Assembly (NCBI GenBank): GCA_001822095.1
Contig: MHPP01000032.1
Location: forward strand, 1 to 45,032
Source: Candidatus Staskawiczbacteria bacterium RIFOXYC1_FULL_38_18
GTDB taxonomy: Bacteria > Patescibacteriota > Minisyncoccia > Minisyncoccales > Staskawiczbacteraceae
DNA length: 45,032 bases
Direction of reading: 5' to 3'
A model generated the notes under the pieces. It searched no databases, had not been told where the DNA came from, and saw only the letters and a list, made by a program, of their open reading frames with translations. Made by a program: the position numbers and the translations under genes. Shown piece after piece: positions 1 through 45,032 of the stretch (positions are counted from its first letter, which is position 1; every line of letters starts with the position of its first letter).

Positions 1-129
1 AAAAAATCATACACTTTTAGAATTATTTATCGCTCGCCCGAAAGAACGCTGACTAATGAAGAAATAAATAAGATACAAGAAGAAATCCGTGAAAAAACAA
101 AAACCGACTTAAGCGTGGTTTTAAGATAA
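1..129 (+). CDS. Phenylalanyl-tRNA synthetase C-terminal ferredoxin-fold anticodon-binding (FDX-ACB) domain, 5'-truncated by the window edge
   Basis: Frame 1 reads KKSYTFRIIYRSPERTLTNEEINKIQEEIREKTKTDLSVVLR*, matching the FDX-ACB 'KS..FR..Y.S.ERTLT.EE' motif. PheT versus monomeric PheRS cannot be told apart from this fragment. Confidence 0.8.
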   Translation, partial: KKSYTFRIIYRSPERTLTNEEINKIQEEIREKTKTDLSVVLR

Positions 130-130
130 T

Positions 131-733
131 ATGAATTATGCGTTTATTGATTTTCAAAATACTGATACTACTACGAAGAAACTGCTTGGTTTTGCAATAG
201 ATTGGAAAAAGCTGTGTAATTTTTTGAAAAATAATTGGAAATGCGAAAAAGTGTTTTTGTATATTGGCGTTGACGACAGAGACTTGGAAATGGCAAAAAT
301 ATCTGAAGAACTGAAAAATAGCGGATTTATAGTAAGAGACAAAAAACTTTTTTCATATAAAAATAAAGACAAAGAAATAAATGTTTCCTGCCCAAAATGC
401 GGAAATAAATTTATAGAAAAAATTGATACGGGTTTTAACAAAAAAGCCAACTGCGATGTTGACTTAACGGTTGATGCTATGGATTTGGCAAAAAATGGAG
501 ATGTATTTTACATTTTTACCGGTGACGGAGATTTTGAATTTTTAATCAGAAATGTTATTTTAAAAGGAGTTAAAGCTTATATAATTTCAAGCGCAAAAAA
601 GATAATAATTAGAGACCGCTATTTTACATCACGACTCTCTAAGAAATTGAAAAACATATGTGGGGAGTTTCCCGGCAAAGCAAATTTGATTGAAATTAAC
701 GACCTAAAATTGAAAATTACAAATTTAAAGTAA
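131..733 (+). CDS. NYN-domain (LabA/DUF88, PIN-like) putative ribonuclease with inserted CxxC knuckle
   Basis: Motifs 'AFIDFQN', 'KANCDVDL.VD' and 'TGDGDF'; CPKCG insertion. Confidence 0.85.
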   Translation: MNYAFIDFQNTDTTTKKLLGFAIDWKKLCNFLKNNWKCEKVFLYIGVDDRDLEMAKISEELKNSGFIVRDKKLFSYKNKDKEINVSCPKCGNKFIEKIDTGFNKKANCDVDLTVDAMDLAKNGDVFYIFTGDGDFEFLIRNVILKGVKAYIISSAKKIIIRDRYFTSRLSKKLKNICGEFPGKANLIEINDLKLKITNLK

Positions 734-735
734 AG

Positions 736-762
736 GAAAACGCCGTACAGGCCGGCGTTTTC
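736..762. terminator. Hairpin, possible bidirectional terminator
   Basis: GAAAACGCCG-tacaggc-CGGCGTTTTC, a perfect 10-bp stem just after the NYN stop. Confidence 0.65.
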
Positions 763-774
763 TAATGCAACCTA

Positions 775-802
775 AGTATAGCAGATTAAGGGCCCTTGTC
801 AA
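775..802 (-). promoter_or_regulatory. Sigma70-like promoter pointing antisense toward the NYN gene
   Basis: Minus strand TTGACA-N16-TATACT with extended -10 (TGc TATACT). Confidence 0.6.
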
Positions 803-848
803 GAGTCAAAGGTTAAAAATAATTAAACGCAGTTTTAAGATAAGATCT

Positions 849-1118
849 ATGATTAATATTTTAGCAATCGGAGCAACTATCGCTGGTGTCGTTGCGATTC
901 TCGCCTATGTACCGCAGGTGGCTCACCTGATAAAAGTTAAGGATTCAAAAGGAATAAGTTTTGTGGCTTGGCTTACTTGGTTTTTATGTAATTTTATATT
1001 GCTAATTTACGCGGTTTCTATTAAAAACATTCCTTATGTCATAGTCTATTTTCTTTCTTGTTTAGCCAATTTAACAATTATTTTTTTAACGGCCAAATAT
1101 AAAAATAAAAAAGCATGA
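849..1118 (+). CDS. PQ-loop/SemiSWEET-like 3-TM transporter
   Basis: 'AYVPQV...KVKDSKGIS' PQ-loop motif and three hydrophobic segments. ATG 849 is preferred over 765. Confidence 0.75.
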   Translation: MINILAIGATIAGVVAILAYVPQVAHLIKVKDSKGISFVAWLTWFLCNFILLIYAVSIKNIPYVIVYFLSCLANLTIIFLTAKYKNKKA

Positions 1119-3268
1119 AACTAAACATAAAATCAACAGAAGAAAAAATTGAAAAGAAAGCGGTTGTAAAACCCGTCCCTAAAAAAGCCGAGCCTGTTAA
1201 GGTTGCAAAAGAAAAACTGGTTGAAAAGAAGGTTGAGAAAGTTGTTGCAGATAAGGGAGCGGAGCGGACGCTTACCCCGAGCAAAGGCGAGGGGAAAAAG
1301 GAGGAAAGAAAGACAGAGGTTGTAAAATCCGAGCCGAAGATAGAAGCAAAAAAAACAAGAAAAGAGGGTGAATACACAGCCAAGGATATTTATGTTTTGA
1401 AGGGATTGGAACCTGTAAGGTTAAGGCCGGGAATGTATATTGGTTCAACCGGAATTGACGGCTTGCATCACTTAATTTGGGAAGTTGTGGACAATTGTTT
1501 GGACGAAGCAATGGCAGGATACGCCAAGGAAATTGAAGTTGTTTTGTTGCCGGAAAACCGTGTAAGGGTTTCCGACGACGGCAGGGGAATCCCTGTCGAA
1601 AAGCACCCCGACACAGGCAAATCTACTTTGGAAACGGTTTTGACAACCTTGCATGCGGGCGGAAAATTTGGGGGAGAGGCTTATAAGGTTTCCGGAGGTT
1701 TGCATGGAGTGGGTATTTCGGTTGTGTGTGCATTGTCCACCTATATGCTGGCTCATGTTGAAAGAGATGGCGGAATTTATGAGCAGGAATATATGAGAGG
1801 GGTTCCAAGAGGCTCTGTTAAAAAAGTCGGCGAGTCAAAAAAAACCGGGACAACACAAACTTTTGAATATGACGACACAATTTTTTCGGGCGAGCTAAAA
1901 TATGATCCCAAAAGAGTTCTAAGTCATTTACGTCAGCAGGCATATCTAACAAAAGGAGTTAAAATAATTTTTCGCGACGAAAGAAAAAAAGAAGAAGAGT
2001 CCTCGTATGTGTTTTATTTTGAAGGGGGGGTGGGCTCGTATGTAAAATATTTGGTTCAAGGAAACCATGCAAGGCATCCCAATATTTTTTCAATTTCTAT
2101 CGAAAAAGATAATATTGCAGTTGAAGCGGCTTTTCAGTACACACAAGAAATGGAATGTACGGAAGAATCTTTCGCAAATAATATTTACACTGTTGAGGGC
2201 GGAACGCACATTTCAGGATTTAGAACAGCTTTAACAAGATCCTTAAACGATTACGCCAGGCGCGAAGGGTTTTTAAAGGAAAAAGATGAAAATTTTTCAG
2301 GAGATGATGTAAGGGAGGGATTAACCGCGGTTGTTTCGGTAAAAATAAGAACTCCGCAATTTGAAGGCCAGACAAAAGCAAAATTGGGAAATCCGGAAGC
2401 AAAGCCCGCTGTTGAAGCAGCCACCGCCGAAGGATTGTCTGACTATTTAGAAAGAAATCCAAGCGATGCCAGGGCAATTGTTGAAAACTGTTTGCTGGCA
2501 ACAAAAGCAAGATTGGCCGCAAAAGCTGCGCGCCAGACGGTTTTAAGAAAGGGAGCTTTGGAGGGATTGGCCTTGCCCGGAAAGCTTGCAGATTGTTTGT
2601 CCAGAAACCCCGAAGATTCAGAAATTTATATTGTTGAGGGAGACTCCGCCGGAGGTTCGTCAAAACAGGCCAGAGACAGGAGATTTCAGGCAATTTTGCC
2701 GTTAAGGGGAAAGATTTTGAATGTTGAGAGAGCAAGGCTGGACAAAATGCTGGCCTCAAAAGAAATTAAAGCGCTTATTATTGCCATGGGAACCGGAATT
2801 GGCGAAGATTTTAATATTGAAAAATTAAGATATCACAGAATTGTAATTATGACCGACGCTGACGTTGACGGAGCGCACATTAGGACACTGCTTTTAACAT
2901 TTTTTTATAGGCACTTTAAGCCCGTTGTTGACGCGGGACACATTTATATCGCCCAACCCCCTTTGTATAAAATTTCTTTTGGCAAAACAGCCCAGTATGC
3001 GTATTCGGACGGCCAGCGAGATAAAATTATAAAAGATATGGGTAAAGCAACGGCTTCAATACAGAGATATAAAGGTTTGGGAGAAATGAATCCCGAACAG
3101 CTTTGGGAAACAACAATGAATCCGGAAAACAGGACATTGCTTCAGGTTGCAGTTGAGGAAGCTCACGAAGCAGATAAAACTTTAGATATATTAATGGGGG
3201 AGGAAGTTGAGCCCAGAAAGAAGTTTATCCAAACTCACGCTAAAGCCGCCAAAAATATTGACATATAG
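1115..3268 (+). CDS. gyrB: DNA gyrase subunit B, with Lys/Glu-rich N-terminal extension
   Basis: 'RPGMYIGST', 'GGLHGVG', 'VEGDSAGG', 'PLRGKILN', 'DADVDG' and 'RYKGLGEMN' motifs. Confidence 0.96.
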   Translation: MKLNIKSTEEKIEKKAVVKPVPKKAEPVKVAKEKLVEKKVEKVVADKGAERTLTPSKGEGKKEERKTEVVKSEPKIEAKKTRKEGEYTAKDIYVLKGLEPVRLRPGMYIGSTGIDGLHHLIWEVVDNCLDEAMAGYAKEIEVVLLPENRVRVSDDGRGIPVEKHPDTGKSTLETVLTTLHAGGKFGGEAYKVSGGLHGVGISVVCALSTYMLAHVERDGGIYEQEYMRGVPRGSVKKVGESKKTGTTQTFEYDDTIFSGELKYDPKRVLSHLRQQAYLTKGVKIIFRDERKKEEESSYVFYFEGGVGSYVKYLVQGNHARHPNIFSISIEKDNIAVEAAFQYTQEMECTEESFANNIYTVEGGTHISGFRTALTRSLNDYARREGFLKEKDENFSGDDVREGLTAVVSVKIRTPQFEGQTKAKLGNPEAKPAVEAATAEGLSDYLERNPSDARAIVENCLLATKARLAAKAARQTVLRKGALEGLALPGKLADCLSRNPEDSEIYIVEGDSAGGSSKQARDRRFQAILPLRGKILNVERARLDKMLASKEIKALIIAMGTGIGEDFNIEKLRYHRIVIMTDADVDGAHIRTLLLTFFYRHFKPVVDAGHIYIAQPPLYKISFGKTAQYAYSDGQRDKIIKDMGKATASIQRYKGLGEMNPEQLWETTMNPENRTLLQVAVEEAHEADKTLDILMGEEVEPRKKFIQTHAKAAKNIDI
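1275..1294. repeat. REP-like palindrome in the gyrB N-terminal extension
   Basis: CCCCGAGCAAAGGCGAGGGG resembles the CCCTGAGCGTAGCCGAAGGG element at 20332; it encodes TPSKGEG. Confidence 0.45.
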
Positions 3269-3286
3269 TTTTAAAGGTGCTATACT
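3258..3286 (+). promoter_or_regulatory. Sigma70 promoter overlapping the gyrB 3' end
   Basis: TTGACA-N17-TATACT with TG extended -10. Confidence 0.8.
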
Positions 3287-3344
3287 AAATATAGCCCCTT
3301 TTCGGCAGTTTCTTTCACCATTTTTTTAACGCGGAGGATTTTGT

Positions 3345-3488
3345 ATGTGCCAGCCCGATCAAGACACCGTCCTGGAGCCATTCGCCAATGCCTATGACGA
3401 GGAGGACCGGCACGGGCAAATGGGCGAAGAGCCGGAGGATATGGCTCCGTCAGAACGCAACCCCCATCGGGATTTTTTGGACAGCTAA
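3345..3488 (+). CDS. 47-aa acidic orphan peptide (not in the ORF track)
   Basis: GGAGG SD 7 nt upstream. Translates to MCQPDQDTVLEPFANAYDEEDRHGQMGEEPEDMAPSERNPHRDFLDS*, bracketed by a promoter and a terminator. Confidence 0.6.
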   Translation: MCQPDQDTVLEPFANAYDEEDRHGQMGEEPEDMAPSERNPHRDFLDS

Positions 3489-3510
3489 AGTCCCACTGGG
3501 CCGGGACTAT

Positions 3511-3570
3511 GCCCTGTGCGCACACGAGTTAACTCTCGTCTTGTGTGTCACAGGGCTCTTTTTTTTATTT
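3511..3570 (+). terminator. Long-stem intrinsic terminator
   Basis: GCCCTGTG...CACAGGGC closing an inner ACGAG/CTCGT stem, followed by a T tract. Preceded by an AGTCCC/GGGACT hairpin. Confidence 0.75.
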
Positions 3571-3594
3571 TCAAAAAATGCTTAAATAAAATAT

Positions 3595-4344
3595 ATGTCG
3601 CGCTGGTACACTCCTAAAAAAACAACCGGTTTATATGATGGCTCGAAATCCGAGCCGTTTAAATTATCTCGTTCAAAAATAGAATATTTTTTGGAATGTC
3701 CTAAATGTTTTTACGTTGACAGAAAATTGGGAATAAGCAGGCCAAATGGATTTCCGTTTAATTTGAATATGGCGGTTGATATCCTTTTAAAACAGGAATT
3801 TGATATTTATCGCGAAAAGGCTCTGGCGCACCCGTTGATAAAAAACTACAAAGTTGACGCAATTCCCGCAAAGCACGAAAAAATTGATGAATGGAGAAAC
3901 ACCTTAAGGGGCATCCAATTTTTGCACCAGCCCACAAATTTTTTAATAACCGGAGCAATTGACGACCTCTGGCAAAACTCAAAAGGGGAGTATATTGTGG
4001 TGGATTACAAGGCAACCGCAAAATTTGGAGACATAAAGGAGTTGGATAAGTCTTGGCATGAATGCTATAAGCGCCAGATGGAAATTTACCAGTGGCTTTT
4101 TCGTCAAAACGGATTTAATGTTTCAGACACGGGATATTTTGTTTACTGCAACGGAAAAACCTACAACAGAATTTTTAACGCAAAACTGGAATTTGACGTA
4201 ACTTTAATTCCATACACCGGAAATGGGGACTGGATAGAGAAAACTGTTTTGGATATTCACAAATGCCTTAATTCCGACCAAATTCCGGAATCAAATTCAG
4301 AATGCGACTACTGCAATTATGTTAAAACAGTTAACGAAGGCTAA
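3595..4344 (+). CDS. PD-(D/E)XK nuclease superfamily protein (RecB/AddB/Cas4-like)
   Basis: 'LSRSKI..F.ECPKCF', 'GAIDDL', 'VVDYKAT', 'QMEIY' and C-terminal CDYC. Confidence 0.85.
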   Translation: MSRWYTPKKTTGLYDGSKSEPFKLSRSKIEYFLECPKCFYVDRKLGISRPNGFPFNLNMAVDILLKQEFDIYREKALAHPLIKNYKVDAIPAKHEKIDEWRNTLRGIQFLHQPTNFLITGAIDDLWQNSKGEYIVVDYKATAKFGDIKELDKSWHECYKRQMEIYQWLFRQNGFNVSDTGYFVYCNGKTYNRIFNAKLEFDVTLIPYTGNGDWIEKTVLDIHKCLNSDQIPESNSECDYCNYVKTVNEG

Positions 4345-5368
4345 AAAAAGGGTTTTTGTGGCGATGTCAGGAGGCGTGGACAGTTCGGTTTCTGCGGCTT
4401 TGCTGAAGAAGGCCGGTTTTGATATAGTTGGAGTTTATATGCGCCAGTGGGCACCCCCAATTTTGGGAAAAGAATGCATTTGGAAAACAGACCGGCAGGA
4501 CGCAATGAAGGTTTGCGCAAAATTGGGCATTCCGTTTTTAACATGGGACTTTTCAAAAGAATATGAAAAAGAGGTTGGTAAATATATGATTGAATCCTAT
4601 AAAAAAGGAATTACGCCTAATCCGGATGTTATGTGCAATAAAATTATAAAATTTGGATTGTTTTTTGACAGGGCAATGAAAGGGGGCGCAGACTATGTTG
4701 CCACAGGACATTATGCGCGCACTTCGCTCGGCAACAAACTTTTTAAAGCAAAAGATAAAAACAAAGACCAAACGTATTTTTTATACACAATTAAAAAAAG
4801 TCAATTAAGCAAGATAATTTTTCCAGTTGGGAATTTAGAGAAGCCCGAAGTTAGAAAATTGGCCAAAAAATTTGGTTTGCAAAACGCAGAAAAAAAAGAC
4901 AGCCAAGGAGTCTGCTTTGTCGGGCAGTTTAACATGAAAGAGTTTTTAAAAATGTATATAAAATCAAAAATCGGTAAAATAATTGATGTAAACGGCGAAT
5001 ATGTGGGAGACCATGACGGCGCTTTCTATTATACAATAGGGCAAAGGCATGGCCTAGATATCAAAAACGGGCAAGGGCCATATTTTGTGGTAAGAAAAGA
5101 CATTAAAAAAAATATAATATACGTGGGCAGGGAAAAAGACTTGCATTCGTCAAAAGCCGAAATTAAAAATATAAATTGGATTCAAAAACCCAAAAAGTTT
5201 CCGGCATTGCTTGATGTTCGCGCAAGATACAGGGCGCCGTTGATAAAAGCCGAACTAAAAAAAGACGGCACGCTAAATTTCAAGAAACCAGAGCGCGCCA
5301 TAACTCCCGGCCAATCAGCGGTTTTTTATAGGGGCAAGCATGTCCTTGGTGGCGGAATAATCTGTTGA
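4319..5368 (+). CDS. mnmA: tRNA-specific 2-thiouridylase MnmA
   Basis: 'AMSGGVDSS', 'TPNPDVMCN', 'ATGHYAR', 'KDQTYFL', 'DSQGVCF' and 'TPGQSAVFY'. Confidence 0.96.
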   Translation: MLKQLTKAKKRVFVAMSGGVDSSVSAALLKKAGFDIVGVYMRQWAPPILGKECIWKTDRQDAMKVCAKLGIPFLTWDFSKEYEKEVGKYMIESYKKGITPNPDVMCNKIIKFGLFFDRAMKGGADYVATGHYARTSLGNKLFKAKDKNKDQTYFLYTIKKSQLSKIIFPVGNLEKPEVRKLAKKFGLQNAEKKDSQGVCFVGQFNMKEFLKMYIKSKIGKIIDVNGEYVGDHDGAFYYTIGQRHGLDIKNGQGPYFVVRKDIKKNIIYVGREKDLHSSKAEIKNINWIQKPKKFPALLDVRARYRAPLIKAELKKDGTLNFKKPERAITPGQSAVFYRGKHVLGGGIIC

Positions 5369-5417
5369 CAGGGATGTTTTGCCTGATATAATGAACCTAT
5401 ACCATAGGTGCAGGTAT
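5365..5417 (+). promoter_or_regulatory. Copper operon promoter with CsoR-type operator
   Basis: TTGACA (5365)-N16-TATAAT (5387); inverted repeat ATACC-N9-GGTAT (5399-5417) of the TACC...GGTA CsoR type. Confidence 0.7.
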
Positions 5418-5485
5418 TTAATTAAAAATTAATAAAATTCTGGTATTTGTATAAATGAATAAATAAAAATTAATTAACAAAAATT

Positions 5486-5761
5486 ATGTCGGAAACCAAC
5501 AAAGAAAAAGCATTGATAAATTTTAAAAAGGCGCATTCTCTTTTGGCCAGAATTATTGGCATGACTGAAAAGGGCGAATACTGCGTTGATATTATGCAAC
5601 AGGATTTGGCTGCCATAGGGCTTTTAAGGTCAGCCCATGAACTATTAATGGAAAATCATTTAAATTCGTGTTTTAAAACCGCGATGGCTTCGCAAAATGA
5701 TAGGAAGAGAAAGGAGATGACCAATGAAATACTTAAGGTTACAAAGTTGTTTAACAAATAA
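5486..5761 (+). CDS. csoR: CsoR/RcnR-family metal-sensing repressor
   Basis: 'YCVDIMQQ' and 'ENHLNSC' Cys-His-Cys fingerprint; upstream of copA. Confidence 0.9.
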   Translation: MSETNKEKALINFKKAHSLLARIIGMTEKGEYCVDIMQQDLAAIGLLRSAHELLMENHLNSCFKTAMASQNDRKRKEMTNEILKVTKLFNK

Positions 5762-5766
5762 GAATT

Positions 5767-7224
5767 ATGAAAGAACACGTTTACAAAGTTGACGGGATGC
5801 ATTGCGCTTCGTGCGAAATTTTGATAGAGAAAAAACTTTTAGAAATTCAAAATATCAAATCTGTTGATGCATCCACATCCAAGGGGCAGGTGGTTGTGGA
5901 ATATGAGGGCGACAGGCCAAACCCCGAGAGATTGAGTAAAATGTTTAAGGAGGAAAACTATAGGTTCGCAGATATAAATAGCAAAAATCTGGATTCCCGC
6001 CTTCCCGCCTCCGCCGAAAGCTTCGGCGAGGCAAGGCGTGGGAATGACAAAAAAACGGCAGACGGGAAAACAAATACGACCTTGGTGGCTTTTAACTTCG
6101 CTATTTTTTTGATAATTGCCTTTTTATTTTTGCAGAAGCTGGGGATAGCTGATTTTATGCGAATAAGTTCTGCGTCCTCTCTGATGGCTTTTTTTGGATT
6201 TGGGATTTTGGCCGGGATCTCTTCTTGCGCGGCTCTGGTTGGTGGAATTGTTTTATCAATGTCAAAACAGTGGAATGACTTGTATTCTGAAACCTCCCAG
6301 CCACAGGTTGGTTCGTCCTGGGCGGGGAAAAAGCTTCAGCCCCATATTATGTTTAATTTGGGAAGGGTTGTTTCGTACGTTGTTTTGGGCGGAGTTTTGG
6401 GAATTATTGGAAGCCGGCTGCAAATTTCCCCGCAGTTTACAGCGTTTTTAATTATAGCGATATCGTTTTTGATGATTACCTTGGGGCTTCAAATGCTTGG
6501 AGTAAAAGCGTTCAGGAAGTTTCAAATTACAGCTCCAAAATCCGCAACAAGGTTCGTTTCAAATGAAAATAATTTTCATGGCAGAAACATGCCGTTTATT
6601 ATGGGAGCTTTAACTTTTTTTATTCCTTGCGGATTTACCATTACGGCCCAAAGTTTAGCTTTGCTTTCGGGAAATATTTTTCAAGGGGCATTAATAATGG
6701 GATTCTTTGCCCTTGGCACGGTTCCAATGCTTTTATTTATCGGGTTATCATCTGTTAGGTTTTCTTCAAAACCGCATACAGCGGAAAAGTTTTCCAAAAT
6801 TGCCGGATTTTTAGTTTTATTTTTTGCACTTTTCAATATTTCAAGTCAAATGAACGTTTTGGGTTTTACCGGGTTTAATAATATAGTTGCTTCAAGTCAA
6901 ACTCAAAATGTAAAGGTTAACGAAAAAGACCTGCCTTCAATTGTTGACGGTAAACAGGTTATTAAAATGACTGCTTATAGCAACAGAGATGTGCCTAATT
7001 ATTTTAAAGTGAGGGGGGGAGTTCCGGTAAGGTGGGAAATTACCGCAGATGAATCGGCGGGAGGTTGCAACAGTTCAATTATTTCCAGCAGCTTATTTGC
7101 GGGGGCAATTCCCTTGACTCCCGGACAGCTCTCAGTAAAAGAGTTTACTCCGCAAAGGGCAGGTAAATTCCGGTTTTCCTGCCAAATGGGAATGATTACA
7201 GGTATAATAGAAGTTGTAAATTAA
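5767..7224 (+). CDS. HMA + DsbD_2/TauE-like membrane domain + C-terminal cupredoxin-like domain protein
   Basis: N-terminal GMHCASC; TM region with 'SSCAALVGG' and 'FIPCG'; C-terminal 'FSCQMGM'. Confidence 0.85.
   Translation: MKEHVYKVDGMHCASCEILIEKKLLEIQNIKSVDASTSKGQVVVEYEGDRPNPERLSKMFKEENYRFADINSKNLDSRLPASAESFGEARRGNDKKTADGKTNTTLVAFNFAIFLIIAFLFLQKLGIADFMRISSASSLMAFFGFGILAGISSCAALVGGIVLSMSKQWNDLYSETSQPQVGSSWAGKKLQPHIMFNLGRVVSYVVLGGVLGIIGSRLQISPQFTAFLIIAISFLMITLGLQMLGVKAFRKFQITAPKSATRFVSNENNFHGRNMPFIMGALTFFIPCGFTITAQSLALLSGNIFQGALIMGFFALGTVPMLLFIGLSSVRFSSKPHTAEKFSKIAGFLVLFFALFNISSQMNVLGFTGFNNIVASSQTQNVKVNEKDLPSIVDGKQVIKMTAYSNRDVPNYFKVRGGVPVRWEITADESAGGCNSSIISSSLFAGAIPLTPGQLSVKEFTPQRAGKFRFSCQMGMITGIIEVVN
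5989..6048. repeat. Nested REP-like palindromes inserted in frame
   Basis: Outer CTGGATTCCCGCCTT...CGTGGGAATGAC interrupted by a 33-nt inner hairpin CCCGCCTCCGCCGAAAGCTTCGGCGAGGCAAGG. Confidence 0.75.
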
Positions 7225-7231
7225 AAAAAAT

Positions 7232-7456
7232 ATGAAAGTTACTGAAAAAACAACACTAAAAAAAATATTAAACAAAAAAAACGTGGAGGAGATTTTGGCG
7301 AAAAACGGTGTGCCTTGTTTATCGTGCCCAATGGCGCAGTTTGAGATTGATAAATTAGAAATTGGAGAAGTTTGTAAAATGTATGATTTGGATCTGGAAA
7401 AAATCTTAAAAGAATTAAACCTGCCTGACGGCAGACGGGTAAAAAATAATGGATAA
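7232..7456 (+). CDS. DUF1858-like small CxxC protein
   Basis: '[10 protein letters not shown]...[20 protein letters not shown]' pattern. Confidence 0.7.
7420..7439. repeat. Short imperfect palindrome (CCTGCCTG-type) at the ORF 3' end
   Basis: CCTGCCTGACGGCAGACGGG, a GC island in AT-rich context. Confidence 0.45.
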
Positions 7457-9677
7457 GAAAATAAAATTACAAATTGGCGGAATGACCTGCGCCTCTTGCG
7501 CGGCGGTGATAGAACACGATTTAAAGAAAACAAAAGGAGTTAATTCCGTTAATGTTAATTTTGCCACCGAAAAAGCTTATATAGATATTGATTCTACAAA
7601 AATAGATGTTGAAAAAATAAAAAAAGTTATTAACGACTCGGGCTATACGGCATTTGACGATATGCCCAAAATGAATGCGACAGCAGGAGAGCACGACCAC
7701 CATAAAATGCAAAAAGAGGCGGAAATCAAAGGATTAAAAAACCGCTTTTTGTTTTCGCTAATTTTGGGATTGCCGGTAATTTATATGATTATGGGTAAAA
7801 TGATAGGCCTCCCAATGCCTTCTTTTTTTGAGAAATACGGAATAGCAATTCAGGCGGTTTTGGCAACCGCTGTTATCGGGGTTTGTTTTAATATCTGGCA
7901 GTCGGGGGCAAAAAAAATTATAAAAATGGGTCCGAACATGGACACGTTAATTTTGATTGGAACAGCAACGGCTTATTTTTATAGCTTGGTAAACGCAGCA
8001 CTTTTATTTTTAGGCAAAGAGATATCAATGGAGTCGTTTTATTTTGAGGCGTCAATATTTATCCTTGTCTTTATATCTCTGGGAAAATATTTAGAAGCAA
8101 TCACCAAGGGTAAAACCTCAGAAGCAATAAAAAAGCTTATGGGGTTGCAGCCCAAAACAGCAATTGTTATAAGAGACGAAAAAGAATTGGTTGTTGCTAT
8201 TTCGGAGGTTGTTGAGGGAGACATTGTTTTGGTGAAGCCCGGAGAAAAAATTCCTGTTGATGGAATTGTTGTTGACGGATATTCGGGCGTGGACGAAAAA
8301 GCCATTACGGGGGAATCAATTCCCGTTGAAAAGAAAAAAGGAGACGAAGTGATTGGAGCCACAATAAATAAAACAAGTGTTTTAAAATTTAAGGCTACAA
8401 GGGTTGGAAAAAACACAATGCTTTCGCAAATTATTAAAATTGTCGAAGATGCAATGGGCTCGAAGGCGCCAATACAGCTTTTAGCAGACAAGGTTTCGTT
8501 TTATTTTGTGCCCGTTGTATTGGTTATAGCTTTGCTGTCTGCTGTGTTTTGGCTTTTGGCGGGATATTCCTTTGCGTTTGCTCTAACAATTTTTGTGGCA
8601 GTTTTGATTATTGCTTGCCCTTGCGCTCTTGGGTTAGCCACGCCCACGGCAGTTATGATGGGCACAGGATTGGCTGCGCAAAAAGGCATTTTGATAAAAT
8701 CCAGCAAGGCTTTAGAAACAGCAAAAAATATAAATATGGTTGTGTTTGATAAAACAGGGACGCTCACAAAAGGAGAACCCGTCGTAACCGACATTGCGCC
8801 AATTACGGACGAAAATATGATTTTACAAATTGCGGCTTCTGTTGAAAAAAATTCCGAGCACCCTTTGGCCGAAGCAATTGTTAAAAAGGCAAAAGAGGGA
8901 AATCTTGCTTTGAGCAAGGTCGAAGGATTTCTGGCAATTCCTGGCAAAGGGGTTGAGGCAAGTTTGGACCAAAAAAAAATTCTGTTGGGCACTAGGTCTT
9001 TGATGAAAGACAATAATATTTCTGTTGATTTGATTGAAGATAAGATGATAACCTTTGAGGACCAAGGAAAAACAGCAATGATTCTGGCCATTGATAAAAA
9101 AGTTATCGGAATTATTGTGGTTGCGGACGTTTTGAAAGAAAATTCAAAAGAAGCAGTTGATATACTCCACAAAATGGGAAAACAAGTTGCTATGATAACA
9201 GGAGACAATAGAAGGGTGGGGCTGGCAATTGCAAAACAAGTTGGAATTGACAGAGTTTTGGCAGAAGTTTTGCCCCAGGGAAAATCAGACGAAATCAAAA
9301 AATTGCAGTCAGAAGGCAAAGTTGTGGCAATGGTTGGTGACGGCATTAATGACGCCCCTGCGCTGGCCCAGGCAAACCTGGGGATTGCTTTGGGGTCAGG
9401 GACAGACGTTGCAATGGAAACAGGAGAAATTGTTTTGATAAAAGATGATTTAAGGGATGTTGTGAGTTCTATAGATTTAAGCAGATACACATTGAAAAAA
9501 ATAAAAATCGGGCTTTTTTGGGCGTTTTTTTATAATATAGTTGGAATTCCTGTGGCTGCCGGAGTTTTATTCCCCTCGACAGGCTGGCTTTTAAACCCTT
9601 CAATTGCTGCAGCGGCAATGGCGTTTTCATCTGTAAGCGTTGTTTTAAATGCTCTTTCGATGAAGTTTTACAAATAA
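7449..9677 (+). CDS. copA: Cu(I)-translocating P1B-type ATPase
   Basis: GMTCASC HMA domain, [27 protein letters not shown] and MAFSS motifs. Confidence 0.95.
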
Positions 9678-9701
9678 AAAAGCCGCAACTTGTGTTGCGG
9701 T
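9676..9701. terminator. Terminator between convergent copA and rimI-like genes
   Basis: A6 followed by GCCGCAAC-ttgt-GTTGCGGT (T tract on the minus strand). Confidence 0.65.
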
Positions 9702-9736
9702 AAAATAATTCATCGTCGACAAACTGCGGGTTGTAT

Positions 9737-10225
9737 TCATGCTTCCACTACTTCTTTGTAGTATCTGCGCACCATGCGGTATGCGTCTTCGGGCGAATCA
9801 TCGTAATAATTATGCAATACGTCTTGAGCGACAAAACCATTGGTGCGAAAGAATAGCTGAGCCGCCAGATTTCTTTCTCTGACCTCGGTCACTATCCGAT
9901 TTCGCTTTCGCCATGGAAGACTGGCATATAGCTCAGTAATTATTTGACTGCCCACGCCCTTGCGTCGGAAATTAGGGGCCACGGCAAGGTTTATTACGTG
10001 AGAAAAATCGCTATACAGCCCATAAATAACAAAACCCACAACCCGATCCTCGCTGAGAACAACCCGGCCGACATCCCTGCGCGTGCGAAGACAGCAGAGA
10101 AAGTCATTTTCTGGCCAAGAGAATTCAAAGCTTTCATTTTCTATTGCGATAACCTCGGGCAAGTGTTTTCGAACCAACCAGGTCGTCGCAATGCGAAGCC
10201 CAGACCTTAAGGTAGCTGATGCCAT
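9737..10225 (-). CDS. rimI: RimI-like GNAT N-acetyltransferase
   Basis: 'IENESFEFSW', 'NLAVAPNFRRKGVG', 'EVRERNLAAQLFF' and 'NYYDDSPEDAYRM'; SD AAGGAGG. Confidence 0.85.
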   Translation of the reverse strand: MASATLRSGLRIATTWLVRKHLPEVIAIENESFEFSWPENDFLCCLRTRRDVGRVVLSEDRVVGFVIYGLYSDFSHVINLAVAPNFRRKGVGSQIITELYASLPWRKRNRIVTEVRERNLAAQLFFRTNGFVAQDVLHNYYDDSPEDAYRMVRRYYKEVVEA

Positions 10226-10259
10226 AAAACCCTCCTTGATTGGAAAAGACCCAATTTGT

Positions 10260-10287
10260 ATTTTAACCCCGTAATACCATTAGTCAA
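10260..10287 (-). promoter_or_regulatory. Promoter for the rimI-like gene
   Basis: Minus strand TTGACT-N16-TAAAAT. Confidence 0.55.
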
Positions 10288-10324
10288 GCTTGATTGTATA
10301 AAAATTTTATGATTAAATTAAAAT

Positions 10325-10726
10325 ATGGATAAAGCTATTATATTTACAATTATAGGAGTGGTCGTGTTAGGGCTTTTATTTTTTGGCGCGCAAAACGGAT
10401 TTTTGACAAAAATTTTTTCCGGATCACCAATTGCAGAAGTTGTTATGCCCGAAGGGATTATTTTGTTTTACGGCGAAGGGTGCCCTCATTGTAAAGTTGT
10501 AGACGATTTTATAACAGAAAACAAAATAGAAGATAAAGTTAAGTTTTCAAGATTAGAAGTTTGGTATAACAGGAATAATCAACTGATTTTGGAGAAAGCG
10601 GCGGAGACATGTGGAATAAAGGGAGACACTGTGGGAGTGCCATTTTTATATGACGGAGCAGGTAAGTGTATAATCGGCGACGTTGATGCAATTAATTTTT
10701 TTAAAAATGAAGCAGGCATACAATAA
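10325..10726 (+). CDS. Membrane-anchored thioredoxin/glutaredoxin-fold protein
   Basis: N-terminal TM, 'FYGEGCPHC', cis-Pro motif 'GVPF', and two additional Cys. Confidence 0.8.
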   Translation: MDKAIIFTIIGVVVLGLLFFGAQNGFLTKIFSGSPIAEVVMPEGIILFYGEGCPHCKVVDDFITENKIEDKVKFSRLEVWYNRNNQLILEKAAETCGIKGDTVGVPFLYDGAGKCIIGDVDAINFFKNEAGIQ

Positions 10727-11219
10727 ATTAGCAATTTTAAGCTCTGTTGTGTTTGGGTTTTTATGGGCAGGCGTGGCAAAAGCTGTTTGCCCTGTTTGCG
10801 TGGTTGCTGTTGGGGCCGGACTTGGCCTTTCAAGATGGCTTGGAGTAGATGATATTATTTCGGGGATGTGGATTGGCGCGTTGCTGGTTTCTATAACTGT
10901 TTGGACGCACGAATGGATTGTTAAAAAAGGGTGGGGATTTAAATTTAGCTTATACGTAATCGGGGCAATATATTATGCCCTCACAATTGTGCCACTTTAT
11001 TTTTATGATGTTGTCGGCCATCCATTAAATAATATTTTTGGAATTGATAAATTTATTTTAGGCGTTATTTTGGGCACAACATTTTTTATTGCCGCAGTTT
11101 TATTGCATAATTTTTTAAAAACAAAAAATAACGGCAAGTCATTTTTTCCTTACCAAAAAGTAGTTGTTCCGGTTTTGACATTAATAATAATTAGTTTAAT
11201 TCTATGGATGATAATTTAA
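10707..11219 (+). CDS. Polytopic membrane protein with CxxC directly after a signal peptide
   Basis: 'AKA|VCPVC' followed by 4-5 hydrophobic helices; ATG 10707 is preferred. Confidence 0.7.
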   Translation: MKQAYNKLAILSSVVFGFLWAGVAKAVCPVCVVAVGAGLGLSRWLGVDDIISGMWIGALLVSITVWTHEWIVKKGWGFKFSLYVIGAIYYALTIVPLYFYDVVGHPLNNIFGIDKFILGVILGTTFFIAAVLLHNFLKTKNNGKSFFPYQKVVVPVLTLIIISLILWMII

Positions 11220-11728
11220 AAATTGACGAGTTTATCAAAAAAGTAAACGAAAGCAAAGATAACCAGCTTGATTTGTCTTCAGACGAGGATTTGTCCATTG
11301 CCATAATGAATTTAATTTCCATTGAGGAGCATTTCTTTTTTACCGCAAACAAAACCGGCAAGCCCGAATATTTTGATTTATTAAATACGGCACGCGAGAT
11401 GAGAAAAGATTTGCTAAAAAAAATTGTTAAGGATTCGGAAGGGGAAATATGGTGCATTTCAAAACATCTGTTGGCCGCTTCAATGAGGCTTATGGAGGTT
11501 GGCACAAAAGCGCAAGGGCAAGGCAAAAAAGAAGAAGCACAAGACTTTTTTAAAAAATCTTATCAGCTTTACTCGCTTTTTTGGGGGCTTAATTTAAAAT
11601 TGATAAATATGGGTGAAGTTAAAAAAATTGAGGACAATCAAATAGACAAAAAAGACGATGATAAAAAGGGGCTACTCGATAAATTGGGCAGTATAGTAAA
11701 GCATGCGATTGATTGCTGCAAAGAATAA
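11204..11728 (+). CDS. Hypothetical helical cytoplasmic protein with WC..KH and C-terminal CC
   Basis: Long ORF overlapping the upstream gene; 'EEHFFF', 'WCISKHLL' and 'DCCKE*'. Confidence 0.7.
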   Translation: MDDNLKIDEFIKKVNESKDNQLDLSSDEDLSIAIMNLISIEEHFFFTANKTGKPEYFDLLNTAREMRKDLLKKIVKDSEGEIWCISKHLLAASMRLMEVGTKAQGQGKKEEAQDFFKKSYQLYSLFWGLNLKLINMGEVKKIEDNQIDKKDDDKKGLLDKLGSIVKHAIDCCKE

Positions 11729-11734
11729 TAAGAT

Positions 11735-12631
11735 ATGAAGCGACAGTATATTTTTCTCTCTGTTCTCTTTCTCTTGGCATTAAATATCTTTTGCTGGAGG
11801 GAGGTTTTTGCGTTGAGTGAAGAAAAAATGCTAGAGGTGGATTTTTTGGATGTGGGACAGGGGGATTCTATTTTTATTAAAACTCCAGAAGGCCACCAGA
11901 TTATAATTGACGGAGGCCCAAATTCAATTTTGTTACAGAAACTGGCGGAAAGAATGCCTTTTTGGGATAAAACAATTGATTTGGTGATTTTAACTCATCC
12001 TGAAAAAGACCACATGACCGGATTACTGGATGTTCTGCAAAATTACAAAGTGGATTATTTTTTATGGACAGGAGTTATAAAAAATAGTGCGGAAAACAAA
12101 AAATTAGCCGCGCTTCTAGAGGAGGCGCAAAAGCCGAAAAGAAATTTTTTGGCGTCGCTGGACGGAAAAAGCAAATCAACAAAAATTTTGATTGCAAAGG
12201 CGGGAGAAAAAATAATGGCGGGGGAGGTTTTAATTGATATTTTATTTCCTCATGAAAATCTAAATAACCAGGAGCCCAAAAACACAAATGACACAAGCGT
12301 GGTCTCGCAATTAATTTTTGGCAATAATGAGTTTCTTTTTACGGGCGACATAAGCAGTTCTGCAGAAAAAAAACTTGTTAATGGGGGCGCTGATTTGTCA
12401 GCAAGCGTTTTAAAAGTGGCGCATCACGGGTCAAAATATTCAACCTCAGACATTTTTTTAGAAACCGTGAAGCCCGGCATCGCGGTGATATCTGTGGGAA
12501 AGAACAGCTACGGGCATCCTACACAAGAAACATTGAAAAGATTGGAAGAATTTGGTATAAAGATTTTAAGAACAGACACTAATGGCGACGTAAATATGGT
12601 GTCTGATGGAAAAAATATAATATTAAAGTAA
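11735..12631 (+). CDS. ComEC/Rec2-type metallo-beta-lactamase domain protein
   Basis: 'DVGQGDS', 'IDGG', 'THPEKDH', 'FTGD', 'KVAHHGS', 'YGHP' and 'RTD..G'; lacks the ComEC channel domain. Confidence 0.88.
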   Translation: MKRQYIFLSVLFLLALNIFCWREVFALSEEKMLEVDFLDVGQGDSIFIKTPEGHQIIIDGGPNSILLQKLAERMPFWDKTIDLVILTHPEKDHMTGLLDVLQNYKVDYFLWTGVIKNSAENKKLAALLEEAQKPKRNFLASLDGKSKSTKILIAKAGEKIMAGEVLIDILFPHENLNNQEPKNTNDTSVVSQLIFGNNEFLFTGDISSSAEKKLVNGGADLSASVLKVAHHGSKYSTSDIFLETVKPGIAVISVGKNSYGHPTQETLKRLEEFGIKILRTDTNGDVNMVSDGKNIILK

Positions 12632-12641
12632 AAATTTTAAG

Positions 12642-13706
12642 ATGAAAGATTTAGATTTTCCGCTTTTTAAGACAAAATCAGAGATTTACAAGAAGTTTGA
12701 CCTAACCGACGTTAATTCCCGCCAGGAGTATTTTGAATACAAAGCCAGGCCGGAAATAAAAAAATTAAGGGAGTATTTAAAAAATAACACTTTTGTAGCT
12801 TATTTGATGGGGAAAAAATCCTCGGGCAAGGGAACTTATGCCAAAATGCTGGCTGAAGTTGTTGATAAGGACAGGATTGCGCATTTTTCAATTGGAGACA
12901 TGATAAGGTCTTTTGACGAAGTTTTAAAAGATGAAAACCAGAAAAAAGAATTGACTGAATTTTTGCAGAAAAATTATAGGGGATTTCATTCGTTGGATAA
13001 AATTATTGAGTCAATGGAGGGCAGGTCAACAAAAGTTCTTTTGCCTTCGGAACTGATTTTGGCTTTGGCAAAAAGGGAAATTGCAAAGCTTGGTAAAAAG
13101 GCCATTTTTATTGATGGGTTTCCTCGCGATATTGACCAGGTTTCCTATGCTTTATTTTTTAGAGATTTAATAAATTACAGAGATGATCCGGATGTTTTTA
13201 TTTTAATAGATGTGCCGACAACCGTTATTGATGAAAGGGTAAAATTCAGAGTTATATGCCCGCTGTGCAATGCCTCGCGCAATACAAAGTTGCTCGCAAC
13301 TAAAAAAATTGAGTATGAAAATAATAAGTTTTATTTGATTTGTGACAATGCCGGATGTCCTGGCGCCAGAATGGTTACAAAAGAGGGCGACGAACAGGGA
13401 ATTGAGCCCATAAGAGCTCGTTTGGAAAAAGACGAAATGCTTATTAAAGAAGCTTACAAATTGCAGGGAGTTCCGAAAGTTTTGTTGAGAAATTCAATTC
13501 CCGTTGATAAAACAAAAGAAGTTACAGATGACTACGAAATCACGCCAGGATACAATTACACCTTTAACGAAGCGGAAAATAAAGTTGAGGTGCAGGAAAG
13601 CCCTTGGGAAGTAAAAGACGACGAGGGTACGCTGTCCAACAGCTTAATGCCACCTCCTGTGGTTGTTTCCTTAATAAAACAGCTTGTCAAAGCATTGGGA
13701 ATTTAG
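12642..13706 (+). CDS. Atypical long adenylate/nucleoside monophosphate kinase
   Basis: P-loop GKKSSGKGT, 'HFSIGDMIR', 'IDGFPR', and Zn-lid-like CPLC...CDNAGC. Confidence 0.75.
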   Translation: MKDLDFPLFKTKSEIYKKFDLTDVNSRQEYFEYKARPEIKKLREYLKNNTFVAYLMGKKSSGKGTYAKMLAEVVDKDRIAHFSIGDMIRSFDEVLKDENQKKELTEFLQKNYRGFHSLDKIIESMEGRSTKVLLPSELILALAKREIAKLGKKAIFIDGFPRDIDQVSYALFFRDLINYRDDPDVFILIDVPTTVIDERVKFRVICPLCNASRNTKLLATKKIEYENNKFYLICDNAGCPGARMVTKEGDEQGIEPIRARLEKDEMLIKEAYKLQGVPKVLLRNSIPVDKTKEVTDDYEITPGYNYTFNEAENKVEVQESPWEVKDDEGTLSNSLMPPPVVVSLIKQLVKALGI

Positions 13707-13710
13707 GCAC

Positions 13711-13766
13711 TTGACTTGTAAATTTATATGCGGTAATATAGAGGTGTAATGGCCTCCGGGCCATTT
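13711..13766 (+). promoter_or_regulatory. Promoter and 5' hairpin of secE-nusG-rplK
   Basis: TTGACT-N17-TAATAT, then the hairpin AATGGCC-tccg-GGCCATT. Confidence 0.55.
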
Positions 13767-13792
13767 TAAAAACCGAGCAATATATAAAAAAT

Positions 13793-13987
13793 ATGACAAT
13801 ATCACAAAAAGTTAATATATTTTTTAAAGAGGTTTGGGTGGAAATGAGGCGGGTAAGTTGGCTTTCCCAAAAAGATATTATAAGATATACCCTTATTGTT
13901 TTGGCGGTGACTATTTTGGTTGCGGCATTTTTGGGCGGGCTGGACTACATTTTTACAACAATAATTAAGAGCTTTATTATAAGATAA
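13793..13987 (+). CDS. secE: Preprotein translocase subunit SecE
   Basis: 'EMRRVSW' plus one TM and 'GGLDYIF'; upstream of nusG. Confidence 0.92.
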   Translation: MTISQKVNIFFKEVWVEMRRVSWLSQKDIIRYTLIVLAVTILVAAFLGGLDYIFTTIIKSFIIR

Positions 13988-14538
13988 TGGCAAAACAGCA
14001 AATAGAACAAGACAGGAATTGGTACGTTATTCATACTTATTCGGGTTATGAAGACGCGGTTGCAAAAAATCTTAAACAAAGGATTGAATCTTTGGGCATG
14101 GAAGACAAAATTTTTAATGTAATTGTTCCAAAAGAAAAAAAGATTAAAATAAAAAACGGAAAAAGAAAAACAGTTGAGGAAAAAATTTATCCTGGTTATG
14201 TGCTTGTGGAAATGAATGTTACCGATGAGTCTTGGTATGTTGTCAGAAACACGCCAAGAGTTACGGGATTTTTGGGGGCGGGAACAACCCCAATTCCGGT
14301 TTCAAAATCGGACATGGATGACTTAATGAAAAGAATGGAAATGGGCGAGCCGGAATTTACAATTGATTTTGAAATTGGTTCTACGGTTAAAATTACAGAC
14401 GGGCCGTTTAAGGGCTTTGAAGGAAAAGTTTCAGAGCTTGATAAAGAAAGAGGAAAAATTAAAGTGCTGGTTAATATGTTTGGCAGAGACACTCCAGTTG
14501 AATTGGATTCATTACAAATTAAAAAAATAGGAGAATAA
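13987..14538 (+). CDS. nusG: Transcription factor NusG
   Basis: '[11 protein letters not shown]', 'PGYVLVEM' and KOW motif 'DGPFKGFEG'. Confidence 0.97.
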
Positions 14539-14542
14539 ATAT

Positions 14543-14968
14543 ATGGCAAAAGAAATAAAAGCTGTAGTCAAGGTGCAAATACAGGCAGGCAAAGCAACCC
14601 CGGCGCCTCCAATCGGACCGGCGCTGGCTCCTCACGGATTAAACATTGCAGAGTTCTGTCAAAAGTTTAACGCCGCAACACAGGCAATGGCGGGCTACAA
14701 AATTCCCGCCGAGGTTACAATTTACAAAGACAGGTCTTTTGTTTTTAAACTAAAAACACCTTTGGCTGCGGAGTTAATTTGCAAGGCAATTGGAATTGAA
14801 AAGGGTTCTGGAACTCCAAACAAAGTAAAAGTTGGGAAAATCACAAAAGCCCAATTGGCTGAAATTGCAAAAACAAAAATGCCCGATTTAAACACCACAG
14901 ACATTGAGCAGGCAATAAAAATCATTGCCGGCACGGCAAAAAACATGGGGGTGGACGTGGTCGGATAA
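14543..14968 (+). CDS. rplK: 50S ribosomal protein L11
   Basis: '[14 protein letters not shown]', 'KMPDLN' and 'GTAKNMGV'. Confidence 0.97.
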
Positions 14969-14984
14969 TACACAATAAATTTAG

Positions 14985-15020
14985 TAAAAAGCAAGTGGTT
15001 TTTCCACTTGCTTTTTATTT
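14985..15020. terminator. Intrinsic terminator after rplK
   Basis: TAAAAAGCAAGTGG-ttttt-CCACTTGCTTTTTA. Confidence 0.8.
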
Positions 15021-15075
15021 GGCGCGGGTGGTAAAATGGGACTACACAAAAATATTATTAAAACAAAAATAAGTT

Positions 15076-16674
15076 ATGATTTTATCTGACACGGATATCA
15101 AAAAAAGTATTTCTCAGGGAACGATTAAAATTAATCCTTCGCCGGATTTTGAGGAGCAGCTCGGGCCGTGCTCTTTAGACTTGCACCTGGGCAATAGTTT
15201 TAAAATTTTTAAAGTAAGCCGTTATCCTTTTATTGATTTAAAAAATGGCGTTAATGTTGACGAGATGATGGAAGAGGTTGTGATTAAGGATGGCGGTTCT
15301 TTTATTATACAGCCGCATGACTTTGTAATCGCAGTCACAAAAGAAGAAATAACTTTACCATCAAACATTATGGGAAGGTTGGATGGCAGAAGCTCTCTAG
15401 CCAGGCTGGGTTTGGTTATACATGTTACGGCAGCCAGATTTGATCCGGGTTGGAGGGGCAGGGCGGTTATGGAGTTGGGAAATTTGGGAACAGTCCCTAT
15501 TGTTTTATACAGCGGAATGAGGATTTGCGCCATGACTTTTGAAAGCATTTCTTCTTCGTCTGAAGTTCCGTACCTTGAGCAAGCAGACCATAAATATGCT
15601 GACCAAAGCGGAGCCACGGCCAGTAAAATATTAGAAGAGCCCGGGTTAAAAGCGGTTCCTATGGTTGGCGCTAAAATACCGTCAGCAAATAAAAATCACC
15701 CGGAATATCAATATTTAAATTTACTGCAAGAGCTAATTGACAAAGGTCACGAGCAGGTTGATGCCGGCACCGGCGTTAAAACATACAGCCTTTTCGGAAA
15801 ACAATTTAGGTTTGACCTTTCACAGGGATTTCCCTTGTTAACAACCAAAAAAGTTTTTTGGAAAGGGGTTGTGCAAGAGCTTTATTGGTTTATGAGCGGA
15901 CAAAAAAATATTAAGTATCTTGTAGATAATAATGTTCACATTTGGGATGACTATCCTTACCGAATTTACCGCGAAAAAATAACAAAAGGCCTTGAGAAAG
16001 AAATGACCAAAGAAGAATTTATAGAAAAAATTGCAACAGATAAAGACTTTGCGGAACTTCATGGAAATTTGCCGCACGTTTATGGAGATATGTGGAGGCA
16101 CTGGCCCACAAAAACCGACAGGACAATTGATCAGTTGCAATGGCTTATAAGTAATATTCGAAATGATAAAAGCACGCATAGCGCAATAGTTAATTCCTGG
16201 AATCCGGAATATCTTTACGAAATGGCCGCTCCCGGCGAAGCCTGCCGTTTTCCGATTTGCCACAATATGTTTCAAATAAATGCTAATGGCGGGCGGCTTT
16301 CTTTGCAGCTTTATCAGCGATCATGCGATGTATTTTTGGGAGTGCCATTCAATATTGCCAGTTATGCTTTGTTAACAATTATTTTGGCAAAAATAACCGG
16401 AAACGAACCCGGCGAATTTATCCATACTTTTGGAGACATCCATTACTATGAAAATCACTTGGATGCCGTAAAGGAACAGTTGCTTCGCGAGCCGTTGCCC
16501 TTCCCGACAGTTAAAATAGATCAAAATTTGAGAGAAATAGACGACTTTAAGCCGGAAAGTGTGGAACTTATTGGATATGAGTCGCATCCGCCAATTAAAG
16601 CATCTCTTTCGCCGGTGGGTGGCATAGTCACCAAAGATTGGAAAGAATTCGTACAAAACAGTAAAAAAAATTAA
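15076..16674 (+). CDS. dcd-thyA: Fused dCTP deaminase-thymidylate synthase
   Basis: N-half has 'ILSD', 'SLDL', 'GRSSLARLGL' and 'DPGWRG'. C-half has 'FPLLTTKK', 'PICH' and 'YQRSCDVFLGVPFNIASY'. One continuous ORF. Confidence 0.9.
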   Translation: MILSDTDIKKSISQGTIKINPSPDFEEQLGPCSLDLHLGNSFKIFKVSRYPFIDLKNGVNVDEMMEEVVIKDGGSFIIQPHDFVIAVTKEEITLPSNIMGRLDGRSSLARLGLVIHVTAARFDPGWRGRAVMELGNLGTVPIVLYSGMRICAMTFESISSSSEVPYLEQADHKYADQSGATASKILEEPGLKAVPMVGAKIPSANKNHPEYQYLNLLQELIDKGHEQVDAGTGVKTYSLFGKQFRFDLSQGFPLLTTKKVFWKGVVQELYWFMSGQKNIKYLVDNNVHIWDDYPYRIYREKITKGLEKEMTKEEFIEKIATDKDFAELHGNLPHVYGDMWRHWPTKTDRTIDQLQWLISNIRNDKSTHSAIVNSWNPEYLYEMAAPGEACRFPICHNMFQINANGGRLSLQLYQRSCDVFLGVPFNIASYALLTIILAKITGNEPGEFIHTFGDIHYYENHLDAVKEQLLREPLPFPTVKIDQNLREIDDFKPESVELIGYESHPPIKASLSPVGGIVTKDWKEFVQNSKKN

Positions 16675-16685
16675 AAATAAAAAAT

Positions 16686-17225
16686 ATGTTTTTAGGAGCA
16701 AAACAATTATTACAATTAGTAAAAGACAAAAAATTAATGGAGGGCCTTTGCGAGCGCGAATTAACTTCTCCGGAGGGTGCGGGCTTTGACATAAGAATAG
16801 GGGAGATATATAAAATTTCAGGCAAGGGCTTTATGGGCGTTACAGAAAGAGAAACTCCAAAAATGGAGCTCGTCGCAAAATACGAAGAAGGAAAAAGCAC
16901 AAAAATAACATTAGAACCCAAAGTTTATTATTTAATGAAGACGATAGAAAAGGTAAACATGCCAGAAGACCTTTTGGCAATTTCTACGCCAAGGTCAACC
17001 TTATTCCGTTCGGGAGTTTATATTTTTGGCGGGCAAGTGCCTCCGGGATATTGCGGAGAGTTATCAATGGGCATATACAATTTTAGGGACGAGCCTTTTG
17101 AGCTGGAAATGGGAGCAAGAGTATTGCATATTATGTTTTCTGAAGTGGCCGGAGAATCAAATCTTTACAGAGGCCAATGGCAGGGGGGCAGAGTAACAAC
17201 CGAGCAAAAAGAAAAGCAGATTTAA
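16686..17225 (+). CDS. Trimeric dUTPase/dCTP deaminase superfamily protein (probable dUTPase)
   Basis: 'GFDIR', 'PRSTLFRSG', 'PPGYCG' and 'YRGQWQG'. Confidence 0.75.
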   Translation: MFLGAKQLLQLVKDKKLMEGLCERELTSPEGAGFDIRIGEIYKISGKGFMGVTERETPKMELVAKYEEGKSTKITLEPKVYYLMKTIEKVNMPEDLLAISTPRSTLFRSGVYIFGGQVPPGYCGELSMGIYNFRDEPFELEMGARVLHIMFSEVAGESNLYRGQWQGGRVTTEQKEKQI

Positions 17226-17285
17226 TTTCTAAAAAACAGCTTGAAACTCAGGCTGTTTTTTAGTATATTAAAGCAATATAAAAGT

Positions 17286-17774
17286 ATGATATCAATAATT
17301 GTGGCGTGTGCAGAAAACCGCGTAATAGGAAATAAAAATACTTTGCCATGGCATTTGCCTGCTGATTTTAAATATTTTAAAGAAACAACATTGGGCAAAA
17401 CAATTGTAATGGGATTAAATACTTTCAAATCTATTGGAGCCAAGCCGTTGCCGGGAAGAAAAAACGTAGTTCTAAACAACGACCCAAATTACGTTCCGCC
17501 CGAAGGCTGTTTTTTGGCAAAATCAATTGAAGAAGTTGTTGAAATGGGCAAAAAGGAGCCGGAAGTAATGATTTGCGGAGGAGCTTCGGTGTATAAACAA
17601 TTTTTGCCTTTGGCTCAAAGATTGTATTTAACTTATGTTAAGGCGAGTCCGGAGGGCGACACATATTTTCCAGAAGTTAATACGGAAGAATGGAAAGAGA
17701 CAAAAAGGGAAGATCATAAAGCCGATGATAAAAACAAATATGATTATTCATTTGTAATATTAGAGAGAAAATAA
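17286..17774 (+). CDS. folA: Dihydrofolate reductase
   Basis: 'VIG...LPWHLPAD', 'PLPGRKNVV', 'ICGGASVY' and 'GDTYFP'; ATG 17286 is preferred. Confidence 0.95.
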   Translation: MISIIVACAENRVIGNKNTLPWHLPADFKYFKETTLGKTIVMGLNTFKSIGAKPLPGRKNVVLNNDPNYVPPEGCFLAKSIEEVVEMGKKEPEVMICGGASVYKQFLPLAQRLYLTYVKASPEGDTYFPEVNTEEWKETKREDHKADDKNKYDYSFVILERK

Positions 17775-17776
17775 AC

Positions 17777-19219
17777 ATGGCATATAAACCAACCATCGGT
17801 TTAGAAATACACGCAGAGCTGAAAACAAATTCAAAAATGTTTTGCGGATGTAAAAACGATCCTGACGAAAAACGGCCGAATTATAATATTTGTCCGGTAT
17901 GCACGGCGCAACCCGGGGCGCTTCCTGTTGCAAATGAAGACGCGATAAAAAAAGTTATCAAAACGGGACTGGCTTTAAATTGTAAAATTGCTGAGGACTC
18001 AAAGTTTGACAGAAAAAATTATTTTTATCCAGATTTGCCAAAAGGTTATCAGATTTCACAGTACGACCAGCCGTTATGCGAAGGCGGATTTTTGGAAATT
18101 GACGGGCATAAAATAAGGATAACAAGAATACATTTGGAGGAGGACACTGGCTCCTTAAACCATCCGGAGGGCGCAGATTATTCTCTGGTAAACTTAAACA
18201 GGGCAGGAGTACCTTTGATGGAACTTGTGACAGAACCAGATATCACTTCGGGCAAAGAGGCAAGAAAGTTTGGACAAGAGCTTCAGATGATTTTAAAATA
18301 TCTTGGAGTTTCGGATGCTGATATGGAAAAGGGGCAAATGAGGGTTGAGGTTAATATAAGTATTTCTAAGGGCAAAACTCTGGGCACAAAAGTTGAAATT
18401 AAAAATTTAAACTCTTTTCGCGTTGTTGAAAAGGCCGTTGATTTTGAAATAAAAAGACAGGAAGAGGTTTTGGAATCCGGAGAAAAAGTGGTGCAGGAAA
18501 CGCGGGGATGGCACGACAAAAAAGAAATTACTTTCAGCCAGCGTGAAAAAGAAGAAGCACACGATTACAGGTATTTTCCTGAGCCCGATTTATTGCCAAT
18601 GCATTTTGACAAAGACTATGTAAAAGAGATAGAATTAAGTATGCCAGAATTGCCGGATAAAAAAAGAGGAAGGTTTAAAAAAGAGTATGGGCTGGATGAC
18701 GCCTCTGTTGAGTTTTTTGTTGCTAATAAAAATTTAAGTGAATATTTTGAAAAAGTTGTTTCCGAATTTGAGGAGTGGACAGAAGAAAATGATAACCATA
18801 AAAAAGCCAGCAAACTGGTTGCCAATTATTTAATTTCAGATATTAAGGGTTTGTTGGGTAATAACGAGTTTAATGAAGCAGAGTTCAAAGTCACGCCGGA
18901 GAACTTTGCCGAATTTATAAAAATGCTTTACAAAGATGAAATTTCCAGCAAAGTTGCCAAAATGGTTTTGCTTGATATGTTTAATACGGGAGCCGACCCA
19001 TCACAAATTGTGGAGGATAATAAACTGGGGCGAATGACAGATGATTCTGAGCTTGAAAAAATTATAAAAGAAGTTATTTCAAAAAATCCAAAAGCTGTGG
19101 AGGACTACAAAGCGGGTAAACAAAACGCAATCCAGTTTTTGTCCGGGCAGGTGATGGCCGCAACAAGAGGAACGGCCAAGCCAGAAAAAGTTCAAGAGTT
19201 GTTAAAAAAACTTATTTAA
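17777..19219 (+). CDS. gatB: Asp/Glu-tRNA amidotransferase subunit B
   Basis: 'IGLEIHAEL', 'RKNYFYPDLPKGYQISQ', 'VEIKNLNS' and 'DYRYFPEPDL'. Confidence 0.97.
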   Translation: MAYKPTIGLEIHAELKTNSKMFCGCKNDPDEKRPNYNICPVCTAQPGALPVANEDAIKKVIKTGLALNCKIAEDSKFDRKNYFYPDLPKGYQISQYDQPLCEGGFLEIDGHKIRITRIHLEEDTGSLNHPEGADYSLVNLNRAGVPLMELVTEPDITSGKEARKFGQELQMILKYLGVSDADMEKGQMRVEVNISISKGKTLGTKVEIKNLNSFRVVEKAVDFEIKRQEEVLESGEKVVQETRGWHDKKEITFSQREKEEAHDYRYFPEPDLLPMHFDKDYVKEIELSMPELPDKKRGRFKKEYGLDDASVEFFVANKNLSEYFEKVVSEFEEWTEENDNHKKASKLVANYLISDIKGLLGNNEFNEAEFKVTPENFAEFIKMLYKDEISSKVAKMVLLDMFNTGADPSQIVEDNKLGRMTDDSELEKIIKEVISKNPKAVEDYKAGKQNAIQFLSGQVMAATRGTAKPEKVQELLKKLI

Positions 19220-19226
19220 AGCAAAT

Positions 19227-19257
19227 AAAGAGCGCTTCGGCAACGCGGGCGCTTTTT
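19227..19257. terminator. Bidirectional terminator
   Basis: AAAGAGCGC...GCGCTTTTT stem between convergent genes. Confidence 0.6.
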
Positions 19258-19260
19258 GGT

Positions 19261-19446
19261 TCAGCGGAAAAAGTATTTTACGTAAAGGGATATTATCCCC
19301 GCTAGTACAGTTGAGACTATGGGGGTAAGTACACTCGCAACCAGCACTCGTCGTGATTTTGTTCTCGGAATATATAGGGCGGCAAGATAAATGCCCGCCA
19401 CCGAGAGCATGGCAATCACATCCAGCAGGGCATTGATCAAATCCAT
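19261..19446 (-). CDS. 61-aa two-TM orphan membrane protein
   Basis: SD GGAGG 7 nt upstream; two hydrophobic helices separated by RTKSRR; has its own promoter. Confidence 0.65.
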   Translation of the reverse strand: MDLINALLDVIAMLSVAGIYLAALYIPRTKSRRVLVASVLTPIVSTVLAGIISLYVKYFFR

Positions 19447-19494
19447 TTTACAGCCTCCCTTCCATGAGAACTGCGGGACGAAAGAGCTATAAAT

Positions 19495-19523
19495 ATATTA
19501 CTATTTATTTAAAAATATGTCAA
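19495..19523 (-). promoter_or_regulatory. Promoter embedded in the miaA 3' end
   Basis: Minus strand TTGACA-N17-TAATAT. Confidence 0.65.
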
Positions 19524-20436
19524 TACGCTGCTTTGCTTTATGGGAACCACTTATCCAGATAATCCTTTTATCCCTCTGAAACCACGTCATTTGCCGTTTT
19601 GCAAAATGCTCAGATTCCTTTTGTATTTTTTCAATCATTTGCTCTTTTGATATTTTGTTTTGTAAATATTGTGCGACAAACCTGTATTCTAAGCCAAATT
19701 CCTCCAGCCTTTTCCACGATAAAGCTCTATGAAGTTTTTTGACTTCATTTATCATTGCGTTTTTTTTCAGTCTTTTTGCCAGGCGTTTATGGATATTCTT
19801 TTTTAACTCGCCGGGCGATTTTTTAATGCCGATTTGCAGGATAGAAAATTGGGATGTCAGACGTCCCGATTTTTGAACGGGTTTACCAGTCTTTAAAACA
19901 ATTTCAAGCGCCCTGACTAATCTGCGCGGATTTTTAGCATCAATATTTTTTGCCCTCTTTGGGTCAAGTTTTTTTAATTTTTTAAACATTCCCCCAACGC
20001 CCAATTTTTCCAATTTTTTTCTCAATTTCCAGTCCGGCTTAACTTCCGGAATTACAATTCCATCAACAACAGACTGAATATAAAATCCGGTCCCGCCAAC
20101 TATAATTGGCAATTTCCCGCGCTTTTGGATATTTTTAATTGCTTTTAACGCCAATTTTTGATATTGGGCTAAGGTAAACCTTCTTTTTGGATTGGCAACA
20201 TCCAAAAGCCAGTGGGAGATGCCTTGCATTTCTTTTTTTGTTATTTTACCGGAGCCGATATCCAGCCCCTTGTAAACCTGCCTTGAATCAGCCGAAATAA
20301 TTTCCGCTCCTTCTATGCCGAACTTATTTCGCCCTGAGCGTAGCCGAAGGGCTAATTTCACGGCCAAGTCGCTTTTTCCTGAAGCCGTCGGCCCCAAAAT
20401 TACAACTAGTTTGTTTTTTGTGCTGGCTGTTGACAT
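19501..20436 (-). CDS. miaA: tRNA dimethylallyltransferase
   Basis: 'GPTASGKS', 'ISADSRQVY', 'VGGTGFY' and 'AKRQMTWF'. Confidence 0.96.
   Translation of the reverse strand: MSTASTKNKLVVILGPTASGKSDLAVKLALRLRSGRNKFGIEGAEIISADSRQVYKGLDIGSGKITKKEMQGISHWLLDVANPKRRFTLAQYQKLALKAIKNIQKRGKLPIIVGGTGFYIQSVVDGIVIPEVKPDWKLRKKLEKLGVGGMFKKLKKLDPKRAKNIDAKNPRRLVRALEIVLKTGKPVQKSGRLTSQFSILQIGIKKSPGELKKNIHKRLAKRLKKNAMINEVKKLHRALSWKRLEEFGLEYRFVAQYLQNKISKEQMIEKIQKESEHFAKRQMTWFQRDKRIIWISGSHKAKQRIDIFLNK
19845..19873. repeat. In-frame palindromic insert in miaA
   Basis: AAAATTGGGATGTCAGACGTCCCGATTTT, encoding KSGRLTSQF. Confidence 0.55.
20331..20352. repeat. In-frame REP-like insert in miaA
   Basis: GCCCTGAGCGTAGCCGAAGGGC, encoding ALRLRSG between the P-loop helix and EIISADS. 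Confidence 0.65.
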
Positions 20437-20458
20437 GGTTATTTTTATGTGATAAGAT
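20430..20458 (+). promoter_or_regulatory. Plus-strand promoter between miaA and miaB
   Basis: TTGACA-N17-TAAGAT with TG extension, overlapping the miaA start codon. Confidence 0.7.
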
Positions 20459-20464
20459 ATTTCT

Positions 20465-20673
20465 ATCGTGGACTTCGGTCCGTTTTACGTTCCTTTCACT
20501 CGGAGAGTCACATGACTCGCTTGACCCACTCCATTTCTTTCGTCTCGATCTCCTGACGCCGGGCACGGCCCACCACGATGAGCGACACTGGTCGCTCAAA
20601 ATGGTGATCGGTACCCCCAGGCCCCAACAACATTTTGCTAATACCAATAGCACCATGTCGCTGGGGCTCTTTT
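20465..20673 (+). ncRNA. Putative structured small RNA (may carry a 14-aa micro-ORF at 20512-20556)
   Basis: GGAC-TTCG-GTCC, GAGTC/GACTC, TGAGCGAC/GTCGCTCA within CACCA/TGGTG, and a terminal GCCCCA/TGGGGC stem plus T tract; has its own promoter. Confidence 0.55.
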
Positions 20674-21929
20674 CATACAATTTTACCATGTAAAATAAAT
20701 GGGCGGGCTTCGATGATTTTTACCTTAAGCATTTTTCCTAAAAGGTTTTCTTGGGAAACAACCTTTATTGTTTTATATTGTTCGTTTTTGCCAAAATAGC
20801 TGTCTTTTCTATGTTCATTAAATAAAACTAGTGTTTCTTTTCCGATAAATTTTTTATTATGCTCCAGCGCGGTCTCTTTTAGGATATCTGTTAGGATTTT
20901 TTCGCGATTTTTCTTTTCTGTCAGCGAAACGTTATCTTTAAGTTTGGCCGCTGCCGTGCCGGCGCGCGCAGAATATTTGTTTATATAGGCCATGTCATAT
21001 TTTACCTCGCGGAATAGTTTTGCGGTATTTAAAAATTGCTTTTTTGTTTCGTCCGGAAAACCCACAATTATATCAGTTGAAATGGCGATGTCGGGAATTT
21101 TTTCTCTTAACTTTTTTATTTTATTTTTATATTCGGCGACTGTGTAGTGGCGGTTCATTGATTTTAAAACTTTATCATCTCCGGACTGCACGGGCAAGTT
21201 TAAGTATGGGGTTATGTGTCCATGCTCAGCCATGGCGTTGATAACGTCGTCGTCAAAATCTTTTGGATGAGAGGAAGTGAATCTCACCCAGAATTCGCCT
21301 GGAATATCGTTTATCTTTTTTAAGAGTTTTGAAAAATTTGTTGAGCAATCTTTATAGGAATTTACATTTTGGCCCAAAAGCCAAATTTCTTTGTAGCCGT
21401 TTCTGATGAGATTTCTTACTTCTGAAATTGTTTCTTTTGCCGGCCGTGAAATTTCCCTTTCTCTTGTGTAGGGAACTACGCAGTAGGCGCAAAAGTTATT
21501 GCAGCCGGTCATAATCGGTACGTTTGCAGAAAACTGGTTTTCGTATTTTGGGGCAACATCCAGATAGTTTTCTGCATTTTTAACCTTTTTAATGCCCAAA
21601 ATCTCCGGAATCCTTTTAATGTCTTTTATATCCAAGACAATATCAAAGCCTTCAATAAATATTTTTTTGTCTTTTTTAAGCACGCAGCCAGTCAGTATAG
21701 TTTGTAGTTTATGGTTGGTAGTTTTTAGTTTACGAAATTTTTCTACAAGCCCGTGTATCCTGTCAACAGCAGACTGCCTTATTGAGCACATTGTCACAAT
21801 AATTACATCGGCCTTGGTTATATCGTCAGTTTTAGTATATTTTGCAGATTCCAAAACAGAAGCAACGCGTTCTGCGTCGCTTATATTCATCTGGCATCCA
21901 AAAACTATAACGTGATATTTTTTCATCAC
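20673..21929 (-). CDS. miaB: tRNA methylthiotransferase MiaB
   Basis: 'GCQMN', radical SAM 'GCNNFCAYC', 'LLGQNVN', 'SSHP', 'IVGFP' and a TRAM domain. Confidence 0.93.
   Translation of the reverse strand: MMKKYHVIVFGCQMNISDAERVASVLESAKYTKTDDITKADVIIVTMCSIRQSAVDRIHGLVEKFRKLKTTNHKLQTILTGCVLKKDKKIFIEGFDIVLDIKDIKRIPEILGIKKVKNAENYLDVAPKYENQFSANVPIMTGCNNFCAYCVVPYTREREISRPAKETISEVRNLIRNGYKEIWLLGQNVNSYKDCSTNFSKLLKKINDIPGEFWVRFTSSHPKDFDDDVINAMAEHGHITPYLNLPVQSGDDKVLKSMNRHYTVAEYKNKIKKLREKIPDIAISTDIIVGFPDETKKQFLNTAKLFREVKYDMAYINKYSARAGTAAAKLKDNVSLTEKKNREKILTDILKETALEHNKKFIGKETLVLFNEHRKDSYFGKNEQYKTIKVVSQENLLGKMLKVKIIEARPFILHGKIV
21698..21731. repeat. Degenerate 7-nt tandem repeat in miaB
   Basis: tttgtag/tttatgg/ttggtag/tttttag, encoding KLKTTNHKLQT. 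Confidence 0.5.
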
Positions 21930-23533
21930 CTTATTTCTTCCTTGCGTTCTTTTATAAAATAGCGCCAGCCTTCCAAAAATTCCACAAAAGCTGAAAAGGG
22001 CATATCAATTAAAGCATTGAAAAACGCGGCTATGGCGTTATAGCGCCTCCACTTGTTTGAAAGCCATTTGCCAAGCCCTTGGACGGGCAGAAAGAATATA
22101 TCAGCCAAAAAACCAAAAAAACCTTCTTTTTCCGGTTCCATTGTAAGCTCCTGTGCCCGCTTTGCTACGGCTGTTCCTGCAAATAATATTAGGGCAATAA
22201 ATATAATATCTATAAATATTGAAATGGCCGGAAAATTAAAGTAATTCAACGCAAAGATTATTGCTCCAAAAGTTATAAAAGAAGAAAAAACATACACCAG
22301 AGAAAGAAACATCCTCATGGCAACGTTCTTTCTTCTATTGAGCTTTATTTCATAGGCGTCAATTTTTTCTGTCTTGTAGGTTATTTTCATTGTTTCCATA
22401 ACAACCGTATTCAGGTTTTTTGAGGAGGGCTTTTTTATTGAGATAACTATTAAAAACATAAGCGCCGTGGGTATTGCAACATCGGCGGCAAATATTGCTG
22501 GATTTGTTGAACTTCTTGTAACCACATCTATTATCCACTCTAAAATTACAAGAGAAAGTATTTTTGTTGCAAAAATTGAAATTGTCGAATAAACAGCGGC
22601 CCTTGAAATCCTGGTTTTTAGGGTGGCGGCTCTCTTTGTGTAGGCGTCTTTTATTTTGCCCTCCAGGATTTTTGGGTCTGAAATTTCTCCATTCTCGTTT
22701 TGAAACAAAATATCCCCAAGCAATAAATACGGAGTGTCGTACCTTTCGCAGACAGCGTAAAATTTATTTGAAAGGGGGTTAAGCAGGTTCTTTTCTATTT
22801 CTTGCCACGAAACAAAAATATCACGCGAAATGTCCGCAATTAATTGCCGGCTCGGTTTGTTCCATTCAGGATATTTATATTTTAACAGGTTGTAGCTAAT
22901 TATTGGCTTATCCAGTTTAAACAGGGCATGGCACACGGCAATATAGATTTGAATATCCTTTTCACTCTTTTTTAAAAGTCCCTTTTCGTAAATTTTGTTT
23001 GAAATTTTTATTTTTTCCTTCATCGCCCAAAACATATATTCAATCAGGGCTATTTCCTTAATTGCCGGAGCCAGCAAGTCTTCTATTTCGCAGGCAGCAA
23101 CATCCAACAGCCAATTGTAAAAATTTAATCCAGCTTTTCCATTCTTATTTTCGGGATTATTTTTTAAGATAAAAACATACTTGCTTATTATGTTTTGGAC
23201 GTCCTTAATTTTTGATTCCTCAATTTTGTCATTTGGAAAATGACCGCCCCGTATTAATTCTAAAACTAACCCTTCAGCCATTTCGCCGTTTTCAGGAAAA
23301 TTATTGAGCTCAAGCTCAAAAAATCTCCGTTTCAGTTTTCTGATAATTGCGGCCCTGCGCATTAAATGCTCTTCTTTCCATTCAACAACAGTACGCACTT
23401 TTTCATAAAAAGCAGCCACGCTTAAAGCGACCTCGTCCACGTTTATCGTGGCCGCGCCTTCTTTTTGAAGCCCAGATTTTTTTGCAAAATTATATTGGGA
23501 GATTAACTTTTTTGTTGCCTCGGAAAGTTCCAT
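21926..23533 (-). CDS. Hypothetical membrane protein (soluble N-terminal domain plus about 4 TM)
   Basis: 535-aa ORF coupled to thrS and miaB; 'YEKVRTVVEWKEEHLMRRAAI.R.LKRR'. Confidence 0.75.
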   Translation of the reverse strand: MELSEATKKLISQYNFAKKSGLQKEGAATINVDEVALSVAAFYEKVRTVVEWKEEHLMRRAAIIRKLKRRFFELELNNFPENGEMAEGLVLELIRGGHFPNDKIEESKIKDVQNIISKYVFILKNNPENKNGKAGLNFYNWLLDVAACEIEDLLAPAIKEIALIEYMFWAMKEKIKISNKIYEKGLLKKSEKDIQIYIAVCHALFKLDKPIISYNLLKYKYPEWNKPSRQLIADISRDIFVSWQEIEKNLLNPLSNKFYAVCERYDTPYLLLGDILFQNENGEISDPKILEGKIKDAYTKRAATLKTRISRAAVYSTISIFATKILSLVILEWIIDVVTRSSTNPAIFAADVAIPTALMFLIVISIKKPSSKNLNTVVMETMKITYKTEKIDAYEIKLNRRKNVAMRMFLSLVYVFSSFITFGAIIFALNYFNFPAISIFIDIIFIALILFAGTAVAKRAQELTMEPEKEGFFGFLADIFFLPVQGLGKWLSNKWRRYNAIAAFFNALIDMPFSAFVEFLEGWRYFIKERKEEIR

Positions 23534-25263
23534 TATGATTTTGAGATAATTTTGTTTTTTATCTTGTCAACAAAATTGTTAATAGGCATTTGGCCCAAGT
23601 CGCCTTTTCTGCGCTCTCTTACTGCGACTGCGTTAGCTGCGATTTCTTTGTCGCCGACTATTAGTAAATACGGGATTTTTTGCATTTCAGCTTCGCGTAT
23701 TTTTTTGCCCAAAGTTTCGTTTTGGTTTTTTATTTCAACTCTAATATTTTTATCTTTCAATTCCTTCTCAATTTTTTTGGCATACTCATCGTGCCTTTCG
23801 GAAATTGGGATTACGGCAACCTGAACAGGGGACAGCCAAACCGGAAACGCCCCGGCCAGGTGTTCTGTCAAAATTCCTATAAATCTTTCCAAAGACCCGT
23901 AAACTACCCTATGAATTACAACCGGAGTTTTCTCTTTTCCGTCGGAATCTATATATGATAAGTTAAATTTTTTGGGTATCTGGAAATCAAGCTGTATGGT
24001 TCCCGTCTGCCAGTCGCGGCCCAAAGAATCTTTCATCAAAATATCTATTTTGGGCCCGTAAAACGCGCCATCGCCATTTTCTATGGTATATTTTTTTCCG
24101 CTTTTTTCCAAAATATTTTTTAATTCGCTTTCTGCTTTGTTCCAGCTTTTTACATCTCCCATAAAATCCTTTGGCCGTGTTCCCAGCCTGAAAGAATATT
24201 CTAAATTAAATATAGAATAGAATTTTTTGGTTATCGCCAGAATCCTCGCGTATTCGTCTGCGATTTGGTTTTCTGAAATAAAAATATGGGCATCGTCCTG
24301 GGAAAATTCCCTCACTCTCAAGAGTCCGTTTAATGTTCCGGATTTTTCAAAACGGTGCAATGTGTCTGAGTCGGAAAGCCTCAACGGCAGTTCTTTGTAT
24401 GACCTCGGCCTGGATTCGTAAACAACCATTGCATTCGGGCAGTTCATTGGCTTTAACCCGTATATTTCTCCTTCTTCGGTTTCAGAAATAAACATGTTTT
24501 CTTTGTAATGGTCCCAATGCCCTGATTTTTGGTAAAGCTCTTTTTTGTTTATCAGCGGGCTTTTTATTTCAAAATATCCTTCTTTCTGGTGCTCTTCTCT
24601 CCAAAAATTGATCAGCTCATTAAAAATAATTAACCCTTTCGGAAGCCAATAAGCCATTCCCGGAGCTGTTTCATGAAACATAAATAACTCAAGTTTTTGG
24701 CCCAATTTTCTGTGGTCGCGTTTTTCCGCTTCTTCCATCATTTTTAAATAATCCATCAGCCCTTTTTCGGTTTCAAAAGCAACGCCGTAAATTCTTGTCA
24801 GCATTTTATTTTTTTCGCTTCCTTTCCAGTAGGCCCCTGCAATTTTTGTCAGTTTAAAGCTGTTTGGGTCAATGGCGCTTGTGTCTTTTACGTGAGGCCC
24901 TTTGCATAGGTTATGAAACCAATCAGAATCATAAAAACTTAACTTTTTCTCGCCTGATTTTTTTAAGTCTTTAATAATTTCAGTTTTGAGCGGGTCATGC
25001 TTGTAGAATTTAAGAGCTGCGGCGAAGGTTGAACTGCCTTCCACAAACTTAATTTTCTGGGCAATTATTTCCCGCATTCTTTTTTCTATCCGCTCAAAAT
25101 CTTTTTCCGAAATCGTTTTACCTTTCGGGAAAGCATAATCTTGATAAAATCCATTTTCAATTGCCGGACCCATTCCCAAGCTGGCCTTGGGATATTTTTC
25201 CATTATCGCCATGCTCATCAAATGAGAGAGGGAGTGGCGTATATTTTCAATGTTTTCTGGCAT
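23533..25263 (-). CDS. thrS: Threonyl-tRNA synthetase (lacking the N-terminal TGS domain)
   Basis: 'RHSLSH', 'CKGPH', 'KRDHRKLG', 'KPMNCP', 'QDDAH', 'FYGPKID' and 'GSLERFIGIL'. Confidence 0.97.
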   Translation of the reverse strand: MPENIENIRHSLSHLMSMAIMEKYPKASLGMGPAIENGFYQDYAFPKGKTISEKDFERIEKRMREIIAQKIKFVEGSSTFAAALKFYKHDPLKTEIIKDLKKSGEKKLSFYDSDWFHNLCKGPHVKDTSAIDPNSFKLTKIAGAYWKGSEKNKMLTRIYGVAFETEKGLMDYLKMMEEAEKRDHRKLGQKLELFMFHETAPGMAYWLPKGLIIFNELINFWREEHQKEGYFEIKSPLINKKELYQKSGHWDHYKENMFISETEEGEIYGLKPMNCPNAMVVYESRPRSYKELPLRLSDSDTLHRFEKSGTLNGLLRVREFSQDDAHIFISENQIADEYARILAITKKFYSIFNLEYSFRLGTRPKDFMGDVKSWNKAESELKNILEKSGKKYTIENGDGAFYGPKIDILMKDSLGRDWQTGTIQLDFQIPKKFNLSYIDSDGKEKTPVVIHRVVYGSLERFIGILTEHLAGAFPVWLSPVQVAVIPISERHDEYAKKIEKELKDKNIRVEIKNQNETLGKKIREAEMQKIPYLLIVGDKEIAANAVAVRERRKGDLGQMPINNFVDKIKNKIISKS

Positions 25264-25325
25264 AAATTTATGTATGTATAAAGAATAGTATTTGATAATG
25301 ATAGCACCTCTGTTTGTGGTAGTAA

Positions 25326-25447
25326 ACCCCGTTAGAAGTTTGCCATTTCAAACATAATATTTTCTAATTTTTAGCTTCAAAATGGTTTTCTATGGCGACG
25401 CGCGTACGCGTGTCGCCATGTTTTTCACCACAAACTTCTAACGGGGT
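25326..25447. mobile_element. MITE-like element (122 bp) with 17-bp terminal inverted repeats
   Basis: ACCCCGTTAGAAGTTTG (25326-25342) and CAAACTTCTAACGGGGT (25431-25447); internal palindrome ATGGCGACGCGCGTACGCGTGTCGCCAT; no ORF. Confidence 0.7.
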
Positions 25448-25453
25448 AAATTA

Positions 25454-25481
25454 TTGACAATTTATAAAAATTATGTAATAT
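25454..25481 (+). promoter_or_regulatory. Promoter for the 25554-26358 unit
   Basis: TTGACA-N16-TAATAT. Confidence 0.6.
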
Positions 25482-25553
25482 AAGTTTAGTACCTAAGACC
25501 AAATATGGCGTTGCCATACCGCGTCGGCGGATTCCGATACAGGAGTATTTTCG

Positions 25554-26063
25554 ATGAGAATTATTGTTGGAACAAAAAACTCGCACAAACTTGAGGCTGT
25601 TGAAAGTGCTTGCGGGAGGGTGGGTATAAAAGCTCCTAAGATTTTAGGACTCAAGATTCCGTCCGGGCAAAATGAACAACCGGTAGGCCTTGAGGAAACC
25701 TATGAGGGTGCCTTAGCCCGAGCGGTTGGTGCGCAGAAAGAGTTTATTGACCCATGGGGTATTTTTGTCGGCATTGAAAGCGGAATAGTCAGGATTCAGC
25801 CGACGGCTTATGTCGACTTGGCGGTAGTTGTGGTTATTACTTCGGAGCGCAGGATTGTCGCAACTTCCAGCGGGGTTGGATTTCCTTACGATTATGTTGC
25901 AACCGCCAGAATCCGGGGTTTTGAAACCACGACCGTCGGCTCTGTGATTGCCGAAAAAACGGGCTGCGACGGCACGGACCCGCATTCAACCCTGACGCAC
26001 GGGAAAGTTTCACGAAAAGACATTCTTGTGCAGGCTCTAACGATTGCCCTTTCACAGGTCTAG
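25554..26063 (+). CDS. YjjX/DUF84-family inosine/xanthosine triphosphatase
   Basis: 'VGTKN..KL.AV', 'SGQNEQP...EET..GA..RA', 'GIESG' and 'LT.G.VSR'; SD AGGAG. Confidence 0.8.
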   Translation: MRIIVGTKNSHKLEAVESACGRVGIKAPKILGLKIPSGQNEQPVGLEETYEGALARAVGAQKEFIDPWGIFVGIESGIVRIQPTAYVDLAVVVVITSERRIVATSSGVGFPYDYVATARIRGFETTTVGSVIAEKTGCDGTDPHSTLTHGKVSRKDILVQALTIALSQV

Positions 26064-26073
26064 GAGAGAAATC

Positions 26074-26358
26074 ATGGCTCTATGCGGGAAATTTGAGAAA
26101 GGCGGCCGGGTTCGCGTTATAAACGCCGGGCGAAACGCAGATATAACCGGGCTAGACCCAAAGAAAGTTTACACGGTTGGAGCAGTAGAGGATGTTCCAA
26201 AAGATTCTCAGCCAAGCATTGGCCATAGCCAGCTTGTTTTTCTGGATGGAGTGGTCTACCCTTCCAACGTAAGGAAGGGATTTACTGACCGCGATCCGGA
26301 GAAAAAAAGAAGGAAAATGTTTTCCGGCTTCTACTTTGAAAAGGTGTCGGAAAATTGA
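26074..26358 (+). CDS. Hypothetical small beta-rich protein
   Basis: SD AGGAG overlapping the upstream stop; 94-aa ORF from ATG 26074. Confidence 0.6.
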   Translation: MALCGKFEKGGRVRVINAGRNADITGLDPKKVYTVGAVEDVPKDSQPSIGHSQLVFLDGVVYPSNVRKGFTDRDPEKKRRKMFSGFYFEKVSEN

Positions 26359-26368
26359 GAGATTTTAG

Positions 26369-26396
26369 AGGCTTGCGCTTTGCCGCAGGCTTTTTG
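26369..26396 (+). terminator. Intrinsic terminator
   Basis: GGCTTGCG-ctttgc-CGCAGGCT plus T tract. Confidence 0.6.
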
Positions 26397-26404
26397 TTTA
26401 TAAA

Positions 26405-26464
26405 TTATGCCTCTTTTGGAACAAGGATTTTCTGCACGTCGTCGGCGACGATTTTAATTTCGCC
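26405..26464 (-). pseudogene. Stranded duplicate of the dnaE 3' end (19 codons plus stop)
   Basis: Encodes GEIKIVADDVQKILVPKEA* versus GEIKIVADDVQEILVPKEA* at 27791-27850; 51/60 nt identical by manual alignment. Confidence 0.9.
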
Positions 26465-26518
26465 GTTGAACGTGCTACGATTAAATAGCAACCAGACACC
26501 TATTTTGAGGAGGGCTAT

Positions 26519-26878
26519 ATGGCAAACGAGGAGCTCTTTGAAAAAGCAATCGCTTTGTTGCGGGAAGAACTTTCGTTGTGGGAGCATTATCCTGGCAGCG
26601 AAGGAAGAATCAGGCGAGAACGCACCTCAACTGCTATCGCCGATTTATCTGCTGGCAATATCTCAGAAAGCGTTTTAAGGGCGCTTAATGAGTCGGGCAG
26701 GTATTATCTCAACCTTTGCAACTTTGCAAGAAATCCCGAGCAACTGAAAAGCTGCGGCCTTCCGCAAGCGACTATTGATGATTGGGTCAAAAAACGGGAA
26801 ACAAATGGAACCAGGTCAACCGAGTTTTTTATACTCTATGAGAGCCTCCTTGATCTGGCAACCAGCGCTCCGCATTGA
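26519..26878 (+). CDS. Hypothetical helical orphan protein
   Basis: SD GAGGAGG; extended -10 TGcTACGAT at 26473-26481; terminator CCGCAT/ATGCGG plus T tract at 26870-26893. Confidence 0.65.
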   Translation: MANEELFEKAIALLREELSLWEHYPGSEGRIRRERTSTAIADLSAGNISESVLRALNESGRYYLNLCNFARNPEQLKSCGLPQATIDDWVKKRETNGTRSTEFFILYESLLDLATSAPH

Positions 26879-26907
26879 AAGATGCGGTTTTTGTTTGCCG
26901 TAAAATA

Positions 26908-27095
26908 TTGACATTTATATTTTTATATGCTATGATTAATAAGGAGCAGCTTGAAATGCCTTTTGGTCTGTTGGGAATCAGGACCATAAGGAAGTAGAGT
27001 TTTCAGCCCTTAACCCCTCCGAAAGGAGCAAGCCGGGCATATCTCCTAATATCGTCAGTTACGTTTCAACGCAACCCGATTGAAGGAGATTGAAG
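26908..27095 (+). promoter_or_regulatory. Promoter plus about 150-nt structured 5' leader that sequesters the SD
   Basis: TTGACA-N17-TATGAT with TG extension; CCTTtTGGTC/GACCAtAAGG, CTCC-GAAA-GGAG, and ATCTCCT (27041) pairing with AGGAGAT (27084). Confidence 0.6.
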
Positions 27096-27728
27096 ATGTC
27101 AGAGCAAAGATGTGGTGGATGTGGAAAAAAATTTCAACAGAACGATTCCGACCGAATCACGAGTAGCGGGAACGCTCTCGGCCGGGAGCCGGACAAGCAG
27201 TTGTGCTACAACTGCGCCTTGGAAAAGGTGACCGGCGGATCTTGCCCCGAAGAAGGCGACTTTAACACAGCGCGCCTGATTTCAGGAGAGATGACCGACC
27301 AGGAGTGGAGATGGTTGCAGGAAGACATGCGAGCTGTCGAAGAGAGTCGTTCCATCATCGAGCCTGACTCTGATGACGAGGACGATTACTACAACGACCC
27401 CGCGTGGTGCTATCGGTGCAACAGGGATACCGCTTTTTGCAAGTGCATTTGCTACGAGTGTGGCGAATTGCTTGAAGAATGCGAATGTCACTGCGCGCTC
27501 TGCGACACACCCAAGCCCGGCGGCGGACTTTGTGAAACCCATGCTCCAGGGTGGAACGAGTCTGTACAGGGTCCTGTCCCTTCAAACAGTGAGGAGGTCG
27601 GGCAATGTGAAGGCTGCGGCATCACTTTTAACATTGTGTTCGAGATTGAATCTGAGTTTCCGACTCCGTCGAAGACTATGAGATTCCTGTCTCGGCACAA
27701 CCGTAAAAAGTGCCTGAAATGCAGCTAA
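27096..27728 (+). CDS. Cys-rich (about 20 Cys) multi-CxxC orphan protein with acidic linker
   Basis: CGGC, CYNC, CYRC, CKCICYEC, CECHCALC, CEGC and CLKC; SD AAGGAG; no signal peptide. Confidence 0.7.
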   Translation: MSEQRCGGCGKKFQQNDSDRITSSGNALGREPDKQLCYNCALEKVTGGSCPEEGDFNTARLISGEMTDQEWRWLQEDMRAVEESRSIIEPDSDDEDDYYNDPAWCYRCNRDTAFCKCICYECGELLEECECHCALCDTPKPGGGLCETHAPGWNESVQGPVPSNSEEVGQCEGCGITFNIVFEIESEFPTPSKTMRFLSRHNRKKCLKCS

Positions 27729-27736
27729 CATCACAA

Positions 27737-27773
27737 GCCCCGCAACGAGCGATCGTTGCGGGGCGTTTTCTTT
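27737..27773 (+). terminator. Intrinsic terminator
   Basis: GCCCCGCAACGA-GCGA-TCGTTGCGGGGC followed by gttttcttt. Confidence 0.8.
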
Positions 27774-27790
27774 GTATGGAGTCAGTATTT

Positions 27791-30700
27791 TTAGGCTTCT
27801 TTTGGCACAAGAATCTCCTGCACGTCGTCGGCAACAATTTTTATTTCGCCTCCGCGATCGTCAACGCGCCCGGCCACAAAGACTATTTTATTCTCTTGCA
27901 ACGCAGTCGGGTTGCGTTCTAATAAATTTGGGAAAATCACAACCTCGGCTCTGCCCGACAAGTCTTCAAGTTTTATAAACAGCATTGGTTTGCCGTTTTT
28001 TGTAATAATTTTTTTAACAGAAGAAATTAATCCGCCAAACACAAGTTTTTTATCAACCAAGGTGTGGTCTACGAGTTTTATAAGAGGTGTTGTCCGCTTT
28101 TCAAAAAGTTTTTTGAAGCTGTTTAACGGGTGCGAGCTTACATAAAGGCCAAGCAATTCTTTTTCCCAGCCAAGCCTTTCAAATTCTGACGCGGGAGGGG
28201 CCGGCTCCAATTTTATTTCTTTGCTGGTTATTTTTATGCCCGAGGAAGCAAAAAGCCCCATTTGGTTTGAGTTGGTATTTTTATTGTTTTCGCGGGCAAT
28301 TTCAAGCATTTTTTCAAGGTTTTGCAAAAGCTGGTTTCTTTCGGCAAATTCGTCAAATGCTCCCGCCTTAATTAACGCCTCCATTGATTTTTTATTCAAA
28401 TCTTTTGACTTTACGCGGTTAATAAAATCGCTGATGGTTGAAAACCTCCCGTTGTTTTTTCTTTCTTCAACAATTGCGTCAATAATATTTACACCAACAT
28501 TTTTAATTGCCAGAAGCCCAAACCTGATTTGATTTTTTTCTGGCACAACAGTAAAGTTTTTTAAAGATTCGTTTATGTTTGGAGCCAGCACTTCAACGTC
28601 CATTTTTTTGCATTCATCAATTAAAAAAGAAATTCTTTCCACGTCGGCTTTTTCCGAAGTCAAAACAGATGCCATAAACTCAACAGGGTAGTGGGCTTTT
28701 AAATAGGCTGTCTGGTAGGCTATTGTGGCGTAAGCTGCCGAGTGCGACTTGTTGAATCCATACGACGCAAAAGGCAAAATCCATGTCCATAATTCCTGGG
28801 CAACCTTTTTCGAGGCGCCGTTTTTTATTGCTCCGTTAACAAATTTTTGCTCTTGCGCGTCAAGCAGGTCTTTAATTTTTTTACCAATGGCCTTTCTTAA
28901 AACATCCGCCTCGCCCAGGGTGAATCCGCAAACTTCCTGCGCAATTTTCATAAGTTGCTCCTGATAAATGCAAATTCCATAAGTATCTTTTAAAATTGGC
29001 TCAAGCGCCGGATGCAAATATTCAATTTTTTCCTTTCCGTGTTTTCTGGCAATATAATCTGGGATAAATTGCATTGGGCCGGGGCGATAGAGGGCAACCA
29101 TGGCCGTGATGTCCTCAAAAGTTGTAGATTTTAATTCTTTTAAATACCTTTTCATGCCGTCACTTTCAAGCTGGAACACAGATGTGGTCAGGGCGTCCTG
29201 CAAAAGTTTGTAGGTTTTTTGGTCGTCATAGGGAATTTTGTCCAAATCAATTGATAATTTATTGTGTAAAACATAAATTCTTGCCAGCGTGTCTTCTATT
29301 ATTGTAAGGTTTTTTAATCCCAAAAAATCCATTTTCAAAAGCCCAAGGTCTTCAATTCCGTGCATTTCATATTGGGTGATAATACCTTCTTCGCCTTCTT
29401 TGGTTGACCTTTGCAATGGCACAGAATCAGTTAAAGGATTTGCTGAAATCACAACTCCGCAGGCATGAGTTGAAGCGTGCCTGGCGACTCCTTCAAGTTT
29501 TTTCCCAAGGTCTATTAATTTTGTTGCCATTGGGTCGGTTTCATATTTTTCTTTAAATTCGTCAACTTTTTCCAGGGCTTCCGCCAGATCCATTCCCATG
29601 GGAATCATTTTTGCCATCTGGTCGCAGTAAGAATATGTATATTGCAAGGCCCTGCCAACATCTCGGATAACAGCGCGGGCAGCCATTGTTCCAAAGGTAA
29701 TAATTTGGGCTACATGGTCACGGCCATATTTTTCTCCGACATATTTTATAACTTCATCTCTTCTCCTGTCAGCAAAATCCAAATCAATATCGGGCATGGA
29801 AATCCTTTCAGGATTTAAAAATCTTTCAAAAAGCAAATTGTGTTTTAACGGGTCAACGTTTGTAATTCCGGTTAAGTAAGCAACAATAGAACCGCCGGCA
29901 GACCCGCGGCCCGGCCCCACAACAATCCTGTTTTGCTTTGCCCAGTTTACAAAATCTTGCACAATCAAAAAGTATCCGGCGAACCCGGTTTTTTCTATAA
30001 CAGAAATTTCATATTTTAGCCTGCCAATTATTTTTTGGTCAGGGTTTTTGCCGTATCTTTTTTCCAATCCCTGATAGCACAACTCTTCCAAGAATTGCGT
30101 ATCGGTTTTGCCTTCTGGCAAGGGAAACACGGGTAACTTTATTTTTCCAAGCTCAATGGTTAAATTGCACATGTCTGAAACCCTTTGCGTGTTTGCGAGG
30201 GCTTCGGGATATTCTTTGAACTCCTCCTCCATTTGCGCCGGACTTTTCATTGAGAAGTCGTCTTGTTTCATAGACAATCTTTCTGCGTCATTAATGTCGG
30301 AACCTGTGTTTATTAGCATTAAAACATCCTGAGCCTCGGCGTCTTCCTTTTTTAAATAATGAATATCGTTTGTGCAAACTAAAGGTATGCCGGTTTTTTT
30401 TGAAAGTTCAACCATTTTTTTGTTTGCGGTTGCCTGCTCAGGAATATTTTGGTGGCGCTGAAGTTCTAAATAAAAATTTCCCTTTCCAAAAAACTTTTCA
30501 TATTTTAGGGCGGTTGCCTCGGCTTCCTCATCTTTGTTTGAAATTAAGAGGCGCGGGATCTTTCCTTGTATGCAGGCGCTCATGCCGATTAATCCCTCCG
30601 CGTATTTTTCCAAGAGCTCTTCGTCAATTCTTGGTTTATAATAAAATCCGTCAAGCTGAGCTATTGAAACAAGTTTTACCAAATTTTTATAACCCTGCTC

Positions 30701-30982
30701 GTTTTTGGCAAGCAAAATTAAGTGGTTTCTTTTCTGGTCAACATTGGGCCGTTTGTCTGTGTGTTTTTCAAAAGCAACATAAACCTCGCATCCTATAATG
30801 GGCTTTATTTTTTTTGCCAGAGATTTTTTGTAAAACTCAATTGCTCCGTACATTACACCATGGTCAGTCAAAGCAACAGAATCCATTCCTAATTCTTTTA
30901 CGTAATCCAAAAGCTCGTCTATTTTAGGCAGGCCATCTAAAAGGGAATAGTGCGAGTGAACGTGTAAATGCGTAAATTTCAT
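27791..30982 (-). CDS. dnaE: DNA polymerase III alpha subunit
   Basis: PHP 'HLHVHSHYSLLDG', 'GPGRGSAGGS', 'MPDIDLDF', 'KMDFLGL', 'YGFNKSH' and a C-terminal OB fold. Confidence 0.97.
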   Translation of the reverse strand: MKFTHLHVHSHYSLLDGLPKIDELLDYVKELGMDSVALTDHGVMYGAIEFYKKSLAKKIKPIIGCEVYVAFEKHTDKRPNVDQKRNHLILLAKNEQGYKNLVKLVSIAQLDGFYYKPRIDEELLEKYAEGLIGMSACIQGKIPRLLISNKDEEAEATALKYEKFFGKGNFYLELQRHQNIPEQATANKKMVELSKKTGIPLVCTNDIHYLKKEDAEAQDVLMLINTGSDINDAERLSMKQDDFSMKSPAQMEEEFKEYPEALANTQRVSDMCNLTIELGKIKLPVFPLPEGKTDTQFLEELCYQGLEKRYGKNPDQKIIGRLKYEISVIEKTGFAGYFLIVQDFVNWAKQNRIVVGPGRGSAGGSIVAYLTGITNVDPLKHNLLFERFLNPERISMPDIDLDFADRRRDEVIKYVGEKYGRDHVAQIITFGTMAARAVIRDVGRALQYTYSYCDQMAKMIPMGMDLAEALEKVDEFKEKYETDPMATKLIDLGKKLEGVARHASTHACGVVISANPLTDSVPLQRSTKEGEEGIITQYEMHGIEDLGLLKMDFLGLKNLTIIEDTLARIYVLHNKLSIDLDKIPYDDQKTYKLLQDALTTSVFQLESDGMKRYLKELKSTTFEDITAMVALYRPGPMQFIPDYIARKHGKEKIEYLHPALEPILKDTYGICIYQEQLMKIAQEVCGFTLGEADVLRKAIGKKIKDLLDAQEQKFVNGAIKNGASKKVAQELWTWILPFASYGFNKSHSAAYATIAYQTAYLKAHYPVEFMASVLTSEKADVERISFLIDECKKMDVEVLAPNINESLKNFTVVPEKNQIRFGLLAIKNVGVNIIDAIVEERKNNGRFSTISDFINRVKSKDLNKKSMEALIKAGAFDEFAERNQLLQNLEKMLEIARENNKNTNSNQMGLFASSGIKITSKEIKLEPAPPASEFERLGWEKELLGLYVSSHPLNSFKKLFEKRTTPLIKLVDHTLVDKKLVFGGLISSVKKIITKNGKPMLFIKLEDLSGRAEVVIFPNLLERNPTALQENKIVFVAGRVDDRGGEIKIVADDVQEILVPKEA

Positions 30983-31028
30983 AATTCGTATGCCTTATTT
31001 TACTTTTTATATTATATTTATTCAACTA

Positions 31029-31057
31029 TTGACTCAAGCTCTTATATATGCTATAAT
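31029..31057 (+). promoter_or_regulatory. Promoter divergent from dnaE
   Basis: TTGACT-N17-TATAAT with TG extension. Confidence 0.75.
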
Positions 31058-31063
31058 TAATAA

Positions 31064-31318
31064 TATATAGCACATTGTCGCATCCCCCTCGTCTAACGAA
31101 CGAGGAGAGTCACGGGATCGACCGTCAAGCCGGTGGAGCGTATGTAGCGCGTTGCTGCTACTCCGCAGGGGAAGTTCTGCGTGGCTTGTCCAGCCTTTCT
31201 AATAAAGAAGGGTGTTAAAAAGGACTGGACAACACGAAGTCGCTCCCGGCGCAAATATAGCCGCGTAGAGGTTGCAAACACTTCAAAGTGAAATGAGTTG
31301 CAATCTCCGCGGCTTTTT
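31064..31318 (+). ncRNA. Putative multibranch structured RNA of about 250 nt
   Basis: CCTCGT/ACGAGG hairpin; closing stem GCCGGtGGAGCG/CGCTCCCGGC enclosing three hairpins; long terminator AGCCGCG...CGCGGCT plus T tract; no credible ORF. Confidence 0.65.
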
Positions 31319-31416
31319 ATCTAGAAATTTTTCTTGTGCATGCGCTGGACAAATTGCGAAAACTTTGTAATATAAGAGCGTTGCCCCTTTCCATTCTGGC
31401 ACAAAGGATTATTGCG

Positions 31417-31521
31417 ATGAAAAGACGCAAGCGCAGGAAAATAGTTTATTCGCCATCTCTGTGGTTTTTTGTCATTGTTGCGTTTGCTCTCGCATATTGC
31501 GTTTCGTCCATTATTCCTTAG
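31417..31521 (+). CDS. 34-aa basic plus single-TM peptide
   Basis: MKRRKRRKIVYSPSLWFFVIVAFALAYCVSSIIP*; SD AAAGGA; promoter TGGACA-N16-TAATAT (31346-31373); terminator 31541-31568. Confidence 0.55.
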   Translation: MKRRKRRKIVYSPSLWFFVIVAFALAYCVSSIIP

Positions 31522-31540
31522 CGGGAAAAAATTGCCCTGT

Positions 31541-31568
31541 GCGGAGAACATTGTTTCTCCGTTTTTTT
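31541..31568 (+). terminator. Intrinsic terminator
   Basis: CGGAGAA-cattgt-TTCTCCG plus T7. Confidence 0.7.
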
Positions 31569-31586
31569 GTGTGTTAAAATATAATA

Positions 31587-32261
31587 ATGAACTATCCGAA
31601 TTTTGACGAGGAAAAAAAGTTGTGGAAAAAGGGGTATAATTTTGTTGCAGGACTGGATGAAGCCGGAAGGGGTCCTTTGGCCGGACCGGTGGTGGCAGGA
31701 GCAGTTATTATAAATCCGAAGCACGGAATTCTAATTTCGGATTTAAAAATTCGGGATTCAAAACAAATGTCGGCTAATCAGCGCGAGGATGTTTATGAAA
31801 AAATAACCGTGTGTAAAGATATAACGTGGGGAGTGGGGATTGTTTCGGAAAAAGTTATAGATAAAATAAATATTTTGGAAGCAACAAAACTGGCAATGCA
31901 AAAAGCCATAAATAATTTACTTTCGCGCAACCCTCGTCATAAATTACGCTATCGCGCGAAAAGTGATGATGGTTTATTTTTGTTGATTGACGGGAATATG
32001 AATTTTGGATGGGGCTATAAATATAAATCTATAATAAAGGGCGACCAGAAGGTTTTTTCAATTTCCGCAGCTTCTATTATAGCAAAGGTAACTCGGGATC
32101 GCATAATGCGAAAATATCACAAAAAATATCCAAATTATGGTTTTGACAAACACAAGGGATATGGCACCAAGTCGCACTTTGCCAGTATCAAAAAATATGG
32201 GCCGTGCAAGATCCATCGGAAGACATTCCGGCCCGCAGGTCTGGAGTTATCCACAGCTTGA
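31587..32261 (+). CDS. rnhB: Ribonuclease HII
   Basis: 'GLDEAGRGPLAGPV', 'DSK', 'LIDG', 'ISAASIIAKVTRD', 'KHKGYGT' and 'HRKTF'. Confidence 0.96.
   Translation: MNYPNFDEEKKLWKKGYNFVAGLDEAGRGPLAGPVVAGAVIINPKHGILISDLKIRDSKQMSANQREDVYEKITVCKDITWGVGIVSEKVIDKINILEATKLAMQKAINNLLSRNPRHKLRYRAKSDDGLFLLIDGNMNFGWGYKYKSIIKGDQKVFSISAASIIAKVTRDRIMRKYHKKYPNYGFDKHKGYGTKSHFASIKKYGPCKIHRKTFRPAGLELSTA
31919..31964. repeat. In-frame palindromic insert in rnhB
   Basis: ACTTTCGCGC...GCGCGAAAAGT, encoding LSRNPRHKLRYRAKS before the LIDG strand. Confidence 0.5.
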
Positions 32262-32293
32262 CGTTTGTTTTTGGTTTATAAAAAAAGTATAAT
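32247..32293 (+). promoter_or_regulatory. DnaA box plus promoter, copy 1
   Basis: TTATCCACA (32247-32255), then TTGTTT-N17-TATAAT. Confidence 0.65.
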
Positions 32294-32321
32294 TAAGAAA
32301 TTAAAATTTAAAAACAAAAAT

Positions 32322-32810
32322 ATGGACAAATCAAAAGGGTCATCTTTGGTGTTTATTTTTATATTAATTTTAATAATTGTGGTTTCTCTTGCCGGCGGAG
32401 CGATACTGGGAGTTTATTATCAAGGCCAGCAAAAGCCAACGACCTCAACTATCGTGCAGGAAAATAGCGAGGCGTTTGCCGCCATGCCCGCCCTGATTGG
32501 CAACTTAAACTCGTCTATATTTCTTCCAATAACAGCCCACGGAAACGTGAAAAAAATTGACGCTAATAAAATTACCTTAAACAACGGCCAGGAAGATTTT
32601 ACAATAAATGTTAACGCCGATGCAGATGTTAATAAATTTATTGCCGACCCGGCTCAAAAGAAGGCTACAGGGGATAGCACAAACTATATTCCTCAAACAA
32701 TTAAGTTTTTAGACATTAAAGTTGGAGATACAGTAGATATTTATGTAAAAGTTTTACAAAGCGGCCAATTGCAGGGTTTTTCGGTTATGATATATCCGAT
32801 TTCAAAATAA
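32322..32810 (+). CDS. Membrane-anchored small beta-barrel (DUF5666/OB-like) protein, paralog 1
   Basis: N-terminal TM; 'GNVKKIDANKITL...F.DIKVGD.V' motif shared with 36133 and 36589; ATG 32322 is preferred. Confidence 0.7.
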   Translation: MDKSKGSSLVFIFILILIIVVSLAGGAILGVYYQGQQKPTTSTIVQENSEAFAAMPALIGNLNSSIFLPITAHGNVKKIDANKITLNNGQEDFTINVNADADVNKFIADPAQKKATGDSTNYIPQTIKFLDIKVGDTVDIYVKVLQSGQLQGFSVMIYPISK

Positions 32811-32823
32811 ATTATTTAATTTT

Positions 32824-35800
32824 TTGTCTAAAGAATTTTTAAGCATAAATAAAACAAAGTATTTTTGGACAATTATTTTTGTTTTATTTTTGTTTGGTTT
32901 AAACTTTGTGAATCCTGCAAAAGCTTCTACGGAAATATACGGCCAGACTTTTAACTATTTGTGTTCAGGAGGAAGTGGCACAAGGTGTGCGTTGCAATTA
33001 ATCGGAAGCATCGGGAAGCCCTGCGAAAACGAGTTTGGCCGTAAAGACGATTCTATGTGCAAGCCTAAAACTAATAAGCCCATCTGCAGTAGAGGTAAAT
33101 GTATATTAGGACCGGCAACTGCGGGCAAATCATGTGCTACTGTTGGTGATAATGCGATTTGTGCTCATGAAGATGGAAAATGTGGCGGTCCTTTTGCGCC
33201 GGCCGAACAACCTCCGGCCGAGGATAAGCTTTGCAAAAGCTCGGGCGGGCATTCTCCTGTATATAGCACAGACGGCCTTGAGTGGAGATGGTCTTGTTTT
33301 CCTGTTGGCACAGGAGGAACGGTTGATGCTTCCTGCCACACCCCTAAAAAATCTGCCCCGGGGGAATGTGGAGGTCCTTTTGAGCCGTCGGAGAAACCAC
33401 CAACATTGGATAAACTCTGCAAAAATAACGGCTGGGCTTCTGTTATAAATTCAGACGACCCTTATTATTGGACATGGGATTGTAATCCATCGGGGTTAGA
33501 TAATAGCAAGCCTGCTTTTTGTAAAGCTCCTAAAAAAAAGATTGATGGATTTTGCGGTAAGGACAACGGGTTTGTTTTCACACCTACAGCCGAAGCATTG
33601 CAACCTCCGTCATCTGGAAATCAGCTTTGCAAACAAGGTACGGATTTTAATTCTGCAATTGGAAAAACCAGCTTAATGTCAATTGGAAAAACCAAAACTT
33701 GGGAGTGGTATTGTTTTGGTCAGGCGGGGGGAGTGGATGCGCCGTGCAAAACACTACCGCCAGAATCTACTAATGGGAAGTGCGGGGCGTTTATTCAGGG
33801 AAAAACATTTGAAAACCTAACCGCCGATAACGAGAATTTATGTGACATCGGGCTGTCATCTGATTTTGAGTTAAGCAATGATGTTAGATGGAAATGGAAT
33901 TGTATAGGTACGGGCGCAGGAACAAGTGCTCTTTGTTATGCGTGGAAGAAAGAATTGCTGAATATGTGCGGGCCGGCGGTAAATAAAGTTATTGATAGTA
34001 CTGTCTGCACTCATTTCGCTATTGGCACTATTGCTGATGAATTGTGCAATCCTGGATATACGCCATGGCAAAATCAATTTTTCTACGATAAGCATTATTG
34101 CGCATGGGAATGCACTACCAACTTAGGACCCCCCGTTCAGCAGTGCCACAGCCAGGTTGTCCTTGGTCCAAATTGTGGGCGTGCCATCACGAAAGAATAT
34201 GCATCAGGCACTTTGTCTGTACCAGTTGACGATGCATGCTCGGGAGAGGAATTAACTTATTATGTCGATGACGAAAAAAATTTAGTATTCGATTCAAACA
34301 CAGTTAAGTGGACATGTAAAAGTAATATCGGGGGTGCCGATAGTGAATTGTGTACCGCCAGTCGCAAACCAGGTCAATACGATGCAGCTTGCGGTATTTT
34401 TAAGAATTATCCTGCAGGCACTGGAGCGGTGCCGGCTATCCATGCGTGTAATTCGGTTTCGCATCCAGATAATTCCGCAAAATTAAAATTTGTTAAGGAC
34501 TATGCATCCTGGATATGTGTAAGCAATTTGGGCGGCAAGTCCAGTGATACTTGCGAGGCAAGACAGTCATCCTCCAGCACTTGTGATGCAAGAACAGCCT
34601 GCAGTAATCACGGGACTTGTTCGGTGCCGGTTACGGGCGGTACGGCAATTAATATTTTTAACGGATTTATCGGCAGTATTTTAAATAGTTATTTAAGCCA
34701 AGTTTATAATCAATTATTTGCAGTTACAACACCAAGCGCCTGTTCTTGCAGTAGTTGTAAATGCGATAATGGATGGACAGGAAAAAATTGTAGTACGCCA
34801 ACAACCTGTACGCCAACCTGCTATAGTTCTATAGCTTGGGCTACTTGTCAGCCCGGAACAACTCAAACAGGTTCATGCGCTTCAACTAATTGTGGAACAA
34901 CACAATATATAATTTCAACAAGGCCTTGTCCTCCTGTCTCCACATGCAATTCGGCGGCAGATTGCAACGGCCGTGGAACGTGTAAGGTAGACGGCACATG
35001 TGATTGCGGGAATAGCGGTTATACTGGAACGAACTGCGAAACTTTAATTGCGGGGAATTGTTCAGCGCTGGGCGAGTGCAATAATCACGGAGTTTGCGCA
35101 GCCGGCGATACTTGCTCGTGCGATGCCGGATGGGCTTTGCCTGATTGTTCTAAGGAAATTTGTACGTCTTGGACATATAATGCTTGGACTCCAGCAACTT
35201 GTCCGTCCTCAGGAGCTCAAACAAGAACAATAGCTACCCGTACGCCAACAGGATGCACGGGTGGAACCCCAGAGGCTCTTTCGAGAACCTGCACACATGG
35301 GTCTGTCGTTAATGGAACCTGCGGAACAGCTGATGACAAAATATATCCTCAAAGCGCTACGGGATTTGGCAGTGATACTATTTGCGCAACTGGAACAGCC
35401 AGCCCAAATCCTGTTTTTCCGACTCCGGGTAATAGTGTTGAATGGAAATGTATTGGCTCCAGCGGATCGGGTCCATGGTGTATGGCTTCTCATTGTAATC
35501 CTGCAACAGACTGCAACGGCCACGGAAATTGTAATGCAACTTCAGCAGAAAGCTCTTGGTGCACCTGTAACACAGGCTGGAATACCTCAGTAAGTTGCGC
35601 AGACTGCGCCACAGATTATTATCCAACAGTATTTTACGCGTCTTCATCGGCAAACGCTTGTGTTGTGCGCTGCACCCCAACAACTTGTGGCGACCACGGA
35701 TATTGTAACTATGCAACCCCAACAACCAGCCAGCCATGCACTTGTTTAGAAGGTTGGGCAGGCAGTACCTGTAATGTTTGCGCCACAAATTATTATCCGG

Positions 35801-36045
35801 TGGTGGGTAGTTGTGTGTATTGCAACCCGGAAACAACTTGCAATAGCCACGGAGCGTGTAACCCAAATCCAGCAGATATTTATAACATGTGTTATCAGTG
35901 CGACACTGACTGGATTGGTGGTGATTGCGGAACGCCCCAGCCATATAATTGTAATACTCAAACGTGGCAATGCACAGCGTGTACTAGTGGTATGTGCGTA
36001 TTTGGCGACAAGGCGCAGTGTCAGGGATATTGCGTCCCTTTTTAG
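32824..36045 (+). CDS. Giant secreted Cys-rich repeat protein 1 (G.CG...W.W.C repeats, EGF-like and TSP1-like modules)
   Basis: Signal peptide ending AKA|S; about 8 'G.CG...C...W.C...C' units; 'C.GHG.C...C.C..GW.G..C' EGF-like units; 'W..C...QTR' units. Confidence 0.85.
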   Translation: MSKEFLSINKTKYFWTIIFVLFLFGLNFVNPAKASTEIYGQTFNYLCSGGSGTRCALQLIGSIGKPCENEFGRKDDSMCKPKTNKPICSRGKCILGPATAGKSCATVGDNAICAHEDGKCGGPFAPAEQPPAEDKLCKSSGGHSPVYSTDGLEWRWSCFPVGTGGTVDASCHTPKKSAPGECGGPFEPSEKPPTLDKLCKNNGWASVINSDDPYYWTWDCNPSGLDNSKPAFCKAPKKKIDGFCGKDNGFVFTPTAEALQPPSSGNQLCKQGTDFNSAIGKTSLMSIGKTKTWEWYCFGQAGGVDAPCKTLPPESTNGKCGAFIQGKTFENLTADNENLCDIGLSSDFELSNDVRWKWNCIGTGAGTSALCYAWKKELLNMCGPAVNKVIDSTVCTHFAIGTIADELCNPGYTPWQNQFFYDKHYCAWECTTNLGPPVQQCHSQVVLGPNCGRAITKEYASGTLSVPVDDACSGEELTYYVDDEKNLVFDSNTVKWTCKSNIGGADSELCTASRKPGQYDAACGIFKNYPAGTGAVPAIHACNSVSHPDNSAKLKFVKDYASWICVSNLGGKSSDTCEARQSSSSTCDARTACSNHGTCSVPVTGGTAINIFNGFIGSILNSYLSQVYNQLFAVTTPSACSCSSCKCDNGWTGKNCSTPTTCTPTCYSSIAWATCQPGTTQTGSCASTNCGTTQYIISTRPCPPVSTCNSAADCNGRGTCKVDGTCDCGNSGYTGTNCETLIAGNCSALGECNNHGVCAAGDTCSCDAGWALPDCSKEICTSWTYNAWTPATCPSSGAQTRTIATRTPTGCTGGTPEALSRTCTHGSVVNGTCGTADDKIYPQSATGFGSDTICATGTASPNPVFPTPGNSVEWKCIGSSGSGPWCMASHCNPATDCNGHGNCNATSAESSWCTCNTGWNTSVSCADCATDYYPTVFYASSSANACVVRCTPTTCGDHGYCNYATPTTSQPCTCLEGWAGSTCNVCATNYYPVVGSCVYCNPETTCNSHGACNPNPADIYNMCYQCDTDWIGGDCGTPQPYNCNTQTWQCTACTSGMCVFGDKAQCQGYCVPF

Positions 36046-36050
36046 AAAAG

Positions 36051-36097
36051 TTATCCACAGCTTGATATTTGTTTTTAAAAATTAAAAAAAGTATAAT
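36051..36097 (+). promoter_or_regulatory. DnaA box plus promoter, copy 2
   Basis: TTATCCACA (36051-36059), then TTGTTT-N17-TATAAT; near-identical to 32247-32293. Confidence 0.65.
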
Positions 36098-36132
36098 TAC
36101 GAAATAATTTTTAAAATTAGAAATTTACGCTT

Positions 36133-36582
36133 ATGGCAACAAATTCAAACAACAGCAGAAGTTTAGTAATTATATTAGTAGTGGCGGGAATAGTCATTTT
36201 TGTTTTAGGGGGAGTGGCGGGGGTTTTATTTCAAAATCAAAAAACAAACGGCACAATTGGGATTGGGACACCCGTAAATACTCCGGTGAAACTAGCGGAT
36301 AATTTAAAATCAAAAGCCATAAGCTCCATTATGCTTTATGGGAAGGTTGAAAGCATTTCCGGAAGAACCGTTAAAATTTCTAACAACGGGGATGTTGTTT
36401 CTGTTGCAATATTGGAAAACGCAATATTTTCCGCAGTAGACGCCTCCAAAAAATCACCGGTGCGGCAAGGCGCAAAATTTGAAGACATAAAAGTGGGGGA
36501 CAACCTAAACATTAGCGTAAAAGTTGCGGAAAATAATTCGTTTATTGGCGCCTCTGTTGTAATATTCCTTGCGCAAAAATAA
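36133..36582 (+). CDS. Membrane-anchored small beta-barrel protein, paralog 2
   Basis: TM; 'YGKVESISGRTVKISN...FEDIKVGDNLNI'. Confidence 0.7.
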   Translation: MATNSNNSRSLVIILVVAGIVIFVLGGVAGVLFQNQKTNGTIGIGTPVNTPVKLADNLKSKAISSIMLYGKVESISGRTVKISNNGDVVSVAILENAIFSAVDASKKSPVRQGAKFEDIKVGDNLNISVKVAENNSFIGASVVIFLAQK

Positions 36583-36588
36583 AACATC

Positions 36589-37041
36589 ATGAATAAAACA
36601 ATTTTAATCATCTTTTTTGCAATTATTTTTATACTTGTAGTTCTTTTTGCATTTGTTGCCGGAGTTTCTTTTCAAATGAAAAAAGATGCTCCTAAACTGC
36701 AAATTGGCGAAGAAAACGCCAAAACTGTGCAGGTTTTAACTTCAAGGCTGGTTCATTCAATTTATGCTTACGGAGAGGTAAAAAATATTTCGGGCAGAAA
36801 CATAACAATAAGCAACGGAAAAGACGACCTGACCGTTAAGATTAGAGACACTGCAAGTATTTTATTTTATAAAACTACAACGGCAAACCCAACGGGCGCG
36901 GCAAAGGAAATAAAATTTGAAGAAATAAAAAAGGGGCAGGCAATAAATATAAATTTAAAGCTTTTGCCAAACGGCTCAACCGAAGGAACCGCAATAACTA
37001 TTTTTGCCGAGCCGCCAATACCAGCGGTTATCAACAAATAG
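36589..37041 (+). CDS. Membrane-anchored small beta-barrel protein, paralog 3
   Basis: TM; 'YGEVKNISGRNITISN...FEEIKKGQAINI'. Confidence 0.7.
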   Translation: MNKTILIIFFAIIFILVVLFAFVAGVSFQMKKDAPKLQIGEENAKTVQVLTSRLVHSIYAYGEVKNISGRNITISNGKDDLTVKIRDTASILFYKTTTANPTGAAKEIKFEEIKKGQAININLKLLPNGSTEGTAITIFAEPPIPAVINK

Positions 37042-37090
37042 TTGTTTTTAAAACGATTTAATTTTTTAAGTTTTTAGTTTTTTATAATCC

Positions 37091-40000
37091 ATGCAGACAA
37101 AAACAATAAAAATAATAAGCTTGCCAATTTTGGCTTTTGCTATTTTTTTATTTCTGACTGCTTTTGGAGCCGTAGAAGCAATTAATTCAAAAATTCCCTG
37201 CACCTGTCCTAGCGGCGGCACAGTATGCGCAAGCGCTTTTTGTCCTACCGATACAATGTGTCAGGAAGGATATTGTAATGACGGCTCAACTAATTTGATT
37301 TGTCCGCTTAATTGTCCCCTATATAATTTTAATGAATGCTCTGCGCCATGTTACAGAACTGAAATTGGTCCATGTCAATATACGGCCGTGCCGGGCATCC
37401 CCTTTATGTGCGTGCCAGATATATCCTATCCGGATCCAAGTTGTTCAATGGGTTTTGATTGTACAGGAAGTGGGACAGGCGGTGGCGGTGGCGGTGGGTT
37501 AATTGGCACATGCGCGACTTATGGATTGAGCGCAGGAAATGCTTGTATTAGTGAAGATGTTGGAGGCGGGCAGGGAAGTTCTTGTTCGTCTAATTCCGAT
37601 TGCCAGCCAGCAACTGGCCAAAAATATTGCGATTTAAGCACGGGCCAGTGCTCCACAGACGGAAATGGACTAATTTGCTCTCTTGATGTAGAATGTGGTC
37701 TTGGCACTTCGGTAAGCAGGTGTAATATTGGCGGAACATGTTCTGTCTCCGGGGATGGCGATGCATGCTCAACCAGCGCCGACTGCGGGGCATTAACGCC
37801 AAAATGCGATGAATCGGGGAAATGTGTGTTAACTAATTCTGGCGGTATATCCTGCGCAACCGATGCAGAATGCGCATTTAGATGCGCAAGCAGTGGTTTG
37901 GGAGTCAACAACCAATGCGTGCAGGGAGGCGATGGCGCGCCTTGTTATAACTCCATGTATCATACGCCGGACGATAATTTGTGCAAGCCTTATGGATGCG
38001 ATGACGCAAATCAACGATGTGTGCAGGGCGGAACCGGTAATTCCTGCGGAGGCCCTAATGATTATGTTACGTGCGAGCCCGATTGCACAATCAGCGGTAA
38101 TTGCGCTTTATATAGGTGCAATACGCAAAACCAGCGATGCGAAACGGGGCTGGCGGGAGGAATTATCTGCAATCAGAACGACCCTTTGGCTTGCAAATAC
38201 AGGTGCGCCACAAATTTTACTTGTTCTTCGGGAGGATTTGGGGCGGTGTGCGACCCATTTGGCAATCCAGACGCCTGTAAATTTGGTTGCGACCCAAATC
38301 CAAGCAGCCCAAGTTATATGAGATGCATTCAAGGACTTTACACTGAATTCCCTTGTAATATTTTTCAAACAGGAGATGCCTGCGCGTATAAATGTTCGGG
38401 AGAATCATGTGCATTGCAGGGGTGGAATAAGTATTATTACTCTCCATACACCACCACGCCCATTCCAAGCGACCCAAGAAGTTGTACCGATGATACAAAT
38501 TGCGCATATGGCTGTAATGCTTCTTTGCAATGCGTTCAGGGAATAGGAACAGGAGAATGGTGTACGCCCATACCTGGGAATCCTAATTCAACAGTTCCGT
38601 GTGATTACGGATGTGTTGGAAATAGATGTGTTCTAGGAAGTGGAGGTCCATTGTGCGGGCCTTCAAATGACGGAGCCGATTGTATAACAAGATGCGGAGC
38701 AACAAGCAATCCCTTAAACCCCTTAAAACCTTATCCTGATGATTATTTTGCATATTCTTGCATGCAAGGCGTTTCTACTGATTCTTTACCCTGTACGGTC
38801 GATTCGCAGTGCGGATATAGTTGTAACGAATATGACCAATGCGTTCCGTTTGGCGGAGGCGCTAGTTGTGACCCTTATAATTCGTTTTCATGCGGTTATC
38901 CGGAATGTGATCCGACCACAACCCCCTTTGACCCGGACGGGTGCGGAGGATGTGGAAATTTTTGCGGGCCAAATGGATATTGGTTTGCTTGCCCCTCAGT
39001 AAATCATTTAGTGGATCCACGCGATTCGGCCGGGCAATGTTTGTGCTATCCTAATCAAAACCCCGCCTTGGGATTTACCTGCGGGTCAAACGATTTTTTT
39101 GAACCGCACGTTAACACCCCGCCATACGCCCAACCGGTAACGTGCAGCCAATGCGCGGTGCAACAGCCCCCATATATAACAGGTCTTTCGCTTGCTCAAA
39201 ATCAATGTACCGGAATAGTGGGGCAGTCAGCGGTCAACCTTCAATGGGTTTATAACAGCCCCGACGATATTGATGAATTAAAATATGAGCTTCAAATAGC
39301 AAGAGACGAAGACACAAATTTTGATGACCCTGTTTTTTACAAAACAGTATTGCATTCCGCGCTAAACGGATCTACGAATTTTTCTCCGACTATTCCAATA
39401 ATATTTGGCGCAGACGTTCCCGGTTGCAATGAAAACATAGGGCAAACTTGTTATTTGAGTTTCGGCAAAAATTATCGTTGGGGAGTTAAAGTAACAGACG
39501 AAAACAATAAGGCTTCTGTGTGGCATTATTATAAGCCCGGCGCCTGTAGCGGACCGAGTTTGGATTTACTATACCTTGAGGGAAATGAAACATGGGTGGA
39601 GGGCACAACACACCAAATCGCGTGGACATCAGAAAATTTGGGTTCATCTACGGTTAATGTCTATTTTGGATCCACCTATTTTGGAACCACCTTTATTGGC
39701 TCGGCTCCGGCGTCTCAGAATTTTTATAATTGGGCAATACCCGTTCCTTCATGGTTGGTCGATCCTAGACATATTAGTATAATAACAACTACAAGTTTGG
39801 GACAAACGCTATCGGATGAAAGTCTTGGCCTTGTTTCAATTTCGCCTTGCGTTCCAAGTTGGACATGCAACGGACTTAGTTGTAGTGATCCAAACTCGTG
39901 GGGCGAATGTTCTGCTTCCGGAACTCAAACAAGAAGCGTAATAGATACAAACAATTGCGGAACAACAACCGGAAAACCAGCCGAATCTCAAACCTGCACA

Positions 40001-41044
40001 TGTGTTCCTGTTTGGCCATCGGCTTCTCCCGGTTGCACCTCCTGGTCTGTGTGTCCGGCTGGAGGAGGAACACAAGATAGAACTTGCACTTCAACGAATT
40101 GCGGAACACAGACAAGACAAGAGTCGCAAACCTGCACGCCTCCTCCCACTCTCACTGTTACATCTCCGAACGGAAATGAATCATGGACGCAAAGAACATG
40201 GGAAAATATTACATGGACGACTCAAAATATAGCCGGTGGATCAAACATCGATATAGATATTATACCTTTTCCATCGGGCAGTCCGCAGCAAATATATTTT
40301 GTTCCCGCATACGAAGGCATTTATACATGGAATGTTGGTCGGTTAGTCGATGGTTTTTCTTATGTACCAGTCGGCCAGTATAAAATTAGGATTAGTGTTT
40401 GGGATCAGGGAAGTGGAACTATGATATATGACGAGAGTGACAATTTTTTCACTATCACTAACCCTGTCGCTATAGTAAACACTAGTTCTATGCTGGCAAG
40501 TATCAGTAATATAACGTCGGGTATTAAGGATGCAGTGGCCAGCGTAAGCAGTGTTATAAAAAATGCGGTATTTAACACAATAATACAATTATTTAAAGCA
40601 ATAACAAATTTTGCGGGCACCGACGCTAAAGCGGATACTTGCACCGAATATGGAAATTTCACTACCGACCGGGCTCAGGCAGGCGTGTTTTCCACTCCGC
40701 CTCATCCGGGACCGTTTGTTTTCTTTGAATATAGCCCGGACAAACCCGAGCTGAACCGCCAAGTTTCTTTTTCTGACATTTATTCCCTTTGTTATGACAG
40801 CCTTGGAAACTCTTCTTTGTGCAAAAACACATCTTCTAACTATATTTGGATTTTTTATGACAACCCCAGCCAGCCCGCTTATACCAAAGGGAGCGCCTCC
40901 CATGTGTTTTCTGTTAACAATAATCCAGATGTAAATTTGCAAATTTGCGACGCCGACAATATTTGTTGTTCTGGTAATAAAGATATTGAGTTTGAGCAAG
41001 AGAACGCTAATTTGCCCAACTGGAAAGAAATTTCTCCGTTCTAA
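37091..41044 (+). CDS. Giant secreted Cys-rich repeat protein 2 (short Cys repeats, FN3/Ig-like, TSP1-like, SPNG.E.W domains, C-terminal PKD-like domain)
   Basis: Signal peptide ending VEA|I; many 'C.Y.C...CVQG..G..C' units; 'LTVTSPNGNESW'; ends LPNWKEISPF. Confidence 0.85.
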   Translation: MQTKTIKIISLPILAFAIFLFLTAFGAVEAINSKIPCTCPSGGTVCASAFCPTDTMCQEGYCNDGSTNLICPLNCPLYNFNECSAPCYRTEIGPCQYTAVPGIPFMCVPDISYPDPSCSMGFDCTGSGTGGGGGGGLIGTCATYGLSAGNACISEDVGGGQGSSCSSNSDCQPATGQKYCDLSTGQCSTDGNGLICSLDVECGLGTSVSRCNIGGTCSVSGDGDACSTSADCGALTPKCDESGKCVLTNSGGISCATDAECAFRCASSGLGVNNQCVQGGDGAPCYNSMYHTPDDNLCKPYGCDDANQRCVQGGTGNSCGGPNDYVTCEPDCTISGNCALYRCNTQNQRCETGLAGGIICNQNDPLACKYRCATNFTCSSGGFGAVCDPFGNPDACKFGCDPNPSSPSYMRCIQGLYTEFPCNIFQTGDACAYKCSGESCALQGWNKYYYSPYTTTPIPSDPRSCTDDTNCAYGCNASLQCVQGIGTGEWCTPIPGNPNSTVPCDYGCVGNRCVLGSGGPLCGPSNDGADCITRCGATSNPLNPLKPYPDDYFAYSCMQGVSTDSLPCTVDSQCGYSCNEYDQCVPFGGGASCDPYNSFSCGYPECDPTTTPFDPDGCGGCGNFCGPNGYWFACPSVNHLVDPRDSAGQCLCYPNQNPALGFTCGSNDFFEPHVNTPPYAQPVTCSQCAVQQPPYITGLSLAQNQCTGIVGQSAVNLQWVYNSPDDIDELKYELQIARDEDTNFDDPVFYKTVLHSALNGSTNFSPTIPIIFGADVPGCNENIGQTCYLSFGKNYRWGVKVTDENNKASVWHYYKPGACSGPSLDLLYLEGNETWVEGTTHQIAWTSENLGSSTVNVYFGSTYFGTTFIGSAPASQNFYNWAIPVPSWLVDPRHISIITTTSLGQTLSDESLGLVSISPCVPSWTCNGLSCSDPNSWGECSASGTQTRSVIDTNNCGTTTGKPAESQTCTCVPVWPSASPGCTSWSVCPAGGGTQDRTCTSTNCGTQTRQESQTCTPPPTLTVTSPNGNESWTQRTWENITWTTQNIAGGSNIDIDIIPFPSGSPQQIYFVPAYEGIYTWNVGRLVDGFSYVPVGQYKIRISVWDQGSGTMIYDESDNFFTITNPVAIVNTSSMLASISNITSGIKDAVASVSSVIKNAVFNTIIQLFKAITNFAGTDAKADTCTEYGNFTTDRAQAGVFSTPPHPGPFVFFEYSPDKPELNRQVSFSDIYSLCYDSLGNSSLCKNTSSNYIWIFYDNPSQPAYTKGSASHVFSVNNNPDVNLQICDADNICCSGNKDIEFEQENANLPNWKEISPF

Positions 41045-41055
41045 TTAAAGCGAGC

Positions 41056-41084
41056 CCGCGGACATCGGGCGTCCGCGGTTTTTG
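41056..41084 (+). terminator. Intrinsic terminator
   Basis: CCGCGGAC-atcgggc-GTCCGCGG plus T5. Confidence 0.75.
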
Positions 41085-41093
41085 CTAAAAGGG

Positions 41094-41122
41094 TTGCAAA
41101 AAAATAAATTATCTGATATACT
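41094..41122 (+). promoter_or_regulatory. Promoter of rpmF-nusB-rnc-rpsP
   Basis: TTGCAA-N17-TATACT with TG extension. Confidence 0.6.
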
Positions 41123-41166
41123 AAAAAATAATTAAAAATTTAAAATTTTAAATTTAAAATTACGCT

Positions 41167-41412
41167 ATGGCTGTTCCAAGGCACAAACATACAAGGTCAA
41201 AAGTGGGCAAGACCCGGATGCATAAAAACATCAAGCGGGTTGTTTTAGGTGTTTGCCCAAAATGCAAAAAACCTGTTTTGTCGCACACAGTTTGCAGAAA
41301 CTGCGGATTTTATAAAGGGCAGGAAGTTATCAATGTTTTAGCCTCCTTAACAAAAAAAGAGAAAAAAGCAAGAGAAAAAGAGATTAAACAAGCCGAAGCG
41401 CAGCAAAAATAA
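41167..41412 (+). CDS. rpmF: 50S ribosomal protein L32
   Basis: 'MAVPR', 'CPKC...[12 protein letters not shown]'. Confidence 0.95.
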
Positions 41413-41417
41413 TTTTT

Positions 41418-41840
41418 ATGGCCAGCAGGCACTTATCACGTTCAATTGTTTTACAATCATTGTATGAGTGGGATTTTTACGGCAAGAAAGGAGTTTTAAA
41501 AAATGTTGTTGAAAGAAACATAAAGGATTTTGGCCCTGGTTTGGAAGATTTGGAATTTATTTACAAGCTTGCGGAAGGCGTGCAGACTCATATGCCGGAA
41601 ATTGACAAAATAATTGAAAAAGCGGCTCCCGAATGGCCAATTGCCCAAATTTCAATAATTGACAGAAATGTTTTAAGAATAGGATTATTTGAGCTTTTAT
41701 ACGCAGACAAAGAAGAAGTTCCGCCAAAAGTTGCCATAAACGAAGCAATTGAACTGGCAAAAACGTTTGCAGGCACAACCTCAGGAAAATTTATAAACGG
41801 AGTATTGGGCACGGTGTATAAACAAATAAATGAATTTTGA
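41418..41840 (+). CDS. nusB: Transcription antitermination factor NusB
   Basis: 'IDRNVLR', '[15 protein letters not shown]' and 'FINGVL'. Confidence 0.96.
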
Positions 41841-42519
41841 ACCATTAGAAAAAAAATTAGGATTGAAGTTTAAAAATAAAGACCTTTTGATGCAGGCTTT
41901 TACGCACAGGTCTTATATAAACGAAAACCCAAGCTTTCGCTTGAGCCACAACGAACGGTTGGAATTTTTAGGGGATGCGGTAATGGAATTAATTGTAACG
42001 GAGCATCTTTATAAGGAATTTCCCGAAAAAGCAGAAGGAGACTTAACCAACTGGAGAGCGGCATTGGTAAATGCAAAAATGCTTACCAGTGTTGCCGAGG
42101 AACTGGGGTTTAACGATTATTTGTTATTATCAAAAGGCGAAACAAAAGAAACGGGAAAAGCGCGAGCTTATATTTTAGCAAACAGCTGGGAGGCATTAAT
42201 TGGTGCAATGTATCTGGATTCTGGATATAAAACAACAGAAAATTTTATCAAAAAATATTTAATGATAAAGCTTGCCGATATTATAAAAGACGGCTCGTAT
42301 AAAGATTCGAAGTCAAAATTTCAAGAAGAGGCGCAGGAAAGAGTTTCAATCACGCCGGTTTACAGGGTTTTAAAAGAATGGGGGCCCGACCACGATAAAA
42401 AATTTACTGTTGGGGTATATCTGGGAAGCGAATTGATTGCAGAAGGGCAGGGTTCGTCAAAACAAGAGGCAGAAGAGGCATCGGCAGAACTGGCGCTTGA
42501 AGTAAAAAATTGGAAATAA
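41830..42519 (+). CDS. rnc: Ribonuclease III
   Basis: 'THRSY', '[11 protein letters not shown]' and a dsRBD with 'GPDH...G.G.SKQEAE'. Confidence 0.97.
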
Positions 42520-42531
42520 AAAATAAAAAAT

Positions 42532-42867
42532 ATGTTGACTATAAGATTAACAAGAAAAGGTAAAAAAAATCAGCCATTTTTTAGGGTGGTTGTTATTGAT
42601 AAAAGAAGAAGTTCAAAGGGCGGAAGGTCCGTTGAGGATTTGGGATACAAAAACCCCTTAACCAAAAAAGTTTCTTTAAACAAAGAAAGAATTTTATACT
42701 GGATTTCAAAAGGAGCCCAGCCTTCTGCCACCATTCATAATTTGCTTGTTTCAGAAAAAATTATTGAGGGAAAAAAATTACACGTTTCTAAATTCAGCAA
42801 GAAAAAACAGGCAGAAGTTGACGCCGTTAAAACAAAAATAGAAACAGAGACTCCGCCAGCCGTTTAA
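42532..42867 (+). CDS. rpsP: 30S ribosomal protein S16
   Basis: 'IRLTR.GKKNQPFFRVVV.D.R' and 'WISKGAQPS'. Confidence 0.96.
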   Translation: MLTIRLTRKGKKNQPFFRVVVIDKRRSSKGGRSVEDLGYKNPLTKKVSLNKERILYWISKGAQPSATIHNLLVSEKIIEGKKLHVSKFSKKKQAEVDAVKTKIETETPPAV

Positions 42868-42876
42868 TTTAGATTT

Positions 42877-42905
42877 AAAAATCCGCCTCTTGGCGGATTT
42901 TTTTT
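42877..42905. terminator. Intrinsic terminator
   Basis: AAAAATCCGCC-tctt-GGCGGATTTTT. Confidence 0.8.
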
Positions 42906-42946
42906 GGAGTTGTATAATAATGTAATATAAATTAAATACAAATTTT

Positions 42947-43327
42947 ATGGAAACAAAAAAAGTTTTAGTTGTGGAAGACGACCTTAATTTTTTGTCTATT
43001 CTTCAGCAGGCGTTTGAACAAGAGGAGGAAATTAAGCTGTTTTTGGCAAAAGACGGCCAAGAGGGGCTGGATGCGGCAATTAAAGAAAAGCCCGACCTGA
43101 TTCTTTTGGATATTTTAATGCCGATTATGAATGGAATAGAGGTTGCAAAAAAATTGCAGGAATCAAGTATAAAAACGCGAATTATCTTTTTAACCAATGT
43201 AAGCGACGTTGACACAATAAACAAAGCGGTTGAGGCTGTTAAATTTGGCGTTGAGTATATTATAAAATCAGACGTTCACGTTGCGCAAATTGTGGCAAGG
43301 GTTAAAGAGAAGCTTGAAATTAAATAA
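42947..43327 (+). CDS. Single-domain CheY-like response regulator
   Basis: 'VLVVEDD', 'DLILLDILMP', 'FLTN' and 'YIIKS'. Confidence 0.9.
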   Translation: METKKVLVVEDDLNFLSILQQAFEQEEEIKLFLAKDGQEGLDAAIKEKPDLILLDILMPIMNGIEVAKKLQESSIKTRIIFLTNVSDVDTINKAVEAVKFGVEYIIKSDVHVAQIVARVKEKLEIK

Positions 43328-43331
43328 GCCC

Positions 43332-43598
43332 TTAAGATTCTTTAAACAACTCTTTTACTTTTGAAATTATCATTTCCTCCATCATTTTGCTTGTTTCTTC
43401 GTTCATGGGGCGGAATATGTTTAAATCTTTTTGGCCAACTTTTTTTGTGGGGTAGGTGAGTCTGTATCCTGAACCGTCAAGTTTTGTGTGAACACCAATT
43501 GACCCCAAATACATATTTTCGTTAAGCACAACACTAGCAAAAGCAACCAAACCATTTCTTGGAGTAATCGGAGTTATTTGTACGTCTGTTATTTTCAT
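43332..43598 (-). CDS. SpoVG-family nucleic-acid-binding protein
   Basis: 'MKITDVQI', 'GLVAFASVVL' and 'YP...FRP'. Confidence 0.75.
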   Translation of the reverse strand: MKITDVQITPITPRNGLVAFASVVLNENMYLGSIGVHTKLDGSGYRLTYPTKKVGQKDLNIFRPMNEETSKMMEEMIISKVKELFKES

Positions 43599-43720
43599 AC
43601 GTATTTATTAATAAAATTGTAATGTATATTATATAACCTAAATTCTGTAGTTAATTTTATAGGATAAGCATTAAAATTGCATTATAAAATTATTAATTAA
43701 GTAATAAAAAAGTAAAAAAT

Positions 43721-45032
43721 ATGAAAAAAACTTTTTTTAGGAATTGTTTTATATTATTAACCGGCGCGATACTTGTTGTAAGCGCTTTTTTTGTGTTTGC
43801 AGAACCCGTTTTTGCTGATACGGCCGATTACCCTGTAACCAGCGGGTCTGATAACAGCGGCGCGGCGTCTCAGACGTTTAATCCTTCAGACATTACTAAG
43901 CTCAACAATAGTGATGATGATAGAATGCAAAGCCAGGATTGGCCCAAAAATGTTTTTACTTATGACGAGACAAAATATATTGAATTTATTTTCAGTCCGA
44001 GCGTGCCTTCGGGCGCCTCAATATCCAGCGTGCAAGTAACTCATGAATATAGAAAGTCGGGAACTTTAAGTGGCGCAAAGCTGGAAATATGGAATGGGGG
44101 CGTTTGGCATGATGAGGTCTTAACTATTCCAGCGGTGTCTAACAACGACCTTTCTCAAACAATCGATGTTGGTTCTTATATAAATACGCCAACATCGGTT
44201 AACGAAATAAAAATAAGATTTTTAGCATACCGGGACGATAATAACAATACAAAAACTAGCCATGATTATATAAGGGTTTCTGTTGCATATACTGCAATTG
44301 ATTGGGTTGCTGTATTTAACGGCATACATGATTCATTAGTTGCGGGAGGGATTAACAACAATATTGATACCTGTGGAGCGACGCCAACGGCTTGTTTGGG
44401 TTTATATTTTGAAAAAACAGATTTTGGAAAAATAACTTTTAGCAGTTCATTGGATTTAACCGCCAGCGAAACGCAAACATTTTTGCAAAATTTGGGGAGT
44501 CAGTTAAATATTTCCAGCGAACAAGTTTCTCTTGATGTAAGCACAGCAACGGAATTTCAAAACAAAGGAGCCGCTTTGGAAATGTATGGTTTTCCTCATG
44601 GCGACGGAATTGATGCAGTTACTCAATCTGAATTGGTTGTTAAAAACGACAGCGGCGCGGTAATTGACCCCGCAGATCTAGCATATCCGTTAATCAGCAA
44701 TTTTGCTTGGGACAATTCCACCGGCACGGTAGCTTTTGGCGCCAGCCATTTCACAGGATTTTTCTTAAACGACACAATTAAGCCGTTTATAATATCTTTT
44801 AGCGTTCCGGAGGCTTCATCTTCATTAACTGTTTCCGGAATTACAGTTACTGCACACGACAACCGCGGAGTTGCCGGATATATGTTTACAGAAACCAGCA
44901 CCAAGCCGTTAGTCAGTTCGCTTGATTGGTCTTCGGGCGCGCCGTCAACTTATGTTTTTGCTACTCCCGGAACCAAAACACTTTATGCTTGGGTAAAAGA
45001 TGGCTATGACAATGTTTCTGATTTATATACAA
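43721..45032 (+). CDS. Large secreted/surface protein with beta-sandwich domains, 3'-truncated
   Basis: ATG 43721 with signal peptide (MKKTFFRNCFILL...VFA|D). The frame appears open to the window end, finishing ...GTKTLYAWVKDGYDNVS. Confidence 0.75.
   Translation, partial: MKKTFFRNCFILLTGAILVVSAFFVFAEPVFADTADYPVTSGSDNSGAASQTFNPSDITKLNNSDDDRMQSQDWPKNVFTYDETKYIEFIFSPSVPSGASISSVQVTHEYRKSGTLSGAKLEIWNGGVWHDEVLTIPAVSNNDLSQTIDVGSYINTPTSVNEIKIRFLAYRDDNNNTKTSHDYIRVSVAYTAIDWVAVFNGIHDSLVAGGINNNIDTCGATPTACLGLYFEKTDFGKITFSSSLDLTASETQTFLQNLGSQLNISSEQVSLDVSTATEFQNKGAALEMYGFPHGDGIDAVTQSELVVKNDSGAVIDPADLAYPLISNFAWDNSTGTVAFGASHFTGFFLNDTIKPFIISFSVPEASSSLTVSGITVTAHDNRGVAGYMFTETSTKPLVSSLDWSSGAPSTYVFATPGTKTLYAWVKDGYDNVSDLYT

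What the first reader, a model, noticed from the sequence alone, without database searches (positions are those of the whole stretch)
3258..31568. A second class of genes: autonomous promoter-SD-ORF/RNA-terminator mini-cassettes scattered among SD-less core genes
Seen: about eight units share one design, at 3258-3570, 9676-10287 (minus), 19227-19523 (minus), 20430-20673, 25454-26396, 26473-26893, 26908-27773, 31029-31318 and 31346-31568. Each has a sigma70-like promoter (often TG-extended; 26473 has only the extended -10), visibly higher GC, usually a strong SD (GGAGG, AGGAG, GAGGAGG), a short orphan ORF or structured RNA, and its own terminator. Core genes such as gyrB, csoR, nusG, gatB and rpsP start after A-rich tracts with no SD (rplK is an exception). 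No integrase or att site is visible. Inference: this is a distinct gene class with different translation rules. It may be recently acquired DNA, or, more speculatively, transcripts or products tuned for an SD-dependent (host) ribosome in an epibiotic CPR lifestyle.
Basis: partly seen in the sequence, partly recalled or inferred. Interest (0 to 1): 0.82.

Follow-up and report, generated by a model that had tools for sequence, protein, structure and literature searches.

The report
GC-rich Shine-Dalgarno cassettes, reader-less ribosome
A tiny groundwater bacterium whose ribosome has lost the site that reads Shine-Dalgarno signals still carries scattered, GC-rich add-on genes with those signals; the add-ons are swappable accessory genes, and the signal seems to be kept on purpose.

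Summary
All nine units are at the stated coordinates, with predicted promoter and terminator. The seven longer ORFs have a strong Shine-Dalgarno (SD) site and the 34-aa one a weak site. Two units look like structured RNAs.

Genome-wide, GC3 is bimodal, with about 9% of genes GC-rich. 45 of those 67 genes are SD-led, against 11 expected. Core genes have A-rich leaders without SD.

The 16S rRNA lacks the CCUCC anti-SD here, in 15 of 15 congeners read, and in the same-order tails read. That loss is already published for a Parcubacteria subgroup.

The units are insertions at hot spots. Their sites are empty in 6 of 14 to 15 of 19 congeners, and none of 20 holds the same genes there. A 60-nt copy of the dnaE 3' end flanks two units, so an att-like repeat exists.

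The closest relatives of the cassette genes that carry names are CPR bacteria, not a GC-rich host. "Recent import" does not explain the signature. In the orf210 family, same-site GNAT homologues, purC xenologues and syntenic csrA orthologues, high GC3 and AGGAG persist in anti-SD-less genomes while neutral sites are scrambled. What reads the motif is unknown.

The host-ribosome idea has no support. This scan noted the same pattern before in at least eight other Parcubacteria genomes and elsewhere in this genome.

The parts
3258..3570 (+). Unit 1: promoter, SD, 47-aa acidic ORF (3345-3488), terminator
   Evidence: TTGACA-17-TATACT with TG. GGAGGA at 3333-3338, 6 nt before the ATG; dG -9.5; GC3 0.69. 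Hairpin at 3538-3556 followed by a T-run. No Pfam family. No match to 3268-3590 among the 150 listed rows (142 rows were not listed).
9676..10287 (-). Unit 2: promoter, SD, GNAT acetyltransferase (9737-10225), terminator shared with copA
   Evidence: PF00583, E 1.5e-12. AAGGAGGG 6 nt before the ATG; dG -11.9. TTGACT-16-TAAAAT. The site is shorter by 457-634 nt in 11 of 13 congeners for which both flanks were listed. Homologues 45-49% identical lie beside copA in G008, G001 and G009. The two readable ones are GC-rich and SD-led.
19227..19523 (-). Unit 3: promoter, SD, 61-aa two-helix membrane peptide (19261-19446), terminator
   Evidence: TTGACA-17-TAATAT. GGGAGG 7 nt before the ATG; dG -11.3. 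The gatB|miaA spacer is 120 nt or less in 11 of 18 congeners, and no homologue lies there in 20 of 20.
20430..20673 (+). Unit 4: promoter plus a GC-rich structured transcript of about 210 nt, antisense between miaB and miaA
   Evidence: TTGACA-17-TAAGAT with TG. Fold z-score -3.2. No Rfam match. No DNA match beyond short pieces of 25-37 nt in 24 congeners and 16 same-order genomes. miaA|miaB spacer 120 nt or less in 15 of 19 congeners.
25454..26396 (+). Unit 5: promoter, NTPase_I-T/DUF84 (25554-26063), 94-aa ORF (26074-26358), terminator
   Evidence: PF01931, E 9.5e-27. SD CAGGAG and TAGGAGAG. Hairpin at 26367-26394. The NTPase was found in 9 of 300 same-order genomes at 27-37% identity. Best hit anywhere is 59% identical, and the named hits are CPR. 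orf94 has one homologue, 81% identical.
26405..26464 (-). Pseudo-copy of the last 19 codons and stop of dnaE (left copy of the direct repeat)
   Evidence: 85% identical to 27791-27850. Seven of the eight changed codons are synonymous, so it diverged as a working dnaE end in another lineage.
26473..26893 (+). Unit 6: extended -10, SD, 119-aa near-orphan ORF (26519-26878), terminator
   Evidence: GAGGAGG; dG -12.7. Hairpin at 26870-26887. Three hits in 1.84 billion representatives: a 99%-identical fragment, one 56%-identical protein and one weak hit.
26908..27773 (+). Unit 7: promoter, 5' leader of about 150 nt, SD, 210-aa Cys-rich protein (27096-27728), terminator
   Evidence: TTGACA-17-TATGAT with TG; hairpin at 27737-27764. 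GAAGGAGA 7 nt before the ATG. Belongs to a small family (28 homologues). The 13 genome loci are labelled as CPR in 11 cases.
27791..27850 (-). Resident dnaE 3' end (right copy of the direct repeat)
   Evidence: dnaE identified by Pfam.
31029..31318 (+). Unit 8: promoter plus a GC-rich structured transcript of about 255 nt, with terminator
   Evidence: TTGACT-17-TATAAT with TG; hairpin at 31295-31315. MFE -98.5, z-score -4.2. No Rfam match. No match beyond two short pieces of 22 and 36 nt at the promoter end in 40 relatives.
31346..31568 (+). Unit 9: weak promoter, weak SD, 34-aa basic and hydrophobic peptide (31417-31521), terminator
   Evidence: TGGACA-16-TAATAT, 9 of 12; hairpin at 31541-31562. 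AAAGGA; dG -5.4. dnaE|rnhB spacer 120 nt or less in 6 of 14 congeners.

Best explanation
What the units are. The nine units are real, mutually unrelated, single-copy accessory transcription units. Seven are protein-coding (eight ORFs) and two are probably structured RNAs. They were inserted at intergenic hot spots between conserved core genes of a Parcubacterium that lacks both uL1 and the anti-SD.

The compartment they belong to. They are part of a genome-wide compartment, about 9% of genes, that is GC-rich and led by AGGAG-type SD sites. This compartment draws on an accessory gene pool shared among CPR bacteria. It turns over by recombination through the flanking core genes.

What the SD does. 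The host's 16S rRNA has no CCUCC, so these SDs cannot work by the classical SD:anti-SD pairing. The GC-rich, AGGAG signature is a stable, apparently selected property of the pool, not an unameliorated scar of recent import.

Shown and inferred.
- Shown: insertion, hot spots, CPR-internal homologues, absence of the anti-SD, and persistence of the SD and high GC3.
- Inferred: transcription, translation, the recombination route, and whatever reads the motif.
For: Dichotomy.

Anti-SD absent. The own 16S tail reads ...GUGGAACAUUUUUUU. It is also absent in 15 of 15 congeners read and in all same-order tails read. uL1 was not found, which fits the published subgroup (PMC9297842, passages read).

Insertions at hot spots. 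The order gatB, miaA, miaB, g21926, thrS, dnaE, rnhB is syntenic in 20 congeners. Spacers of 120 nt or less were seen in 11 of 18, 15 of 19, 9 of 20 and 6 of 14 genomes at the four occupied sites. None of the 20 holds a homologue of the six cassette ORFs there. Other genomes hold other inserts, some with GC 0.44-0.53.

Recombination trace. The 60-nt second copy of the dnaE end has 7 of 8 changed codons synonymous.

Accessory pool within CPR.
- 11 of 13 orf210 loci are labelled as CPR, and orf210 was found in only 1 of 400 same-order genomes.
- The NTPase was found in 9 of 300 same-order genomes, and its named best hits are CPR.

Stable signature.
- orf210 homologues (35-71% identical) are GC 0.48-0.60 against flanks of 0.33-0.52. 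At least 9 of 12 loci with readable upstream sequence have AAGGAG-type SDs. Five of six of their other host genomes read lack CCUCC.
- Same-site GNAT homologues (48-49% identical) keep GC and SD.
- All 12 purC xenologues in the genus are GC-rich, and 9 of 12 are SD-led.
- csrA is syntenic in 13 of 26 congeners. All 14 copies have GC3 of 0.49-0.75, and 13 have GGAG at -13 to -10. The 14th has it at -17, before an upstream ATG. Third codon positions are 46% identical and the leader 27% identical. The adjacent core gene has GC3 of 0.26-0.39 and a similar synonymous divergence.

Genus-wide excess. AAGGAG-N5-8-ATG outnumbers its reversed control in 26 of 26 congeners, 1220 against 368 in total.

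Assembly. Contigs from other runs span the unit junctions.
Against: - There is no expression evidence of any kind. No RNA run holds this DNA.
- Promoters, terminators and small ORFs are predictions. The 47-, 61- and 34-aa ORFs have no known homologue and could be non-coding.
- Gene starts come from a home-made caller.
- The selection argument rests on four families. One of them, csrA, has a special reason to keep GGA motifs: CsrA binds them, which I state from recall.
- An unsampled SD-using reservoir with fast turnover could mimic conservation in the patchy families.
- Flanking repeats were found for only two of the nine units, so the insertion route of the others is unknown.
- Host anti-SD status was read for only 7 genomes carrying orf210, counting this one.
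Confidence: 0.72

Rival explanations
1. Recent imports. The units were acquired recently from SD-using, GC-richer donors. Their SD and GC are non-functional relics that have not yet ameliorated.
For: The units are absent from the syntenic sites of most congeners. Their codon usage is atypical, with low hexamer scores. The families are patchy. One orf210 host genome does have CCUCC (G051).
Against: The nearest homologues are only 59-81% identical in 5.8 billion proteins. The named relatives are CPR. Syntenic csrA orthologues and same-site GNAT homologues keep their SD and GC3 in an anti-SD-less genus even though their synonymous sites are scrambled.
Confidence: 0.2
2. CsrA regulon. The AGGAG motifs are binding sites for the RNA-binding regulator CsrA (A(N)GGA), which this genome encodes, and are not ribosome-binding sites.
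For: csrA is present at C23:7116-7385 and is itself a GC-rich, SD-led gene. Its leader holds several GGA motifs. That CsrA binds GGA at SD sites is recalled, not tested here.
Against: Only 13 of 26 congeners have csrA. The AAGGAG-N5-8-ATG excess is the same with csrA (mean 45.2) and without it (mean 48.6).
Confidence: 0.08
3. Host-directed expression. The cassettes are tuned for an SD-dependent ribosome of a host cell.
For: Only the mismatch between the SD sites and the organism's own 16S.
Against: The units are scattered between core genes and use the same promoter type as core operons. They include ordinary cytoplasmic enzymes and a regulator: NTPase, GNAT, purC and CsrA. Their homologues are almost all CPR-labelled. 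No transfer apparatus is linked to them in the window.
Confidence: 0.02
4. Assembly or binning artefact. GC-rich pieces of other organisms were stitched into the contig.
For: The genome is a metagenome-assembled genome in 32 contigs.
Against: Contigs with zero or one mismatch from other runs and studies span the junctions. X12 covers 30779-32287 and 18498-19531, X7 covers 25986-26701 and X8 covers 18599-19531. The same architecture recurs in 26 of 26 congeners.
Confidence: 0.01

Closest known systems
Anti-SD-lacking, uL1-lacking subgroup of Parcubacteria (Tsurumaki et al. 2022, RNA 28:1041, PMC9297842; passages read)
   Same: The 16S ends without CCUCC. uL1 and bS21 were not found. Core genes lack SD.
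   Different: In the passages I read, the paper reports the loss only. It does not mention a minority gene class that keeps SD sites.
Chromosomal hot spots or 'islets' of horizontally acquired genes between core genes (Oliveira, Touchon, Cury and Rocha 2017, recalled and not read), and HGT in Patescibacteria (PMC12455944; abstract and passages read)
   Same: Variable content between syntenic core genes. Exchange is mostly within Patescibacteria (83% of events in that paper). Composition is atypical. There is a trace of recombination through a flanking core gene.
   Different: The atypical composition and the SD are not transient. They persist in long-resident members such as csrA.
Phage 'morons' (autonomous promoter-gene-terminator units; Hendrix and Juhala concept, recalled and not read)
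   Same: Self-contained units with their own promoter and terminator, a different GC content, and insertion between unrelated genes.
   Different: They do not lie in a prophage. The flanks are gyrB, copA, gatB, miaA, miaB, thrS, dnaE and rnhB. There were no phage hits for orf210 or orf119.
SD-poor translation with A-rich leaders in Bacteroidia (recalled); organisms without an anti-SD generally lack SD (Amin et al. 2018, PMC6107228; abstract and passages read)
   Same: The core genes have A-rich leaders, with A-runs peaking at -6 to -2, and are depleted of GGAG.
   Different: Here a discrete 9% of genes keeps textbook SD sites although there is no anti-SD at all.

Membership tests
Classical SD-dependent initiation | Purine-rich GGAGG-type motif 5-10 nt upstream of the start codon | tested here: met
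   Seven window ORFs score dG -6.9 to -12.7 with 6-8 nt spacing. Genome-wide, 45 of 67 high-GC3 genes have it.
Classical SD-dependent initiation | Complementary CCUCC at the 3' end of the organism's own 16S rRNA | tested here: not met
   The tail reads GGAACAUUUUUUU, with no CCUCC in the roughly 400 nt after helix 45 apart from a tRNA-like stretch near the contig end. The same holds in 15 of 15 congeners read. Only one 16S gene was found.
Horizontally acquired islets at chromosomal hot spots | Flanked by syntenic core genes, with the site empty or differently filled in relatives | tested here: met
Horizontally acquired islets at chromosomal hot spots | Patchy distribution of the cargo that does not follow the species tree | tested here: met
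   NTPase in 9 of 300 and orf210 in 1 of 400 same-order genomes, yet both have relatives in other CPR lineages.
Phage morons | Own promoter and terminator around one gene | tested here: inconclusive
   There are consensus matches only and no transcript data.
Phage morons | Located inside a prophage or phage genome | tested here: not met
   The flanks are housekeeping genes. No phage hits. One partial IMG/VR hit.
Integron gene cassettes | Promoterless ORFs bounded by attC sites next to an IntI integrase | tested here: not met
   Each unit has its own promoter. No repeat family is shared between units. The only tyrosine recombinase is on another contig, at C14:57945-58490.
Site-specific integrative element | Direct repeat of the target gene's 3' end flanking the insert | tested here: met
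   Met for units 6 and 7 only, at 26405-26464 and 27791-27850, 85% identical.
Site-specific integrative element | Integrase encoded in or beside the insert | tested here: not met
   There is no integrase domain in the window's ORFs.
Known RNA families (for units 4 and 8) | Match to an Rfam covariance model | tested here: not met
   No match at the gathering threshold or at E up to 1. RNase P RNA and tmRNA lie elsewhere. No small SRP RNA was found anywhere in the genome.

The most novel reading that the evidence does not exclude
In Parcubacteria without an anti-SD, the AGGAG motif and the GC-rich coding of accessory genes are both kept by purifying selection. That would imply a reader of the SD-like motif other than the 16S 3' tail: a protein, another rRNA site or a small RNA. 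It would give the flexible genome a second, separately controlled mode of initiation or regulation beside the A-rich-leader mode of the core genes.
Probability: 0.35. Interest if true: 0.8.

Novelty: new variant of a known kind. Interest (0 to 1): 0.55.

Why it matters
It is textbook that SD sites work by pairing with the 16S tail. Surveys find that organisms without the anti-SD also lack SD sites (PMC6107228). Here a whole genus lacks the anti-SD, yet a discrete accessory gene compartment keeps textbook SD sites and high GC3. It does so even in genes that have sat at one site long enough to scramble their synonymous positions.

Two readings remain. Either an unseen SD-using reservoir feeds these genomes very fast, or the motif has a reader other than the 16S tail. 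Either would tell us how ultra-small symbiotic bacteria handle foreign and accessory genes. The question can be tested with metatranscriptomes, metaproteomes or engineered ribosomes.

As a plain finding, the window is a clean example of insertion hot spots in a CPR genome.

Tried and rejected
- Rfam found nothing in the window at either threshold, and there are no tRNAs. I considered SRP, 6S and RNase P RNA. RNase P RNA and tmRNA lie elsewhere. A conserved RNA such as SRP would not be missing from 24 congeners.
- Units 4 and 8 share a 10-mer but nothing else. The 44 GC-rich non-coding islands of the genome show no family, and no cassette protein or RNA has a paralogue.
- Flanking direct repeats were sought around units 1-4, 8 and 9. 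None was found.
- No RNA holder was listed for this DNA.
- Contigs of four DNA runs showed no clean joint that skips a cassette. The one recurrent joint (25344 to 25431, 86 nt) has only 20 letters on its shorter side and lies in a palindrome.
- CsrA as a general reader was rejected, because the motif excess is the same with and without csrA.
- A cis anti-SD (CUCC) upstream of the SD is not enriched: 4 of 45 against 6.9 expected.
- Pairing of A-rich core leaders with the U-rich 16S tail is not supported by spacing. The A-run peak lies at -6 to -2.
- A k-mer search upstream of the SDs returned only promoter-like boxes.
- Phage origin: orf210 and orf119 have no hit in 50,697 phage records. There is one partial hit at the end of an IMG/VR contig.
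- rplK as a core gene with an SD is not conserved.
- Supplements of the papers could not be seen. Their tables may list which Parcubacteria lack the anti-SD.

Full report
**Setting.** The window is a whole 45-kb contig (C32) of a 687-kb, 32-contig genome that is 95% complete, with about 39% GC. I did not verify the name, but every close relative found is a CPR/Parcubacteria genome.

Pfam gives the core genes:
- gyrB, a PD-(D/E)XK nuclease, mnmA, and csoR with an HMA/DsbD protein and copA;
- secE, nusG, rplK, a dcd-thyA fusion, a second dcd-like gene, folA and gatB;
- miaA, miaB, thrS, dnaE, rnhB, two large surface-type proteins, rpmF, nusB, rnc, rpsP, a response regulator and spoVG.

- The seven cassette ORFs of 47-210 aa have SD duplex energies of -6.9 to -12.7 kcal/mol and GC3 of 0.47-0.69. 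The 34-aa ORF of unit 9 has a weak AAAGGA.
- Of 39 other genes, only rplK and miaB reach -5 kcal/mol, and GC3 of the 39 is 0.28-0.42.
- Promoters and terminators are not what sets the units apart. The best promoter of the window precedes the SD-less csoR operon.
- The rplK 'exception' is chance: none of 16 congeners has GGAG there.

**Genome-wide test.** I called 755 ORFs with a hexamer model.
- Upstream regions are depleted of SD-like pairing compared with internal coding controls (80 of 730 against 190 of 729 at -4.5 kcal/mol). They are A-rich, with G at only 7-18%.
- After removing ORFs that overlap RNA genes, GC3 fits two components: 89% of genes at 0.355 and 11% at 0.47 (BIC -1806 against -1607).
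- The share of SD-led genes steps from 1-5% below GC3 0.45 to 33-44% above it.
- With SD-aware starts, 45 of 67 high-GC3 genes have an in-frame SD plus start, against 11.3 expected from reversed sequence. For the rest the figures are 74 of 655 against 47.

**The ribosome cannot read these sites.**
- The single 16S gene ends ...GUCGUAACAAGGCACGGGUAGCGGAAGCUGCUCGUGGAACAUUUUUUU. No CCUCC follows in the roughly 400 nt after helix 45, apart from a tRNA-like stretch near the contig end.
- The same holds in 15 of 15 congeners whose tails could be read, and in all the same-order tails read.
- uL1 and bS21 were not found, and rplK is not followed by rplA.
- This matches the published anti-SD-less, uL1-less subgroup of Parcubacteria (PMC9297842, passages read), so that part is known.
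- Surveys report that organisms without an anti-SD also lack SD sites (PMC6107228, abstract and passages read).
- My searches for Shine-Dalgarno or anti-Shine-Dalgarno together with candidate phyla radiation, Patescibacteria or Parcubacteria listed 10 papers. I read passages of two, and neither describes an SD-keeping minority class. The titles and abstract starts of the others do not point to one.

**The units are insertions at hot spots.**
- In 20 congeners the order gatB, miaA, miaB, g21926, thrS, dnaE, rnhB is conserved.
- The four sites occupied in this genome have spacers of 120 nt or less in 11 of 18, 15 of 19, 9 of 20 and 6 of 14 genomes.
- None of the 20 has a homologue of the six cassette ORFs there.
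- Several genomes hold other inserts, some GC-rich with SD-led ORFs.
- Units 4 and 8 have no DNA match beyond short pieces of 22-37 nt in 24 congeners and 16 same-order genomes.
- At the copA site the spacer is 457-634 nt shorter in 11 of 13 congeners with both flanks listed.
- Three congeners carry a 45-49% identical GNAT beside copA.
- For unit 1, I saw no match among the 150 listed rows. Another 142 rows were not listed.

**An att-like repeat.** Positions 26405-26464 copy the last 19 codons and the stop of dnaE (27791-27850) at 85% identity.
- Seven of the eight changed codons are synonymous. The copy therefore diverged while it served as a dnaE end in another lineage.
- Units 6 and 7 lie between the two copies.
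- I infer that the cassettes arrived on DNA from a related genome, through recombination anchored in dnaE.
- No integrase lies in the window. The only tyrosine recombinase is on C14.

**Where the genes come from.**
- orf210 is a real Cys-rich protein family of about 28 members in 5.8 billion proteins.
- Its 13 genome loci are labelled Paceibacterota or Paceibacteria, Zambryskibacteria, Vogelbacteria, 'Saccharibacteria' and Patescibacteria, plus one Nanoarchaeia and one 'Gammaproteobacteria' of 915 kb.
- It occurs in only 1 of 400 same-order genomes.
- The NTPase was found in 9 of 300 same-order genomes at 27-37% identity. Its best hits anywhere are 59% identical or less, and the named ones are CPR.
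- orf94 and orf119 are near-orphans.
- There are no phage hits.

Nothing points to a GC-rich non-CPR donor.

**The signature is stable, not fresh.**
- orf210 family. In the 13 orf210 loci (35-71% identical) the gene has GC of 0.48-0.60 against flanks of 0.33-0.52. At least 9 of the 12 loci with readable upstream sequence have an AAGGAG-type SD. Five of the six other host genomes whose 16S tail I could read lack CCUCC.
- GNAT. The two readable same-site homologues keep high GC and the SD.
- purC. All 12 xenologues in the genus are GC-rich, and 9 of 12 are SD-led.
- csrA, the clearest case (C23:7116-7385). It is present in 13 of 26 congeners (14 copies), and flanks match between nearly all pairs compared. 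All 14 copies have GC3 of 0.49-0.75 against flanks of 0.32-0.41, with one flank at 0.53. Thirteen have GGAG at -13 to -10, and the 14th has it before an upstream ATG.
- csrA divergence. Third positions at conserved residues are only 46% identical, and the rest of the leader 27%. The adjacent core gene shows a similar synonymous divergence (0.42-0.60) with GC3 of 0.26-0.39. Two neighbours with the same history thus keep opposite compositions.
- Genus-wide. AAGGAG-N5-8-ATG exceeds its reversed control in all 26 congeners, 1220 against 368 in total.

**What reads the motif?** This is not solved.
- CsrA is a natural candidate, but the excess is the same in genomes with and without csrA.
- A cis anti-SD is not enriched.
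- The A-runs of core leaders sit too close to the start to pair with the U-rich tail.
- No RNA data exist.
- Contigs of other runs confirm the junctions but show no presence or absence alleles.

**Verdict.** 'Distinct class' is supported. 'Recently acquired' is only half right, because these are insertions but the signature is old. The host-ribosome idea has no support. This scan has already noted the same pattern in at least eight other Parcubacteria genomes and twice in this genome, so the case is a further, well-documented instance rather than a first.

Noticed in passing
window 26405-26464 and 27791-27850: A 60-nt direct repeat. A second copy of the dnaE 3' end, with almost only synonymous differences, marks the border of a two-cassette insert.
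   Followed up: yes
window 23533-25263 (thrS): ThrRS is 86-89% identical to that of one congener (G018) and 72-78% to that of another (G020). It is only 46-58% identical to the thrS matches of the other congeners with one. DnaE next door is 77-87% identical in all. This looks like a xenologous replacement of thrS.
   Followed up: partly
window 3268-13793: In at least 14 congeners gyrB is followed within 74-2091 nt by secE-nusG-rplK. Here about 10.5 kb lies between them, holding unit 1, a nuclease, mnmA, the copper operon, GNAT and five more genes. In relatives those genes sit on other contigs.
   Followed up: partly
window 15076-16674: One 532-aa ORF fuses a dCTP deaminase-like domain to thymidylate synthase. 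It is followed by a second dcd/dUTPase-like gene and folA.
   Followed up: no
window 25312-25447: A long imperfect palindrome, with 30-nt arms and a perfect GC-rich hairpin inside, lies just upstream of thrS. Contigs of three runs show a joint that skips 86 nt here, but with only 20 letters on the shorter side.
   Followed up: partly
G000 C1:600-5300: The 16S gene is interrupted by large insertions. One, near position 1400, carries an ORF. No 23S rRNA and no small SRP RNA were found in the assembly.
   Followed up: partly
G000 C23:7116-7385: csrA is itself a GC-rich, SD-led gene. It is syntenic in half of the genus, and its leader holds several GGA motifs and, in six of the 14 copies, a CCUCCC element.
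   Followed up: yes
window 20505-20514 and 31104-31113: Units 4 and 8 share the 10-mer GGAGAGTCAC near their 5' ends. About 0.1 such match would be expected by chance, and no further similarity was found.
   Followed up: partly
window 26943-27095: In the predicted fold of the long leader of unit 7, an upstream AUCUCCU pairs with the SD. The fold z-score is only -1.7.
   Followed up: partly
G000 C30:12030-12691: A paralogue of the window's PD-(D/E)XK nuclease gene, 71% identical at the nucleotide level.
   Followed up: no
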